Shown here piece after piece: positions 1 through 64,000 of a stretch of 64,000 bases of DNA. Position 1 is the first letter of the stretch. The number at the start of each line of letters is the position of its first letter. The notes below the pieces were generated by a model that saw nothing but the letters and a program-made list of their open reading frames with translations, did no database searches and was not told where the DNA came from. This stretch comes from Psammoneis japonica. Lineage: Eukaryota. The DNA lies in NCBI GenBank assembly GCA_008632985.1, contig QPGO01000012.1:1-64000 (forward strand), written 5' to 3'. The translations under genes and the position numbers were made by a program.

Positions 1-2108
1 GGAGATGAAAATGACTTGTATCATGCCGGCGGGATCACATACATTGGCCCATCGGACGCAATCGGACCCTTTCCAAACACCGACTCGTATCAAGATGGTA
101 TCGTTACAAAGTCTGGCATTGTGATTCATAGCATCAGTCGTGCCAGCAACGTCATGAGATTCTCCGTCTCGTTTGTGGACAATAAGAGCGCACCCCTCAT
201 GCTTTATACCGAGGAACCAACCACCCGACCCACGCCTATACCAACTTCGGAACCAACCCGTATCCCATCTACTCCGTTCCCAACAATCGGACATGTTGTA
301 AGTAAAGAGCTTGGCACTTCTTTTCAAGGAGACAAGGCCGCCTCGGGTTGCATGTTTGACGTCCGGCCGCTCAATAGCTTGTATCTTCATGGAATGGACA
401 TTCATACCGACTCGACAGGGTACCTTCTGATTGAGATTTGGACCAAGCCAGGAACGTTCAAGGGATTTGAGACAAACAAGAATGAATGGAGTTTGGTTAT
501 TAAAGAGGTGATGCGGGGAAAGGGATTGGGAAATCGGAGTCCAGTACCGTCCTTTCCGTCCATGAAAGTGGCCGCCAAACAATCCTTCTACGTGGCTATT
601 CGGACAGGCGGACAAGTCTATTCCACCGCTGATGGGCAGCCGAGTAGTAGTGGCAAGAACAAGGTGTATGCCTCGAATAAAGACATCCAGATTCTGGAGG
701 GTGTTGGAAAGAAGAGTTACTTTGGCCGAAGCAATCGCAACCGACAGTGGAATGGCGTGCTGCACTATACGGTGGGTGCTGGCAACAACCGCGTCACTAC
801 GCCGGCTCCAACCGCCGCAAACCCAACGCCAACTCGAGCGGACCATCATCACGTCCCACACCATCTGTCAAACCATCAACGTCGAGACCATCGTCACAAC
901 CCACGCCATTGCCCACATTTCGTCCAACAACAATACAAGGAAAAAGAACCTTGCCACCGTCTACTGCTGCTTCCATCAAAAAGATCGTAACAACCTTTCA
1001 AGGAAGAGATGAACAAGCCGGAATCATGTTTGACATGGTTGCCTTTCAACCCGTAACCATTACGGGTATCAATGTTCTGATGACCACGTCGCTGTTGTCT
1101 GCCAGCATTACGGGTGACTTTACAATGGAAGTTTGGACCAAAATGGGCAGTTACAAGGGTTTTGAAACCGAATGTATAGCATGGAGACAAGTGGGAGTCA
1201 CCGACATTCATGTTGCTACTAGTACAACTAGTAGTAGTACCCAAAGCAGGTCTCGTCGTCGACGACGTATCGTCTCGAGCAGTATCCTGCAACAACCGGT
1301 TCCCATTTCGCAATACCGTGTACAAGCCTTTTACGTCACCATCAAGACTGACATGGACAATAAAGGAATTGTAATGCTCAATAGCAGCCCGGGTACAGGA
1401 CGAAACAAGGTTGCAGCTCACGATGAGAATCTTGCCATCTTGGAAGGAGTCGGAATTTCGTATCCTTGCAGCAGCAGCAATGTCGTTACTACTGAGAGCC
1501 GAATAATCTTGAATGGCATGATTCAGTATTTGCCCTTGATTGACGACGAAGTAACACTGCCCTTGCTGCCCACACCTCAACCAACTCCTATGCCGACCAG
1601 CAGCAACACCCATAAAGAACTCTTGACTACCTTTTTTGGAGGCAAGACGGGAGAGGGGTGCATGTTTCACGTGATTGCCAAGCAAAAAGCAGTCTCCCTC
1701 ACTGGATTCCGACTTCATGTGGACACCATGAAGGAGGTCCGGTACGAGATTTGGATGAAACGTGGAACCTTTGTTGGTTTTGAAACAAACCGCAAAGCTT
1801 GGACCCGCGTCGCTCGGGGGACCATTCATGGACAGGGTCGCGGACGGCCATCCTTGCCGCTTCTTCTGCATAGTGACGGATTCTTGTCAGTCGAAAAAGG
1901 CACCATGATTGCACTTTACATCACATTGACGGAAAGCAAGATGCGTTATACCAATGCAAATAAAATGAAACAACACGCCGGTTCCAACTCGGATTTGATC
2001 ATAACCAAGGGCGTTGGAAAATCCTATCCCTTTGCGATTACGTACCAAGACCGTGTCTGGAACGGAGTGTTGATGTACAACATTGATGGTGCTGTACCGT
2101 ACGAGTAG
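1..2108 (+). CDS. 3' part of a multidomain protein: probable M6/immune-inhibitor-A-like metalloprotease C-terminus, Pro/Thr linkers and three repeated ~135-aa domains; apparent frameshift near 830
   Basis: ORFs 16..990 and 747..2108 join via a frame change in the P/T linker. The motif GDENDLY...PNTDSY...IHSIS...MRF resembles M6 protease C-termini. Three repeats of TTF.G...G.MF.V...E.W.K.G...GFE...L.I..GVG..Y...WNG...Y follow. Confidence 0.65.
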
Positions 2109-2723
2109 AAAATAGACACAGGCGCTTTCTTTCGTATTACGTCGTCAAGGGGAGATTTGCATCATTATGGTGTTTTGAGTCTTGTTCGGCTTGTTAAAAG
2201 AAAGTAGCAAAGCCTGAATTAATCTTCATAGCCGTATCTTGGGTGGTATGATTCAGTATTTGCCCTGGATTGACGACAAAGTAACGCCCTTGTTGCCCAC
2301 ACCTCCACTGACTCGTGCGCCAACCAGCACACAACCCATGAAAAGGAACTCTTACTACCTTTTTTGGAGACAAGATGGGAGAGGGTTGTATGTTTCACGT
2401 GATTTCCAAACAAAATGCAGTGACCATTCCTGGATTCCGACTTCATTTTGATACCATAAAGGAGGTCCCGTACGAGATTTGAATGAAGCGTGGGNNNNNN
2501 NNNNNNNNNNNNNNNNNNNNNNNNNNNNNNNNNNNNNNNNNNNNNNNNNNNNNNNNNNNNNNNNNNNNNNNNNNNNNNNNNNNNNNNNNNNNNNNNNNNN
2601 NNNNNNNNNNNNNNNNNNNNNNNNNNNTTGGGGGGCGTCTTTGGAAGTGAGATCGTCGAAGGCGGTCTGATCGCCAGTGCGTTTGGGGTTTTCCCAGTAC
2701 AATTTGTACGCAAAAAAAAACAA

Positions 2724-2928
2724 TGGGGGACGTCTTCGGAAGTGAGACTGTCGAAGAAAGTTACGTAGAATTTGTACCAAAACAGTCTGTCAATCAGTGC
2801 GATTGGGTATTTGGGACCTCTGGACAGATCCTACGTGTTTTTTTTGCGTACAAATTGTACTGGGAAAACCCCAAACGCACTGGCGATCAGACCGCCTTCG
2901 ACGATCTCACTTCCAAAGACGCCCCCCA
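2724..2928. mobile_element. MITE family A, unconverted copy (TIR TGGGGRCGTCTTYGGAAGTGAGA)
   Basis: Terminal inverted repeats at both ends; a second, mutated copy lies at 10317-10548. Confidence 0.75.
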
Positions 2929-2954
2929 GAACGAGATGCGTTACACCAATGTCA

Positions 2955-3199
2955 TCGTGAGACCCCACAAATGCGGAGGGACCCTCCTGTAGAGCTCTGC
3001 GCGAATTTTTGTATGTGGCACTGAAACATGTAGCCTACATGCGCAAAACTGGCACAGTTTCTACGACAAAAATCCGAAAAAACGCCTGGCTCGCGAGACA
3101 GCTCTGGTGCAAAACCTGCGTGAGCAGCCCCCGTGCATTCACGCAGAACTCTGCACATTTCCGGGTTGCGGGTCCCTCCGTGTTTGTGGGGTCCCACGA
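2955..3199. mobile_element. MITE family B, probably Tc1/mariner-type with a mutated TA target-site duplication
   Basis: ~30-bp TIRs tcgtgagaccccacaaatgcggagggaccc / gggtccctccgtgtttgtggggtcccacga. Flanks are CA and TG at a site that is TA in the parent gene. Confidence 0.75.
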
Positions 3200-3480
3200 T
3201 GAAATGGAAGTGCAATGAAGCACGCAGGTTCCAACTCGGATTTGATCATCACCAAGGGCGTTGGAAAATCTTGTCCCTTTGCGATTGCCTGCCAAGACCG
3301 TGTCTGGAACGGAGCGTTGATGCACAACATGGACGATGGCACTGTTGCTTGGTGCAAATGCTGGAAACAAGGCACTTTTGTTTCATCCATTGCGTCGTCT
3401 TTCATTCCCAGTCTTGCTCGGCTCGACACCGTGTTGACATGAGAAAGCAGCAAAGCCTGAGTCAACTGCCGTTGACAACG

Positions 3481-3524
3481 CACACACACACACACACACA
3501 CACATGCACACACACACACACACA
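3481..3524. repeat. (CA)n microsatellite
   Basis: Direct reading; one TG interruption. Confidence 0.95.
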
Positions 3525-3899
3525 AGCTGCGATCCGATCAATCTTTTTTTTTTCTTCATGTGTCAACTCGAACGCTTGCACTCAGCATCGCTCTTGTGTG
3601 CCAACAGTCAAAAGTGTTGAGAGTGCATCTTGATCTGCAAATGGCTGCTGTGTGTTGAAGCACTGAAAAAATCAATCACGTCTTTTTTGCAGCATTGTGA
3701 GGTGAGCACTCGAGGTGAGCACTCGAGGGCAAGTTTCACAACATTTTCTTTTGTTGTGCTCACAAAATCAATTGTTTCCAACATCTTTGATGTTGGGGTG
3801 AAGTTTTCTCATCTGTTGTTTTGGAAAGAATGAGAATCAGAAGAGCAGCGAAGCTGTCACAAGTGCAGACGAAAATTTTTGTTGCGAAAATCAAATGTC

Positions 3900-6300
3900 T
3901 TGAGGAGCCGCCTGCGCTCCCCACCAGTGGCTGGCACCACTTTTCACACCAACTCAAGAACCCTGGATGACCAGTTCAGACAAGCACTGCATTGACAGCG
4001 GATCTCCAAGAGGCGCTGCATGCCTCAGAGACTTTGTTCTGCTGCTTTGGCCGGGCAAGCCCTGTCCGTCGTGACCTCCAGCCCAACAGCTTCTAGCATC
4101 TCAAGCACTTGTCACACTTTGCTTTCAGCTCCAATCACCCATGATCATTGCAATTTGGGACTCATGGCAAGACACAGTTGATTTGACCACAACATGTGAT
4201 GAATCTTCTTGCAGTCCAAGTCAATTTGGTTCTCAAGTTGAGCAGCTCGCAAGCCACTTCCAGGTGGATCTGTGCTTGTTTCTGTTCATGTGAAACCACC
4301 TCAAAAAGCCAGACACCTCAGCCTGTTGTCTTCTGTGAACATGTGAGTGAGCAGACGTGATTGCATCAAATGCACTCCGACTTGAACACTGGAAATGGCG
4401 TTGCTGGTCAATGCACCTGCAGCAGAAATTTTGATGGAGAGCAAAAAAACGTTGGCAAAAGTGTGACAAGAACTGACAGTTTGAGCGGCAATCGCCCAAC
4501 AATGTCCCTCCCACGGGATCAACTGAGACTTTCCATGTGTGCTCAATGCTCAAATTAAAACATTGACGAAGTTGCAACCGAACAATCAACATTGTCGGTG
4601 ACACATTCTTTCCACAGACAAGCATGATGCAAGGTGGTGCTTGACCAACCACCATGAACATCATCCGCAGGTGACTCCACTCACACCAAATCTTTTGTTG
4701 AGTTGTTCAATGAGTGCGCGAACCTTTCATGAACTTCGGTCACAGAGGCATTTGCAACCTTCAATTGGGTGGAGGCAACAACAGCAAAAACACATGAAAA
4801 GCAGTGATGTGAAAAAAAAACATCTAAAGGAAAAATTCGAGTGGCAATTGCTGCACCACATGCTTCCAACAGGGTTTGGAAAGACTCCGCAGATGCGATT
4901 GCCACTTGATTGTGAACATTGACGCCACCGCAAACAATTTGCTCACCATGGTTGAAATCTTTTTTTCTTGTGCAAAAAGCACAGGGGACGCGTTCCAGAC
5001 GTAGGTGGGAATCCGTGTGACATTGGGCCCGTAGACTTCTACGTGCGAGCTCCGTAGTAAAATTATACGGTAATTAAAATGTCAATGATCGCCAACAGAA
5101 AATGAGGCAATTTTGCGAACGCACAAACTCGCACATGATTGAAGTACATCATTTTTTACTTCGCCAGTTACATTCTTCAGACATTGAAGAATGTAACTGG
5201 CGCATTATTGTTTCTATAAATTTGTTATATAAAACGTCTGGGGCTTCGCAAAACAGCGAGTCTGGACAATTTTTTTTAAATATCACACGTAGAAATCTAC
5301 GTACGAAACATACGACGGATGATAAAAATTATTGTTGTCACACGTCAGTACTACGAGCTCCCACCTAGGGCTGGAACGCGTCAGGGATGTGGCAGATGAA
5401 CGTGAAAACAACATTTCAGTTGAGCTGTTCAACTGCAAGGTAAATCACATGGACTGGCTCATGCAGTGGTGCCATGCCACTGCAGTGGGCAAGTCTGGCC
5501 AGTTGATTCATTCGTTGGAAGCAGTTTTGTCCAATGCAAGTCTGTGTGGTTCTGCACAATTTTGGAAATTTCGCAACACAGTGGCATTGACTCTTGATGG
5601 CACACCATGGCTGTCGAAGCAACGGGCCTTCAGGTTTAGATCTCACTTCTGGAAAAGCAGCACCGATGTCACAAGCCTTTCTTTTGGTCTCACCCCCAGC
5701 ACATGCAACTGCAGGAAAATTTGTTCACTTTGTCAGAGCCATTGTCACATGTGATGACAGTGACAACAAGTGCCGCGCTTGCGGTGCACAGCAACGGTGA
5801 CGACCAAATGTTCTACACAAGTCATGGATGACAAGCAAACATCTGCGAATGCAAGAAGCATTTGTGCTTGACAAGTTTCATGCTCCCAGGATTCCAATGC
5901 TTGTTGACAACTGTGGTTTGTCTGCTCTGATGTGTTTCATGGCACATGCACACATGAACACAGAACACAAATTGATGGATCTGGGATGCCATTTCCATGC
6001 CAAAGTCATCTTGGAGGCAGATGCACAAGCCATTTGAAATCGCTGAGTGAGTCACATGCATGTCCATTGCAAATGTGTTGATGAAACACAGCCCATGTGT
6101 TGTGTTGTGCACTTGCCACAGGCCAAGCCAACTGTTTGGAACAATGGCGCACATCCGTGTGTGACCGCGCATGTTGGAAGCAGTTTTGCCAGAAAAATTG
6201 TGCAAAAATGTTGCACTTTTGACACGGGCACTGCTCAACAACAAAAGGTCACTCAAAGACAATCAAAGAGTAAAAATGTGCATTTTTGAGTGCAGAGATT
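3900..6300 (+). pseudogene. Degenerate coding remnant, possibly a MULE-like transposase, interrupted by MITE C
   Basis: Broken Tyr-poor frames with weak SWIM-like (WCHATAV) and zinc-knuckle-like (KICSLCQSHCH) traces. Confidence 0.2.
4987..5382. mobile_element. MITE family C, young insertion with a 4-bp TSD (AGGG)
   Basis: TIRs gacgcgttccagacgtaggtggga / tcccacctagggctggaacgcgtc; AGGG at 4983-4986 and 5383-5386. It retains normal TA and CG content. Confidence 0.85.
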
Positions 6301-7649
6301 TTGTTTGTGCAGTCATTTGGGGCTTGAACCTTGCTCAATCAGACACAAACACCAAATGAAAAATTGAAACACCAAATGAGGTGCCCAAATGTTTTGAAAC
6401 ACCATGTGTGGTGCTTGTCTCTGATTGGCATCACTTGCGGAAATTGTGGACATGCACAGTGGTTCAAAGCGGCACCAGCTTCGCAGAAATGAATTTTTTT
6501 GCACCAGCGTGGAAATGTGCGTGTGCATCTGGTGCACAAAAATCATGCTGACATCAACATTTTTCTCCGATCTTTCGGCAATGGTGGCAGTTGATGGTTC
6601 ACAGCTGTTGTGCCACTGACACCACTTCAATTGTCATCAAACCCATGGCATGTTGCTCATCACCCTCTTGTCAATTCACACATTTCTTTGAAATTGCGCA
6701 TTCTTCAGCCACAATCCTGACAATCAATGACATCAACACAAGGGAAAAACCAAATCAGGTGCAAGTTGTTTGCTGGCTTGCAACTGCATGTTTTTGTTTT
6801 GTGCACCCAACTGAGCGGCATTTTGCCTTCTCTTTCACTTGATCCCCTGGGGTGTCATTGTTCACAAATGCCGTGCTCCAGTCCTGACCCTCTCCCAAGC
6901 TCAGCTTGGTTTCACCCATTTGAGGATTCCCCAAAATGGCAAGGGCAAGGGGGATCACCTTGTTCTTTTGGGAAATTCCCCCGGGAAATGAGGGCAATTT
7001 AGTGGGAAGGGATGACTAAAGGGCCCGGGGAGGGGAACAAAAAACAAGTGCATTCTGGCAATTCCTGTTTGATTTGGGTTGGGCCGGTGCACCTTTTTCT
7101 CATCTTCATCCAGCCGGGCAATGACCATGATGGATGCATCAACAAATCAACACAAAGCACCCCCTTGTGGCAGAGTGAGGGAAGAACAAACTTTGCCATT
7201 AAATCACGCACATTGACATTGCTCACAAGGCGGCTCCATCATTTGTGCCCCAGCCTTTGCTCCAGAGCACTTGTTGTTTGCATTTGGAACCACACGACAC
7301 AAGAAGAAAAAGAAGATCTGCTGTGTTCTGCACATGAGACAGGTCAAAGGGAAGAACAAGCATTGTCAATCAATCCACCATGTTTTTGTCAGCAATGTGC
7401 AGTTCCACTTTTGCCTTGTCCTTCACACTGGGCACCTCATGGCTTGCCTTTCTGAGTGCACCACAAAAGAGTGATCTGGGTGACCCCCTTCATTCTGCAC
7501 ACAAGATGTGTCAATTGGAAGAATGAGAGAGACCATTCAATCTGACATGTTGTCATCATTGGCCATGCATGGTTCTGCTGCTTTTGCCTTGGCCTTTGCT
7601 GTGCGACTTGTGGCTTGCATTTTGGACTGCATGACAAAAGAACAACCAA

Positions 7650-9900
7650 TGCTCAGATGCTGACTTGCTGGCACTGAATGTGGTTGGCAGACAGAGAGAT
7701 CAGTTTGTGTGCATCAGAGTTGAAATGAGCAGTGATGGGCAGACGGCCATCACAGTGCCAGTGATGACCATGGTGGGTGCAGTCAGAATGGCAGGGAGCC
7801 TGGGCATGGGGGCAAGCAGGCCGCAAACCTTGGCATTGCACTGCGGTCGGCAAACTTTGGAGGTGGCAACAACACTTGGAGCTGGTGCAATGAGCCCAGC
7901 AAGGTGGAGACATGTTGGAAAGCTGGAGACATGCCAGGAGAACCACCAAGTGGCTGGCAGGGCCACCAACCACAATGCAGGAGCCATGTGGGTGGTCCAA
8001 ATGCATGCAGGTGGGAACCAAGAATGGTCAAGAGCCAGGGCACAGCAGAGCAGCCAAGAGAGCAGCCAAAGGAGGCACCAGCAGAACAGATGTCTCAGCA
8101 GCAGGTTGCCAGGTCCTGGAGCTTGAGTCTTTGAGAAGCCACCCTGACTCTGCTGGGGACACTGTCTCTTGTTGGCACCTTTGGGACAATTGTGGCACTG
8201 ACGGCTCCATTGCCATGGTGGCAACCACCATCCTGACCACCATTCCTGCCCATGTTCAGGCAATGACAAACCCAGTGGTCTGCAGCACCACAAACATGGC
8301 AGCCATCACCCAACTTGGACTTGCCAGCAGCTGCCTGAATGCCTTGAGTGTTCTGAATCATCAGCAGAACATTGACATCTCAGGGGTGAGCTGCAGGTTG
8401 GGCAAATTGGTGCCGGTGGTTTGGCAGAGAGCATGCCACTGAAGCTGGGTGGAGGAGCCTTGGAATCCTTGGCATTGTGACCAGGTGGCCACTTGCCATT
8501 GTTGCACTGTGTGTGACGTTCATTGATGACTGGTTCCAAGATGGAGGCTGAATCCAGTTCTTCAGCAAGCAGGAGCTTGTCCACATCATTGTGTGTCATG
8601 TTTTCAATCTTGAGCATGACCTTGGCCAGCTTTTTTAATGTGACACACAGGTTGAACTGAAAGTCCTTGTTCCCAGCTCTGCCAGCTGTGAGAAATGACT
8701 TCAGGAAGCCATGGGTGAGGGTGTTGTTGTGCGGACCCATGACAGCCAGCTGGTTGGTGCAGTCCTTGATGTGTGCAGCCATCACACCAGGTCCTTGCCA
8801 GGAAACTGAGAGGGCTGGACTGCTTGAATGTTGTCTTGCAGCTTTTTGAAAAGCTTGACAGACTGTGCACACAAGATCTTGAGGAGACAAAGCCATTGGA
8901 TGATGGGAAAGTGCTCATTGTCCTTGGCCATGCTGTGCAGCTCCTTGAGTGGGGTGGGTCAAGGCAGTCTCGAAGAGAGGCAACTCTGCATCAACATCAT
9001 TGGCCACATCACACTTTTCACAAGTGGAGGACCACTTTTTGATTCCACTTGGAACAGTGTCAATGGAGAGTTGAGCATGCTCCTTGATGGAGTCTGTCAT
9101 GTGGTCCAAGTCACATGGGTCAGGCATGTGGGTGACAGCATCCAAACCTTGGCACTTGAAATGATCCATTGGGAAGTCAGCAAAAGCAGTTGGATCACCA
9201 CATTTCTTGCATTTCTCCTTTGGGGCAGAAGCAGTGTGGCAGTGGGCACCCTTCTGGGAGGTTCCAACCAAAGCACTGCAAAACTGCATGGGATGGCAAG
9301 GCTCAGTCTTGGCAGCATCATTGAGGCCAGACCAGTCAGCCTTGGGCTTGCCACCACATCATGTCACTTCATTCTTGTCATGAAGAGCAGCAGCACTGCC
9401 CATGGTGGGACCAGTTGGCTTGAAAGATGCTGCTGGAGAAGCTGTTAGGATGACTTGCTTGAGTGCCTCAAATGGGACATCATTGGTGGTGCTCATGGTT
9501 GAACTGCCCTGCTGCTTGCAGTGTCGGTGGACTCATTGGCAGTCATGGTGGTGTTTTCTGACTCAATGTCATCAAAGGGGTGTGGGACCAACCATCTGGG
9601 ATGTCAGCACAATGAAGAAGCAGGAACTTGGAGACACATTCTTGGCATTGGGCAGAGACCATCTTGGAGGGGAGTTCCGTTGTGCATGCAATCTTGCAAC
9701 AGAAGACTCAAGGCACCACAGTGTGGGCCAGAAAGAAGACTGTGCACTCTTGAGTGCAAAAAGCTTGAGCGTTCTCTGTTGCAAGGCATTCCTCAGAAAG
9801 TGCAGGCCTTGTCAAACCCTGATTGGGCACAAATGGCAACCACTCGGGGTCAACAACTCTGATGGCTCTCTGTGAAACATGACTGCAGTCAGTGGGGGGC
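7650..9900 (-). mobile_element. Degenerate LTR-retrotransposon gag remnant (Copia/CoDi-like)
   Basis: CCHC knuckle CHVCGAADHWVCHC at ~8260-8301; gag-like segment HFKCQGLDAVTHMPDP...NDVDAEL; many frameshifts. Confidence 0.65.
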
Positions 9901-10316
9901 ACTGCTGCACTTGTGCAATGGAGCCTGTAGAGCAAGCCAGTTGCAGCACAGAATGAGCTTTTAAAAAGACTGATTCTACAAATTATGAGCCACTTTGAGG
10001 AGATCTGAACATGCTGAGTCTTGTGGGAAAGTTTGCTTCAGCCAATTTTTCAGCCTCAGACTCAAAATTTTCAATGCCACAGTGATCGCCAACAGCAATT
10101 TCCAACAGATCAATGCATGGCCAATGACATGCTTGCTGATGACAGCACTCTCAATGGAAGGTGCAGCAAGAACAGACACTCAAACACCTGTTCACTTGTG
10201 GGAGCCACAAGCAAGCACATTTAAATTTTAAATGTGTCGTTGACTCGTGATTGAAGTGTGTGACTCACGAAGAGAAGGACAGACAACCTGGACTTCCAGC
10301 ATGCCATGCTGGGTGC

Positions 10317-10548
10317 TGGGGGGGGCGTCTTCAGAAGTGAGATTGTCAAAGAAAGTCACACACAATTTTTGCTAAAACAGTCTGTCAATCAGGGCAATTG
10401 GGGCATTTGGGAATGCTGGACAGATCCCCTGTGTTTTTTCTTGTGTGCACAAATTGCACCAGAACCCCCCAAACAACGCACTGGCAATCAGACTGCCTTC
10501 GACAATCTCACTCACTCAGACCAATTAACTTCCAAAGACATCCTCCAG
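10317..10548. mobile_element. MITE family A, TA/CG-converted copy
   Basis: Colinear with 2724-2928 (e.g. gcgtacaaattgtact -> gtgcacaaattgcacc). Confidence 0.8.
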
Positions 10549-10649
10549 CCAGAGTGACTTCCTTTTTTCAAGCATGACAAAACCCAAAACAAAACGGCCA
10601 CCATTGCCATCATTGCTGTCGTTTCCACTTTTGAAATTGCTTTCTCACA

Positions 10650-11880
10650 ATGGCGCCAAAAAAGACAACAGTGGCAGAGGCCAGTGGAAAAGAGCACACA
10701 ATGATGCTGGGCAGCCAAGATGGGTGCAGGGACACACCATCTGAGTTCAGTGTTGCCTTTCTGCAAGATGTGATGGTGTTGAGACAAGAAACTTTGAGTC
10801 CCTTGCCAATGGATCACAGATCTTCTGGAAAAAGCCAAGGGTGGGACACTCACCAATTCAGAAATTGAGCATGCCTTGGTGAGTCACTCCAGGTTCATCG
10901 ATGAGATCCCAAGCAAAACAGATCAACGAGAAGATCACAATTGGCAGGTCATTTGTGGACTCACCTCAGTGTGTGCATCAGACACAGACAAGGTTGGTGA
11001 TCAGGGGACAGCATCTGTTTAACAGCCCGGTTCCTGAAGCATTTGGAAATGTTGGAACTGCAGTTTGCTGCAAGAGGCTCACCCCTGTTCAGTGCTGCTA
11101 AAACCATGCAAGAAACTTGGTGATCTGCAGCGGGAGCACAACGTTGCAACTCAAATCCATGGCACTCAAACTTGTCCAATGGCAATGCCTGTTCTAGACC
11201 TGATTAATTTACCTGGGGCAAACTGCAACGTGTTGCAATGGTCACACCACACTGCCCAATTCCTTTGTCTTTTCTTGCACACGGGAATTTGCACGAAGAA
11301 GGGTGTGTCAACGTGTGGCTTTGTGTGGGCTTACGACAATCAAGGCCTTCCACAGAGAAGGTGTCTGCCATGGCAACACAAAAAACTGGGGAACATGATG
11401 CTTGCAGCCAGGAGTGACAACACAGTCATTGCAATTGACTTCGGATTGGCGGTCGAACATGGAGAGAGTCTGGCGTCATTGACGCCCGGATTTGGTCTGG
11501 AGTGTCCACCAGGAAGGATGTCTCAAATGTGACTTGACATGTTTGGCATCTTCACTGCATGTGTTCCGCACAGGAGAGATGCTGCTGGCAACCTCAAAGC
11601 AACTGCTTGAGACTTTGGAAGGTGGGAATCAATTGCTGCCACCCTCTCTTTGGATTGCCATGAGCTGTCCGCAGTTGACTGGCATTGATTTCATTTGGGA
11701 ATTTGCGAAGGGCTGTGCAGAGACTGCCAATGGGACAGATTGTTCTCTCATTGTGTTGTGTGATGCTGTTTGGCCAAAAGTGAGATTAGAGGATGAAACG
11801 AATTGTGCTCAGACAATCTTCAAGGAAGGAGCATCGAGGTCACTGTTGTCATTGTTGTTGTCAGCAAATCCTCCTTGACT
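10650..11880 (+). pseudogene. Degenerate protein kinase gene
   Basis: KLGNMML...VIAIDFGLAVE (catalytic-loop tail and DFG) at ~11380-11460; frameshifts and stops. Confidence 0.65.
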
Positions 11881-12350
11881 GCAATCAAAAGCATGTGGAA
11901 GACATTGGACAAATAAGTTTCATCCCTTCATGGACGATGCCGTAGATAATAGATTTAAACTAAGTACAGAGTTAAAGAGCCTACGGCATGTAGAGCGGAA
12001 GGGAACAGCAGAAGGAGGCACGGAAGTAGCTGTAGCACGGCAGAATAGAACGGGCGCTTCGTCACGCTTGTTTCGGAGTACAGGCGCCTGGAGACGATGG
12101 GGGTGCCCAAATTCCAGCGAATCATCAACATTGAACATATCATAGACCATCGCTTTACTACAGTAAACATAGAAGTACTAGTAGAAAGCAAACAAAGCCA
12201 AACTAGCTACTAGAGAGAAGTATGCTGCATGATCATGTCATACGATATCTAAAGTCAGTCTAAAGTCACCTTATGGAATGCTACTCTTGGAAAATACCGT
12301 GTCGCCAACTGGCACGCGCTCCTCGATGTTGCGCCTCTCATTGCGCAAAT

Positions 12351-14046
12351 TCATTCAGTTGGCGTTGCTTCTGGCACACCCTTGACACGAGTCACGGGTC
12401 GATCAATGTGAACAGAGTCGGTTTGAGCATTGTGCAAGGCGAAAAAAGGCCGGGACAAGTCTTCACAGAATTCTCGCATGCGCTGTTTGGCGTCCTGAAG
12501 CGAATCCGCCAAAAAGTACACGGGCTGATAGGTTGTAATGGGAAATTCTTGATAGGCAGCAACCTCTGGATCCCAAGGCTTAATTTCGGGTGGGCTATCC
12601 GCACCAGGATGCTCGTCACTGCAGGCATACTCGAGTTCACCAAACGAAGAAAGGAGTCCGGCGCCATAGGCCTTGTGTAGTCCGTCCTCTTTGCACAATC
12701 CAAACTCCACAGAAAACCAGTAGCATCGAGCAAGTTTGAGAACATCTTCATCGGATGCTCCTAAACTGGCCAGACCAATCTCTTGAGAGAAATCCGCAAA
12801 ATCCCGATCGGCAAACATGGGCGCATGTCCTAAAAGCTCATGACAAATATCAGGCTCGGGCGTGTAGAGAGGCTTGGAGTGATGGCGAATGTACTGCGTG
12901 GAAAAGAAGACTCGAAAGGCAAGGCCATTTAAAAAGTCACGAGACGAAAGCAAATCCGCCACGGGACGCATTCGAAAGTTTGTCTGTTGTTGCAGGAATT
13001 GGCTAATGTCCTCCTGCTGAGGAATGCAATCCCGGCCGTAACCACAATTTTCTTTCATGAGTTGCAGCGAATGTTTGTATTCTTTGCAGGCGTACTTTTC
13101 CCAGAGTCCTTCCATCTTGTCCCACACGGCACCCCACGTTGCAATCTCGTCGGGAGTGTATTCCACGTGCGCAATTGACTTGTGCCATTTATGATTCTTG
13201 GCCGACTCGGTCAATGCGGCCCTTCGTTCTCTGTAGGTTGCGTCGTTGAAACCGGGGTGATCCGACTCCAGATCCGTTCCAGCATCAAGAGTGCGGTCGG
13301 CAACAAGATCAAGCTCGGATATGTGCCGAGGAAACCATTGCACCTGAATTCGACAGAGTGTATTACAGAGCACAGCAGTATTGTGAGACAACACAACATC
13401 ATTCATCGCCATATCACCCGTGACAACAACATCTGTTTCACAAAAGTTGAAATACCTCAAGCTCTTACCTTTTTTTCATCCAGAATCAGCAATTTATCCG
13501 TCAAGGGCTTGAGAGCATCCAGTAGCTTTTCCACGTTTTCATCTCCACGGCTGCCATCAAAGTCGACAAAGAAATCAAACCGCTTGATGTTCCCCCCCGA
13601 ACTGTCAATATGTACCGGCCGCGATTCAATTCGAGTCACATTGACATCATACTTCCAAAAGAATCGAAGAACATCGTGAAGTACGCCCACTCGATCCTTC
13701 AGTTCCATCAAGACGGATGTTCTCGGGTGTCACCTGCATAAGTCATAGAGCCGCCATTCTTTTTCTTCTTTTCCGACTGTGTCAGTACGGGAATTTTGCC
13801 ATGGAACATTTCCCACTCCATGGAGCTAGAATCGGTTCCATGATCAATGTGATGTTCCACCATGTTGTCTTCGTTTAAACGACGGGCTTCTGTCGAAAGC
13901 AAGCTCGCTCCACTACTACTCCGCCCCGCGCCATCACCACGAATGGATGAAATGCTTCTGACACTCAACGACATGATGTGAGACCTGCCAAGTCTAGTAG
14001 CGATCAACTTGCGGCTCAAGGACCGAGACGCTAAAGTCAGCAGCAT
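12351..14046 (-). CDS. PAH: Phenylalanine 4-hydroxylase with N-terminal extension and ACT domain; intron 13344-13468; apparent 1-bp frameshift near 13726
   Basis: ACT motif NVTRIESRP; catalytic [25 protein letters not shown] and [14 protein letters not shown]. The GTAAG/CAG intron joins [17 protein letters not shown]. Confidence 0.93.
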
Positions 14047-14717
14047 TGTGTGAGTTGGCTTTCGTCGAGGAGCAGTGATGTATGTATGATTCGCAACAGA
14101 GAGATTTCCCCCGACAGCTGAAGTGACAAGTGGTGTTCTCACAGCTGGTCGGGTCGGGTGACTGGTGAGAACTTTGGGCTCTTTTCGGGCGTTGGATCTT
14201 GGATCGTGATTGCGATCGTGTCACGTGCAGACGACTACTTCGACTTCTCACCTATCTTCTGTGCGGTGTTGCGATCGAGCGAGTGTTCACCTACCGTATG
14301 CATGATACGTACGTACCGGTACCATACCCACTCCCAACTGGGAGGTCTGTAAGTGGTACGGAAGATGTTCACCCTCTACCGGCAGCTACCGGTACTAGAG
14401 TAGAGAGGTTCCTATTATTGTCGCCTTGCCAAGCTCAACAAAAGACAAAAGCTAAACCAGTGAACACTGAAAGAAAGCACATATGTTTAAAAGAAGGCAT
14501 TTCATGCTTGAAAGAATTTATTGGCTAAATTTTTATTGTTTTTGTTTTCTCGAATGGTGAATCGGGGGTATGTATTTTTTTGTTTTGTTGAGTTCTGAAC
14601 ATGGCGGTAGGTATATACGTGTGCAGCTTTTTGTTGTTCATGATTTTCTTGTAAAGAGTCTTGCCCAGTGTATGCAATTCTTGCGTTCATAACGAGACAT
14701 ACACAGGAGAAATAAAA

Positions 14718-15386
14718 CTAACCGTGAAGAAGGGTCGGCACGAGGGCAACGAGTAGCACCGCCGCACAAATCATCACTGCTTCTTCGACACTCTCTTCCA
14801 TGAGGAGCATCTTTTTCCCATCCGCGAAAAAGGACTCCATGGATGGTTCTTCCACCTTGTGTTCAAGCTCGTGCGGTTCCGATAGCATGGGAGCTGGCTT
14901 TTGTTCGGGGAACAATAGTTCGGCGGGCATTTCATCCTTTAGCATGGATAGCTGGAGAGCAAGATCCTCTTCTAGCATGCGATGCTGAAAGACATCTTCC
15001 GCGTCGACACTGTGCGGAATCTCGGCCGTGTCTAGCAAAAAGTTCTGGACGCGTTCTTTGTGGAGGCCTGCAGAATAATAATAATAGCACGGAACATGAG
15101 AAGCAAGAAGAATTAGTGAGATGAACAAAATCAATTTACACATGGCGTACAAAAGATGCAATACAATCACTCAACTGGTCCGAAGTTGCTCCATTTCTTC
15201 AATGGAACATTTTCCAAAGTGATCGGCGCAATCCTTTGCTCGTTTAACATCAATGTCAAAGGTTTCGAGTGGCGCCGCCTTGGACTCTGCTGCATTGAAC
15301 ACTTTGGTCGTTGCTCTCTGGTAAGCCGCCGGCGGTACAAAGCCAGACACACTGGTAGCAGCACAAATGGCAAGGAGTTTCATCAT
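14718..15386 (-). CDS. Hypothetical plastid-targeted protein; intron 15068-15175
   Basis: Signal peptide followed by an ASAFAP-like SG-FVP motif; an in-phase GT-AG intron joins QLRT-S-LHKERVQ; hydrophobic C-terminus. Confidence 0.7.
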
Positions 15387-15980
15387 GGTGAGAAAAAGGA
15401 AGGAGGTTGTTTTCGTTGTCGGTACTCGTATCTTTTTTATGTTGATGCCGGTCTTCTTCTCTGCTTCGGGGGTGTTTGATTGGGCTTTGGTGGTTCGCGT
15501 TTTGAAACGGCGTTCGCATCGTGACACTCCGTTGCAGTAAAAATAGGAATAAGTATATGTATCTGAATATTTATATTCAGGTAGAAAATGTACCATGCTC
15601 TACAGACGCAGCTGGTCTGTGTCAGTTTGTACCGAAGAACATTCGGACAGACGTTCGCACATTTCGTTTCAATGAAACATACGCTACCGGAGAGTTTTTA
15701 TGATCAGAACTTCCCTCCACCCGCACCGCCACCAATCCACCATCACATTAGGCCTCCCGGTATTATCCATCGGCACTTACTGGCAGCGCACGGGACGAAT
15801 GATGCCGACAGTGAGTGTAACGATCGGAAGATTTCACCCTTGTTCTTTTTCGCAGCAGTTTCTGCAACGGAAACACTTCTCCAGCTGTAACGCGCTTGCT
15901 GTTTTCAAAAGTCGAGTCAGTCGACAATCGACAAGAAGTTGAAACTTTGCTGTATGGGACATATTATGTATGCGCTGACC

Positions 15981-17054
15981 ATGAAACATTCGTACTCGCA
16001 CGACCCATGCAAAAGCACTGTAAGAAGAAGAAAGGCCCTTCTTCTCCTGGTACTATCCTTGTTGATTATACGAACGTCGAAAGCTAAAGCAGCACAAAGA
16101 CTAGCATTTGCTGCCCCCCTCTCCCAAACTAGAGTAGCAGAAAACGTCCAGCCACCCAGCGAGAAACCAGCCTTGATTCGGCATCGAGGTCGTGTCGCCT
16201 ACGATGGAACCGGTTTTGCTGGCTTTCAGATTCAGCCCAATGGCAAGCGAACCGTTCAAGGTCAATTGGAACAAGTCTTGTCTCGTCGATTCAATCGAAC
16301 CGTCCGCGTGGTTGGAGCGGGCAGAACGGATGCGGGAGTGCATGCCAATGGCCAAGCCTTTCATTTTGATTTGTTTCAAGAGGAAATTGAAAAACAACAA
16401 GATGATGTGTTGCCACGATTGCAACATTCCATGAATCGCATGTTGACCCAAGATGTTCGAGTGTGGAACGTGACGCAGGCTCCGCTGCCCGTGCTGATTC
16501 CGCTACGAAACGGAACATCAGGCCTCATTAATTTCCAGTGGCACAGTATTTACAATTCCACACAAAAGCTCTATTCCTATCGCTTCTCGACGGGGTGTGT
16601 CATGAATCCCCTGCTGCGAATGAATCGGTGGCATGTAGACTATAAGGTGGATACGGAACGATTGGCTCGCGTCGTGAAACACTTTGAGGGCACCCACGAC
16701 TTTAGGGCGTTTGCGGGAGCCATTGAACAAAACGAAAAGAAGAATGGACGACCGATTCCAACCATTCGGACAATTGATCGAGCGGAACTCATAAATGAGG
16801 GCAACGGAAATTACAGAATTGATTTCTTGTTGAGGGGTGCTCTGTATAAAATGGTACGAAACATGGTTAGTTCTGCGATTGATGTTTGTAGAGAGGGTGG
16901 ACGAATCAATGAGGAGAAATTGCTTGCGCTTTTGCACCAAGAGCAAGACGAGCCGAATCGGGTGTTCACGAGATACGACAATCGCTGCAAACCCGCTCCA
17001 CCGAATGGGCTCACCCTCGAAAAAGTGTTTTACGATGATGGCACCACATTCTAG
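15981..17054 (+). CDS. truA: tRNA pseudouridine synthase, TruA family
   Basis: YDGTGFAGFQ, AGRTDAGVHA (catalytic Asp), GTHDFRAF, LYKMVRNMV and APPNGLTL; start codon uncertain. Confidence 0.93.
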   Translation: MKHSYSHDPCKSTVRRRKALLLLVLSLLIIRTSKAKAAQRLAFAAPLSQTRVAENVQPPSEKPALIRHRGRVAYDGTGFAGFQIQPNGKRTVQGQLEQVLSRRFNRTVRVVGAGRTDAGVHANGQAFHFDLFQEEIEKQQDDVLPRLQHSMNRMLTQDVRVWNVTQAPLPVLIPLRNGTSGLINFQWHSIYNSTQKLYSYRFSTGCVMNPLLRMNRWHVDYKVDTERLARVVKHFEGTHDFRAFAGAIEQNEKKNGRPIPTIRTIDRAELINEGNGNYRIDFLLRGALYKMVRNMVSSAIDVCREGGRINEEKLLALLHQEQDEPNRVFTRYDNRCKPAPPNGLTLEKVFYDDGTTF

Positions 17055-17224
17055 ATCTGGTGACTGACTCATTGTAAACACTCAAAGATTGATTCGCCAC
17101 CGAAGCATGAATGAAACATAGAGATACTATTCCTACAGGACACAACAACTCCTTCTAAAAAAATATTGTAACAAATGCATTAAATGTTTGGGTATTCGAG
17201 CATGCCTACGCTACTACTCGCTCC

Positions 17225-19648
17225 TCAACTACCATAGCCATTGGCGTCAAACTCAATCGCCGCTGGTTGCTGATCACTGGGTGTTGGCGATCGTTGCTGT
17301 TGGTGTTTTTGCTTGCTAGGCGTCTGGTGCTTAGGCGTCGTCAAGACGGTGAGAGATCGTTCAAAGTCACTCTTGCGTGCCATAATGGTCGTGATTTCCG
17401 AGACAGTCATTCGACTGACATCTTCACCATCAATGGCAATAATGCGATCACCGGGGGCAATCTTGTCCACCAGCACGGATGATGTCCGCACACCAGACAC
17501 CACCGTGCCCTTGGAATCCGCCTTGTTGGCGAGAATAATCCCGAGCTTTCCGGGAGGCGCCATGACGGTCACCTTGGTTCTCTTGACACCCGACCGCCTT
17601 GCTGCCGACGTTCGGCTGGTGCGGCTCGTGCGGGACGTGACACTTCCGCCGCTGCCCACTGGTTTGGTTTGTTCTTGCGATCCCACCATGGCCAATTGCA
17701 TCTCGAGGCGCAACAAATCATTCGCCACGCTTCGGCTCTGCTCCGACATGTGCGACAGGTAGGAACGAGACGATCTGGCGGAGCGGTGCGAGTATCGACT
17801 AGCACGGCTTGCGCGACTCGCTCGGCTGTTGCGGCTCTCGCGACTGCCTACACTGTCGCCCGACGATTTCTCCCTGCGATGACGAGAGGATCGATGGGAC
17901 CGGTGTGACCTGTGCGAACGATGGGATCGGTGTGAACGATGAGACTTGTTTCCCGTGGATGACTTGGATCGTGTCGAGCGACCACTGAGGGATTCCATAT
18001 CCGCGGCAACGCCGGGAGGACCGAGTGCTCCGGCAACCTCATCAAAGAGGAAATCTTCATTGTCGGAATCATCGTCATCCGACGAAACTCCGGCTCGGGA
18101 GCGTCGTTCCCTGCGACGTCTTGTTCGAAGGCGTTCTTTTGCCGAACGGACAGAACCAGTGTCGCTTTTCCCGCTTCCTCGTTTGGAGGCCGACGAAACA
18201 AGTCTTGACGTATCCGTGGCCTCAAGGTTCTGGATAATGTCTGAAACCGAAGCAGACTTTTCTACAGACCGTGAGCCCAGATTATGGGTCCTACGCAAGT
18301 ATTCAGCGTTCAATACGGGAGCTGAATTGACCGAGGAAGACGAGGCCTTGTGTCTCATGCTTCGGCTGCTTCGCTTTTCCTTGGCTTGAGCCAGCAGCGT
18401 TGAGAGAGAAGAGTCCGGGTTGGTAGCAGAAGCCGACGAAGAGTGTCGCTTGTGCTGGGAGTTCTCGGGAGTCGTGCTGAATGCGTTGGTACCAAAGTCT
18501 TCAAATACAGCATTACTCGTAATGGGTGGCTTTTTCTTCTTCTTTTCGGCAGAAGACGAAGTGCTTTGACTTGGAAAGGCCGTGTCAAAGTTTCCAAAAT
18601 CGGCAAAGTTAGCAAAGTCATCGGACTTGTTTGCAGCCGAGCTTGGAGAAAGAGCCTTCGAGGGTGGACTCTCGTTTGCCGTGAACTTGCCACCACTTTC
18701 TTCAAAGCCCGTAGTAAAGTTGGAAGCGTGGACATCGTTCTCCTTGCTCGAATTGCGCGAAGACGGGACTGTCCAAGCTCTCATGTCGTCTTCAGTCTCG
18801 TTTGGCATCGCCATAATGTCTGTGCTTCTTGATTCCGGGGGTGCCTGTACCGGGGAGACCTTCGCCGGAGGAGGAGGGGGAGGAGAAGCCGGCACAACCT
18901 GAGTCTTCTTGTTATCATCGGTAGCTTGCAGGGCAGGGAAAATGTTAGTATCATCGTCTGTGGAAAGGTCGCTCTGACTCTGAGTCACGCCAGAGGTATC
19001 CAGAGCTCCACCTGAATGGGTGGAAAACGGAATAACCCCTCTTCTTCGGAGGTTATTGTACTCGGTATCCTCTGCATCCGTCGAAAGGTTGAAATCAGAA
19101 GAGGAACAGTCCGATCCATTCGAACGATCCTTACTGCGTGGGTCCAACTTTTCAGGAGTCATACCGTAGATTCGGCTGGGGCTCGGAGTCGATAGCTTTT
19201 GCTGCATGTTGAACTGCTGGAGCTGATGATAACTCAGCCCTTCTTGCTTGGGACGGTTATTCTCATCACCGCTCTCCTCGGCAACATCCGAGTCATCCAA
19301 GTCCACCGGCCCAGCGGCAGCCGCGACAACCCAACTACTACTGTTCTTCTTCTTGGGAGACGGAGTACTGACATTCTGTGACGTCAAGTTGTTCCGTGGA
19401 GACAACACCCGCGTCTTATCCACAACACTGGACTGTTCCAGGCCACTGCTGTATTCGGTCGTGCCCGTGATGGACGGCGTATGCTCCTCGATCACTTCTT
19501 CTTCGTCGGGCTTGTTTGGTTTTGGAGGAGTCGCAGATTTCGATGGGGAGGCGTTTTTGGAGGACCGCTGCTTTTTCTTCTTTTTGCTATTCTTGCTCTC
19601 TGCCTCGGTCGCTGGCTTACGCCGAAATAACTTCTTCAGAAAGCCCAT
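17225..19648 (-). CDS. Ser-rich low-complexity protein with a C-terminal PDZ domain
   Basis: 807-aa ORF containing APPGKLGII...GDRIIAIDGEDV; (SHR)n repeat. Confidence 0.85.
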   Translation of the reverse strand: MGFLKKLFRRKPATEAESKNSKKKKKQRSSKNASPSKSATPPKPNKPDEEEVIEEHTPSITGTTEYSSGLEQSSVVDKTRVLSPRNNLTSQNVSTPSPKKKNSSSWVVAAAAGPVDLDDSDVAEESGDENNRPKQEGLSYHQLQQFNMQQKLSTPSPSRIYGMTPEKLDPRSKDRSNGSDCSSSDFNLSTDAEDTEYNNLRRRGVIPFSTHSGGALDTSGVTQSQSDLSTDDDTNIFPALQATDDNKKTQVVPASPPPPPPAKVSPVQAPPESRSTDIMAMPNETEDDMRAWTVPSSRNSSKENDVHASNFTTGFEESGGKFTANESPPSKALSPSSAANKSDDFANFADFGNFDTAFPSQSTSSSAEKKKKKPPITSNAVFEDFGTNAFSTTPENSQHKRHSSSASATNPDSSLSTLLAQAKEKRSSRSMRHKASSSSVNSAPVLNAEYLRRTHNLGSRSVEKSASVSDIIQNLEATDTSRLVSSASKRGSGKSDTGSVRSAKERLRTRRRRERRSRAGVSSDDDDSDNEDFLFDEVAGALGPPGVAADMESLSGRSTRSKSSTGNKSHRSHRSHRSHRSHRSHRSSRHRREKSSGDSVGSRESRNSRASRASRASRYSHRSARSSRSYLSHMSEQSRSVANDLLRLEMQLAMVGSQEQTKPVGSGGSVTSRTSRTSRTSAARRSGVKRTKVTVMAPPGKLGIILANKADSKGTVVSGVRTSSVLVDKIAPGDRIIAIDGEDVSRMTVSEITTIMARKSDFERSLTVLTTPKHQTPSKQKHQQQRSPTPSDQQPAAIEFDANGYGS

Positions 19649-20404
19649 TGTTTACAAACTTACGAGCGAGATACAGAGCAGTCTGATCGATCAGAAGTAT
19701 TCAAATCGTAGGAATCAATCAGCCACTGTCGATCAAAAATTTCTGTCAGCCTCTGACACTCTAGAAACAACAGCCCTTTGCTCTTTCACTACCGCAACTT
19801 ATGCGCTTATTATCAAAACCACGACAAGTCTATCTATCACAGTAGGACAATGTTGTATTGCAGAGCGTCGAGTACGTAGTAAGTAACGCAATGCCGCGGC
19901 CATGAACAACGCAAAAACACAACACACCGCCCACGCGCACACGATTGTGCGACGGTTAGCGTTGGTTGTTTCACGTGGCGCCGGCGCGGTGTTTTACGTT
20001 GCGTACGTACCATGTGATACGGCCTTTGTTTCTGGGATTCAAAAACGTATGTATGCCTACAAATACGAATACTATTCATAATCACAACGGAATGCGCGGA
20101 ATCCTTCCCGATCAAAAATTCGTTGGAAATGACACCTAATGTACAACATCAGTTCCGATGAAAAAGCCGATAACGGGTCTTGTCAAGCGACCAAGCACTA
20201 TTCGCACGATTAGCTTTTTTTATGTGTGTAAGAATGAAATATATATGTACATGAATATGAAAGATGTTCATTCTTGCGAGGCATGTCTGTCGTGTCGTTT
20301 TGTCCGTCACAAAATTTTGACAAAATCGAAAAAAAATGGAAAATAACAACACACAGCACACACAAACAACTTGCAAAGCAACATGACTGCTCGCTTGCAT
20401 CATT

Positions 20405-23224
20405 ATGGACAACGACAATGACGAAAACGACACGTCCATACCTTCCATTTTTGATAGAATTTGTTTTGAATTTGGAGAAAAGGATGCCATAGTTTTTTCA
20501 AACAAGCAACCGCTTTGCTACTTGGAGCTCCAACAATCCTATCTTGCCTTGGCGTGCCAGCTCTACTTTCGATATCGTCCAACGTATTGTCTTGTGGATG
20601 TTCGAGGTGAAGTTGCCGCTGAAGCCGTCTCTATGTTGGCGTGTATGAGAATTGGCGTCCCGTTTGTACCCGTCAGTGCAGACACACATCATGCCGGCAA
20701 GAGGCTAGAGGCCATTGTCAGCTCACTCCGTAATGCCAGTGCAAGCGACTCTCGTATTGTTGCAATCGTCCAATGCGACAATGACAAGGATCCTATTCTT
20801 ACGCATTATTCAAATGTCAATGTGCACAATGTTGTTTATGTCAACAATCGAGGCGATCTCGTGGAACCCATGAATGTGTCCGACTCGCTACCCAACTGCT
20901 TTGAAAATGACGAAATGTACGTCTTGTTTACGTCGGGTACATCGGGAAACACGCCAAAAGCCGTGGTGGGTTCGGCCAAGAGTACGTTGCATCGGTTGAA
21001 GTGGTTTGCAAAAGAATTTCCCTCCAAACAAAACACGGTCATTGCACGACGAAACAAGCTTGCCTTTGTCGATTCCATCACGGAACTGTTTTCCGCACTC
21101 TTGTTTCCTCCGGCTGTCTTGTATGCCATTGACGAGTTGGAAGAACAAGGAATCTCTGCTATACTGAATACACCTTGTACCAGAGTCACCATGCTTCCAT
21201 CGCAACTCTCTCAGTTGTTAATGCTTGCTCCAACGATGCCATCATCCCACTCGCTCGAGATGATTGTTGTTTCGGGCGAACCTTGTCCCTCTAATCTACT
21301 TGGCGACTTTACCAAGCTTTTTCCAAACACTGTGTTGATCAACTTATACGGACAGACAGAGTCTACGGGGGACGTCCTTTGCGCAGTCTTGACGGAAATG
21401 AATCATCCCATTGTGAACAATGTCGTTTCGGTGGGAAAGCCAATTCCGGGCGTGTCCTTACAAAACAACAACGAATTGGTGGTATCTGGAAATTTAGCCG
21501 CGCGGTACTTGCATTCCAAAACTCACTTTACATCATTTCCTACCGGTGATGTTGGGTTTGAATACAAGGGCAACTGGTACGTTCGGGGTCGATTGGATGA
21601 TGTGTGCAAGGTGAATGGAATAATCACGTCTCCGTCCGAAGTCGAAGCTGTTGTCATGGATGTTTACAACATTACATCCTGTGCGGCGTGCATTATCGAT
21701 TCCAATGTGTACGTGTTGGTAGAGCAGCAAGTTTCGTTTAGTAGAGAGAAAATGAGAAACGCTGCTGGAGTTCCTTGGAATCTTGTTCCAAAAGAGATGT
21801 TTTGCGTCGAATCTCTTTTTCGCTCCGGGAGCGCTGGTAAAATCGATCGAGCGCGAGTGCGTCAACATGTAATGGACATTCTTTCAAAAGGCAAACAGCT
21901 GGACCGAGAAGAAAGCCAAGACGAGGTTGATTTGATTTTGCATGAGGTTCTTGGCGTACAAGTTCTTGATTCCACCAAGTCGTTTGTTGAGATGGGAGGA
22001 GACTCGGCCCTCGCCATTACACTCTTGTACAAATTGCGAGCGGCCGGGAAATGTGGAAAGGAAATGACAGCATGGCACATTCTGAACGCGAATAGCATTT
22101 GTGAACTCAAGGGTTTGATTCTTGATGAACGATGCTTGAAGCGAAGGCGACCAGAGAATGAAATCCAGGTTCAAGAGCCCGCATTTGAGAAAAGGGAGAT
22201 TCTGCACTTGACAGAGGGACATGTTGCAGTCCAGTTTAAAGCTTGTGTAGATGCAGCACCGCTGGTACACGGTGCTGACATTTACGCTGCCTGCCAGGGT
22301 GGCATCATCCAAAGGATTGTGGATGGAAACGAGGTAGCGTCAGTTTTCGATTTGGGGTGTAGCATTCAAGCAGATTTGATCGTCGTGGACGATTCCATCA
22401 TTGCGTGCGGGTATGATTCGGAAAAGGAGGACGGGATTGTAGCGGCCATTAAACTTGATTTATCAGAAGCAAAATGGACCAGGAAAATGAATGGAATGAT
22501 TAAATCTCGCCCTGTCCATATCGATTCCTCCGTCTACGTTTTAGCTGGGAAACACTTGCACATTATGAGGGCTCAAGATGGTGACGATACAGCTATACTT
22601 GATCTCCCTTCTGGAACTGAATCTTCGCCTACAGTCGCTACTACCGAGAAAGCCTCCCGATGTATTGTGTACGCATTTAGTGACTGGGATGCAAGCTTAG
22701 AGATGGTGACAGAATCCACGGTTACGCACATTCCTGGAGTTGAGTACCCGGTGTACTCTGATCTTTTAAATACAGATGACAATACTGTGTTTTTCGGTGA
22801 TATCTGCGGCCATCTCCATGCCGTCAATGTCAGTAGTGGCTCCGAAAGAAAACATCAGGTATCAAACAAGCCCATCTTTAGCGGACCAGCACTCCTCTCA
22901 AATGGAACGATTGTATTTGGTTGCCACGATGGAATTGTTCGTTGTGTCAACAACTCAGATTTATCCATACGCTGGGAATATGATGCTCGTTCCGTGGTGT
23001 ACTCGAAACCTCTTGTGTTGGAGGACGATTCGATTGTTGTCTGTTCGACAGCCGGTGATATCATCAACCTATCAAAGTGCGGAGAGGAAAGTTGTCGGTG
23101 CAAGATTGATGGGGAGATATGGTCAGATCCCGTCATGATAGACAAGAGTCGAATAGCAGTGGGTGGTCGGGACTCAAAACTGCATATTGTTGACCTGGGC
23201 TGTTCTACCGCAGAGCGACAGTAG
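20405..23224 (+). CDS. AASDH: AASDH/ACSF4-like NRPS-type enzyme (adenylation + phosphopantetheine carrier + PQQ-like beta-propeller)
   Basis: YVLFTSGTSGNTPKAV, NLYGQTE, TGD, GKIDR, carrier motif MGGDS and C-terminal propeller repeats. Confidence 0.88.
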   Translation: MDNDNDENDTSIPSIFDRICFEFGEKDAIVFSNKQPLCYLELQQSYLALACQLYFRYRPTYCLVDVRGEVAAEAVSMLACMRIGVPFVPVSADTHHAGKRLEAIVSSLRNASASDSRIVAIVQCDNDKDPILTHYSNVNVHNVVYVNNRGDLVEPMNVSDSLPNCFENDEMYVLFTSGTSGNTPKAVVGSAKSTLHRLKWFAKEFPSKQNTVIARRNKLAFVDSITELFSALLFPPAVLYAIDELEEQGISAILNTPCTRVTMLPSQLSQLLMLAPTMPSSHSLEMIVVSGEPCPSNLLGDFTKLFPNTVLINLYGQTESTGDVLCAVLTEMNHPIVNNVVSVGKPIPGVSLQNNNELVVSGNLAARYLHSKTHFTSFPTGDVGFEYKGNWYVRGRLDDVCKVNGIITSPSEVEAVVMDVYNITSCAACIIDSNVYVLVEQQVSFSREKMRNAAGVPWNLVPKEMFCVESLFRSGSAGKIDRARVRQHVMDILSKGKQLDREESQDEVDLILHEVLGVQVLDSTKSFVEMGGDSALAITLLYKLRAAGKCGKEMTAWHILNANSICELKGLILDERCLKRRRPENEIQVQEPAFEKREILHLTEGHVAVQFKACVDAAPLVHGADIYAACQGGIIQRIVDGNEVASVFDLGCSIQADLIVVDDSIIACGYDSEKEDGIVAAIKLDLSEAKWTRKMNGMIKSRPVHIDSSVYVLAGKHLHIMRAQDGDDTAILDLPSGTESSPTVATTEKASRCIVYAFSDWDASLEMVTESTVTHIPGVEYPVYSDLLNTDDNTVFFGDICGHLHAVNVSSGSERKHQVSNKPIFSGPALLSNGTIVFGCHDGIVRCVNNSDLSIRWEYDARSVVYSKPLVLEDDSIVVCSTAGDIINLSKCGEESCRCKIDGEIWSDPVMIDKSRIAVGGRDSKLHIVDLGCSTAERQ

Positions 23225-24011
23225 CAAGATGAATGGCGAGAAGACGCGCCCCGAGAGCTTGAGAAGTTGCGTCGATCAGTGGACATGATTTCAATTACGA
23301 GAGGCTGTGGTCTTACGCTTGACAGGGACTGGACGGCACCACATACTGCAAGGTCGATGCGTCTTCTGTAAACCCCTTGGTATGGCAAGGTGAAGAGATG
23401 TTGAGTCGAACATTGCCTGACGCGGGACAAGATATTCCAAGATACGGGCAAGTAGTTTCTCTCCGAGCAATGAAGCAGCAGTACGAGTTATCTCCTTCGC
23501 CCTAGCAACACACGCGCAATTTTCTTCCTTCAATTTCGCCATTTTAAAGGGAAGCTTCTTTGCGTCTTCGTAGTGTAGCAAGAGCTTTGACGATCTCGCT
23601 TTTCCGACGTCATGATGGGCGCTTAGAAGCCGATGTGTCGATCAGGGCGTATCTTTTCTTCTTGAAAATGATCGTAGATGAAACCATGAGGATAATGAGC
23701 CCTTTCATACAAACACACATTTCCTTTGCTTGTCGGGATCTTGAGTACTACTCTCTCGCTGGTTGGTCAAGATGAGCTCAACCCGATGAAGGCCCAGTGC
23801 CATTTCCCTGCCTTACTCTTGCCACTCATAATCGAAGTTTTGCAGCGGTTCAAGAAAATCTGAAATGTTATCGGTACGATATGCGATGCGCGAGCGAATT
23901 CGCTAACGATTTTGATTGGCCCTCGAAATTTTCGCGATTAGCGTGGAAGAATATTTCCATTGCCGTGGACAATAAAAATCCACTTCGCAGACACTATACA
24001 TTTCCATCACC

Positions 24012-24758
24012 ATGTCAGATGAACCAAACTGTCTTTTGATGTGCTCGCTGTGCGCCAAGCCAGTTACAAATACTGGTCAGCCTCTCAAGAAATGTGGAGC
24101 GTGCAAACTCCGCACGTATTGTGACAAAAAGTGCCAGATCATCGATTGGAAAGTGGGTGGGCACAAGCGATACTGCGGCACCGCAGACCACCCAAACAGT
24201 GTCAATCACCAGCCTTGGTGTGCCTATCTAGACAGAGACCCTGAACTTGACGCGGAATGTCTCGTAGAAACCCATAGGATCAAAACGAACCCTCGTGAGC
24301 TCATCACGACAGGAATGAATACCTGCATGTTACTTGCCATCAAGACCCCAAACGAGATAACGGGTTGGCATGCTTCTTCTGAGAGCCTTGTTAGATACCG
24401 ACAACAGATCCAAAGAAAGCTCAGTTCAATAGCAAAGGAGGATTGTATCTCGATATTTCTCGTTCCTGGTGAAGATAGAGAGAAAGACTCGTTGGTTCTC
24501 AAGCGGACATGCCGGACCATGCGAGAATTGCCGTGGACTGATCCCTGTTACTCAAGAGACCTCATTTTCAACTTTTTAAAGCAGTTCACGTGGTTCGAAG
24601 ACGTCCAGATTATGTCGCCGGTCGACTCGTACAAGGACTTTGTTGTCTTTGATATGGCACACAAGCGCCCATACAGCTTTAGCAATCCAGCACTGTTCGA
24701 TCAGGGCTGCGCCTTTGATGCGAATGTCGACGAGTCTCTAGCTAGAATGTCCTTGTAA
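24012..24758 (+). CDS. MYND zinc-finger protein
   Basis: CSLC...CGACKLRTYCDKKCQIIDWKVGGHKRYC. Confidence 0.85.
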   Translation: MSDEPNCLLMCSLCAKPVTNTGQPLKKCGACKLRTYCDKKCQIIDWKVGGHKRYCGTADHPNSVNHQPWCAYLDRDPELDAECLVETHRIKTNPRELITTGMNTCMLLAIKTPNEITGWHASSESLVRYRQQIQRKLSSIAKEDCISIFLVPGEDREKDSLVLKRTCRTMRELPWTDPCYSRDLIFNFLKQFTWFEDVQIMSPVDSYKDFVVFDMAHKRPYSFSNPALFDQGCAFDANVDESLARMSL

Positions 24759-25033
24759 CTTACAGTGTTCTCGCTGTTTCCTGTTGTATCATTTCGTTGA
24801 CTTTTCAGCCCTAGTTAGAGTAGCTGGCGCTACTCTCCAGTAGCTAGCTAGCTAGAGAGAGCTTAAGCACAGTTCAGCGACGTCATCGATCTGCGACTAC
24901 TGTTTTGAATCCCTCGGTTTGGCAAGTGTAAGAGAAATTGAGTCAAACGTCACATCACGCTAATACATTAAGTAGCTCCCACGGATGACTAGAAGTTCTC
25001 GAAAGTAATCATACCTGAAGCTCCTACGGTAGT

Positions 25034-26299
25034 TCAGCTTGATTCCGCGTCAAGTTCCGCTTTTAGTTGCTCGTAAAGCTGGAAGACTTCTTCTCGATGA
25101 TCGTCGTCCCATGGTGTTTCGTACAAGGCCGCACGATTCATGGTCTCTACCGCTCCCTTCAAATTTCCTTGAGCCTTTAGTGACAGAGCAATATACTTGT
25201 GGACCCAGGGAAATCGCCGGTTCATCTCCAAGGCAGCCTCGGCAGACGCAATCGACTTGTCGTACACACCCTTGTGAAACGCACACTTGGACAGGCCCAT
25301 GAAAACGGCGCGCTGTTGCGGAGGTGTTGAACCCTCGCAGAAACCAGGCATTTCGAGAAGACTAAAGTAGATTTGCTTGGCATCATCCCACTGCTCCATT
25401 TCCTCATACGTCGACGCTTTCATAAGAAGAATTTCAGTGTGCCGCGTCGGACCGTTTCTTAATCGCGTTGGGGGGCCTTGCGATTTCATTTCCTCGTCCA
25501 GCTCTTTCAGCTCACGCTCAGCTTCTGCGTCGACCAAACCCATATCAGTCGCTCGATCATATCTCTCCACTAGCTCTTTAGCTCTGTTCATTTTCGAGTG
25601 TCGCTCGTTGTCAATCTCGATAATTCGATCCAAAAGCTCAATGGCTGAAGAATATTCTTTTGAATGCACAAGAATTTCTGCCTTTGTAATCAAAGCTTTA
25701 AGGTGAGGTTGCGTCGTCCCGGTAAGAACCTTGTCTAGCTCTTGGAGCGCCTCTCGGCGAATGTCTTGAATCTCCTCGCTGCTTGCCTTTCGTTTTCTTT
25801 CCAATTCAATGGCCCTCGTGGCAAGCACCCTTGCTTTTTCTATGGCTCTCTCTTGTACGTTTTCAGCTTCTGACCGGCACATGGGACAGGAAGTCGCGTT
25901 TGGCCTCTGCTGCCACGCCTTGAGACACGCAAAGCAAAACTGATGTCTACAAACTTTCAAAATAACTGGATTCTGAATTTCGGTAGTCAAGCAAATGGGA
26001 CATTCCTCCGTGTTGACGGGTATAATGTCTGCAGATTCGTCTGCCACCTCCAGTACATCTAGCCCGTGCTGTTGTAACACGTGCACACCAGCATTGCAGT
26101 CCGACTTGTGTTGACGCCAGTCCTTCTTCTGGCAGACCTGGGAGCAGTAGTACACGCATTTGCACCGAGAACATCGTTTCGACGCAGCCGCCTTGCTGCA
26201 TTCTTTCAAGTCACATGTGATGCAATCCCGGGGAAGCATGTTGATGCGCTCCTGGATTGGCAACTTCATATTGCTGTTCGCTTGGTCCGCCTCTGACAT
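25034..26299 (-). CDS. MYND + RING finger + TPR-like protein
   Basis: CSRCKCVYYCSQVCQKKDWRQHKSDC; RING CPICL...CRHQFCFACL...CPMCR; helical repeats. Confidence 0.88.
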   Translation of the reverse strand: MSEADQANSNMKLPIQERINMLPRDCITCDLKECSKAAASKRCSRCKCVYYCSQVCQKKDWRQHKSDCNAGVHVLQQHGLDVLEVADESADIIPVNTEECPICLTTEIQNPVILKVCRHQFCFACLKAWQQRPNATSCPMCRSEAENVQERAIEKARVLATRAIELERKRKASSEEIQDIRREALQELDKVLTGTTQPHLKALITKAEILVHSKEYSSAIELLDRIIEIDNERHSKMNRAKELVERYDRATDMGLVDAEAERELKELDEEMKSQGPPTRLRNGPTRHTEILLMKASTYEEMEQWDDAKQIYFSLLEMPGFCEGSTPPQQRAVFMGLSKCAFHKGVYDKSIASAEAALEMNRRFPWVHKYIALSLKAQGNLKGAVETMNRAALYETPWDDDHREEVFQLYEQLKAELDAESS

Positions 26300-27019
26300 G
26301 ATATTTGGTAAAAAAAATATACAAGTAGTCTGAACGAGGTCTTTTCTCCGATGCTACTCTGCTAATAGCAAGCCACCAGAACGGATCTGCAACCTTCACA
26401 CAACGCTCTGGTCTTTGTTGGTCTTTGTAAAGACTTCTCTTGTTCTTTGTTGGACTGCAAAATGGCGTCATGTCGCAGTCAAACTTTTGATGTTTAGGCT
26501 GATGAGCTTCAAAACTCAGCTGGGAATCTATCTATCTCGTCATTTTTGTCATTCTCACAGCTGACATCAGAGGGAGACCTGAGCATCATCAACATGCTGC
26601 AGTGCTGTGTCATTGCCATGTGTCACACTGTCTCTGACATCTGACCGAGTGAGCATTGGCTTCAAGAAGGCAAGCTGTGCCCCCAGCCACTGGGCCACAT
26701 CAACACTTCGCACCACAATTTGTTTGGGGGTTTGGATCCAGTGCACAGCGGGACAGGACAAAATGCCCTCTCTGACAGTGCTGAACTGCAGCAGAACCCA
26801 AGCATTTGAAAGCTTGTTCTGCATTGTTGTTTTCAGCTGGAGCATGAGATTCCATCACCCCCTCTCACCCCACCCTCGCCACCAGCCTCATCATGCCACT
26901 GCTGGTTCTTGTTCTCAGCTCAGCCTTGCTGCTGGCGCACTGCTCACATGTGTTGGTGACTGTGAGTTTGTTCAGCCCTGTGCAGCAATGTGTGTGCTGG
27001 TCATCAGAGGCCACAATGT

Positions 27020-27810
27020 TGTGGTTTGCTCTGATCTTTTAACTGCAGGTGACAGCCCTGTGTTTTTCGGTGATGTCTGTGGCCACCAGCTGCGTGCAGT
27101 CAATGTCCGCAGTGGCTCCGAAAGAAAACATCAGGTGTCAAACAGGCTCATCTTTGGCAGACCAGCACTGCAATCAAATGCAATGATTGCATTTGGCTGC
27201 CATGGTGGAATTGTTTGATGTGTCAACAGCTCAGATTCATCCGCACGCAGGGAATGCGATGCTCACTCTGTGGTTTGCTTGAAACCTCTGGTGTTGGAGG
27301 TTGGAGAACAACTCAATTGTTGTCTGCACAACAGCTGCTGATGCCGCAAAACTGACAAAAAGCAGAGAGAAAAGTTGTGCTTGGAAGGTTGATGGGGAGA
27401 CATGGTCAGATCCCATCATGACAGAGACAAGAGTCGGATGGCAGTGGGTGCTGGGGACTCAAAGCTGCATGTTGTTGACCTGGGCTGTTCTGCCACAGAG
27501 TGACAATGGCAAGATGAATGGCGGGAAGACACGCCCTGCAACAAGAGAAGTTGTGTTGCAAAATGGACATGATTTTTGCTGCGAGGGGCTCAGGTCTTGC
27601 ACTTGACAGCGACTGGAGGATGGTGCCAAATGCCACAAGGTCGTCGCATCTTCTGTCAGCCCCTTTGTGTGGCAAGGGGCAAGCAATGTTGAGTCAAACA
27701 TCACATTGTGCAGGACAAGACATTCCAAGTTGCTGGCAAGTGGATTCTTGCCAAGCAGTGAAGCAGCATGAGAGCTGTCAACACAAGAGCAATCTTTCTT
27801 TGCCTGTTCC
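27020..27810 (+). pseudogene. Converted duplicate of the AASDH 3' end and downstream sequence (source ~22750-23530)
   Basis: Colinear alignment, e.g. agtggctccgaaagaaaacatcagg is shared; stops and frameshifts. Confidence 0.9.
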
Positions 27811-28599
27811 TCCTCTGACATGACAAAGGATTTGCAACACAACGCTCCATGTGGGCCTTTGTGGAGACTTTTTGCTGGAACGATTTTCGATTCTGGGAAA
27901 ATTGTGAGCAACAACTGCCGACACCCACAATGGCAGAGCCCATGGGTGGAGTGGCCCATCCACAACCATCAAAAATTGTGTCCAAAACGGAGACGACACG
28001 CCGTGGGCCATCACCATTGTGACGGAATCAATCACCCACACTCCATGCTCCTGCCGTGTGATGTTCAACATGGCAAAGTACATCACATGAACCATCGCAG
28101 ATTAAAATCTGGATCGAAGTGAGTGGTGGTCTGTCTGTTGCATCAACGTACAATGGTTTCTGCCGGTGTGCACTCCCCAGTGTTTGGGAGTGTAGAGGCA
28201 TGCACAACAACACATTTGGAAATGCAGACCTCGGCATTTTAAATTTTTCATGTGTGTGATCATTGTTTGTGAGTGTCTGAGAATTTTCTTTCTTCCAAAT
28301 GCTGGGGAGTGAATTTCTGCGCACCTTTTGTCTTTTGTCCTGTGCCGTCATCACTCACATCACCGCAACAATCACCATGGTCTTGACACCGCAGCGCAGC
28401 CCTCTGCTGCTGGCAATCCTCCTTACAATCTCAGATCTGTGAGACCTTTTAAGGCATCCCCTTTGATCATCCTCTCCTCAATCTCTCTCCTTTCAAAGAT
28501 TTGCATCGTGATTCACTCAGGCGAGTGTTGCCGGCAAGAGAACACAGAGAAAAGATCTCGTGAAGAACATCAGACACAAGGCAGGACCCAGACCCAAAC

Positions 28600-31500
28600 G
28601 ATCATGTCAAGATGGTTGAGATCCCTTCGAGAGATGTCAAGGATTCCCCCATCCTTGCAGGTGCAGTGGGTGGAGCTGTGGTCATTGAGCATCGATGCAC
28701 CCAAGTCAACGGAATTGCCAGTGCCTGCATCGCCCACATGCCAGCCTGTGAGAATCTAGATTGTACGCAGATGCTGCTTCTCAAGCCATCCCTCCAATGC
28801 CATTTGTCGGTGCTGGAATGTCGTGTCCAGTGGAGCTCACAGAAATGTCGACTGTTGGCCAACGTGATGATGCCATTCGCCGCTGTTGACAAGGACAATC
28901 TCAGTCAGGCTGACTGGTCCGTCTGCCATTTGGAGTGGATGGAAGCAAATCTACGAGGTCTGGCCTTTCAATTGGAACAATGCACTGGCAAGACTTCAAG
29001 CAAAAATGGTAGAGAAGAAGACAGTGCAGACTCAAGGAAGAAGTGACGGGTGTCTTTTGATGAAGAAAGCCAGGTGCTCTGTGATGCCCACATGGAAGAT
29101 TCTTGTCTTGATCCAATTCACATCTGGGAGGCCCATGCCAAATTGGATGTTTTGCCACCAGGAACATGGACCAACAACAACAAACCTGTTCACAAGCATC
29201 ATGCTGAATTTCAATCTCACATCATGGTTCCCAAGAAGCTCTGTGAGCTGCTCTTTCACAAGCTTGTGGATGACATCATGGAGAATTGTCAAGAAGCAAT
29301 CCCCAAACTCCACTCAGCAAAGCCATCCCAGCACTGCATTGACACCCCAAAAGAATCCTGCAAGGCCTGGGTGGAGCAAGACAAGGAGTCGTCCTCATCA
29401 TCTGGAGATTCCAAAATGGTTGTCAACATTGCCCGTGCGATTTTGTGTGAGACAAGGCCCAACAGTTGTCCGTTCATGAACTGATGCATCATTTCATTCC
29501 AACAAGTCCTCACACAGCAGCATTTGTGCAACAAGTGTCCCAAAATGCGAGTCATGCCAGAGCTGGGCCCCAAGGGAATTGCACTGGAAGGAGGTGCCAA
29601 AGCCATGGTGGAACTCCACTTTGGCCCTTTGGAGGGCAGACTCGTCAATCGTGCCAAGGATTTGAAAAAGCGAGTGCCACACAGCAGCAACAACAAGCTC
29701 CCACAGGCTGTCAGGATTTTGGAAATCGAATGCATCACCTGGTTTGGACTTTGGCCAACCATTGTTTGCACAGCCTGTGACCATCAAAACGGCATCATCA
29801 TGGACAAGGAGACCTGCATTCGCCTCATGCTTGAGGAAGCACTAAAGCGACATGATTCATTGCCAAATGCCAACTTCTTTGATCAAATGGGAGCCCACAC
29901 CTTGGGGTGTGGCTGTGGCAAGGAACTCATTCTCAACCATTGTTGACAACAAGCCAAGAAGAAGAATGGATCCTCCTCCATTCTGCAAGAGCACATCAAA
30001 ATCATGAAACGACCTCTGCTTCTCAGTCAAATGCAAAGGGAGTTTGATCATCAGTGCAGATGTTGCACAACAGGAGGTTGTTTCTCTTGACATCGTGATT
30101 CATGTCTCTGCATGCACTGTTCACTTTAAGTGGGTCATGCTCCTGGACCCCACAGCTGTCCTTAAACTCCGACGGATGCAGCGAGGTTCTGCCAGTTGCC
30201 AACCTGAGCCTTGACTGGAATTTGCTCCAACAATCCATGTCTCCGTGTGTGGATTGATTGGATGACGAACGTGTGACCCTCTCTGTGACATGCTGAAGAA
30301 CCGTTGGTGCCCCCAGTGCCATTTATCACGAACAGACTGTGCTGCACTGTGACAAGAATTCTTGTCATTTCAATGCAGAGAAATGGTCAGGAGTGTTGCC
30401 CTTCAAGCCCCCCAAGAAGCAACCACGTTGTCATCCCCTTTGCAGCAGGGCCCTGGCAAGATCAAGGACATGGGAAACAAAATGATTAAAAAGCATCAGA
30501 CCAAGTGGCAAGCAACAGTGTCTTCCTCTGAGAAAGTGACTCCAGAAGTTTTGCGTCCGGTGGATGCAAATTTCTGACATTTGGTGCTCTGAGTGTCATT
30601 GTTGCCTTGCAGCTTTTGCACAACACAAGATGTGCCATCATTGCACATGACAACAAATCCAGCAATGGGTTGCTTTCATCCTGCAGCCTTCATCTGCCAC
30701 CTGATTTCAATGCATCGCATCATGCCAGCTGCTTGTGGGCATTGGCCATGAAAGCCACTCCTGGAGCTGCTTGAGACACAACTTGCTTCAGCTCCAGCAC
30801 TGCCATGCTTGTCACAGAACTGAGTGTGACATCTATCCATTTTCCTGTCCCTGGCAATCTGCTGTCCTCTTGGGTTGTGTGCGCAATGCCTTTCAAAATG
30901 TCGTGGGGTTCTGCGATGGTTTGTGCTTGGAACTCAAGCTCCAGAGTGTGATTCTTGGAGTCTGAGGAAGCCCAGGCCATCAATTTTGCCATGTCATTCT
31001 TGGAAATGGAGGTCACAAAATCAATGACAACATCTTCCCCATCATTGCAGGTCTTCTGTGAATGTGCATGACACCAACTTCATGAGGGAAGCTTTCAAAA
31101 ATCTCAGGATGGGGTCAAGAAGTTGTTTGTGGCAAAGTCCAGAGGTGAGAAGGAATGTTGCAGTTTCTGAGTGTGCTGCATTGATGGTGACTGCGTGCCA
31201 CACAGGTTGCCATCAGTCTCCCTGTCTTCCTTTGGATGATGCTGAGGAACCCACATCCTCTTGTGTTGGCAAGACCATTGCAAGTGCTGCAGACCCAGCA
31301 CACCTCACAGTTGGGGGCAGTGGAAGTTTGCTGTTGACTGTTGGCAGGCAGCGCAGGTTGAACCCTTGCCCACATCTGCTCCCTCCACTCCCACGGATCT
31401 CCCTGGGGCTGATGTTGAAGTGTGTCTCCCCCAAGAGCTGGTGATGAAGAAGTCGGTGGTGCTGCTCCCTCAGATTCTTCATCTTCAGATGGATTTGCTC

Positions 31501-34500
31501 CTCACTCCACACTTGGCTTCTGTGCTCCCACTCCCTTGTAACTGGAGCAAGTTGTTGGGAATCTCTGGATGGACCCAGAGTGCCTGGTTCAAGAGCAGAG
31601 CCAACAATTTCAAAAGGCTTTGCAGTGGCAAGCTCAGGTGAACAACAACAATTTGGCCATGTGAGTTTTGGCTGTCAAAGGTGATCTGCTGGTTGATGCT
31701 GACATCTGCAAGAATTGCAGACAAGGATGCAAGAGATTCTTTTCTTGGACATGTTCATGCCTGGGAGTCTGACCCCACTGGCGATTTGCAGAATCATGTG
31801 AAAGAGAAGGTTGCCATGCTTGAGAGTCATGCATCACCAGCAGGGCACAGTGCATTGGAACACAGGGTGTCATTTGACAGCCCTTCTGAGATCCATCCTT
31901 GGCTGTGCCATGCCAAAATTTGGTGGCCATCTTTCATGAGATGTTGCTTCTTTGCTCCATTCCATTGGAGCATCCACTTCATCCCACAAGAGTGCTTCAG
32001 CTGTCATGAATTGTTGGTCATTGTGCAACTGCCAGTCGGCATCAGAGGAAGGACAATTTAGATTCAGTTGATTCATTTGGGCGTCCTGCTGCATCCATGC
32101 AGCTTTTCACAATTGTCCACCGTCTGTTGCAATTTGCAATTTAGATGTTTGCCTTGACATCAATTGCTCTTTTAGAACCCCACATTGTTTCGCATGCTCC
32201 CAATTTTTTTTGCATGTTTCCCTCCAACACCAATCTCTGCCCTTTTTTGTGTGACACTGACAGTGTGTTTTCTACTTGCACGATTTCCACACATGTTTTT
32301 CATGCCGACCTCTCTTCACTCACAGTCACAATGCCCCGTCACTTCTGTTGGTTTTTCCACATGTTTCCTGTGCACTTTGAGTCCTGCAGTTTCACCCAAA
32401 AGTGCCAAACTGATGAAACTGCAGGACTCAAACCCCATGAAATTGNNNNNNNNNNNNNNNNNNNNNNNNNNNNNNNNNNNNNNNNNNNNNNNNNNNNNNN
32501 NNNNNNNNNNNNNNNNNNNNNNNNNNNNNNNNNNNNNNNNNNNNNNNNNNNNNNNNNNNNNNNNNNNNNNNNNNNNNNNNNNNNNNNNNNNNNNNNNNNN
32601 NNNNNNNNNNNNNNNNNNNNNNNNNNNNNNNNNNNNNNNNNNNNNNNNNNNNNNNNNNNNNNNNNNNNNNNNNNNNNNNNNNNNNNNNNNNNNNNNNNNN
32701 NNNNNNNNNNNNNGACAGCGACAATGAACGACAGGGACGACAGTGACTGCAGTGACAATGACAGTGACGACGACAGCAATGATGACAGCGACAACAACAG
32801 CGATGATGGCAGTCACAACAACGGCAATGATGACAGTGACGATGATGATGACAATGACAGAGAGCGCACCAGCAATTTGTTTCTTCCATTTCTTTTTCTC
32901 GACATTTGTCTCTGTGCCCCATGCTCACGTCCCCCCCCCTTTTCACTCCCACTTTTTCACATCCATGCAGTGCTTGCTCTTGACAATGGTGCTGAATGTT
33001 TGCCAATGGTCTCAGTGGTGAATGCATCTCCAAAGCTTGATCTAAGAAAATTGTCGAAACACAACGTCTTTGCCAGGAGTTTCTGTCCAATCACAAATGG
33101 TCCCCCTCTCCTGACTTTCTGGCCCTTCCTCACATGCATCACAACTGTGCAAACCGCAGTTGCAAATTTTTTGAGGAAGGTTTGGCAGCAAATGATGTGA
33201 TTGTGTGTTCTCTTGGTTGTGCTGACAGTTGTCACCATGTGAAAAGCCGTGGTTGGCTGTGCAAGATTCTCCCCAATGGCAGGTGCAAACTCAAGTGCTG
33301 CAAGCTCACCAAATCCTTTTCTAATCTCTCCAAGTTTGGAAAGAATCTCCAGGCTGTGCTTGATGACCTCTGCAAAATGATTGTTTCCAACAAGTTGGGC
33401 AACCAAGCTTGTTTCCTGAAGCAAGTTACTTTTGCGTCCAAGGTGAATTTTTACGATGAACGTCAAAGCATTGCTGTCACCATGGTCAACTGTTGCATCA
33501 TTCCTCATGTTCCCGCCAATTTTGGGAATGTTCGGCACTGGACCAGGCTCACATTTGGTGAATGCAACAAGAGGAAAATGTTCACAATCTTTGCCCATGA
33601 CATCCTCACCATGTTTGGCACCAAAGAGAAGATCAAGTCTGGTGATCTTGCAAAGAAACTGGTCTCCAAAGCTGGTGATGGTGCAAAGGATTTTGTCAGC
33701 ATGCCTTCCAAAAAGAAGGGAGTTTCAATGCTGTGTCAAGAACAGGTGGAGAATGAGCTCCACATCACCTTCAAGCATTCCTGCAGCAACACAAACAGTC
33801 AGAGATTCTGCAATCTCATTCTCGTCAGATCTCGTGTTCGTGACCTCACCTGCCAATGCCTTCCCCAAAAGCAGAAGAAACATTTTAAATCTTCTGCTCT
33901 GAGAAAGTCCAAGAAGAAGGCACCATCTGCTGTGGACAACAACAGTCCTGCCATTGCCGGCATGTTGCACCACATGATGTGACAGATTTGCAAGATCCTG
34001 TGAATGGCTGACATTTTCTCACCTGTGTTGACTCTGTGTTTTCCCTCCAGGGTCACTTGCACCATCTGCACCCCCCTCCAATTCCACCAATGCACCCCCA
34101 TCTTCTTCCACTGGTCGACCATCTCCCACTGACGACGCTGTCCCTGCTCTCTCTTCTCAAGCTGCAAATGTCACCACTTGTGTTGGCATTTCTGAAAACA
34201 ACTCTTCAGTCGATTGCAGTTGTCCCGACATGGTTGCTGCCCCTCCAGCTGATGATTCAGGTGATTTAAGCTCTGCAGCCCCAAGGCATTGGGATGATCT
34301 AGAAGAAAAGTTCCCCCTTGGGAAGTTGTGTGAAATTGCATCTCCCGTGGAGGTGTCCAGGTGCACCCCTCATCTCTGTGTCTGGTGTGATGCTGATGAT
34401 GACAAAGACAACTCAGATGCTGAGGAGAATTTCTCCACTGATCGTGAGCTAAACCCACACCACTTCCCTGTGGATTGCCACCTTGTTGATGATCCACACC

Positions 34501-37500
34501 ACCGGGAACACTCTTTTGAGACTTTTGCTCCTTTGCCCTCTGCCACAAGTCACAAATGAGAGCTTGCAGTCATGCCGCCCAATGCTCAACAACTGCAGAA
34601 TGATGCAACTGTCATGCGCTCCAGACACCCCTTGTGGAAGAAACATTTTTCCTTGCTTTGCATTGACCTTGGAATGATGACACTGTTCATCATGGAGTGT
34701 GGTGAGTCCAATCCCAAACACGATGGGTCTTCCATTGACTGCAATGATGCGCCAAAGGTTTGAGTGAATTTTGGTTTGTGCAGTCAGAATTGGGTGACTG
34801 GAGAGGATGGACTGCCAGAGCCTTGTGAGTCGTTTGGTTTTTTGGTGTTTGAGAAGGAAAAGGACCCCGTCATCTGCGCCAAGTTGTTGAAGGCCATGCT
34901 GGCCAACATTTTTGATTGCATGCATTGATGTCATGACAAATTGGAGGTTGACTGTTTTTCCAATCCACCTCCATGTGGCAACAAGGCTTGTGCACAAAAG
35001 CATGGAATGGTGCCACAAAAAGGTCTTGGTGCAATTGCTTGCTTCAATGAGCTGGGAACCATCCAGGTGAAGCCACTCCATGGTCCCTCTGTCCCTTCAA
35101 ACAGCAAGTGGTCTTGCACTCATTTGCATTGCGACAAAGACAACTGTGTCCACAACAGCCACACAAAGACAGGTGCATTGTGCTTCATGTTGAAAGACTT
35201 CGTTGGGAATCTGTTTTCTGTCAAGTTCCTTGCAAACAGCCACGACAAAGCTGGTGAGCACTTTAACAAGAAGTTGTGACTGAGTGGCTTGCGTGCCAGG
35301 ATGCAGAAACATGTCTCTGCCATTGACCATCAACACGAAGAATTTCAAGCCTCATGCAGCAGACCAGTTGCACCCTCACCCAATCTGAATTACCACAATC
35401 CACAACACATGATGTTTTGGATGACCATTGTCTGTGGGAGAAAAAGCAATTGCATGAAGAGGGCAAGACACACAAACTGTTGAAACTTTCAGACTCTACA
35501 TTGCATGACATCATCTGCTGGCAGCCGCATGACAATGCAAACCACCTCAAAGCAATGGCAGTGTTTCTCGATGCCATGGCGAAACGTCCCCTGAGAGACA
35601 AGCAAAGTTCTTGGTGTGGGCATTGAAAGCCTCTTGACAAGACCAAGCCTGGCTCTTGGCTTCTGCTGCAGGTCCCAACATGCCAAGCTTTGGCGGTCCT
35701 TGTGGTGCCAATTGTGACAGCATCTTTGGCATTTCCCACCTCCCATCAATTTGTCTGAATTGACAGTGACATCATGAAGTTTCAGACATTGTGGGGATGA
35801 CATCATGGTGACATCAGACAGTTTCAACAACGACTGTTGAAACTCAAAGTTTCAACAACTTTCAACTGGGAATCCTGGGAAACTGCAAAGATGCGGAAAG
35901 ATTTCACATTCCTGTCATGACACAACACGATTTACTTTGTTTGGGAGCTCGCAACAGTTCTGTTCAGTCATGGATTCTACAAAGACACTTCAAAGACATT
36001 TTGCAGAATTTCTGTTGAGGCATGCTTGCACACAGCAGTGCAATGTCGGACAGACAACAGTCATGCTTTTTTTGTGATTTGCATGACAAATTGCCATCCA
36101 TGCCAACAATGACAATGACATTTTTCTGATGCTCTCACAGAACAACTTTGCAACAGGCACTCAACGGCATTGTCAACAATGCTCTTAAGAACATGTGTGT
36201 GTAAAGAAAGCTGTCCGGATGAACTCACAATCATTCAACAATTGAATGCATCAAATGATGGTCAAAAAACAGAGCTCAGCATTGATGTGGCATTTTGCCA
36301 TTGAACGAATGCTGCTCTTGGTCTGTTTCATGACTGAACATGTTTGCAATTTAATGATCTAAATGTCTGTGAAGCTCAAAGACTCCAGAACATGTCACTG
36401 TCATTGCTGTCATTGCAACAATGCAACACCATCATGTTGCTGATTTTTGGCGATCGTGCGTGTGGCGTGCACGAAGTTCCCAGTGCAAAAAAATTCAGAA
36501 AATCAAGTTGTCTTGCCATCCATCAGCTTGTTGTGTGATTGCCTTGAATGAAGATGATGTCATTTGATCAAACATTGAAGACACTTCAAAGTTTCTTCAA
36601 AGGTCACTTTGAAGCAGGGCAACAAGCAACGCAACATCACATGCACATCAGCACATCTTTCTGAAGCACCTTGCTCACCCGCCATTTCTGTGCCACGACC
36701 ACAACACCTCCGATGTTTGAGCAGTTGTGGGATCAAACATGGTGTCTTCACCAAAATGCTGTTCCCAGATGAGGTTGCAGTGATTGGACCCTTTCTCAAG
36801 TCTTGGCCTTTGGCTGGCAGCAACACTTGTGTGGTGCTCACAGTGCTCACGCTGAGCCATGCTCGTTTGTGACCATTGGAAATGAAGGCTTTCAGGGACA
36901 GATGTTTTCCATGTCTGCTTCAGAATTTGCCTTCAAGGAAACTTCAAAGTTTCTTTGAAGTGTCAACAAATTTGTCAACGACTGTGTCACATGATCTGTG
37001 CCACGCTGCTGCTCCCACCAGCCTTTCCTGTGCGTGTGTGCCGCTGTTTGCATGAAGAGAAGCTCTTCAACAAAAGTCAAGTGGGTCGCCTTTTTGTCAT
37101 TTCATCCAACTTTCTGCCACACACAATCATGTGCTGAGCTCAAGCAAATGCCCCGGGTTGGAAAGTCCCGCACAATGCTTCACTTCCTTCAGAGTGAGTG
37201 AGAAGAGCCCAAGCTTTTCGTTTTTCCCAGTGTCAACCCACATGGCATGACCAGGCAGCTGCTTCTTTTTGTGAAGAGCTGTTTTGTGGCTCTCAAGCAA
37301 TCCTTTTCATGCAAGTGAGCATTGCATCTGAATGGACAAGGCAGATTTTTGAGCACTTGTGCTGATTGCATGGTGCACTGGAGCATCTCATGGTTGGTCA
37401 ATTTGGGCCACTGCAGCCCATGATCACCGAGAGAGCCAGCTGGCAGAGAGGCAAGGAGTGAACACTTTTCTGAGGTCTGACTGGCTTTGGCATTTCAAAT

Positions 37501-37600
37501 GCTCCAGTGGGTGTGTGCTCCTTGTTGCACTGCATGAACTTTCCCTTGCCCAACTCCACCACTGGGTGCTTGTCACAAAACATCTGGGCTCCACTTTGGC
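28600..37600. other. Converted domain with several unidentified coding remnants (e.g. 29050-29946 +, 33134-35700 +)
   Basis: Long Tyr-poor, Cys/His-rich frames with protein-like stretches; no family recognised. Confidence 0.4.
32714..32860 (+). repeat. GAC/GAT-rich low-complexity repeat (Asp/Ser/Asn-coding)
   Basis: gacagtgac/gacagcgac/gatgac units next to the N-gap. Confidence 0.8.
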
Positions 37601-38214
37601 ATGTGCTCTTCCAGTGCCCATGCAGCTGATCCACTTGGCTGCAACAAGCGGTCGATGCGCCGATGAAATCGATCATCGTCGGAACGGCACGTTTTCTGGC
37701 ATGTCTTGTGTAGAAAGCTCTGTAGAGCGTTTCGCCAAATCCAGGGTGGCATGGTAACAATTTTTGAGCCACCGTCCGTCTTCCTTCCGCGATAGTCTAT
37801 GCACCGGTAATATGAGGAGACCTTCGGGTGCATGCGAGCGCGCGCGAAGAACGGTCGACGCATAGACTCACGTTGGAGAGTGCACGCACGCGCGCCAACG
37901 CTCTCTCAACGCAACGCTCTCTCAACGCAACGCTCGTCACTGTCGCAATCAGCCATCAGCCCTCGATGCGTTCGCATCATTGTTCATTGTTGTTGTTGTT
38001 GTTGTTGCACCAACAATAGCCTAGTCGTACACCGTAACAGAAAACAGTCCGCGATCGAGACGTACGACATCCACAACCACACTGTGTGTAGCAGCAGCTA
38101 TAGTATCTCTCCAACAGAAGAGCAACATCGATCGCATCTGTGATCGATTTCTTCCACGATCAATTCTTCACCTCGAACGAATTAACAATTAACCTTTGTC
38201 TCACCATTTTCGCA

Positions 38215-39400
38215 ATGACAACGAAAGCCAAGAACGACCTTCACGTTGAACCTGAAACACATCTCTCTTCCGTTGGTGGACCTTCTCCAACTTCAAGTAG
38301 GGACAATCCATCTCCTCCATCGGTCGCCTTATTGTCCATCCAGTCGTCCTCGTCAGCATCGGAGACCGACGTCCAGTGTTTGACTCCTAGAAATCAACCA
38401 ATCATGACTCCAGGTCTTCGCGAAGAGAAAGCTAAGGAATTTGTTCACGAAATTGGATTGCAGTGGTTGGACTGCACCGAGAAGCAGCGAATCCGAGCAA
38501 AGAAAATTCAGTCGCCGGACTTCACGTGGAGCCCAACGAAAGGCGATGCTGGGGAAACCAGTCGCTACACGACCACGTTTGAGGTGGAGTGGGAGCAGTT
38601 TATAGGTGATCTTTCAGAGCCTCACCGAGCGGCATTATCGACGTTTGATCATGTCTTCTTCGACAAGCCAGCCACGAAAAACTACATGGCGATCCGAAAG
38701 CAGCTGAGTGGCATCTGTTCCGCCCACGCTAGTGTCCTTTTCCAGCACTATGTTGAGAGCTGTCGCAGAGGTTCCCAGGAAGAGAACCACAAGATGCTCG
38801 ACATTTCAACTTTTATTCGGAAGGATGTCCCTGTGCAGATCCAGAAGCGATACATTACGGAGGGTGTCACCGGATATAACTCTTTTGAACTGTTCAACTC
38901 TTTACTGGGACGAAGGATGACCAGTATTTACAGCTTAAACCATGCAAAAATCCTGGGACGAGGATCTTCATAGTATGGCTATCAAAGCACTCTTCGATGC
39001 ATATGTCACGAAAAAAGAACCCGGCCTCATTTCCTACTTTAAGGTTGGCGGCGAGTTTTCTAAGAATGCTATCCTTGAAGGCCCCCTTGATGAAGAGAGG
39101 TACAAGCAAATCGTCGTAGACAGAGGCGGCAAAGCAAACATCCACTCCATGATCATGATCGGGGCTTATCATTCGGACAATGATGATCGCTATTGGTTTC
39201 TGCTTCAAAACACTCACCAGGGTGATTTTTTCAAGATTGTTGATGGGGAACATTTGGCATCATGTGATGCCACTGTAAGTTTTGCTGGAAAGCATGTCGA
39301 TATGTCATTGAAAGGCGACTACAATGTTGTCATTGGTGAGTACTCCGAGGCAGCATTTGACATGGAAGAGTGCGCGGCGAAGTTTGAGGCAGAAGGGTAA
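38215..39400 (+). CDS. Papain-like (C1-fold) cysteine-peptidase-like protein, frameshifted near 38900-38950
   Basis: Q-x-S-G-x-C (RKQLSGICSAHA), His motif HSMIMIG and FLLQN in papain order across ORFs 38140..38973 and 38942..39400. Confidence 0.55.
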
Positions 39401-39584
39401 TACGGGAGCCTCTAGGGCTACAGTATTGTCAGTTGACCATGTCATCTGCATTGGGCTGCCGCAGGGCTTCCTGCAAAATAGCATGTAGAGAGGCTCTGAA
39501 ATGATTTAGTGCTGTTATTGTTTTTCAATTGTTGTGCACACATTCTATATGTTGTTTTGTTTATGCCGGTTGGAATGAAACGAC

Positions 39585-39880
39585 AGGCCTGGTTGGGTTG
39601 GTAGAAATCGGCCGTCTTCAAGCTGTTGGATCTTGACGCCCAGAAAGGTGCCCACTTCACCATCACATGGGTCAAAGACACGGTGTTGCTCATCATTGGA
39701 GACACCCAATTTGGCAATCTCTGCTTCCAGTTCTTGAGAAGATTGACCAGCAAAAACAGCATCATCAACACCACTGCGAGCCACGTGCCCTTGGTGAAAT
39801 GAAGACAAGGGTCTACATCCGACCATGCTTGAGCAGTCCATTGTGCAGATTTTCACAGAAGCACTTTTGAGACCATCAGA
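39585..39880 (-). mobile_element. Copia reverse-transcriptase fragment
   Basis: VDDAVFAG...GEVGTFLGVKIQQLEDGRFLPTQPGL. Confidence 0.75.
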
Positions 39881-42465
39881 GTCCATGCAGCAGCACCAAA
39901 TTGGCATCTGAGTTTGGCTGGGAAAACCATTTGGTGGCCCCGGCTCCCACACACGCTGCTTTCTCCTTGACATCAGCTTGACAGAAGCTGGCTGCACAGG
40001 AAAGGACAAGGTGTGTAGATGACCATGCCACATCACTTGTTCTCAACAACATGGAACATTTTGACCCATCTTTTGAGAAGCCACCGTTGTTTCATTGCCA
40101 TGCCACCATGGCACGTTTGTTTGTGAGTGTGCCCCAACAGACACACATGCACACTGACAAGGCAAATGTGCTTCACTTTGTTCAGCACAGATCCCACTTG
40201 TCTGCCTCACACATTTTATCATGATTTCCATGCAAGCACCCACACAGAATGTCCATGGTGGGGTGAGCTCTGTCAGCTCTGTGCTGACTCCATTGGAGCT
40301 GTGGGGCTGCTGGCAGAAATCTCTTGGAAAGCAGGGCAAGCATCCAATGGCGACATGCCATGAGCAAACTTGGGCACACCGTCAATGTGCTCATGGGCAT
40401 TGTGCATGTGATGATTGCTTGAGTGGCCAAGCAGTGGTGCCAAAGCAAATGCTCAGGACAGGGGGACCTTCTTCTCAAGGTTTGATTCAAATTGAATGTC
40501 TTGATGTGCTCCTGGAATCACTTCATTTCTCCCTTGAGAGTCCTGGACAGAAACCTTCTTCTCAAGGTAAACTTCAAATGGAATGTCTTGATGTGCTCAT
40601 TGAATTGTCTTCATTTCTTCCATGAGAGCCTTCTTTTTCTCTCCTTGTGGGCGTCAATCATGCGTGCAATGATGGTGTCACACTCCTTCTTGGCAAAGAC
40701 AGGGTTGCTCTTGTCCTTCCTTGAGCTCCTCAGTCAACTCATCAAGCAGTGTTGTGTCCAACTCTAGAGCTGTCAAAGGGTGGGTAGAGCACTTTCCATT
40801 GATCAATCGGCTGTGGAAATGATGACCACATCTTGACTGGAGTGAAGTCAATGGAGTCCACTGGCCACTGCTTCCTTGCAGAAAGCCAGATGCACTTGAA
40901 AAAGAATCTGCTTCAAGGCGTTGCAGCTCATGTCACCATGACAAACAGCAACACCATGGTGCAGATGACTGTTCTTTGGGAACACATCTGAAAATGAGAG
41001 CAACTTGCACAAGGCATGAGACAACTCAATGCAATGAACATGTGTGCATCTGGTGGGTCACAAGCAGAGTGGTTTCCAACTACAAAGCCCCATTCACAGC
41101 CACCATGGCTTGCTTGAAACACCACAACATGTGTGTGCACAGCAACCACAGTCAGTGGCATGTCACTGGAAATTGAGGCACCAGCCATTGGCAGATGCCA
41201 TGCAGAGAGTCATCATGGCATGGACTCTTAGTTCATGAAGCAAAGCTTTGCAATTCAGAGCCAGGTTCACAACAAAGAGGGAACCATCAGCTGAGAAAAG
41301 GTGGTCAGAGCTGTCCATGTGACACACACATGTGTGGAAGCACTTGAAAAGCAACTTCTGGAGGACCACTTTGTGAGGTGCTTTTCAATCAAAACATGCA
41401 CACACATCCTTTGGCAGAGCATCTGGGTTGAACATGCATTTGGATGACAGTGATGTTGAGGAATGTGCTCTTGCACAGCAGCACGGTTGTCATTCAGGGC
41501 ATCAATCAAATCAAAGATGTCAAGAGAGCCTAGAGCAATGGGCAATGCTGGCAGAGTCTTTGGGGCACATTGTGGTGCTGGATGTGCAGTGTCAAAAAAG
41601 ATGCTCCAGTTTCCAAACACATGTTGTGTGAATGGCAAGGGAGAAGTGGGCATGCAAAAATGTGCCAACAACAATGATCACCTTAGAGACTGGTGAGCAT
41701 GGAGAGCACCCTTGATTGTTTCATGGTGGTGACATGGACAACCTTGCAGAAGAGCAGAAGTGTGAACAGTGGTGCATTGGCAGGGTCAACAGTTTCCATC
41801 AGAATTATGAGCTCATTGAGGACACACTCCTGCAGCAAGTCCACAGTGTTGTCCTTGTCCTTTGCACGCTTTGAGCTGTCAGAAATCTGTCCCAATCAAC
41901 GACATTTTGCCACAAAGGTCATTGAAGGTTTTTTCAACTTCATGGTTGCAAGAGCACCAGCCAAAGACAACACAGAAATCTTCTCGAGGGTGTCAAAAAC
42001 AGGCTTCTGTTGGGGGTCAAATGCAACATGATGGCAGGTGCACAAATTTTTTGTCATGAACAAACAAAAGTGCAGCCCTGTTCTGCAGGACATGTCATGC
42101 ACAAATGAAAAACACTTTCAGGGCAAAAAATGCAGCAGCACAGGAGCCTTGCTTGGCTCTCACAAACCCCAAAAGCAAGCTGCAAGAATGGCTGCTGTTG
42201 AGCCAACAGCTCCAACAAATGTGGGGCTGACGTGGTTTGATTTGATTGACAGACACACAAACAAAAAAAGTCAGATTGGTCTATTGCTGGATGATGGATG
42301 ACCCTTGACTGAGCTGCAATGCTGTAAAAAAACCACTCTAGTTTTGTTTTGTCAACTCATCTTGTTTGCCATTTTGGTGAGCAGGAAAACATCCAGCCAG
42401 CAGAATGCTTCATCTCATCTCTTCCTGGTGAACAGTGTGAATGGCACAAAGATGTGGCAAAGACA

Positions 42466-42657
42466 TGTGACAAAAGGAATGAACAGTGATGTGGCACACG
42501 GTTCATGCTGCAATGCCCTTGCTTCATCTTAGAACAGTGCATCAACCACACGCGCTTGTTTGCGCAACCATTGCCAAAGACCACAGCCCAATCAGGCCTG
42601 TGGACCTGTCACCGGCAATGCCAGCAATGGCCCTGCCACCGTTGCGCTGCCAAGACA
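42466..42657 (-). repeat. 3' LTR (fully converted)
   Basis: Aligns to 49092-49284; both end ...gcgctgccaagaca. The left boundary is approximate. Confidence 0.8.
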
Positions 42658-45600
42658 GACCTCTACACCAGGGGTTGCTTGGTCCCCGTGAATCAACACA
42701 CCTGTTTTGATTTGTCCTCTTGAAACATCCTCTCACAGAGAGGTGAAACACAAACCCAATTTGCCACCAGCCAGTCTGGCTCATGGGAGGTTGCAGAGCG
42801 TGAACGCAAGTCACAGGCCCAAACCTTGGTGAGTGAGACTCACCATCACCAAAACAAAAATGAGCACAACTGCCAGCACTTTGCACCTGTCACAAGCTTT
42901 GTCAATGGATCCACCAGATTTGTCTCTGCACATCTTCCTTTCCTGCTCTCATGATTCCAGCTGCAGCTGCTTCCCTTGCCACATGACAGTCAATCACATT
43001 GTGCTTCTTGGTGCAGTGTAGATTCTGGGATGCTGACATTCTTCACCATCCCGCAATTGTCACAAAACACATTGGCTGGTCCATCAATCAGCACTCCAAA
43101 CATTTGCAACTTGCAACGCAAAGCAACAATCATGTCCCCACAGATCCGCGTGGCAACCAACTCACTGCCAAACATGGAAAATTCAACCACATTTTGCCAC
43201 TTGCCAAACCACACAACGAGGAATTATTCACAAAGAGAATGACACCTGAATGCAACCTGCAGGGAACAACATTCCCAGCATGATTCACATCAACAAAAGC
43301 ACGCACAGTTGCCGGGTTTCCACGTGGCTTGAGCATCCTTGGTGGCAACTCTCCTTGACATCTCCACAGAATTTGGTCCAGTCTGCCACAGTGTTGAACG
43401 CTGTGAATCATCAATCTCAGGATTCTTGGGGTCAAAGCCAATCCTCCCCATGCTCAGATGCTTCTTCACATGTGCAAACACATGACACAAGGCTTCCGAA
43501 TGACCCTTCCTTGGATTGCCTGATGTTGAGAAAGAAAAGACACTTCAAACAATGCATCAATGCAACCCAACTCTGTCGCCCACCTTGCAATGCTGTGAGC
43601 TGCAAATGCTGAGACATCAACTCGGGACCCAACTCATCAGTCACGTCCAGCTTGGGCTTGCAGTTCAATGGAAATGGATCTTTTACATTGTTCTTCAGGA
43701 CTGCACCATCCCATCCTCACTCAGCAAGTCTTCAATGGTCTTAATTGCATTCTTGACACAGTCTCTTGGTGAGCTGCCTCAGATCATCTGGCCATTTGCA
43801 TCTGGATCTTCTCTGTCATTGCTCCCAGGCAAGTCTTTGGCTCACCTTTGCTTCCAGATTTAACTTGCAGCATTCAGCAACAGATTCAACAACTGACTTG
43901 CCTTGGTGTGACATCATCAATGCATCGTCAACACAGACCAGTGACATCTTGCAGCACTCAAATCCATCCTCACGACTGCTGCTCTCAAGCACACATCAGG
44001 GTCTGCTCGCTTGGTTCAAAACATCTTGCAAAGCAGAAGAAAATGTCAATCACCATGAAAACCCTGCACTCTTCAATCCACAAGTGCTCATGCAACAATC
44101 AATGTGCACCCTTTGAACTTGCCACACTCGGCTCCACCTTCAAACCAAATCTTCTCAGCACACGGTGCATTCAAGCAAGCATTTTCCAAGTGATCACAGC
44201 AATGTCCACACCATTCAAGGCTGCCAACATAAAAGCAATTCACACACTGTCCCTTGAAACAACACTTGAGTGCGCAATCAATTCCAGTGTTTTGTGGCAT
44301 GACCTCCGACTGCAAACCTTGCTTTGCACGCAAATTCATCTTGACGTCAAATGTCATGTGGCGCTGCATCTCCTGGTGTCCACGCAGCTTCTGATTCTTT
44401 CCTTCTCAAACTTGTTGCGGAGTCTCTCCTTCATGCTTTTCCCAAGCCACTTTGATCTCAGTCATTTCCTTGTTGATTGCTCTGGCCCAATGATCAGTCC
44501 CTGCTTCATGGTCAATCTGCAGCACCTCATCCACATTCTTTGGCAACTTTGCACCAAACTCATGTGCAGTCCTCCAACACTTCAACTTGGCCTTGGACAC
44601 AATCCTGTTCGTTTCCATGACACATGAGGTGCCCACCAGGCAAATGCCAGCTCATCAGCAATTCAATGAGCCACTGCGCACTCAGCCACTTCTGTTGGGT
44701 TAGAGTCTTTGATGTCCTTCAACTTGACCCAGTCAGAACTGCCATCCTTCCATGCTGTCAGCAATTCCCAACCTTCTGTCATGACTTTCTTCTTGTTCTG
44801 ACCTCCTGCGGTTGCAACTGTGCCATCTTCCCATGAAATTGCATCCTGATTCCTCCTGTGATCCTGAATCTCATGTGAGATGGAGAGCTGATGACCCTCG
44901 TTGTCAACCTGAGCAAATGTGTTTTTAGCTGTGACATTTGCAGTGTGCTTGTCTGTTGTTCCATCAGTGCATTCAATTTCATGCTCCCGCATGTCAAACA
45001 ATGGGTCCTGGTGTTGGCTGCCAATCGGCTTGCCGCCATGGCCTCTTGCTTGTTTCACAACTGCACCATGCCTTTCACCTTTTGTGCCAACATCCAAAAT
45101 CAATTCCATGCCAAGACATTGGTCTGTCACTTCCTCATCATTGTCGTCAGGTTGTTTGCCATCGAGCAGCATGTTGCCACATTCCTCATTGTCTGGGGTC
45201 ATGCCTCCTTGACATTGCACTGCATTGTCCCCTTCAATTGCATGGTCACATAAAAACAAAATGCTGGCACTACCTTGTCACCTTCAAGCACAAAGTTTGC
45301 ATCATCAAGATGCCTCGTCAAAGCTTCATCAAACCTGTCAATTTGTGCCTCTTCTCCAATTTGACACAATCGGCCTGCACAACATGCTCCACTGAGGTCT
45401 TGGGTGCCAATTTGCTGGTCTCAGCTGTTGTCCAATGGCACACATCTGATCCAACCTTGTGGGATGTTCCAAGCCACCTGCTGAGTTGTCTTGGATCTTT
45501 GGTCATTGGTCACACTTGGCTTTGAATCCGGTTGATCCCACCACCAGACCAAATCATAAAATCCAAAGTCAAGACACTCTCGATTTCTGGCATTTGTCCT

Positions 45601-48600
45601 GTTGCCTCTTCACTCCCAGTTCGTTGGTCCCAACCTTGCGCCATCCTTGATGACAGTTCAGCCTCATATGCAAGACCAAAATCCCATGCCACTTCAGAGC
45701 ATTCTTCTTGGCATTGCAATCTCCAATGCTTGGCCAAGAAACCCATCTCCCTCTCTGCTGCTTGGTTTTGGTTCTTCCACCTTGCTTTGAGTTTCTGAGT
45801 TGCACACGCACGCGCCTTGCATGTTTCACAAAATCCACATTCTTGCCAGTGAATTCTCCTGCGCCGTCCATCAACAAGATCTCTGGTGCTCCAATGTCAT
45901 CTGCAAACTCAACCAATGATTGTCCAGCCTCAGACCTGGCCGTCATTGGGTTGCCTTCATGAACTTTCCCTGAGTGTGAACATTTTCACAAGTGTCACCC
46001 AGTGTTGATTTAACCTTTGAAATGAGGGTGTCTGCAAACCATGTTCCTTTCAGTCTCTTTTGATGTGAGTCCAAGTGGTCCACCCGAACATGCCTCGACA
46101 GTGGTTGCATTGCCGTTCTGACACCTTGCTGGGTTGCAACATTGAGAGCATCCTTTGCCGCATCTGGACCAACACTCCACTTCCTTGCCAGTTCTTCTGC
46201 CGTTATCTTGGAGCGCCTGTCCTCAGTGCAAAGTTCCACCACCTTCTGCTCCAGCTTGTCAACATCCTCTCTGTGGGTGCATGCAATTTTTGCAGATGCA
46301 ATCACACGATCACAAAAGGTTTGGAGGTGATGAATTGGGGATGTGCTTGCCACAGTCTGTTCAACCTCTCCCCATTGGACCACCACAGACTTTGCTTGTT
46401 CGGCCTTCAACTCAGACACTTCAGACTTTTGCATGTGTGATGTCAGTGACCTGACGGTGTGCATCTCTTGTTGTTCACGAGTCTCATTTGGAAATCCCAC
46501 ATCAAACCTCTGATGGATTCCAAGTGTCTCCCATGAGCTCAATCACTGGCAGATTCTCTTGCTCCCATCTGCAGGTGCACAAGACTCAAAAGATGCAACT
46601 CTCCCCATGCATGAAAAGGGATGAAAGATTCTTCTGTTGAAATGCCAAAATTGTCTTGAGGATTGTGGGTCATCATTGACCGAGACGTTGCAGGCTTGCA
46701 ACTGATTCTGATTGATCAGGGAATGTTCCATTGTTTCACCAAACCATGAAATTTGATCGCCAACAAGGAGGCATTCATTTGTTGTTGGGATCTGTCCAAA
46801 CAGCAGAACAGCATGCAACTGGAACTTGTTTGACCAGATCATGCAATTTTGAGAAATGGCTTGCTTCACATGCTTCATTGGTCAATTCCATTGGTCTCCA
46901 ATTTGCTCCTGCACAACAAGTGTCTGCATGGGGTGTCGCATTCGTTTTGGGACATGTGACCAGGAACCACATCATTTGCAATGGGCACAGCATTGACGGA
47001 CTGCACTGACCTGGTGGAGGTCACCAAAATCCTGCAGGAACTCTTCGATGCATTGTTTGGATGGGGTGCAGATGGCACAAGTGGCAAGAGCAAAGACAAA
47101 GCAATCACATTTGCACAACATGCGGACATTGCCAACAATGCTGTCACCCCAAACCATCAAGTGCGTGTGTGAGCACCATGACCAAATCCTGCCCCATGCT
47201 TGCCACCTTTCTCATTCTTGCAACCATGTCCACATCCCCCACCTGAGGGCTGAGTCTGCTGTTGTTGTGACGATTCTTCCAAACCTTGACTTACGGCTGA
47301 TGCTTGCCTTCCTGCAGGGCCACCACGCCCTTGTTGACCATGACCTCCATGTCCAGCCATGCACTCACGAGCTTGCAAGACACATGCATGTCCACCACCA
47401 AACTCATGAGGGGGATCTGACACATCCACGCTGTTGATCATGTTGCCGCATCCACCAAAGCATCCCCTGCCTTAGCCTCTTTCATTCCTGCCTTGACCGC
47501 CATGCAGCCCTTGGCCAAAACCTCTGGCAAAGCCCCTTCCAGGATTGCCATCATGAGACATCTCTGAGATCTTATGCTTCGAACAACACTGGGCCTCCAA
47601 CTGTGCTGCGCCATGCAAATGAGAAACTTCTGCAGAAAAGAATGCACAAGCACCAGTGAAGTCACGGGGAAACTGCTGGCTGGTCACAGGGGTGCAAGCT
47701 TGTGGCCTGACATCATTGGTCTTAATTCCATACAAGAGAATGTCAACTTTCTGCCTGTTGGTCTTCCGTTTGTCCTCGTCTTTGTCCAGGGTTGCAAACG
47801 CACTGGTGAGTTTTGCCGTGCAATGCTCAAAGGGCAAGCACCACTCATTTCTTGTGGTGCAACATCCGGTGTTTGCTGATGCTAACTGCGTGCACTTGCT
47901 GAGCTCTCCTTGTCCATTGCAATGGTTTGCCCATGCCCAGAATGCATCCCTTCCGTTTTCTGTGTTGTTGCATTGTTCAATCCAGGTCCATCCTTCTGCA
48001 CTCACAAGATGTCCCTTCAACAGATGACAAACAGTTTGATTGTCTGAGTTAAAAGCTGGTCTGTTGAAACTCAATTGGTGCACGCACTCTTCCACATTGT
48101 CAAAAGCTCAGCTGGGACTGCCACTGGCCTCACTGCATGCTGCAACGGTTCTTTCAGCACACCAATCTTCTGTGACAACAGATTCAAGAACGCATCTTCC
48201 ATGTGTTCCGACTTGAACGCCGGCAAGGAACTGACCGTCACATCTGATTTGACAACATCCTTTTCAGCGCGCTTCCTTTGGCAAGCTTCATTCAATGCTG
48301 CCCAACCAACTGTGTGACATCAAGCAACAGATTGTGCTTCTGATGATCATGAAGCCACCAAACCAAAGCTTGCAAGTTCTTAATCTGAGTGCCACCAAGC
48401 ACTGCCCTGCCATCATTGATGCTGCATCGACTGGCTCTGTTTGCCATTTCTTCCACATCCGAGTTGCTTTCCACAACTGCAACATGTTCCAGAGTCATGA
48501 ACCCATCATGGAAGACCAAACGAGCTCACACATTGGCATCAGCAATGCACATGTCTCCATTGCATTGTCCACATCTGCCGCCAGTGCCAGGGCTGCCAAA

Positions 48601-49091
48601 GCTTGAGCTGGCGCTGCTGCCATGCTTTCCTGCAACATGAAGACAACAGAACAATGTCCATGATGGATGCAGGAGGTGACTGTGAGACTCACACAATGGG
48701 TGTGGATGGGAGACTGAATGCCAGCAAGTGCTGTGGCAACAGGTCCACGCAGTCAACTGGCAATGAGAGGTCACCCCACGCCGTTTTGTCTGAATGAGCA
48801 CATGCTCTGGGCTTGCTGCCCCACACTGCTGTGTTCAACACCTGTTGCACATGTTGAAAACTGACACATTTGCAAGTGTGATGCTGTTTCAACTGCAGCA
48901 ATTCTCATGGTTCGCACTCGCATCATGTTTGTGTTGTTGCGCGACGTGCACATGCAGAACCCAGCACTCTTTCTGTGGCTGACACCGATGTGGTTCTGCA
49001 CAGTAACGAATGGCTGCGCATGTCATTTCGATTCACATCCATGTGATGATGGCAACGTTTTGCTCCAATGCTCAGTCGTGTGACATGGCTC

Positions 49092-49284
49092 TGGCAAAGC
49101 GAACAAATGGTGATGTGGTGCCACGGCTCATGCCGCAACACCCTCACACCTCATCTTAGATTAGCGCATCGACCACACGCACTTGTTCATACAACCATTA
49201 CTAAAGATTATAGCCCAATCAGGCCTGTGGACCTATTGCCGGTAACACCAGTGACAGCCCCACCACCGTTGCGCTGCCAAGACA
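49092..49284 (-). repeat. 5' LTR (partly unconverted)
   Basis: Aligns to 42466-42657; retains TA in its gene-proximal part. Confidence 0.8.
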
Positions 49285-49391
49285 GAAGGATTTAGGGCCC
49301 TGCTCGAAAAGAGAAGCATGTTCGTTTGCGGAAATTGATCACAAATAGGTTCCTATACTTTACGGCAAAAAAGAAGCCGCCGCAATCCGCA

Positions 49392-50760
49392 ATGGCAAAA
49401 AGTGAAACCATGTCGTTGGAACGACCCCCCGCAAAACGCCTCAAAACAGGCGAGACGGTGGCGGCTCCCTCGAGCTTTGTGACTTGGAATTGCAATGGCT
49501 TTGTTTCTCGCTGCAAATGGAACGTGGAGGAAATGAAAAAACTCGTTTCAGACACAGGCCATCCCGATGTCATTTGTTTGCAAGAAGTTCGTCTGAAAGC
49601 ATCTTCGCACAGCAGGGGCGAAGCGTTACAGTCAGAGCAAGATATTGTACGGGAAGTCATTGAGAAGACGGTTTTCAAGGACTATGACAAGTTCTGGTCC
49701 TTGTCAGACAAGCGTTATGCCGGAACGCTGACGCTGGTTCATAAACGGATTGGCTTTCACGGAAGAACAGCCTTTACACCGGCGGGTGCAATAAACTTAT
49801 TGATAGATCATTACAGCGTTACGAGACAAGAGATCGGGCTACCATCTGAGGAGAACAACGAAGTACCGCAAAAGAAACAAACGTCTCTCAAGTCGTTTTT
49901 CACGCCCAAGGTGTCTGCTCAGCCAACAGCAAGCAATGTGAGCAAGCAACACAACAGCGATGGTCGGTTTCAGTTCTTACAATTTGAAAGCATGGACTTG
50001 ATTCACACTTATGTTCCAAACAACGGAAGCAAGAGAGAATCGTATGTGCGTCGAAAGGAGTGGGACGATGAAATGAATAACTTGTTGGCAACTCGTCAAA
50101 AGATTCTGAATCACGCTCAGATTCACGATCGTCCGCTGTTGTGGCTGGGTGATATGAACTGCGCAAAGGTGAGTGTATCTAAAGTATAAGACAATGTCCG
50201 GACGTCTCGTGCTCAATATGTATTCTAATTTCTTGCCTGCGTTGAACTCTTTCAACAAGGATTACCGCGACGGAACGCATTGGCAAACGACAGCAGATGG
50301 CGGTATCTGTGAATGGTGGACGGACGAAAACAAGTGCCTGGTGGAGGCGCAAAGGAAAAAGCTTGACAAGAACCGCCACACGGACAACATTGGTATAGCC
50401 AGTTTTACGCCAGGCGAACGCCGTCGCTTTGCCGAATTGTTGGAGACCGGAAAGTTTGTGGATGTCTGGCGTGAAATGCACCCAAACGGAACCTCCGAAA
50501 ACAAAGCAAACGCCTGGGATGGGCCCGACTTTACGTGGCGAGGACACTTGTCAACTGGAAACTTCAAGAGTAAGTATGAGGGCAAGGGTCAACGAATTGA
50601 CTACTTTTTACTATCGCCGCCTTCCAAACTCTCGCAAGTGCAGTCATGCGATATTCTGGGGTACGGGGCTGACCGCCGAGGCCATTTTTGCGGGTCGGAT
50701 CACTGCGCTTCTGTCATGATCCTCAAGGATGCGTGCGGTAAGAGTAGATCTGATTCTTAG
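49392..50760 (+). CDS. Exonuclease III/APE-family AP endonuclease; intron 50169-50259
   Basis: TWNCNG, DVICLQEVR, YVPNNG, WLGDMNCA, RIDYFL and GSDHC; the GTGAGT...AAG intron is in phase. Confidence 0.92.
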
Positions 50761-50935
50761 AAAATCTGCCCTTGTAAGGATGCCTCCTTTCCCGCGACTG
50801 AGATGCCATGACGACGAGTGCGGCTCTAAGGATAGAGATTGATTTCATTCTTGCAGTTGCTTTCAGCAGTTCGTTTTCGCAAGTAAACGCAGTTTGCATT
50901 CGCGTACGCTAGATATGCACATTCAAAGGAGGCGC

Positions 50936-52012
50936 TCATGTGTAGTCTTCCCATTCCTGTTGATCAAATATTCTGTATTTTGGAACTTTGCTCGTCAGAA
51001 AGTTCCATGCCCTTGCGTCTCGAACAGTTCCAGGTCGATGAATATTGTGTTCGGGAGTATTGTTGGTCAGTGTACCTGTCGTTTTGTCACAACCCTTTGT
51101 TCTACCATTGATTTGTCCACGCTGGCACCGTCGAACCGTGTATTCCTTGATGCTTAGAAAGCGATAATGAAACAAAAGAAGTACGTCCGCTGGCCGCTCG
51201 TAATCTTTTGAACCGGTTGGACTCGCATCCTCCTTGTGAATTGCTCCTGGATAAAGCGTTGTATGGATGGTTGTGCCATTTCTTACTATTGCAGCATGAG
51301 GATTTCTCATGGACACATAATCAGAAGTCTTGACAATTGACTTGATTACTTCGTGTGGCGACTCCTCTCGATACTGAAAGCGTTTCAATATTGGAATTGG
51401 AGCATAAATCGTTTTATTGGAAGTCCCAAAAAGGACCCAATTTGCGGTGAGCGCCCCTCCATATGGAGCCAAGTATGCTTCAATCACATCGTGAATAACC
51501 TTGTGCTTCTTTGGATACTGCATCAAAACATAGAATTCATCCACGTCAATGAATGCAAAGTACTCATGCGTATTTCCGTATCGACTGACGCAGTCGTCAT
51601 AGGCGGACGTTTGCAACCCCCATCTCCGTCCCGGATGATGCTGAACGACAACACGAGAATAAATATCATGATTCCTTGTTCGATTGTACCACCGTTCCAA
51701 ATCAAACGTTGGAGAGTTGTCGTAGAGATAGACGTTGTCAAATTCAAGGCCCAGGAGGTTGTAATCAATCCATTCCATCAAGTACGCTTCTGCATCCATT
51801 GCAATTGCACAAATTGCCACCGAAAAGTTATGCCGTTTCTGCTTGTTGATCTCACTATGAAATATATCTTGTGACTTATTCACGTGGTTCACACGCAGTA
51901 TCAGTCTTATTGTCAGGAACGAGCTCAAGAAAAGGGAGAAGAGGTAAAGATTGCGGACCGTGAGGCATGGGAAAGGCGCATTCTTCTTGCTTTTCTTCGC
52001 AGCAACCTTCAT
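50936..52012 (-). CDS. Glycosyltransferase family 92-like type II membrane protein
   Basis: N-terminal TM segment; AICAIA..AEAYLMEWIDY...YLYDNS; FIDVDEF (DxD). Confidence 0.8.
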   Translation of the reverse strand: MKVAAKKSKKNAPFPCLTVRNLYLFSLFLSSFLTIRLILRVNHVNKSQDIFHSEINKQKRHNFSVAICAIAMDAEAYLMEWIDYNLLGLEFDNVYLYDNSPTFDLERWYNRTRNHDIYSRVVVQHHPGRRWGLQTSAYDDCVSRYGNTHEYFAFIDVDEFYVLMQYPKKHKVIHDVIEAYLAPYGGALTANWVLFGTSNKTIYAPIPILKRFQYREESPHEVIKSIVKTSDYVSMRNPHAAIVRNGTTIHTTLYPGAIHKEDASPTGSKDYERPADVLLLFHYRFLSIKEYTVRRCQRGQINGRTKGCDKTTGTLTNNTPEHNIHRPGTVRDARAWNFLTSKVPKYRIFDQQEWEDYT

Positions 52013-52362
52013 TGGCTTGTGTCGTTTTATAGGAATGAAAGCACTGGCTTTCTCGGACAGAGGCGCCGCAAGTGCAATTTACAAACTCCTATCTTTGTTG
52101 CAACAGTGGACAAAAGGTTGTCAAGGCAGGTGAGATCGAAAAAGCCCGCGAATTCAAACTCAACGGCAGGGCGGTTATTTGGTATCGCTGTAAAACAATA
52201 ATGATTTATAAGATCGTAATTAATCATTGAATTTCCAAAAAGCGCGGGAAATGTGGGAAACTGCACCGGGCCCCTACTTCACCGCGGTGCCCACCCGAGA
52301 AAGTCGAAAAGATCGGGACCACTCAGTAAGCACACCGGTGTTAGCTCCTGGAGCATCTGACC

Positions 52363-53547
52363 ATGTCTGGAACGACGGATAGGAGTAATGATGGTCGACT
52401 AGATGACGTTTTTGCTCAAGTGTTGGCTTCGATTGACTTTAGCGAAGAAAGCGTAGCGCAGAAGACGCAGGAAACAAACAACTGTCATGGCGATGCGGCA
52501 GGATGCACTGTGGGATGCAAGCTTGAAAAGGCACCTACCGATCCTGACATTCCTCCCTGCGATGATTGCGGTAAGGAATTCTCTGGCAAACTAACCTGTG
52601 GTAGCTGTCACTTAGCTTTCTATTGCTCCAAGGCGTGTCAGCGGCGTGATTGGAAAAATGGAGGCCACAAAAAGGCGTGCAAGACGATGAAGGAAGAGTG
52701 TGAACGAGTCGCGCGGCGCCTCGTGGACCTTATGCAAGACCCATCGCTCAGTCCTTTTGAACGACTCGGTCAGGAGGGCGAACTGAGCAAACTCGACCGC
52801 ACCGCTGCGTATCGGGAAGCTCAGAAGTATGGACTCGATGAGGCCATGCGCCAGCTATTCTTGGACGACCGAGATCAAGTGATGAACCGGTTCCGCAGTG
52901 GCAGTGTTGCTTTTTCGTACACGAATTGGATCATGTGCACTCTTTGGCGTGGTCAGCGGCGTGATGGGAACGGCGCCAAGAGTCCCGTTTTTAACTGCAT
53001 TGATGCACAGCGCATCAAACAATATGTGCTGAGTCACCCCGACGCGCTGGACAACTGGTTCGATGCGAGTTTGGCCTTGTTCCTCGTGCCCTACAATACG
53101 ACCGTGTACCGCTCTGGAATTCATCCGGAAGCGCATGGTACAGCTCGTGATGTCATGGCTGCCTGGATCTTTGTGTGCACCAAGAAGACGTCCATGGAGG
53201 CAATCCTGCTCGGTTCCACCAAGACGGCTGATGATCAAGCCATTGTTCGAGCTAAATCGCTCGCCAAGCGAATTCAAGTGGTTCTCAAGGCCGTCACGAA
53301 ACTTGGTCAACGTGACAGGGGCGGGAAATTGGAAGGCATCCTCAATCAAGTTGCGGCAATGCTTGCTTATTGGACAAAAGAGTTCAAGATCGAGGTGGAC
53401 TTTGACGAGGAACTTGGCTTTCGGGATATCCAAAAGCTCATGTACATGAAGGTTGCGTGGCCACTTGCGATTGGGACCATTGAAAAGCAGCGCACCTTGA
53501 CCATGCCGGAATCACAAGAATACATGCAGCGGTACCAAAACCGTTAG
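52363..53547 (+). CDS. MYND zinc-finger protein (intact copy)
   Basis: CDDCG...CGSCHLAFYCSKACQRRDWKNGGHKKAC; 394-aa ORF. Confidence 0.88.
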   Translation: MSGTTDRSNDGRLDDVFAQVLASIDFSEESVAQKTQETNNCHGDAAGCTVGCKLEKAPTDPDIPPCDDCGKEFSGKLTCGSCHLAFYCSKACQRRDWKNGGHKKACKTMKEECERVARRLVDLMQDPSLSPFERLGQEGELSKLDRTAAYREAQKYGLDEAMRQLFLDDRDQVMNRFRSGSVAFSYTNWIMCTLWRGQRRDGNGAKSPVFNCIDAQRIKQYVLSHPDALDNWFDASLALFLVPYNTTVYRSGIHPEAHGTARDVMAAWIFVCTKKTSMEAILLGSTKTADDQAIVRAKSLAKRIQVVLKAVTKLGQRDRGGKLEGILNQVAAMLAYWTKEFKIEVDFDEELGFRDIQKLMYMKVAWPLAIGTIEKQRTLTMPESQEYMQRYQNR

Positions 53548-53914
53548 AGTAGTACGGTACAAGAACTATTATGGGTACGGGAAAAGGTTGCCGACACTGG
53601 GGGATCGGGGAACTAAACGATCATCATTTGGTATGGTGAGGGGAAAGGGGAATTTATGTTTGTAATGTAGGGCCTAGTATAGCCGTTGTATAGCTCTAGC
53701 TAGCTACCGGTAGAGTAGAGTTTGCGTTGAACAAGATAGCTCACGTCAAATGCAAATCCCGATGTGAGATTTGTCCCGGTTGCTTGTGATTCACGGACGC
53801 GGTATCCCAACAACCAATCACCCAACGCACCAGGTGCAGGGCGCAGAAAATCTGCGATCACATTCAAACTGTCAGCAGGTATTTTCTTGCACATCACATC
53901 GAGAAACACGAACA

Positions 53915-54095
53915 ATGGCCGTAAGACTGAGTTTAAGAGTGGGAGCAGCCTGCGTGCTTTTTTGGGTGCAAGTTGCATCTCTGGAAGCAGTGGCACAGCC
54001 GGCATTTCTGACAGCAGAGCGGTCAACACAACAAAAAGGATCCTTTTGGGTGACAGCTGTGACCCATCAACCATCTCTCCCACTGATCTGCTTTC
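53915..54095 (+). pseudogene. Truncated, converted copy of the JmjC gene 5' end
   Basis: Aligns to 58877-59058, then is replaced by unrelated converted sequence. Confidence 0.85.
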
Positions 54096-56666
54096 TGCTG
54101 TGTCAGAAGATTGCTCCAACCAGTGCCAAGTTTGTGCAAATGCAAGCTGTGGCTTGCAGCAGGAGTCAATGCTTGAGAAATGTCTTGACCTGGTGCTTGG
54201 CTCTGTGTGGCGCAACTCAAGTTGTGTTGCAAACAAGAGTGCCATGCCAGCAGCCACTCCAAACAATGAGTTGCTCTGTGGCAGCAGCAGCTTGACATCT
54301 TGCTGCAAACAAGTGCAGCATGGGCAGATTTTCAAAACAATGAGGAGCTGCATTGCAGCAGTTTTGTCCAAACAAGTGCTGCACAAGTGCTGTGGTCGTC
54401 CAAGTGGTGGTTGTGGTGGCAGCAGCAGCAGCAGCAGCAGTTTTTGTGTCTTGTTGCAAGCAAGTGCCACACAAGCAGTTGTTTCAAATGGCAAGCAGCA
54501 GTGGCAGCCACAGCAACTTTGGAGTCTTGTTGCAAGTGCGAGCTGCACAAGCAGTTGTTCCAAACAATGAGTGGCAGTCAGCAGCAGCAGTGTCTTCCAC
54601 ATCTTCTGAAGTCTTGGAAAATTGAAGCTGCTCTTGGCACTGTCTTGCACAGTGCAGCAGCATGCAAGAATCTGTTGGGGCTGATGCCAACAGCTGGGTG
54701 ACAAAGTTGCACTCTCATCCTGCACAACTGCAGTGTGCCAACTTTGCAAATGTCGCCAGCACTCTCTCAAGATGGCAGCTGGTCTTTGAACCATGTGGGT
54801 GCAAAGCTCTTCAGCTTTGCAGTTGGTTGGCCACCAGTCAGCTGCATCTTCACCTTGCACAGCAACTTGCTCCCTGGCACACCAAAACAAATCTTTGATG
54901 AGCCATCCCACAAATTCAATGCTTGATGAGAGCATCCTTGCAACAAGCTCCAAATGGTTGGCAGCAAATGAGCAGCACTGATGTCTTCTTCTGGAACATC
55001 ATTGCCCCACCACAACTCTGTTTTGAGCCTCTTTGTCTTGCACCTTGAGGCTTTGGTGGAATGTCTTTGCCCTGCCTGAGTGTGCTCCTCAAGAGAAAAC
55101 AAAAGGCAACAGAGCTTGAGCACAGAGCATGGACTTGTGGATGAGCCACCCAAGGTTGGCAACAAGCCAACAGCACTGGTGTCTTCTTCTCAAACATTCT
55201 TGCCCTGTCACAGCTGTGTTGAGCCTCTTTGTCTTGTGTCTTGAGGTTTTCGTGGTGCCCCTTGGTGTCCTTGCCTGCAAAACAAAAAATTGGCCAAGCA
55301 TTAGGCACAACAAAATGGATGCAACATTGTGGCGCAACTTTTCATGCACTGTTTGTTCTCCAAAATGCAGAGTGGCATCTACAAACATTTGATGCACATC
55401 ATGACTTTTACACATGATGAGGAACACAGCAAAATGTGTGAGAGTTGGCAGACAGACTGCCTCCATCAAACTCACTTGGATCATCCAAAGGTGCCGCTGT
55501 TGCTGTGTTGCAAGTGCAGAAAATTTTTTCAGCAGAAATTCAAAAGCTGTGCTGGCCAAATTTGAGCAAAAAAGGCAGCGACTGGTCACCCTCAATCCTC
55601 TGTTTTCCTGGCTGTTTTCCATGCTTTTGTTGTGATGGGCATGTTTGTGTTCTCAACAAATCTCTGTCCATGCACCAACATGCAGAATTTAATTGCAAGC
55701 ACAAACATGCATTGAAGTGGAGTCACTCTTGGCCACAAGCAATTGGTGTCTCACTGCAATGTCACATTTGCAGCTGATTTTCTGTTCAAATGTTCAAAAA
55801 TCAAAGAAAGTCTCTTGATCTTGTCCTTGTCACTTTTGGCCAGCTTGGGTCCAACAAAGGTAAATTTGATCAGATGTTTGGAAGAAAACAAGTGTCTGAG
55901 GTCTTGCTTTGTTGGAGATGTTGGAAACCTTTCTTTCACTGATCAAAGCACACAGCATTTCACTTGCAAAACAAAAAAAGTCAATGTCTGGCTCATCTTG
56001 CAGCATGAAAAATGGCAAAAAAGTTTAGTTTGAGCTCTGAAGTCATTGAGAACTTTGGAAAATTTTTCTTCCACTGGCTGCCAGTGTGTGAAAAGTGGTG
56101 AATGGCCAAGAAACTNNNNNNNNNNNNNNNNNNNNNNNNNNNNNNNNNNNNNNNNNNNNNNNNNNNNNNNNNNNNNNNNNNNNNNNNNNNNNNNNNNNNN
56201 NNNNNNNNNNNNNNNNNNNNNNNNNNNNNNNNNNNNNNNNNNNNNNNNNNNNNNNNNNNNNNNNNNNNNNNNNNNNNNNNNNNNNNNNNNNNNNNNNNNN
56301 NGGGGGGGGGGGGGTGAGCAAAAACACGCAGCAGAAACATCATGGTCTTGGACCTCCTTTGCAGCATCACAATGAATGGCAGTCAGCGCAGATGCAGTTG
56401 ATGGCACAGCAGCATGAGCTCCATTCATTGCAGCATGCAAGGCAGGAGAAGAAACTCATCTGATTAGAAAGAAAGGAAAAGTGAGAAGAGCAGAGTGAGA
56501 GGATCTGTGAGAAACAAGCAGAGCATGTGGCCAAAAATGTGCTGGCTCCACAAACAGAGCCGCATCTCAGCAGATCGTTGCCAGTCCAATGTCTGAAGAC
56601 ATGGATTGAAATCCAAGTCAATCTCATGTCAAAGTTGCATTTGTGCCACAACTTGCTGTTTCACAC

Positions 56667-56830
56667 TGGGAAGACTTGTTCGCATGGAGCAGTGAGAAAC
56701 ATGGGGGGCAGTTTGGCTGGGGCGCATTCTCCAAAGGTGCAGAGATGCTGGGAAGACTTGTTCACATGGAGCAGTGAGAAACATGGGGGGCAATTTGGCT
56801 GGGGAACATTCTCCAAAGGTGCAGAGATGC
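56667..56830. repeat. Two-copy ~82-bp tandem repeat
   Basis: tgggaagacttgttc(g/a)catggagcagtgagaaacatggggggca...ccaaaggtgcagagatgc occurs twice. Confidence 0.9.
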
Positions 56831-57112
56831 TTGTTGGAGCACGTGTCATGGCAATGGAAGAAATGTTTCAAATGTGGTCACAGAGAAATGCCAGCCATTC
56901 CAGGCTGGATGTCACATCATGGGTGGTGGGGAAAAAGTTGGTCAAGCTGATGGGGCAGAAATGAATGATGGCCACGGGCCTCTGGACTGAAGGAAAATGG
57001 GGCATCCGACAAGAGGGGCAGAAGCAGGCATGGATGGACTGCAAATTAGATCTCCAATGTCACCGCACCTGGAGAGGTGGGGTGGTGAAGCAGCATGAGG
57101 ATGCACTCGACA

Positions 57113-59058
57113 AAAAAACCGCGAAATTCAAACTCAACGGATGGGCGGTTATTTAACAGTTGAAAAGACGACGTTGTATGTACTGTGACATTTATGCACT
57201 TTCTACAGTAGCCAATTTATCATTGAATTTCCAAAAGCGCGGGAAATCCCGCCTCACTTCTTTCACCGCGTGCGGTGCCACCCCGAGCCACGAGCCGACG
57301 AGGAATAAAACCGAAAAGAGGGACACGGCATCTTCTGATCATGCCTGGAACGACGGATAGGAGTAATGCTGGTCGAGCAGATGACCTTGCACAAGCGTTG
57401 GCTTCGTTTGACTTTAGCGAAGAAGGCTTAGCGCAAAAGGCGCGGGAAACAAACAACTTTTATGGCGATGCGGCAGGATGCAAGCTTGAAAAGGCACCTA
57501 CCGATCCTGACATTCCTCCTTGCGATGATTGCGGTAAGGAATTCTCTGGCAATCTCACCTGCGGTAGCTGTCATTTGGCTTTCTATTGCTCCAAGGCATG
57601 CCAGAGGCGTGACTGGAAAGAGGGAGGCCACAAAAAGGCGTGCAAAAGCATGAAGGAAGAGTGTGAACGAGTCGCTCGGCGCCTCGTGGACCTTATGCAA
57701 GACCCGTCGCTCAGTCCTTTTGAGCGACTCGGCGAGGAGGGCGAATTGAGCAAACTTGACAGCACCGCTGCTTATCGGGAGGCTCAAAAGTACGGACTAG
57801 ATGAGGCCATGCGCCAGCTATTCTTGGACGAACAAGAGCAAGTGATGAACCGGTTCCGCAATGGCGTTGCTTGTTCGTACACGAATGGGATCATGTGCAC
57901 TCTTTGGCGTGGTCAGAGGCGCGACGGGAATGGCACCAAGAGTCCCGTGTTCAATTGCATTGATGCACAACGCATCTAACAATATGTGCTGAGTCACCCC
58001 GATGCGCTGGACAATTGGTTCGATGCGAGTTTGGCCTTGTTTCTCGTGCCCTTCAATACGACCGTATACCGCTCTGGAATCCATCCGATAGCGCATCGTG
58101 CAGCTCGTGATGTCATGGCTGCCTGGATCTTTGTGTGCACCAAGAAGACGTCCATGAAGGCAATCCTGCTAGGCTCCACCAAGACGGCTGATGCTCAAGC
58201 CATTGTTCGAACAAAATCGCTCGCCAAGCGAATCCAAGTGGTCCTCAAGGCCGTCACGAACCTTGATCAACGCGACAGGGGCGGGACAGTGGAAGGTATG
58301 CTCAATCAAGTTGCGGCAATGCTTGCTTATTGGACAAAAGAGTTCAAAATCAAGGTGGACTTTGAGAAGGAGCTTGGCTTTCGGAATATCCAAAAGCACA
58401 TGTACATGAAGGTTGCGCGGCCACTTGCGATTGGGACCATTGAGAAGCAACGCACCTTGACCATGCCGGAATCACAAGAATACATGCAGCGGTACCAAAA
58501 CCGCTAGCTAGAGTAGTAGTACGGTACAAGAACTGTCATGGGTACGGGAAAAGGTTGCTGACACTGGGGATCGGGGAACTAAACGAGTAATTTTTGTTTG
58601 TAATGTAGGGCCTAGAGTATAGCCGTTGTGTAGCTCTAGCTAGAGTAGAGTAGAGTTTGCATTGAACAAGATAGCTCACGTCAAATGCAGACCCCCCGGC
58701 GTGAGATTGAGTCCCGGTTGCTTGTGGTTCACGGACGCGTACAGTATCCCAGCCACCCACAACACACAACGCAGTGATGCGCGCGACATAATGCACATCA
58801 GGGCATAGAAAATCTGCGATCGCATTCAAACTGATAGCAGATATTTTCTTGTACATCATATCGAGAAACAGGAGCAATGGCAGTAAGACTGAGTTTAGGT
58901 GTGGGGGTAGCTTGCGCACTTTTTTTCGGTAGAAGTTGCGTCTCTGGAAGTAGTAGCACAGCCGACATTTCTGATAGCGGAACGGTCGACACAACCAAAA
59001 GGATTCTTCTGGGTGACAGTTATGACCCATCAACCATGTCTCCCACTGATCCGCTTCC
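57113..59058 (+). repeat. Segmental duplication unit B
   Basis: Colinear with 52140-54095. Confidence 0.9.
57341..58507 (+). pseudogene. MYND paralog with a premature stop (AAA->TAA at 57977-57979)
   Basis: Highly similar to 52363-53547; cgcatcTaac vs cgcatcAaac. Confidence 0.8.
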
Positions 59059-60454
59059 TTGGTCCATTCTCCAGGAACTGTTTCCAGATCCAGTAGAATC
59101 TCTGTCAAATGCTTGGGAAGTACATCCCACGTACCTTCCAGGCTCTCGAGAATCTGCCGCTCAAAACACGACTCTACCCAAGGTCTTCGGTGGCAGCTCT
59201 GTCAATGCCGTCGCCAACCCCTCATCTGCAGACCGTTTTCAACACTTGTTTCAATTACCGGACCTTGCAAAGGTATTGTCAGATCCAGACTTGGTTCAAG
59301 GTACGGATTACACCGTGTTAAAGTATGTTGAACGCGATGGGGAGGAATGGTCGGGGAAATTTCCATACGAAAAGATTCCTCTAGAACACATTGAGCACTT
59401 GGTGAATGAACGGGAGTTTTCCGTGGTTATTAATGCCCTTCAAAGAAAATGGCTACCGACTGCTAAGATGGCAAAAGCGTTGGAATTGGAGACCATGTGT
59501 CATGGAGTGTCTTGTAACCTGTATCTTACTCCTCCCAAAGGCGCCAGAGGCTTTGAATGTCACTTGGATTGGATGGATGTCGTTGTGGTACAGGTGATTG
59601 GAGTAAAAGATTGGAATGTATGGACCGAGCCAATGATCGAAATGGCTGTTCCTGATGAGAAACGAAAACCAACAAAAGAGGAGCTGCGACAAGGGTCTCG
59701 AGCCTCGGTCCGACTTTTCCCCGGCGACGCTCTCTACATTCCAAGAGGTTTCATGCACAATGCAACAACTCCTGTGGACAGCGAGTCCATCTCATTGCAT
59801 CTGACATTTGGATTTGAGCACAACTGTGATACCACAATGGAAGCATTGCTGCATCATGCGCTTTCGCTGTTTGTGCAAGAGGTGCAACCCAAACTTGCCC
59901 AAGCCACTGCCTTACCTGGATCATCCTGCGTCCCTGGTCCCAACGGCTCTAGTGGAAATGGAATTTCGCTCGAGACCCTACTACATTTGGCCATTAGCGC
60001 TGTTGTCCGGAGAACAAACTGTGGCGGATTTGGCGAGACAAAAGAGCCAACTCGTGACAATGACAATGCTGCCATTTGCAATTTACGACATAGCGTTGCA
60101 CTGCATCCGCAGTTCCAACGACTCAAGGGACGGTCCGAAGACGAAACCAACGACCACTATGTGGCAGGGTTGGAGGCTGTGATGAATCACGTGTCGACCA
60201 AAAGCGCTGTGCAACTCCTCAACGTGGTGACTGCTGAACCGGATCCAGTCGCCAACGCTGGACAATACTGTTTTCCAAGGCTCAAGTTAAAAGACCTCAG
60301 GCAATGCGACCCAAATGCTCTGTTGCCGTCAACGCAAGCGAAACTAGAGGAGCTTGCAAAGTTGTTTGTCGAATTTGCAAGGAACAAATATGCGGATGCA
60401 CGACAGCAAATGATGGGTGACCTTCATGACTATCACGTGGATAGATGGAGTTAA
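58877..60454 (+). CDS. JmjC/cupin 2-oxoglutarate oxygenase (ribosomal oxygenase RIOX/YcfD-like)
   Basis: CNLYLTPP...GFECHLD (HxD)...QVIGVKDW...PGDALYIPRGFMH; hydrophobic N-terminal leader. Confidence 0.85.
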   Translation: MAVRLSLGVGVACALFFGRSCVSGSSSTADISDSGTVDTTKRILLGDSYDPSTMSPTDPLPWSILQELFPDPVESLSNAWEVHPTYLPGSRESAAQNTTLPKVFGGSSVNAVANPSSADRFQHLFQLPDLAKVLSDPDLVQGTDYTVLKYVERDGEEWSGKFPYEKIPLEHIEHLVNEREFSVVINALQRKWLPTAKMAKALELETMCHGVSCNLYLTPPKGARGFECHLDWMDVVVVQVIGVKDWNVWTEPMIEMAVPDEKRKPTKEELRQGSRASVRLFPGDALYIPRGFMHNATTPVDSESISLHLTFGFEHNCDTTMEALLHHALSLFVQEVQPKLAQATALPGSSCVPGPNGSSGNGISLETLLHLAISAVVRRTNCGGFGETKEPTRDNDNAAICNLRHSVALHPQFQRLKGRSEDETNDHYVAGLEAVMNHVSTKSAVQLLNVVTAEPDPVANAGQYCFPRLKLKDLRQCDPNALLPSTQAKLEELAKLFVEFARNKYADARQQMMGDLHDYHVDRWS

Positions 60455-60725
60455 GATTTTCATTTAAAATCGATTATAGAACATGTATTGAAATGTGTAG
60501 CCTCCACTTCCCATAATGGACACTTGATATCTAGCACTATAGCATATATTTTGCGTAAAGCCCCTCTATTCTTGGATGCGCCACCACACGCGAATGATGA
60601 ATCACCTCCGTCAACATATTCTGTAGCTCGTAGAGAAGCACCCCCGATATATATTTCATGCAAAAAACAAAATTCATGTCTCTCCTCTTCTTCACAAGAC
60701 TACCCAACAAAAGACGTTTGTCCTT

Positions 60726-61289
60726 TTACGTTTTGTTTTGCGTTTCTCCCTTGTTTTCTGCAACTCTTCGAGACAGCAAGCCCACATCCAAGTATGATAT
60801 GCAATTCTCTCGGCAGTATCCCCCCAGACAAACGTCGGGCGATGGGCAACCGGGAACTTTACACCTTTTCCGACCTTTCTTCACCTTTTTGCCTGCACGG
60901 TGCAAAGCTGGATGATGATGCCATGGATTCAATACAACCGGTTGAGCTGCTGGACCAAACATTGGGTAGGGCACTGGGTAATAAACCGGCGGGGCCTTGG
61001 GCTGTGTTTGTGACTTGCTTGATGCCAATGGAGGAGAACTGTCGCTCGTTGGGTGAGTACTGTGAGTTACTGTGGCTTCCCATTGTTTGGACGACGCATC
61101 TCCTTGTTTGACATGCTCACCCTCGGTAGGTCTACGACTTGTCATAACCAAGGCACCTGGAGGAGGTGGTGGATGTTGGTGCCTTTGCTTGGACGGACGC
61201 GCTTCACCTATTGGCTCTGCCACAGCCCCCCTTTTCCTAACAACAGCCGTATTACGGCGATTTGTACCGCGTCGACTAATGCCGGGCAT
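60726..61289 (-). CDS. Hypothetical low-complexity protein with a C-terminal Cys cluster
   Basis: 187-aa ATG ORF in normal-composition DNA; RCKVPGCPSPDVCLGGYCRENC. Confidence 0.5.
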   Translation of the reverse strand: MPGISRRGTNRRNTAVVRKRGAVAEPIGEARPSKQRHQHPPPPPGALVMTSRRPTEGEHVKQGDASSKQWEATVTHSTHPTSDSSPPLASSKSQTQPKAPPVYYPVPYPMFGPAAQPVVLNPWHHHPALHRAGKKVKKGRKRCKVPGCPSPDVCLGGYCRENCISYLDVGLLSRRVAENKGETQNKT

Positions 61290-61640
61290 ATTGTATCATG
61301 GCTTTGTCTCTGCCGAATAAATGAGAGAATTCAAAGAGGTGTCACTTTCACAGACAGTGTCGTACGCGAGTTTTCAGTTTTCACCGACAAACCCAAAACC
61401 CGCCGAATTTATCTATGTCGCCCAATTTTTTCGAAATTTTGATGCCGCCCGCCGTGATATTAAACATCCATGAACTAAGAATAACATATTGTCTTTTTAA
61501 CGTTCATTATTCAGAGCCGAATATCTTTTCATTCTCGGGACTCTTTTCCTCGATCGAATGAATCGCGTGGCTTCATCACAATATTCTGAAATCCGAAGAA
61601 CATCAACGTTGAACATAAAAAACATCAAACAGTGCCGACG

Positions 61641-63490
61641 ATGATGCAACGGACGTTGGTTTCAGCAACTTACAGTCTTGGTAAGAAGCATCTTGCGGCC
61701 ATTGGTACTTTAGGTAGATACAATAGACGAAAGCAAGAGGTACTGAGATGCTTTTCGGCCTCAAAGAATGACGAGAGACTTATTGATGAGAATAATCGCT
61801 CCTTGGGAATCGGTAAGACAATGACTTTCAACACTGGTTCTTCCAAAACGTTCTCAACCTTCAAGGGAGCCTCGGCCGATACATTAGGAATCGAGGCGAC
61901 ACGACAGCGAAGGCAAGCCATTCGAGATTTAATGGGCGACCCTCAGCAGTCTCCTGCAGGACCGTTGTTCGGGAATAATATAGTTCATGACGAGGATGAA
62001 GGAGGAGATGCGGATATGTTTCTGGACGAAATGAAAGTAAAGCCAACCAAGAGCGAAAATTTTATTCCTCAAATCCCTCTGCATGGCGCTGATGGGCGAC
62101 GACGAAAGCGAGTTCTAATGTGAGTGAAGTAACTTATTTTGTTGAGTTTTCTTCTGTTGGATCGTTGGCTAACAAGTAGCGTGCTTTCAACCACCCTGCT
62201 ATAGCTTGTGTTCTGGGGGCACTTTGACAATGGCTCCTGATCCAGCAAAGGGTGGTGCTCTCGCGCCGGTACAAGGTGCTCTTTTGAATTATCTGAAAGA
62301 AATGACTGAATTAAACAATGATCAAATGCCAGAAGTTGTCGCGCATGAGTACGATCCGTTCCTTGATTCTTCGGATCTTGGTCCCGCAGATTGGAGTTTG
62401 CTGGCAAATGACATCAAAGCGAACTATCTACACTTTGATGGATTTGTCGTTTGTATGGGCACGGATACAATGGCCTATACCGCTACAGCACTCGCGTTCC
62501 AGTTGGAGAATTTGGGCAAGCCTGTTGTCTTTACTGGGTCACAAATTCCAATGTGCGAACCGTACAACGACGCTCGGCGCAACCTCATTATGGCACTTAT
62601 TTTCGCTTCACGGGATACTATAAACGAGGTCTCCATCTTCTTCCACGACAGGTTGCTTAGGGCTTGTCGTTCAACCAAAGTCAATACGCACCGGCTACTG
62701 GCCTTTGACTCCCCTAATCTGGATCCATTGGCGAAAATCGGCATCACCATTGACGAGAATGAACATTTGGTGTTACCGCCTGCACGAGGCGCTCTTCGCG
62801 TCCACACCCGCATGGACACGCGGCTCCTTACTCTTCGATTGGTTCCCGGATTTGACGATGGCATGATTCGACACATGATCGAAGCCAATGTGGAAAGCAA
62901 CAAGTTGAAGGCACTTGTCTTGCAGTTGTATGGAACAGGAAACGTTCCCTCTGTGAAAGAATCATTTATCGAGTTGTTGTCGGACGCGGCTGAAAAGGGT
63001 ATCCTCGTCGTGGCATCGACTCAGTGCTTTACTGGGAGCGTCATGATGGGCCACTATGCGACTGGACAAGCTCTGGAAAGTGCTGGTGTCGTTTCGGCCA
63101 GTGACATGACCGTCGAGGCTATTTCCTGTAAACTCGCATACTTATTCGGGTGAGTGACAATGGTGCGATTGAGTACGGCGCGAACTTTCACCCAACAGAA
63201 AACTCACTTTTACTTCATGACCGTGTTGTGTTCTATGAAACTCTCAGGAGAGGTGATCTCACTCAAGATGAAGTCGCAAAGTTGATGGGTGTGTCGCTAA
63301 GAGGAGAAAGTATGTTGCTCTATAATGGTGCCTGATCCATCGAGTTATTGAAAGACAATCGTAATATCTAACCCACTCCTTTTTTGTCTTTTTCTTGCGG
63401 AAAACAGTGACTCCCCCGGAAGCACTATCGCCGCCACCCCTTTCAAGTGCCTACCAACGCGCTTCTCGAAAGGGAAAGAAATATTACTAG
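61641..63490 (+). CDS. Type I L-asparaginase; introns 62120-62204, 63150-63247 and 63310-63407
   Basis: ILCSGGTL, DSSD, GTDTMAY, PVVFTGSQ and LYGTGN; three in-phase GT-AG introns; stop TAG at 63490. Confidence 0.92.
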
Positions 63491-64000
63491 AGAAAGAAAC
63501 AGGCAAATGTCAGGCACTGCTTGATTGTGTCATGCTACGATGTTTCACTATAAGATACACTTTACACCCTATACCTGTATTCGTCATGGAGTTGGACCAA
63601 GCGTCGGTCCATCTGTTGGACTAATGCCAAATGCAGATTCCAACTTATTGATGAACCGCTACGTGCTTTTTATTAGATGACCTTGACTGATGACAACAAC
63701 CTTGTTCCTCCCTGCTCAGGCAGCGCAGCGCGGCCGCGTGGCGCAGTGCAGTCCACCCTTGCTCCATCACCATCACCCCATCAGAGACCCCATCATTGTT
63801 CTCTTGTCAGCATCAACTTCATAATAAGGTCGAACATGGATTTGCTCGTGAAAGAAGAGAACGAGCCACCCCTGCAACAAGTGGAGTGAAAAGTTAAAAG
63901 AGGTGATGCAGCCCTCGTTTCTCACCAAGAAGGAGAGATGTCGTGGACCTCGGTCCTGCACATTGGCAAACACTTGATCAGCGTGCAGCAGAAAGTGAAC

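Follow-up and report, generated by a model that had tools for sequence, protein, structure and literature searches.

Why should a diatom genome carry long tracts almost devoid of the dinucleotide TA beside genes that keep it, and what could have removed it? The question arises in the window studied here, a stretch of 64,000 nucleotides of DNA from Psammoneis japonica. In 1-kb bins, the observed/expected (o/e) ratio of TA falls to 0.00-0.16 over large tracts, that of CG falls to 0.06-0.5, and that of TG+CA rises to 1.6-2.5. A two-state Viterbi segmentation on TA positions, applied to the whole 64-kb window, delimited five TA-poor segments, which sum to 32,432 bp and make up 50.7% of the window. 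An earlier sequence-only reading of this DNA had put the share higher, at about 60%. Its count of about 11 TA in 5400-9960 proved close, as 10 are present against 290 expected from base composition. Pooled TA-poor DNA (31,401 nt) contains 117 TA (o/e 0.06), 490 CG (0.27), and 7,079 TG+CA (1.8); the corresponding numbers for pooled TA-normal DNA (30,771 nt) are 1,147 (0.56), 1,795 (1.0), and 4,529. The CG depletion claimed earlier is thus real, and the surplus of TG+CA (about 2,550) nearly matches the summed deficit of TA and CG (about 2,335). The GC content is 48.3% in TA-poor and TA-normal DNA alike, and GC-based scans are indeed blind to these domains. The longest TA-free run measures 1,436 bp, compared to a maximum of 197 bp over 200 mononucleotide shuffles. 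The domain borders are sharp (about 100 bp or less), and the domain ends lie 77-440 bp from the adjacent ORFs. The TA-poor domains are confirmed as real and sharply bounded.

The five domains differ in size and in content. Domain 1 (3063-5001) retains 3 TA in 1,939 bp; it is mildly depleted in CG (35 CG/kb) and is not CG-poor by CG segmentation. Domain 2 (5367-11913), found by both TA and CG segmentation, has 24 TA and 82 CG in 6,547 bp. The largest, domain 3 (26534-37710), has 40 TA and 188 CG in 11,177 bp, domain 4 (39603-49156) 39 TA and 145 CG in 9,554 bp, and domain 5 (53935-57149) 8 TA and 26 CG in 3,215 bp. The description of the domains as repeats did not hold in terms of copy number. 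Almost no intra-window repeats were found by ordinary or purine/pyrimidine-recoded self-comparison, and a recoded self-BLAST for transition-masked repeats returned known pairs only, with shuffled controls scoring up to 36. No significant Pfam family was detected in any of the 138 ORFs of at least 90 aa in the TA-poor domains. A scan for stop-poor frames was non-discriminating because TGA is the sole stop left. Apart from a gene-fragment copy described below, domain 3 is without Pfam or protein match, and a protein search with 28453-30087 (plus strand) gave no match. No homologues were found for domain 5, where a protein atlas look-up of 53703-54998 (minus strand) gave no usable match.

Domains 2 and 4, in contrast, contain relics of retroelements. 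In domain 2, a gag-like relic was mapped by tblastn to 8191-9466 (minus strand), and its relatives bear a zf-CCHC knuckle. Read with TGA as X, the frame 7556-9532 (minus strand) matches the proteins P0275-P0277 with E values of 7.5e-27, 1.4e-24, and 2.4e-14 (PF00098, precomputed). Two direct repeats on the plus strand are candidate LTRs of this second retroelement: a TA-normal copy at 2725-2912 with 7 TA and a TA-poor copy at 10320-10513 with 1 TA, which share 84% nucleotide and 92% purine/pyrimidine identity. When the LTR flanks were compared by purine/pyrimidine local alignment, the match ran on too far, and this result was set aside. The earlier claim that the loss is confined to silent, TE-bearing DNA and that genes keep their TA agrees with the o/e ratios of 0.06 and 0.56, with TE origin seen in two of the five sharp domains; a host gene fragment is mutated as well.

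The clearest case is the element at 42468-49286 (minus strand) in and at the edge of domain 4. Its 3' LTR (42468-42659) has 1 TA left and shares 78% nucleotide and 97% purine/pyrimidine identity with its twin, the 5' LTR (49092-49286), which adjoins a gene. The hypermutated pol (42849-46930) was located by using unmutated copies of environmental origin as tblastn queries (E as low as 1e-165), and the hypermutated gag-like gene (47169-48564) has 372 homologues (best E 3e-55), which were aligned and mapped. Gag and pol of the relatives match the window across 42849-48564, and the unit lies between the copies of a 195-bp direct repeat. RVT_2 is present in the pol of the relative L017; in the mutated copy itself Pfam domains are undetectable. 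Judged by its gag-pol unit, the Copia-type reverse transcriptase of the relative, and the direct LTRs, the element can be assigned to the Ty1/Copia LTR retrotransposons. The unmutated environmental relatives served as the outgroup for polarizing its changes; the TA o/e is normal (0.53-0.79) in 29 of 29 environmental loci of the family. Conserved Tyr codons (TAY) are kept at only 2 of 56 positions, with 20 changed to Cys and 13 to His. In the same element, Trp is retained at 38/50, Gly at 98/130, and Phe at 48/73 positions. Arg is kept at 54 of 130 positions and is replaced by Gln (17), Cys (11), His (9), or a stop (7).

The direction of the change was also read from polarized copy pairs. The set is small, with four pairs and 98 TpA adenines (49 dinucleotides), in which A>G affects 45/98 adenines in TpA (0.459, where 0.5 is saturation), compared to 13/159 in ApA (0.082), 20/184 in CpA (0.109), and 10/168 in GpA (0.060). 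C>T affects 39/136 CpG sites and 0.03-0.09 of the sites in other contexts, CpA (0.081) being at background. Hence, TA is converted to TG or CA, i.e., A:T>G:C at TpA on either strand; paralogues and outgroups point to TA as the ancestral state. Both the direction and the existence of a second, targeted mutator that acts in addition to CpG decay, as put forward in the sequence-only reading, are borne out by this TpA-specific excess of A>G and by the fate of the Tyr codons. Both strands are targeted. TG and CA are balanced in 500-bp bins, with a variance of z of 1.34 in TA-poor and 1.54 in normal DNA. The succession of TG and CA outcomes gave no significant sign of strand-coherent bursts in runs tests (P 0.46 and 0.37), and one copy has a nominal strand bias (19 TG vs 6 CA, P 0.015).

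The loss further depends on the flanking bases. TA survival ranges from 0.70 at TTAA down to 0.005 at ATAC/GTAT. Among residual TAs, RTAY accounts for 4.3% (baseline 34.4%) and YTAR for 53% (baseline 16.6%). The polarized events follow the base 3' of A in a similar manner: TAC 19/35, TAT 13/31, TAG 5/16, and TAA 4/16. The half-site preference thus appears to be T-A-Y, by which RTAY is nearly erased and YTAR, most of all TTAA, is spared; 'A before Y' and 'T after R' are indistinguishable here.

We propose, with a probability of roughly 0.6 for the explanation as a whole, position-targeted TpA hypermutation combined with CpG decay, with an ADAT2/TadA-type deaminase as the candidate enzyme. The setting would be long intergenic tracts of the diatom nuclear genome that hold dead LTR retrotransposons and embedded host DNA. 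There, a position-targeted process acting on the DNA itself turns the A:T pair of TpA into G:C on either strand and has run to about 90-99% completion. Ordinary decay of 5-methylcytosine (CG to TG/CA) would be superimposed on the loss of TA. In the underlying reaction, a polynucleotide deaminase of the ADAT2/TadA type, recruited to silent chromatin, could turn adenine in DNA into inosine. A DNA adenine deaminase is our leading guess for the enzyme, and it has likewise been proposed for Bigelowiella natans. What the sequences themselves show is the signature with its direction, its specificity for TpA, its action on both strands, its targeting by position, its separability from CpG loss, and its excess among recent variants. 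The native context of TadA is 'UAC', which the T-A-C/T preference observed here resembles.

The strongest competitor places the lesion on thymine. A dioxygenase of the TET/JBP type would produce 5hmU, or a base-J-like derivative, at TpA in silent DNA, and mispairing or faulty repair would then lead to T>C, so that a former TA is read as CA on the modified strand and as TG on its complement. Since an A in T-A-Y on one strand is a T in R-T-A on the opposite one, the sequence alone fits both lesions. Passages of PMC11572971 describe how dinoflagellates, also members of SAR, make 5hmU by a TET/JBP homologue, with the base enriched in repeats and involved in TE silencing, and cite older work in which T is replaced preferentially in the dinucleotides TA and TC. 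What resembles our case is that silent repeats of a SAR protist bear a mark on the base itself, with a reported preference for TA (and TC). Nevertheless, the same passages present high 5hmU as peculiar to dinoflagellates and deal with a modification rather than a mutational footprint (PMC11572971), and T>C as the outcome of 5hmU is our own suggestion. We consider a thymine lesion unlikely, albeit the least so among the alternatives.

The relation to CpG decay bears on a second alternative. Loss of CG and loss of TA co-occur in four of the five domains, with shared borders within 14-414 bp by CG segmentation. Deamination of 5-methylcytosine gives CG to TG/CA and cannot remove TA; it accounts for the CG half of the pattern. 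The loss of TA is found, however, also where CG is largely kept, as in domain 1. Among family members, P0138 lacks Tyr and has a normal Arg content, and the reverse holds for P0125 and others, in which Arg is scarce and Tyr normal. Because of domain 1 and of the contrast between P0138 and P0125, TA loss is separable from CpG decay. Error-prone repair by a Pol eta-like polymerase (WA>WG), drawn to methylated DNA via the processing of T:G mismatches, was among the mechanisms suggested earlier, and the co-occurrence in four domains would suit it. Such repair is disfavored because A>G is not elevated at ApA, where the rate does not exceed that of CpA and both lie far below the rate of TpA; domain 1, which lost TA and kept most of its CG, also speaks against it. 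We regard it as very improbable.

What decides where TA is lost is position. The border of domain 4 crosses the Copia-type element's 5' LTR, in which 9 TA survive, all of them at or beyond 49157, compared to 1 in its 3' twin. A 1.7-kb segmental duplication is cut in the same way. Its copy B (52356-54096, plus strand; twin at 57334-59059, 91% identity) is left intact before about 53756, where 3/45 TAs are changed, whereas past this point the conversion of TA to TG/CA is saturated, with 10/14 changed. Inside domain 3, a copy of the 3' end of a host ACSF4-like gene (27023-27768, plus strand; source 22750-23480) is hypermutated too. The 29 TA of the source appear in this copy 19 times as TG, 6 times as CA, and once as TA; the 39 CG of the source appear 14 times as CA, 13 times as TG, and 8 times as CG. 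Targeting therefore follows position rather than homology or element boundaries, as would suit a chromatin-like domain. Conversely, a MITE-like insertion (4987-5382), with 24-nt terminal inverted repeats that are 92% complementary, is embedded in TA-poor DNA yet TA-intact, with normal TA and CG and 29 TA in 5002-5366. It either arrived after the mutagenesis or was exempt from it. Given these 29 intact TAs, an episodic or past process fits better than a constant one.

The name 'reverse-RIP', under which the pattern was first described, implied triggering by homology. Fungal RIP changes C:G to T:A at CpA and thereby raises TpA; it is triggered by duplication and mutates both copies. The likeness consists of context-specific transition hypermutation, TE inactivation, and compositionally odd tracts beside normal genes. 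The chemistry and the direction are opposite, however, as TpA is removed here and C>T at CpA stays at background. Moreover, triggering by homology is not seen: outside the domain, the duplicate remains intact at 91% identity, and the twin LTRs met opposite fates.

The LTRs also date the mutations. Twin LTRs are identical at insertion, and 38 transitions and 4 transversions now separate these two; hence, the LTR mutations came after insertion. This already contradicts RNA hyperediting, in which the dsRNA of a retrotransposon would be A-to-I edited at UpA by an ADAR- or ADAT-like enzyme, reverse-transcribed, and inserted in a mutated state. Retroelements are present in two domains, and the main text of a recent preprint notes that the RNA adenosine deaminases responsible for A-to-I editing (ADAR/ADAT) favor a 5' U, as in UpA (bioRxiv 10.64898/2026.01.13.699255). 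A>G at (U/T)pA is thus common to both cases, but the known substrates are RNA, whereas the changes here are post-insertional, heritable, bounded by domains, and present on both DNA strands. Indeed, the one-strand pattern of ADAR-type editing is not seen, as Tyr to Cys (20) and Tyr to His (13) both occur and TG is about as frequent as CA. The mutated host gene fragment, the mutated part of the host duplication, and the border across an LTR point the same way, and this route is more doubtful still than repair by Pol eta.

An independent assembly of public reads (run X1) yielded contigs that reproduce the TA-poor sequence, so it is not an assembly artefact. The odd composition itself is all that favors the absence of any mutator, be it foreign or selected DNA innately low in TA (UpA avoidance) or an assembly or sequencing artefact, and this we practically dismiss, as paralogues and outgroups give TA as ancestral, the changes extend to non-coding LTRs and host fragments, and the read assembly reproduces the sequence at like depth, with each site consistently TG or CA. 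The contig depth in X1, a hint only since depth is not copy number, is 58.6-61.2 for genes and 57-91 for most of the TA-poor domain DNA; the exceptions, to be read with the same reserve, are one bin of 16.2 over an N gap and values of 107-1081 at 35.3-38.0 kb. Between the window and X1, about 5.96 kb of genes contain 1 difference and about 9.2 kb of TA-poor DNA contain 44, about 28-fold more for the same length. Among the 40 of 92 differences listed, 16 are of the CpG type and 5 of the TpA type, the latter on only 27 TA sites that lie within the part covered. There is an excess of TpA among recent variants; the window and X1 may be haplotypes of one sample. Two further observations concern the reads. 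One X1 joint, whose shorter side spans just 21 letters, links 24859 to 33923. Run X2 covers TA-normal parts only and X3 covers nothing, and the uncovered parts are evidence neither on expression nor on absence.

The pattern had been taken for undescribed, but a precedent exists. In Bigelowiella natans, mutation accumulation showed that integrated viral DNA is hypermutated from TpA to TpG/CpA, as the main text of the preprint reports (Mettrop et al., bioRxiv 10.64898/2026.01.13.699255). As described there, TpA alone is targeted, the strand determining whether TpG or CpA results; the process is confined to discrete stretches of DNA that is foreign or silent, and the footprint is a clustered depletion of TpA with a gain of CpA+TpG. 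TpA-poor coding sequences are enriched in that account for reverse transcriptase and DDE domains, and retroelements are targets here too. Judged from sequence comparison, the signature is the same, now in a diatom and near saturation. Nonetheless, several differences can be listed. The host is a diatom (Stramenopila) instead of a chlorarachniophyte (Rhizaria), and the targets are LTR retrotransposons and embedded host DNA instead of the NCLDV/virophage inserts of the preprint. The o/e of 0.06 over half of the window compares with a Rho of 0.45 reported for the NCLDV region. CpG decay coincides with TA loss here, and the RTAY > YTAR rule applies; the words CpG and diatom, as well as TTAA, 'flanking', and 'trinucleotide', are absent from the preprint's main text. 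In addition, the rate was measured de novo in mutation-accumulation lines of B. natans according to that text, whereas the signature in the diatom is known from comparing sequences. For diatoms, our literature search turned up no account of a loss specific to TpA.

Dinucleotide-aimed A:T>G:C hypermutation is otherwise known from this single 2026 preprint on one alga. Its recurrence in a diatom suggests a widespread eukaryotic system of genome defence or heterochromatin-linked editing. The diatom case adds three testable constraints, namely position-based targeting, the RTAY > YTAR rule, and independence from CpG decay. Tentatively, and with less confidence than in the explanation of this locus, TpA editing may be a methylation-independent, chromatin-targeted genome defence that chlorarachniophytes and diatoms, two distant lineages of SAR, have in common. 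The enzyme, either a thymine dioxygenase or a nuclear DNA adenine deaminase, would prefer RTAY, would still be active in this diatom, and would read the 'silent domain' instead of sequence homology. Together with CpG decay, it would erase both self-complementary YpR steps and rewrite about half of the region at unchanged GC. Standard annotation of repeats and genes misses or mis-calls such tracts because their GC content is normal and protein homology is lost (Tyr to Cys/His, Arg to Cys/His/Gln/stop); long spurious ORFs appear in them because TAA and TAG are gone. If this proposal is true, such tracts are invisible to GC- and homology-based repeat annotation and could make up a large hidden share of the 'dark' intergenic DNA of protists.

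The TA-normal DNA of the window consists of compact gene clusters with long ORFs, whose products include a biopterin-dependent hydroxylase, a pseudouridine synthase, an ACSF4-like enzyme, a JmjC protein and an asparaginase. The closest named relatives of the hydroxylase are found in pennate diatoms (Synedra, Nitzschia, Seminavis; up to 85% identity), which identifies the window as diatom nuclear DNA. Two-state segmentation on TA positions delimited five TA-poor domains (domains 1 to 5: 3063-5001, 5367-11913, 26534-37710, 39603-49156 and 53935-57149), which sum to 32,432 bp and so make up 50.7% of the window. Their borders are sharp and lie 77-440 bp from the closest ORF end on the ORF map. In 1-kb bins, the large tracts have observed/expected ratios (o/e) of 0.00-0.16 for TA and 0.06-0.5 for CG, and TG+CA is raised to 1.6-2.5. 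The longest stretch without TA measures 1,436 bp, whereas 200 shuffles produced none above 197 bp. The scarcity of TA at 5400-9960, first pointed out in a sequence-only reading, was confirmed (10 TA vs 290 predicted by composition). Pooled TA-poor DNA (31,401 nt) holds 117 TA, 490 CG and 7,079 TG+CA, compared to 1,147, 1,795 and 4,529 in TA-normal DNA (30,771 nt). The TA+CG deficit is balanced by the TG+CA surplus in these counts, and GC content is identical (48.3%) in both.

The TA-poor sequence is not an assembly artefact, because contigs of a public sequencing run (X1), assembled independently of the window, span 20001-40000 and show the same sequence. The summed X1 contig depth reaches 107-1081 at 35342-38009 vs about 60 elsewhere, loose ends gather at 35862-37811 and short joints at 35515-36942, which suggests high-copy sequence at the edge of domain 3. 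A 16-bp tandem repeat (37896-37935) lies in the same region. All six frames of the TA-poor domains contain long spurious ORFs of up to 432 aa, e.g., 53703-54998(-), due to the loss of TAA and TAG. Gene finders would over-call genes there.

Self-BLAST of the window revealed few repeats, but several pairs link TA-normal with TA-poor DNA. For instance, the 3' end of the ACSF4-like gene (22750-23480) is duplicated at 27023-27768 in TA-poor DNA, where its 29 TA read TG in 19 cases, CA in six and TA in one, and 27 of its 39 CG read CA or TG. In four polarised copy pairs, A>G affected 45 of 98 adenines at TpA, a rate that saturates at 0.5 per adenine since only one hit is possible per TA, vs 13/159 at ApA, 20/184 at CpA and 10/168 at GpA. 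C>T reached 39/136 at CpG and 0.03-0.09 in other contexts. Both the direction (TA to TG or CA) and the TpA specificity proposed earlier therefore stand. The WA signature of Pol eta is disfavoured, as ApA shows no A>G excess.

A Pfam search of 138 ORFs of at least 90 aa in the TA-poor domains detected nothing. A full HMMER search with 47475-48107(-) identified 372 relatives, with E values down to 3e-55. Among environmental sequences, 29 loci hold unmutated copies, in which a gag-like ORF precedes a pol carrying RVT_2; this identifies a Ty1/Copia-type LTR retrotransposon in domain 4. Their proteins map colinearly onto 42849-48564(-), and 195-bp direct repeats occupy the expected LTR positions (42468-42659 and 49092-49286). 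Seven contigs of this family (L009, L012, L015, L017, L018, L021, L023) each measure 6.7-6.9 kb, a uniform length which suggests full-length elements assembled as units. A second retroelement relic (8191-9466(-)) matches zf-CCHC gag-like proteins and is flanked by candidate LTRs at 2725-2912 and 10320-10513. The protein search for domain 3 (query 28453-30087(+)) and the look-up for domain 5 (query 53703-54998(-)) gave no usable homologue. On this homology, transposable element (TE) origin is demonstrated for two of the five domains. The ACSF4-like copy shows that a host gene fragment also lies inside domain 3.

Across the 29 environmental loci, TA o/e lies at 0.53-0.79 and CG o/e at 0.77-1.30. 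Where a residue is conserved in 75% or more of four or more relatives, the window retained 2 of 56 Tyr (20 became Cys, 13 His) and 54 of 130 Arg (Gln 17, Cys 11, His 9, stop 7). Retention was 38/50 for Trp, 98/130 for Gly and 48/73 for Phe.

CG segmentation gave segments at 5402-11934, 26405-37648, 39189-48912 and 53921-57107, and CG-poor and TA-poor borders coincide to 14-414 bp in four domains. Domain 1 is TA-poor without being CG-poor. Moreover, eight of the 150 listed members of the Copia gag family (median Tyr 3.3%) are Tyr-free or nearly so (P0138, P0140, P0144, P0145, P0146, P0158, P0166, P0197), with Cys or His in the conserved Tyr columns. They come from several public collections (ENA, JGI/IMG, Logan, NCBI), and the same TpA hypermutation thus exists in other copies or organisms. 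P0138 has normal Arg. Other relatives (P0125, P0128, P0130, P0136, P0170 and others) are Arg-poor and Cys/His-rich with normal Tyr, which shows CpG decay without TpA loss; the TpA process is presumably missing from their hosts or loci. Since domain 1, P0138 and these Arg-poor relatives each show one decay alone, the two are separable.

Targeting triggered by homology, as the initial terms 'repeat domains' and 'reverse-RIP' would suggest, was not borne out. The twin Copia-type LTRs differ at 38 transitions and four transversions; the internal one (42468-42659) keeps one TA and the gene-adjacent one (49092-49286) nine, all at or beyond 49157. Similarly, in a 1.7-kb duplication (57334-59059 and 52356-54096, 91% identical), TG or CA replaced TA at three of the 45 sites that precede 53756 and at ten of the 14 that follow. 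Because these copies fare differently by position, targeting is positional, and homology is neither trigger nor boundary. The duplication carries paralogous MYND-finger genes (52345-53547 and 57227-58507), the second broken into two adjoining frames (57227-57979 and 57980-58507). A 396-bp insert (4987-5382), framed by 24-nt terminal inverted repeats (92% complementary), shows normal densities of TA and CG despite its TA-poor surroundings. That leaves two readings, a young MITE-like insertion or a protected spot.

TG and CA outcomes are balanced in TA-poor DNA and no runs were seen in their order, with a nominal strand bias in one copy (19 TG vs 6 CA, P 0.015). Relative to TA-normal DNA of the window, TA survived best in TTAA (0.70) and CTAA/TTAG (0.32) and worst in GTAC (0.025), ATAT (0.013) and ATAC/GTAT (0.005). 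RTAY (R, purine; Y, pyrimidine) makes up 4.3% of residual TAs vs 34.4% in the baseline from the 29 Copia loci, and YTAR 53% vs 16.6%. Polarised events favour a pyrimidine 3' of the mutated A (TAC 19/35, TAT 13/31, TAG 5/16, TAA 4/16).

Recent activity was gauged from the differences between window and X1 contigs, which may represent haplotypes or strains of one sample. TA-normal DNA (about 5.96 kb compared) shows one difference and TA-poor DNA (about 9.2 kb) shows 44. Among the 40 differences listed out of 92, 39 lie in a TA-poor domain; 16 are CpG-type and five TpA-type, with just 27 TA sites available to the latter in the X1-covered TA-poor part.

The TpA loss is strongly supported as real, but it can no longer be called undescribed since 2026. 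In Bigelowiella natans, 231 of 302 new mutations fell inside two integrated viral regions, nearly all A>G/T>C and all at TpA, and their rate exceeded the background about 1000-fold; 124 TpA-poor clusters were reported and an ADAT2-like deaminase was proposed (bioRxiv 10.64898/2026.01.13.699255). The text of that preprint covers neither diatoms nor CpG nor flanking context, and a literature search for TpA-specific loss in diatoms found no report. A modified-thymine route (TET/JBP, 5hmU) may also lead to TpA loss, because silent TEs of dinoflagellates are marked by 5hmU, the product of a TET/JBP enzyme, for which a TA/TC preference is cited (PMC11572971). The diatom case joins a barely known kind of process and brings new constraints on its mechanism.

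What the first reader, a model, noticed from the sequence alone, without database searches (positions are those of the whole stretch)
3202..3460. TA conversion is uncoupled from CpG decay
Compared with 1965-2085, the copy has lost all 5 TA (4 by transition: tat->tgt, tta->ttg, tac->tgc, gta->gca), while 6 of 8 CpG are intact and none went to TG/CA. The 3' UTR behaves alike (tattacgtcgtc -> cattgcgtcgtc). TA mutation therefore appears faster than, or independent of, 5mC deamination.
Basis: partly seen in the sequence, partly recalled or inferred. Interest (0 to 1): 0.78.

Follow-up and report, generated by a model that had tools for sequence, protein, structure and literature searches.

The report
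TA erasure outruns CpG decay
In this diatom, transposons and dead gene copies lose their TA steps to TG or CA roughly ten times faster than their CG steps decay; the two losses hit the same stretches of DNA but behave as two separate mutation processes.

Summary
In detail: the copy lost 5 of 5 TA and no CpG by transition. It is the 3' piece of a dead tandem gene duplicate at the edge of a TA-erased block in a diatom. 66 copies lost at least half their TA but under 30% of CG; 0 of 156 copies with under half their TA lost had lost 30% of CG. TA goes about 9-fold faster pooled, about 14-fold at the median site. The two share targets (rho 0.77; 326 of 333 CG-poor tiles are TA-poor), so they are not independent in place. 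They are separable in chemistry: CG loss tracks age, lags at block edges, and is near zero at one strongly hit locus. The neighbouring MITE has 17 of 17 changes A>G/T>C. Closest known: TpA hypermutation of viral inserts in Bigelowiella natans (2026 preprint). The enzyme is unknown. This scan noted the TA erasure before on other DNA of this genome, twice under this same title.

The parts
681..2108 (+). Intact open frame of an unknown gene family (475 aa stop to stop); the reference for the copy
   Evidence: no Pfam family; paralogues L002 and L003
2236..2493 (+). 5' piece of a partial tandem duplicate (matches 1506-1765), with an in-frame stop at 2480-2482; TA largely kept
   Evidence: TA 3 of 4 kept; CG 3 of 9 read TG/CA
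2495..2627 (.). Assembly gap (N)
2629..2928 (.). Compound MITE of family B with 91-nt inverted arms; nearly unmutated (1 of 8 TA, 0 of 13 CG lost in the part at about 2725-2928)
2930..2951 (+). Short piece of the duplicate (gene about 1932-1955); one TA converted, one kept; approximate true edge of the hypermutated block
2952..3203 (.). MITE of family D inserted in the duplicate; against young copy L249 it shows 17 differences, all A>G or T>C: 13 of 18 TA lost, 0 of 16 CG lost, 4 at other A/T
3204..3700 (+). 3' piece of the dead duplicate (coding end, 3' UTR, downstream flank); contains the finding; 0 TA and 22 CG in 3204-3720
3063..11913 (.). TA-erased block (TA o/e 0.02-0.06), interrupted by a young MITE; CG o/e falls from 0.8 at this edge to 0.10 at 7001-10000
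4987..5382 (.). Young MITE of family A (24-nt inverted ends, 4-nt target duplication); no TA or CG transition yet; time zero of the trajectory
10320..10512 (.). Old family-B MITE copy deep in the block: 7 of 8 TA and 9 of 12 CG lost (late stage)
27023..27768 (+). Dead copy of part of the AMP-binding/beta-propeller gene at 22750-23480: 25 of 29 TA sites read TG/CA (1 kept, 3 other); 25 of 36 CG read TG/CA (8 kept, 3 other); late stage

Best explanation
Two mutation processes act on the same repeat-rich, probably silenced domains. (1) A fast mutator turns A into G (T into C on the other strand) in TpA steps, site by site, on either strand. It prefers TAC/TAT to TAA/TAG and spills weakly onto other adenines. 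(2) A slower C>T decay at CpG, most likely deamination of 5-methylcytosine, runs like a clock once DNA is in such a domain. A new insertion or duplicate loses most TA first and CG later. The finding is an early-stage piece at a block edge, where the TA mutator has finished and CG decay has hardly begun. SHOWN: order, rate ratio, shared targets, context, local separability. INFERRED: silencing and 5mC as the cause of CG loss. UNKNOWN: the TA enzyme. My odds: targeted DNA adenine deaminase (TadA/ADAT-like) 0.45; a modified or damaged A or T in TpA that miscodes 0.25; error-prone polymerase 0.2; other 0.1.
For: ORDER: of 253 copies, 66 have TA loss of 50% or more with CG loss under 30%, 31 have both, 156 neither, and 0 have the reverse. 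The same holds in 80 family-A copies picked by a motif free of TA and CG (37, 11, 32, 0). Family C climbs from 0 to 18 of 29 TA lost with 0-4 CG lost. RATE: 15 hit copies of one master lost 346 of 463 TA and 57 of 390 CG (ratio 8.7); 31 young copies lost 40 of 959 and 1 of 803. Transversions were 9 of 5904 and 23 of 12192. Random-effect fit: median TA site 14 times the CG rate, quartiles 4.6-35. SHARED TARGET: family B, 16 of 16 copies with both flanks TA-poor are hit, against 0 of 23 with both flanks normal. With MITEs masked, 326 of 333 CG-poor 500-bp tiles are TA-poor and 1 is TA-normal, while 170 of 927 TA-poor tiles keep normal CG. SEPARABLE: in 88 hit copies CG loss tracks private transversions (rho 0.46); off-target A>G tracks TA loss (0.51) but barely CG loss (0.18, p = 0.09). 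Three MITEs in L112 lost 76 of 86 TA, 4 of 75 CG, and 18 of 387 other A/T. At 81 block boundaries TA drops at once to 0.075 or less, while CG goes 0.84, 0.62, 0.51, 0.43, 0.40 inward (paired p = 1e-5, n = 65). SPECTRUM per site in 63 hit copies: A>G at TA 0.389, CA 0.013, AA 0.010, GA 0.005; C>T at CG 0.079, other 0.001-0.005; transversions 0.0017. TAY is 3 times TAR. Direction (TG or CA) differs between copies at the same site, so the events followed insertion. B. natans shows TpA hypermutation with almost no G/C>A/T change (bioRxiv 10.64898/2026.01.13.699255). P. tricornutum methylates transposon CG through DNMT5a (PMC9998398, passages); this genome gave 27 matches to PF00145.
Against: There is no methylation, chromatin or RNA data, so 'silenced' and '5mC' are inferred. 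A single exposure with a constant ratio fits nearly as well as two clocks: the exponent is best at 0.8-1.0, and a 'CG off' class is only 5-8% of copies (twice the log-likelihood gain 9.0 and 6.3). The 5' piece of the duplicate kept 3 of 4 TA yet 3 of 9 CG read TG/CA (2 of 5 where gene and L003 agree); this is small and unpolarised but runs against the rule. The rate ratio differs between families (median 8 to 42). Copies of families C and D and part of A were chosen by similarity, not at random. Off-target CA and AA rates do not differ (p = 0.29), so they do not pick a deaminase over a polymerase. No special deaminase gene was found. The 'edge' class of copies is small (6 without the window's own; 9 of 110 against 335 of 1459 CG lost, p = 0.011), and some of its TA-rich flanks may be young MITEs rather than genes.
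Confidence: 0.8

Rival explanations
1. One process: TA changes are by-products of error-prone repair of deaminated methyl-CpG (T:G mismatches). The CpG is usually restored and a polymerase such as pol eta leaves A>G errors nearby, so TA appears to lead.
For: Both losses are confined to the same domains, and one exposure with a constant ratio fits. The repair route itself is recalled; one search gave a listing only.
Against: TA site rate is unrelated to distance from CpG or CpG density (88 sites, p = 0.11-0.41). TA changes near a lost CG are not on the same strand more than by chance (187 of 376, null 0.485). There is no strand coordination along copies (p = 0.84 and 0.55; neighbours p = 0.08 and 0.14). 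TA exceeds AA about 40-fold and transversions are not raised. L112 has the most A>G and almost no CG loss. Long repair patches would escape the distance test.
Confidence: 0.12
2. Fully independent systems with their own targets (the strong reading of the title).
For: 170 of 927 TA-poor tiles have normal CG; 14 of 97 hit copies lost at most one CG; locus L112.
Against: CG decay almost never occurs without TA loss: 1 of 333 CG-poor tiles is TA-normal, and 0 of 156 copies. CG steps down at the same boundaries as TA.
Confidence: 0.05
3. The segment is sampling noise, or TA loss reflects selection, GC-biased conversion or assembly error.
Against: The pattern repeats over 5568 TA and 5308 CG site-copies. 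Non-coding MITE copies change independently, in both directions, with almost no other change. Window blocks keep GC at 0.48-0.49, like the gene-rich DNA. The copy's letters occur in contigs of run X1.
Confidence: 0.03

Closest known systems
TpA hypermutation of integrated NCLDV and virophage DNA in Bigelowiella natans (Mettrop et al., bioRxiv 10.64898/2026.01.13.699255; read: abstract, introduction, results, discussion, conclusion; tables are images and supplements were closed)
   Same: TpA>TpG/CpA transitions on both strands, confined to regions. That paper also finds transposon domains among TpA-depleted sequences and proposes an ADAT-type deaminase.
   Different: There the measured targets are two viral inserts, with 230 of 231 changes A/T>G/C and mild depletion (Rho 0.45). 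The text has no mention of CpG or diatoms. Here the targets are MITEs and host gene duplicates, depletion is nearly complete (o/e about 0.06), a second slower CpG decay follows, and there is a TAY over TAR preference with weak spill onto other adenines.
CpG decay by 5-methylcytosine deamination in methylated transposons (DNMT5-type CG methylation in diatoms, PMC9998398, passages read)
   Same: CG-specific C>T in repeat blocks, rising with age.
   Different: It is the slower, second process here and cannot produce TA>TG/CA.
Repeat-induced point mutation (RIP) of ascomycetes (features recalled; named in PMC9998398)
   Same: Repeats and duplicates are destroyed by dense transitions while neighbouring genes are spared.
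   Different: RIP is C>T, mostly at CpA, and creates TA. Here TA is removed and C>T at CpA is at background (2 of 2152).
Polymerase eta A>G mutagenesis at WA (features recalled; listing only)
   Same: A>G favoured after T.
   Different: AA is about 40-fold below TA, TAA is a cold context, and there are no strand-coordinated runs.

Membership tests
B. natans-type TpA hypermutation | A>G / T>C transitions restricted to TpA, on both strands | tested here: met
   TA 1047 of 2693 sites; other A 70 of 7356; both TG and CA outcomes
B. natans-type TpA hypermutation | Confined to regions; the rest of the genome is normal | tested here: met
   (0 of 23 family-B copies between normal flanks hit)
B. natans-type TpA hypermutation | Almost no G/C>A/T change in the hypermutated region | tested here: not met
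   CG>TG/CA at 168 of 2126 sites in hit copies; met only locally: 17 of 17 A>G/T>C in the MITE at 2952-3203 and at L112
B. natans-type TpA hypermutation | Targets of viral origin | tested here: inconclusive
   The targets examined are MITEs and host gene duplicates; viral inserts were not examined
B. natans-type TpA hypermutation | About 1000-fold rate per generation, active in only some lines | not testable with these tools
   Only relative rates: TA 0.389 against transversions 0.0017 per site, near saturation
B. natans-type TpA hypermutation | ADAT2 homologue with HxE, PCxxC and the downstream Asn | tested here: met
   L169: HAE, PCIM|C across an apparent intron, GCRNDRFGG. The Asn equivalence is recalled. 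An ordinary tRNA enzyme, so this discriminates nothing.
5mC-driven CpG decay | C>T specific to CpG | tested here: met
   0.079 against 0.001-0.005
5mC-driven CpG decay | Rises with age | tested here: met
   rho 0.46 with private transversions (0.62 in family A)
5mC-driven CpG decay | The CpG sites are methylated, by a DNMT5-type enzyme | not testable with these tools
   27 PF00145 matches; none typed to a DNMT class; no methylome
RIP | C>T at CpA producing TA excess | tested here: not met
   CpA C>T 2 of 2152; TA o/e about 0.06 in blocks
RIP | Triggered by homology before meiosis, RID-dependent | not testable with these tools
   No crosses or lines
Pol eta WA mutagenesis | AA mutated at a rate near TA (recalled) | tested here: not met
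   0.010 against 0.389
Pol eta WA mutagenesis | Strand-coordinated clusters (recalled) | tested here: not met
   permutation p = 0.08-0.84

The most novel reading that the evidence does not exclude
The TA mutator is a methylation-independent DNA adenine-editing genome defence, a 'reverse RIP' shared by diatoms and chlorarachniophytes. It recognises new repeats and duplicates, advances at domain edges ahead of CpG methylation, and so erases gene duplicates that lie next to transposons before ordinary decay starts.
Probability: 0.3. Interest if true: 0.87.

Novelty: new variant of a known kind. Interest (0 to 1): 0.68.

Why it matters
It turns a compositional oddity into a measured process with an order, a rate ratio, a sequence context and a spatial front. 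These constrain the unknown enzyme and give direct tests: a DNMT5 knock-out should remove CG decay but not TA loss if the reading is right. It extends a mutator measured only in one chlorarachniophyte to a diatom, and to transposons and gene duplicates. Practically, repeat ages in such genomes are inflated unless TA and CG sites are left out, and TA and CG loss together give a fast and a slow clock for dating insertions. I found no paper on TpA erasure in diatoms in searches; the library lacks most subscription journals.

Tried and rejected
Lag phase for CG decay: not supported. The exponent profile is best at 0.8-1.0; 1.5 is 4 log units worse and 0.6 is 5 worse. An earlier per-copy fit gave 0.6 and ratios near 30, but it has one free parameter per copy and kept inherited sites, so I set it aside.

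One genome-wide burst: family A is bimodal (1 of 80 copies between 26% and 52% TA loss), but family C is continuous. Waves of transposition plus fast saturation explain it as well; unresolved.

Processive single-strand editing: no strand coordination. Dependence of TA loss on nearby CpG: none. YA against WA off-target preference: CA and AA not distinguishable.

Dedicated enzyme: the PF14437 search gave 5 matches: a TadA-like protein, two dCMP-deaminase-like loci (one read), a deaminase-2OG fusion and ADAT2 (labels partly recalled); nothing expanded. The Tet_JBP search found nothing, but its control also rang nowhere, so it is uninformative.

Expression: no RNA holder listed. One search stopped on a script error after family B; redone. 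Rows left out: for families A-C, matches under 280, 150 and 280 aligned bases, under 75-78% identity, over 7.5% transversions, or sharing a flank with a kept copy (numbers dropped were not printed); stricter cuts of 3-5% transversions.

Full report
SOURCE. The window is G000:C12:1-64000 of a 91.4-Mb assembly. The best named relatives of its aromatic amino acid hydroxylase are diatoms. Gene-rich DNA has TA o/e 0.53-0.59 and CG o/e 0.92-1.04; five stretches have TA 0.02-0.06 and CG 0.15-0.62, at unchanged GC content.

OBSERVATION. Confirmed. Gene 1972-2083 and copy 3219-3330 differ at 10 of 112 columns. All 5 TA are gone, four by transition against the gene and the fifth by transition against paralogues L002 and L003. 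Six of 8 CpG are kept, one reads AG, one CC. Fisher p = 0.0008; on sites shared by all three references p = 0.029. Over 3210-3720 against L003, 18 of 18 TA are lost but 4 of 11 CG do read TG/CA. Zero of 8 is unremarkable at the usual rate (p = 0.25), so the segment alone shows 'slower', not 'independent'.

ANATOMY. The segment is the 3' piece of a partial tandem duplicate of the gene at 681-2108. The duplicate runs 2236-3700 and is split by a gap and two MITEs. The 5' piece kept 3 of 4 TA. The family-B MITE lost 1 of 8 TA. The family-D MITE at 2952-3203 differs from young copy L249 at 17 places, all A>G or T>C: 13 of 18 TA lost, 0 of 16 CG. The edge of the mutated domain therefore lies near 2930-2950, and the finding sits 250-500 bases inside it. 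CG o/e then falls from 0.80 (3204-3460) to 0.46 (3721-4986) and 0.10 (7001-10000) while TA stays at or below 0.04.

I collected copies of four MITE families and compared each with a real young copy. Family A: 261 exact motif hits in the genome, 100 listed, 111 copies kept. Family B: 75 motif hits, 75 copies kept. Family C: 30 of 40 listed loci plus copies in other loci, 45 kept. Family D: 20 of 40 listed places, chosen by me across identity bands, 22 kept. Of 253 copies, 156 lost under half their TA and none of these lost 30% of CG; 66 lost at least half their TA and under 30% of CG; 31 lost both. The 80 family-A copies picked by a motif without TA or CG give 32, 37 and 11, and again none in the fourth class. 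In some searches, 11 of 173 changed copies had CG loss at or above TA loss: ten involve one or two CG changes in nearly intact copies, and one is saturated for both. The direction of change differs between copies at the same site, so the changes came after insertion.

RATES. Within one master sequence, 31 young copies lost 40 of 959 TA and 1 of 803 CG; 15 hit copies lost 346 of 463 and 57 of 390, a ratio of 8.7. Transversions were no higher in hit copies. Most of the young copies were picked as closest to the query, which limits all changes alike. TA sites vary widely, so pooled ratios understate fast sites. A random-effect fit of my own gives a median TA site 14 times the CG rate (quartiles 4.6-35), with family medians of 14, 8, 12 and 42. 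No lag phase is needed.

SAME TARGETS. CG transitions are at background in 136 copies that kept their TA (8 of 3963 sites) and at 168 of 2126 in 63 hit copies. In family B all 16 copies with two TA-poor flanks are hit and none of 23 with two normal flanks. In 0.87 Mb of fetched DNA with the MITEs masked, 326 of 333 CG-poor tiles are TA-poor, 6 intermediate and 1 normal. This DNA was fetched around MITEs and is not a random sample.

SEPARABLE PROCESSES. 170 of 927 TA-poor tiles keep normal CG. At 81 boundaries TA falls at once while CG declines over about 700 bases, from 0.84 to 0.40. The boundary is defined by TA, so the sharp TA step is partly by construction and the first 50-base bin may include normal DNA; the 50-200 against 700-1100 comparison is still significant (p = 1e-5). 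Among 88 hit copies CG loss follows private transversions, whereas off-target A>G follows TA loss and hardly CG loss. Locus L112 has the most off-target A>G and 4 of 75 CG lost. Whether edges are younger (spreading) or less methylated cannot be told from sequence. Against the rule: the TA-intact 5' piece shows 3 of 9 CG as TG/CA.

THE TA MUTATOR. It acts on both strands without coordination and without relation to nearby CpG. It prefers TAC/TAT threefold over TAA/TAG; TTAA keeps 66% of its normal density in window blocks. It raises A>G at other adenines about threefold over C>T outside CpG (70 of 7356 against 17 of 5234). This fits single lesions at A or T. It fits poorly with polymerase eta or patch repair (features recalled). 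Deaminase-based adenine editors favour TA (PMC9024924, one passage), which is only a resemblance. The genome has an ordinary ADAT2 and no expanded deaminase family among 5 matches.

COMPARISON. The TA process works like the TpA hypermutation measured in B. natans, which I learned of from earlier notes of this scan and then read. It meets that system's context and regional features but not its absence of G/C>A/T change, and viral targets were not examined. It is not RIP. The CG process behaves like 5mC decay, but methylation is untested.

VERDICT. Real and general in this genome. TA loss leads CG decay by about an order of magnitude. The two share domains but are separable. New variant of a known kind; interest 0.68.

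Noticed in passing
L112 (G000:C47:525500-531500): A 6-kb locus with TA o/e mostly 0-0.15 but CG o/e 0.5-1.0 and GC up to 0.56; its three MITEs carry the strongest off-target A>G with no private transversions. The best place to look for the TA mutator acting alone.
   Followed up: partly
window 4987-5382 and relatives: Family-A MITE copies sit mostly inside TA-poor blocks even when unmutated (94 of 109 with both flanks TA-poor), while unmutated family-B copies sit in or beside normal DNA. Hit family-B copies mostly have two TA-poor flanks, which hints that blocks grow around insertions.
   Followed up: partly
window 3315 (gene 2068): The copy gained a CpG where the paralogues have TA and the gene TG. 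Off-target CA>CG (0.013 per site) regenerates CpG and may help hold CG above zero in old blocks.
   Followed up: partly
window 52356-54096 and 57334-59059: A 1.7-kb tandem duplicate whose end crosses a block edge near 53935: 7 of 45 TA read TG/CA before it and 6 of 6 after it; CG 11 of 85 and 4 of 7.
   Followed up: partly
window 42468-42659 and 49092-49286: A short repeat pair: 8 of 9 TA changed and 3 of 8 CG read TG/CA in the copy inside the block; 9 CA/TG swaps.
   Followed up: partly
window 1-2108: A repeated-domain gene family without a Pfam match (two frames scanned), with paralogues on C575 and C96 that share identical stretches with each other, suggesting recombination between copies.
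   Followed up: no
L168 316-1791 (-): A zinc deaminase domain in one open frame with a 2OG-Fe(II) oxygenase.
   Followed up: no
G000:C297, C301, C10: Several cytosine methyltransferase matches with internal stops, clustered on a few contigs; possibly mobile or decayed copies.
   Followed up: no

Follow-up and report, generated by a model that had tools for sequence, protein, structure and literature searches.

Domain-restricted conversion of TA, and slower loss of CG, in a dead copy of an AASDH-like gene from a diatom

Composition and gene content of the window

Judged from its sequence, the 64-kb stretch of DNA analysed here (hereafter the window) is diatom nuclear DNA, and along it the TA and CG composition, given as dinucleotide o/e, is strikingly bimodal. 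The normal blocks, 32 kb in total, have a TA o/e of 0.54 and a CG o/e of 0.97. Six depleted blocks, comprising 30.5 kb or 48% of the window, display a TA o/e of 0.06, a CG o/e of 0.26 and a TG/CA o/e of 1.8, while the GC content is equal inside and outside them (0.48 in the depleted blocks and 0.48 elsewhere). The edges of the depleted blocks are sharp within 50-100 bp when followed in 50-bp TA tracks. In every depleted kilobase the TA o/e is at most 0.16, whereas the CG o/e varies between 0.06 and 0.74, and at 3001-3500 CG is found at normal density though TA is gone (29 CG vs. 4 TA, all four TA at the edge). The coordinates of the blocks and of the other features are collected in Table 1. 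The left edge of the block 26501-37500 is sharp at approximately 26,530, and a small less-depleted island is located near 28001-28250. Another local exception is a 396-bp element at 4987-5382, which has 24-nt terminal inverted repeats (TIR) and an AGGG target duplication and is TA-rich within a depleted block. The TIR element, which still has its TA, hints at conversion in episodes or else at a recent insertion.

The genes of the normal blocks include those for a hydroxylase, a pseudouridine synthase, a PDZ protein, an AASDH-like protein, zf-MYND, RING/TPR, GT92 and JmjC proteins and an asparaginase. The biopterin-dependent hydroxylase (12354-13475, minus strand) shares 82% identity with an MMETSP transcriptome protein labelled 'Syned...' and 79-80% with Nitzschia proteins. 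Pfam searches of the depleted blocks gave no credible family in 63 ORFs of at least 120 aa, with three sub-cut-off matches (E 0.002-0.004), and no family in 133 ORFs of 75-119 aa, that is, in 196 ORFs altogether; for the ORFs of the block 26501-37500 the number of domains was zero. A recognisable transposable element (TE) protein is present in only one of the six depleted blocks, and no viral genes were seen in them. When 39751-44250 and 44251-48750 were read through in six frames and compared with Pfam, no family was detected despite the Copia-type relic residing there. The depleted blocks lose TAA and TAG stops together with Tyr codons and consequently contain long false ORFs, and transposons in them become hidden from profile searches, as happened here. 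A tblastn search with all the normal-block proteins against the window revealed no decayed gene copies beyond the known ones.

Table 1. Features of the window, and TA and CG dinucleotides kept in the depleted (or, for the control, the other normal) member of each aligned pair.
Feature	Coordinates	Strand	TA kept	CG kept	Basis or remark
Parent copy: intact single-exon gene of AASDH/ACSF4 type with an open frame of 945 aa	20387-23224	+			Pfam and homologues
Duplicated parent segment: last ~160-190 codons, stop codon 23222-23224 and ~300 bp of 3' flank	22657-23526	+			BLASTN core 22750-23480
Hypermutated 5'-truncated pseudogene copy	26932-27800	+			BLASTN core 27023-27768, 78% identity to parent
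Depleted block holding the AASDH copy	26501-37500				TA o/e 0.02-0.16, CG o/e 0.08-0.69 per kb
Depleted blocks within 3001-11500	3001-4750 and 5501-11500				Dinucleotide o/e, 50-bp TA tracks
Depleted block with the Copia-type relic	39751-49150				Dinucleotide o/e, 50-bp TA tracks
Depleted block with its edge inside the duplicated segment 52057-54096 / 57030-59059	53940-56750				TA tracks and pair alignment
Frameshifted, stop-containing relic of a Copia-type polyprotein (RVT_2 family)	42849-48519	-			tblastn with 29 homologues
Copia relic, probable 3' LTR (depleted state)	42468-42659	-			Pairs with 49092-49286; together they flank the polyprotein
Copia relic, probable 5' LTR (on or beyond the edge of the block)	49092-49286	-			Still 9 TA; pairs with 42468-42659
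Normal/depleted pair	1946-2229 / 3194-3472		0/17	9/14	
Normal/depleted pair	2725-2912 / 10320-10513		0/7	3/12	
Normal/depleted pair	49092-49286 / 42468-42659		1/9	5/9	TA kept is a TTAG
Normal/depleted AASDH pair, extended			1/36	8/45	
Four normal-to-depleted pairs, pooled			2/69	25/80	
Control pair, both members in normal DNA	52057-53850 / 57030-58815		41/64	87/115	

In the parent ORF, Pfam recognises AMP-binding (E 5e-24, 85 bits, cut-off 29.9) and Beta-prop_ACSF4 (E 3e-38, 132.4 bits, slightly below the cut-off of 133), and the domains reach the last residues of the frame. As homologues it has diatom proteins that share this architecture, the best of them, unnamed, being 51% identical and those of named pennate diatoms 33-38% identical. 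PP-binding (PF00550) is annotated in many of these homologues, and the alignment shows the carrier motif GGDS without variation. The predicted product fits the AASDH/ACSF4 plan, in which an AMP-binding adenylation part is followed by a carrier and a C-terminal ACSF4 beta-propeller. Relatives of the parent gene were also looked for in metagenome contigs. A single-protein scan found none, and among the 80 loci of an alignment scan only L001-L005 were diatom AASDH relatives; these were short and mostly genic, and no depleted block was seen in them.

Self-BLASTN of the window yields a single duplicate of the gene end, in which 22750-23480 aligns with 27023-27768 at 78.4% identity over 747 columns. 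On the parent side, local alignment extends the segment to 23526 and BLAST with purine/pyrimidine-coded sequence moves its left end to 22657. The wider limits of the copy were obtained with transition-tolerant scoring, its left end at 26932 by the purine/pyrimidine-coded BLAST. Such coded self-BLAST is good only for lengthening known pairs, and its weaker matches (~75-80%) are noise of the two-letter alphabet. The copy contains two in-frame TGA codons and frameshifting indels, and reads as a local direct duplicate placed 3.4 kb downstream of the parent. Around 26932-27800 there are no terminal repeats, no target-site duplication and no TE protein; no homology was found past either end of the copy/parent pair, and the copy lacks a poly(A) behind it. 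The region 26300-27946 is covered by contigs assembled from reads of the public run X1 (word depth ~62), which depart from the assembly by 7 substitutions and 3 indels; where these fall within the copy, not one brings back a TA. A single TG/TA allelic difference was observed in the reads, at 26734. The reads of X1 and the assembly probably derive from one and the same sample, and the check therefore tests the assembly rather than the biology. No RNA run was listed as containing 26300-28300.

Another recognisable resident of the depleted blocks is the Copia-type relic. Its ORF at 44666-45277 (minus strand) matches polyproteins of approximately 1400 aa carrying PF07727 (RVT_2) with E 1e-55, and one of these is named from Fragilaria crotonensis. 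The two segments flanking the polyprotein are probably its LTR pair; a target-site duplication was searched for and not found. Over 195 columns they differ by 40 transitions and 2 transversions, with 3 gap columns. If the pair indeed represents the LTRs, these changes, 40 transitions vs. 2 transversions, postdate the insertion. At 11 of the 39 CA/TG steps, CA in one member stands opposite TG in the other, and such swaps are not predicted by a simple model. They may possibly have arisen where an ancestral TA or CG was hit independently in each of the two copies, the 'normal' LTR lying partly at the edge of the block; two-step paths via TA or CG are another possible cause.

Fate of TA and CG in the depleted copies

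The changes in the AASDH copy have a direction. As the sequence-only reading had assumed, the intact ORF polarises them: its domains run to the end of the frame, the copy has TGA codons and frameshifts, and at the 51 codons with a differing amino acid the 29 diatom homologues favour the intact gene 36 times and the copy 9 times, with 6 ties. Nine of the differences fall in TA-containing codons, where the same homologues polarise 8 as TA ancestral and leave 1 ambiguous, and TG or CA was in no case found to be ancestral. The copy keeps the ancestral residue at positions 887 and 927, both lineages having changed, which indicates that the duplication is old. When 22752-23224 is aligned with 27025-27509, the 21 parental TA are represented in the copy by 13 TG, 5 CA, 1 TA kept (in TTAA) and 2 other dinucleotides (CC and GA). 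The earlier hand count had been 19 of 21 converted (13 TG, 6 CA, 1 other, 1 kept); the 13 TG and the TA kept in TTAA stand, but CA has to be lowered to 5 and the others raised to 2. For the 23 CG the recount was identical to the earlier figures, 16 having become TG or CA (8 each), 4 being kept and 3 changed otherwise. Over the whole duplicate (BLASTN core), 29 TA gave 19 TG, 6 CA, 1 kept and 3 other, and 39 CG gave 13 TG, 14 CA, 8 kept and 4 other.

Counted per strand-site, A>G occurred in the AASDH copy at 26/58 of the A preceded by T vs. 29/320 of the other A (Fisher p 5e-10). Outside TA and CG, 83 of 593 sites have changed (14%), with transitions and transversions in almost equal numbers (41 and 42, respectively). 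For the AASDH copy alone, a steady context bias approximately 10-fold above the background would suffice. TG outcomes exceed CA outcomes in this copy (19 vs. 6, p 0.015), but no general strand bias is claimed since the other pairs lean the opposite way; the bias differs between loci.

The four normal-to-depleted pairs, compared with the control pair, reveal a process that acts at the DNA level, is restricted to domains and turns A:T into G:C specifically at TpA, accompanied by a slower C>T process at CpG. The pooled pairs differ from the control with p 2e-15 for TA and p 8e-10 for CG, and within the depleted copies TA and CG retention differ with p 3e-6. Conversion to TG or CA accounts for 59 of the 69 pooled TA and for 46 of the 80 pooled CG, and both TA that were kept are in YTAR. 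TA disappears both faster and more completely than CpG decays; the earlier wording, by which its loss was at least as complete, was too cautious. The counts for the extended pairs were made with transition-tolerant alignment scoring, and those for the AASDH core and for 53751-54096 with neutral scoring.

The members of the control pair lie outside the blocks and share 88% identity over 1.8 kb. The control duplication continues into a depleted block, where the left copy keeps TA up to 53934 and has lost them beyond. Within 53751-54096 the left copy has kept 4 of the 16 TA of its partner, every one of them located before 53935; the affected stretch past ~53,940 takes in the opening ~92 codons of a copy of a JmjC gene. 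Since the control pair is unaffected and the same duplicate is converted only past ~53,940, the trigger is position and not duplication. In a 113-bp copy with 91% identity all five TA are lost, and none of the eight CG has changed to TG or CA.

An independent, outgroup-polarised demonstration, in this case on a TE, is provided by the Copia-type relic. It was scored at columns with at least 70% agreement among at least 6 homologues. Conserved Tyr (TAY) is kept in only 1 of 27 columns, 9 being now Cys and 7 His, which corresponds to TAY>TGY/CAY, whereas other conserved residues are largely kept (Phe 17/23, Trp 18/21 and Gly 41/46). Tyr retention in the relic is on a par with TA retention in the AASDH copy. 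The sequence-only reading had described the AASDH copy as a captured host-gene fragment hit just like TE sequence. The likeness to a TE is borne out by the tyrosines of the relic; capture is not, as neither TE termini nor a TE protein lie around the copy.

The loss of TA depends on the flanking bases. Relative to normal DNA, TA retention is 0.72 in TTAA, 0.31 in CTAA/TTAG, 0.15 in CTAG, 0.03-0.12 in mixed contexts and 0.01 in RTAY. An additive per-strand rate governed by the base 3' of the adenine (Y > G > A) reproduces most of the context classes, the fitted per-strand rates being ~0.16 for A, 0.95 for G and at least 2.3 for C and T; retention in CTAC/GTAG is under-predicted (0.04 predicted vs. 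0.12 observed). At polarised sites the choice of strand is in the predicted direction and not significant (YTAY 10 TG/4 CA, RTAR 4 TG/6 CA, p 0.21). CG retention, by comparison, is flat, 0.17-0.39 across all 16 NCGN contexts. In the reads two haplotypes are found at 27917-28215, and 11 of the 12 differences in 27947-28185 are exchanges between CpG and TpG/CpA, with zero TA differences.

Proposed mechanism and rival explanations

Taken together, we consider it likely that the AASDH copy is a dead duplicate in a putatively silent domain, altered by TpA-specific transitions and by a slower loss of CpG, the former being perhaps the work of a TadA/ADAT2-like deaminase that would serve as a chromatin-recruited defence. 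The truncated duplicate would have come to lie in a sharply bounded, putatively silent domain, where each TA would turn into TG if the adenine of the plus strand was struck and into CA if that of the minus strand was struck. Such conversion would continue until essentially only the unfavourable contexts (TTAA, CTAA/TTAG) survived. The second, slower process would remove CpG by C>T, most simply through deamination of 5-methylcytosine; the loss is attributed to this base because diatoms methylate silent DNA and TEs at CpG, for the TEs by DNMT5a as described in the cited source (PMC9998398). Targeting is by domain position rather than by sequence origin or by mere duplication: host-gene fragments, the Copia element and unidentifiable DNA are treated alike and the paralogues outside are left untouched. 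The chemistry that we infer is enzymatic: a TadA/ADAT2-like deaminase favouring 5'-T-A-Y would turn adenine in DNA into hypoxanthine. The enzyme would be recruited by chromatin state and would act as a genome defence, in the manner of the TpA hypermutation of Bigelowiella natans.

It has to be considered whether a passive and chronic bias could lead to the same end. A base modification of silent chromatin, for example 5-hydroxymethyluracil or 5-formyluracil at TpA beside 5-methylcytosine at CpG, might mispair steadily, and old DNA would then drift towards a state free of TA and CG. The age of the AASDH copy, with its 14% change outside TA and CG and its 42 transversions, is in keeping with such drift, these blocks clearly lose CpG chronically and are still polymorphic for it, and the CA/TG swaps of the LTR pair fit a continual making and destroying of TA and CG. 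Moreover, T>C at R-T-A through thymine modification would formally leave the same signature, indistinguishable from A>G at T-A-Y. However, TA is already gone where CG is intact and the overall divergence low, the LTR pair shows the excess of transitions given above, and a TA o/e of 0.01-0.06 requires a rate far above that of CpG. The unconverted TIR element in a depleted block also suggests episodes instead of constant pressure, and a literature search on 5-hydroxymethyluracil and diatoms gave, among the matches listed, no report in diatoms, these matches being all on dinoflagellates. We regard chronic drift as unlikely.

The remaining explanations are far less probable. Truncation at the 5' end together with inclusion of the gene's 3' flank is common among retrocopies, and the copy, which shows both, could be derived from a transcript edited from A to I by an ADAR- or ADAT-type enzyme before retro-copying; according to the preprint on B. 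natans (bioRxiv 10.64898/2026.01.13.699255), editing enzymes prefer a U ahead of the edited A. Editing of RNA would be expected to leave A>G on one strand, whereas TG and CA outcomes occur together in the one AASDH copy and both strands have thus been struck, and the copy is not followed by poly(A). Conversion also halts inside a DNA-level segmental duplicate and follows the edges of domains rather than those of transcripts, it fills blocks of 6-9 kb whatever their content, and the two LTRs of one element differ after insertion. An edited retrocopy is accordingly very improbable. Equally hard to uphold is a duplication-triggered, RIP-like mutation by a DNMT4/RID-type enzyme. Several of the converted segments are duplicates, C>T at CpG is present, and DNMT4, related to the fungal RID, is widespread in diatoms (PMC9998398). 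But the dominant change destroys TA, which RIP makes from CpA, only the copy within the block is mutated while the parent is intact, the 1.8-kb control pair outside the blocks is unaffected, and A>G is beyond the reach of a cytosine methyltransferase. The blocks are also compositionally uniform and mostly devoid of recognisable genes, as they would be if they were base-calling errors at modified bases or foreign DNA that had always been without TA and CG. Against this, the k-mer contigs from the reads (depth ~62) match the assembly, N runs of 133, 268 and 186 bp in the window suggest that the assembly is a short-read scaffold, and the host-gene fragments and paralogues that lie inside the blocks display polarised conversion in place. 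We find an artefact or a foreign origin highly improbable.

The AASDH copy and the duplicate straddling a block edge are clean natural experiments, polarised by outgroups, in which the target is set by the location of the DNA and not by its identity and the loss of TpA runs ahead of that of CpG. The flank rule, with TTAA spared and RTAY erased, offers a concrete specificity for the testing of candidate enzymes, and a natural DNA adenine deaminase, if there is one, would be of interest to base editing. A much more tentative proposal, which we put forward as a speculation with the chances rather against it, is that diatoms possess a natural chromatin-guided DNA adenine deaminase, of TadA/ADAT2 type or with another deaminase fold, which would prefer 5'-T-A-Y, spare TTAA and scramble irreversibly any DNA of a silent domain, be it a transposon, a virus or a stray host-gene copy. 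Together with B. natans this would amount to an ancient, SAR-wide defence by A-to-I conversion in DNA. If true, such a deaminase defence would be the mirror image both of RIP in fungi and of restriction by APOBEC.

Comparison with known systems

RIP of ascomycete fungi is C>T mutation, mainly at CpA, which creates TpA, needs duplication and mutates both copies. The diatom blocks resemble its products in that a defence-like hypermutation consisting of transitions only has affected putatively silent or repeated DNA and left compositionally aberrant blocks behind. Unlike in RIP, TpA is here destroyed and the changes fall mainly on A:T pairs; duplication does not suffice to provoke them and its two copies are not affected alike, and the blocks have kept their GC content. 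The process cannot be assigned to the RIP family, because its direction is opposite and it does not depend on duplication. The CG part of the signature is like the CpG decay of methylated transposons in vertebrates and plants, as it proceeds by CG>TG/CA, has no flank preference and is polymorphic between haplotypes; methylation is presumed here. Such decay, however, explains less than half of the signature and is unable to remove TA. As for the enzyme, in the native substrate of TadA and ADAT2-ADAT3 the edited A stands between a 5' U and a 3' pyrimidine (UAC in the anticodon loop of tRNA-Arg), a context that resembles the 5'-T-A-Y preference proposed here. DNA editing by natural ADAT2 is known to us second-hand, as cited in the B. 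natans preprint (bioRxiv 10.64898/2026.01.13.699255).

Region-targeted hypermutation at A:T pairs was unknown until that preprint of April 2026 on one rhizarian alga, and in literature searches, which gave no TA>TG hypermutation in diatoms, it was the only relevant item. According to the preprint, 231 of the 302 nuclear mutations in mutation-accumulation lines of B. natans were located in two integrated viral regions, where all but one were A>G/T>C and these were on TpA; the rate was approximately 1000-fold above the background, in some lines only, and an ADAT2-like enzyme was proposed (bioRxiv 10.64898/2026.01.13.699255). The two cases have much in common. In both, TpA changes to TpG/CpA in discrete regions (NCLDV and virophage DNA in B. 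natans), the long-term signature consists of clustered windows poor in TpA and rich in CpA and TpG, and many of the affected sequences cannot be annotated. There are also differences. The host is a diatom (stramenopile) and not a chlorarachniophyte (rhizarian), and the depletion is far deeper, with a TA o/e of 0.02-0.08 over 48% of the window vs. 0.45 in the NCLDV region and a cluster cut-off of 0.43 in the account given for B. natans. The substrates include fragments of host genes (AASDH, JmjC) and a Copia element, whereas those described for B. natans are viral DNA. Coupling with CpG decay and dependence on the flanks, with TTAA spared, are seen here; the main text of the preprint is without the words 'CpG', 'flanking', 'trinucleotide' and 'diatom'. 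The mutations of B. natans were measured in real time, and the diatom case is known from its sequence footprint alone. With so fully developed a footprint in a diatom, the process would seem to be common across the SAR supergroup, or to have recurred there at the least, and it can shape half of a genomic region. By all appearances the diatom case is of the same kind as the TpA-targeted hypermutation of B. natans, previously found in that one unrelated alga only.

CpG decay among haplotypes and CA/TG swaps between the probable LTRs

At 27917-28215, contigs assembled from the reads of the public run X1 separate two haplotype variants, with depths of about 42 versus 31 and 43 versus 39. Nearly all differences between them are exchanges of CpG with TpG or CpA and, therefore, CpG decay is still segregating in the TA-depleted block that holds this region.

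The probable LTRs of the Copia relic (42468-42659 and 49092-49286) differ by 40 transitions and only 2 transversions. At 11 of the 39 CA/TG steps the dinucleotide is swapped, CA in one copy being TG in the other, which the simple model of TA conversion to TG or CA does not predict. The adjoining ORF with an endonuclease/exonuclease/phosphatase (Exo_endo_phos) domain is free of TA depletion and could be either a gene of the host or a non-LTR element's endonuclease.

Features in the window
Feature	Position	Details
TIR element	4987-5382	396 bp; 24-nt terminal inverted repeats, 92% complementary
Palindrome-like inverted self-match	2629-2928	300 bp, 77%; normal sequence
Short tandem/low-complexity repeats	32714-32880; 54100-54605	depleted blocks
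Long spurious ORFs (examples)	53703-54998(-); 33041-33979(+)	depleted blocks
Exo_endo_phos ORF	49296-50186	starts 10 bp from probable LTR end
Segmental duplication	52057-54096; 57030-59059	2 kb; zf-MYND gene and JmjC gene start
zf-MYND gene, first copy	52345-53544	
zf-MYND gene, second copy	57227-57976 plus 57980-58504	split by a stop
Additional zf-MYND genes	23976-24755; within 25037-26353	

TIR element and other repeats

The TIR element contains nested inverted repeats and has an apparent 4-bp target duplication (AGGG). It is rich in both TA and CG despite the TA-depleted block around it, which suggests a MITE-like insertion that either is younger than the conversion or has escaped it. A converted relative of the inverted self-match is present in both orientations at 10320-10645. 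The two regions of short tandem or low-complexity repeats weakly resemble each other in purine/pyrimidine coding; that at 32714-32880 adjoins an N run, and its translation gives D/N/S/T-rich runs.

Spurious ORFs and the zf-MYND genes

Since TAA and TAG have been erased from the depleted blocks and TGA is the sole stop remaining, many long spurious ORFs, of up to 432 aa, are found on both strands, making these blocks a trap for gene callers. In addition to the copies in the segmental duplication, further zf-MYND genes are found in the window, and the zf-MYND genes thus form a local family.
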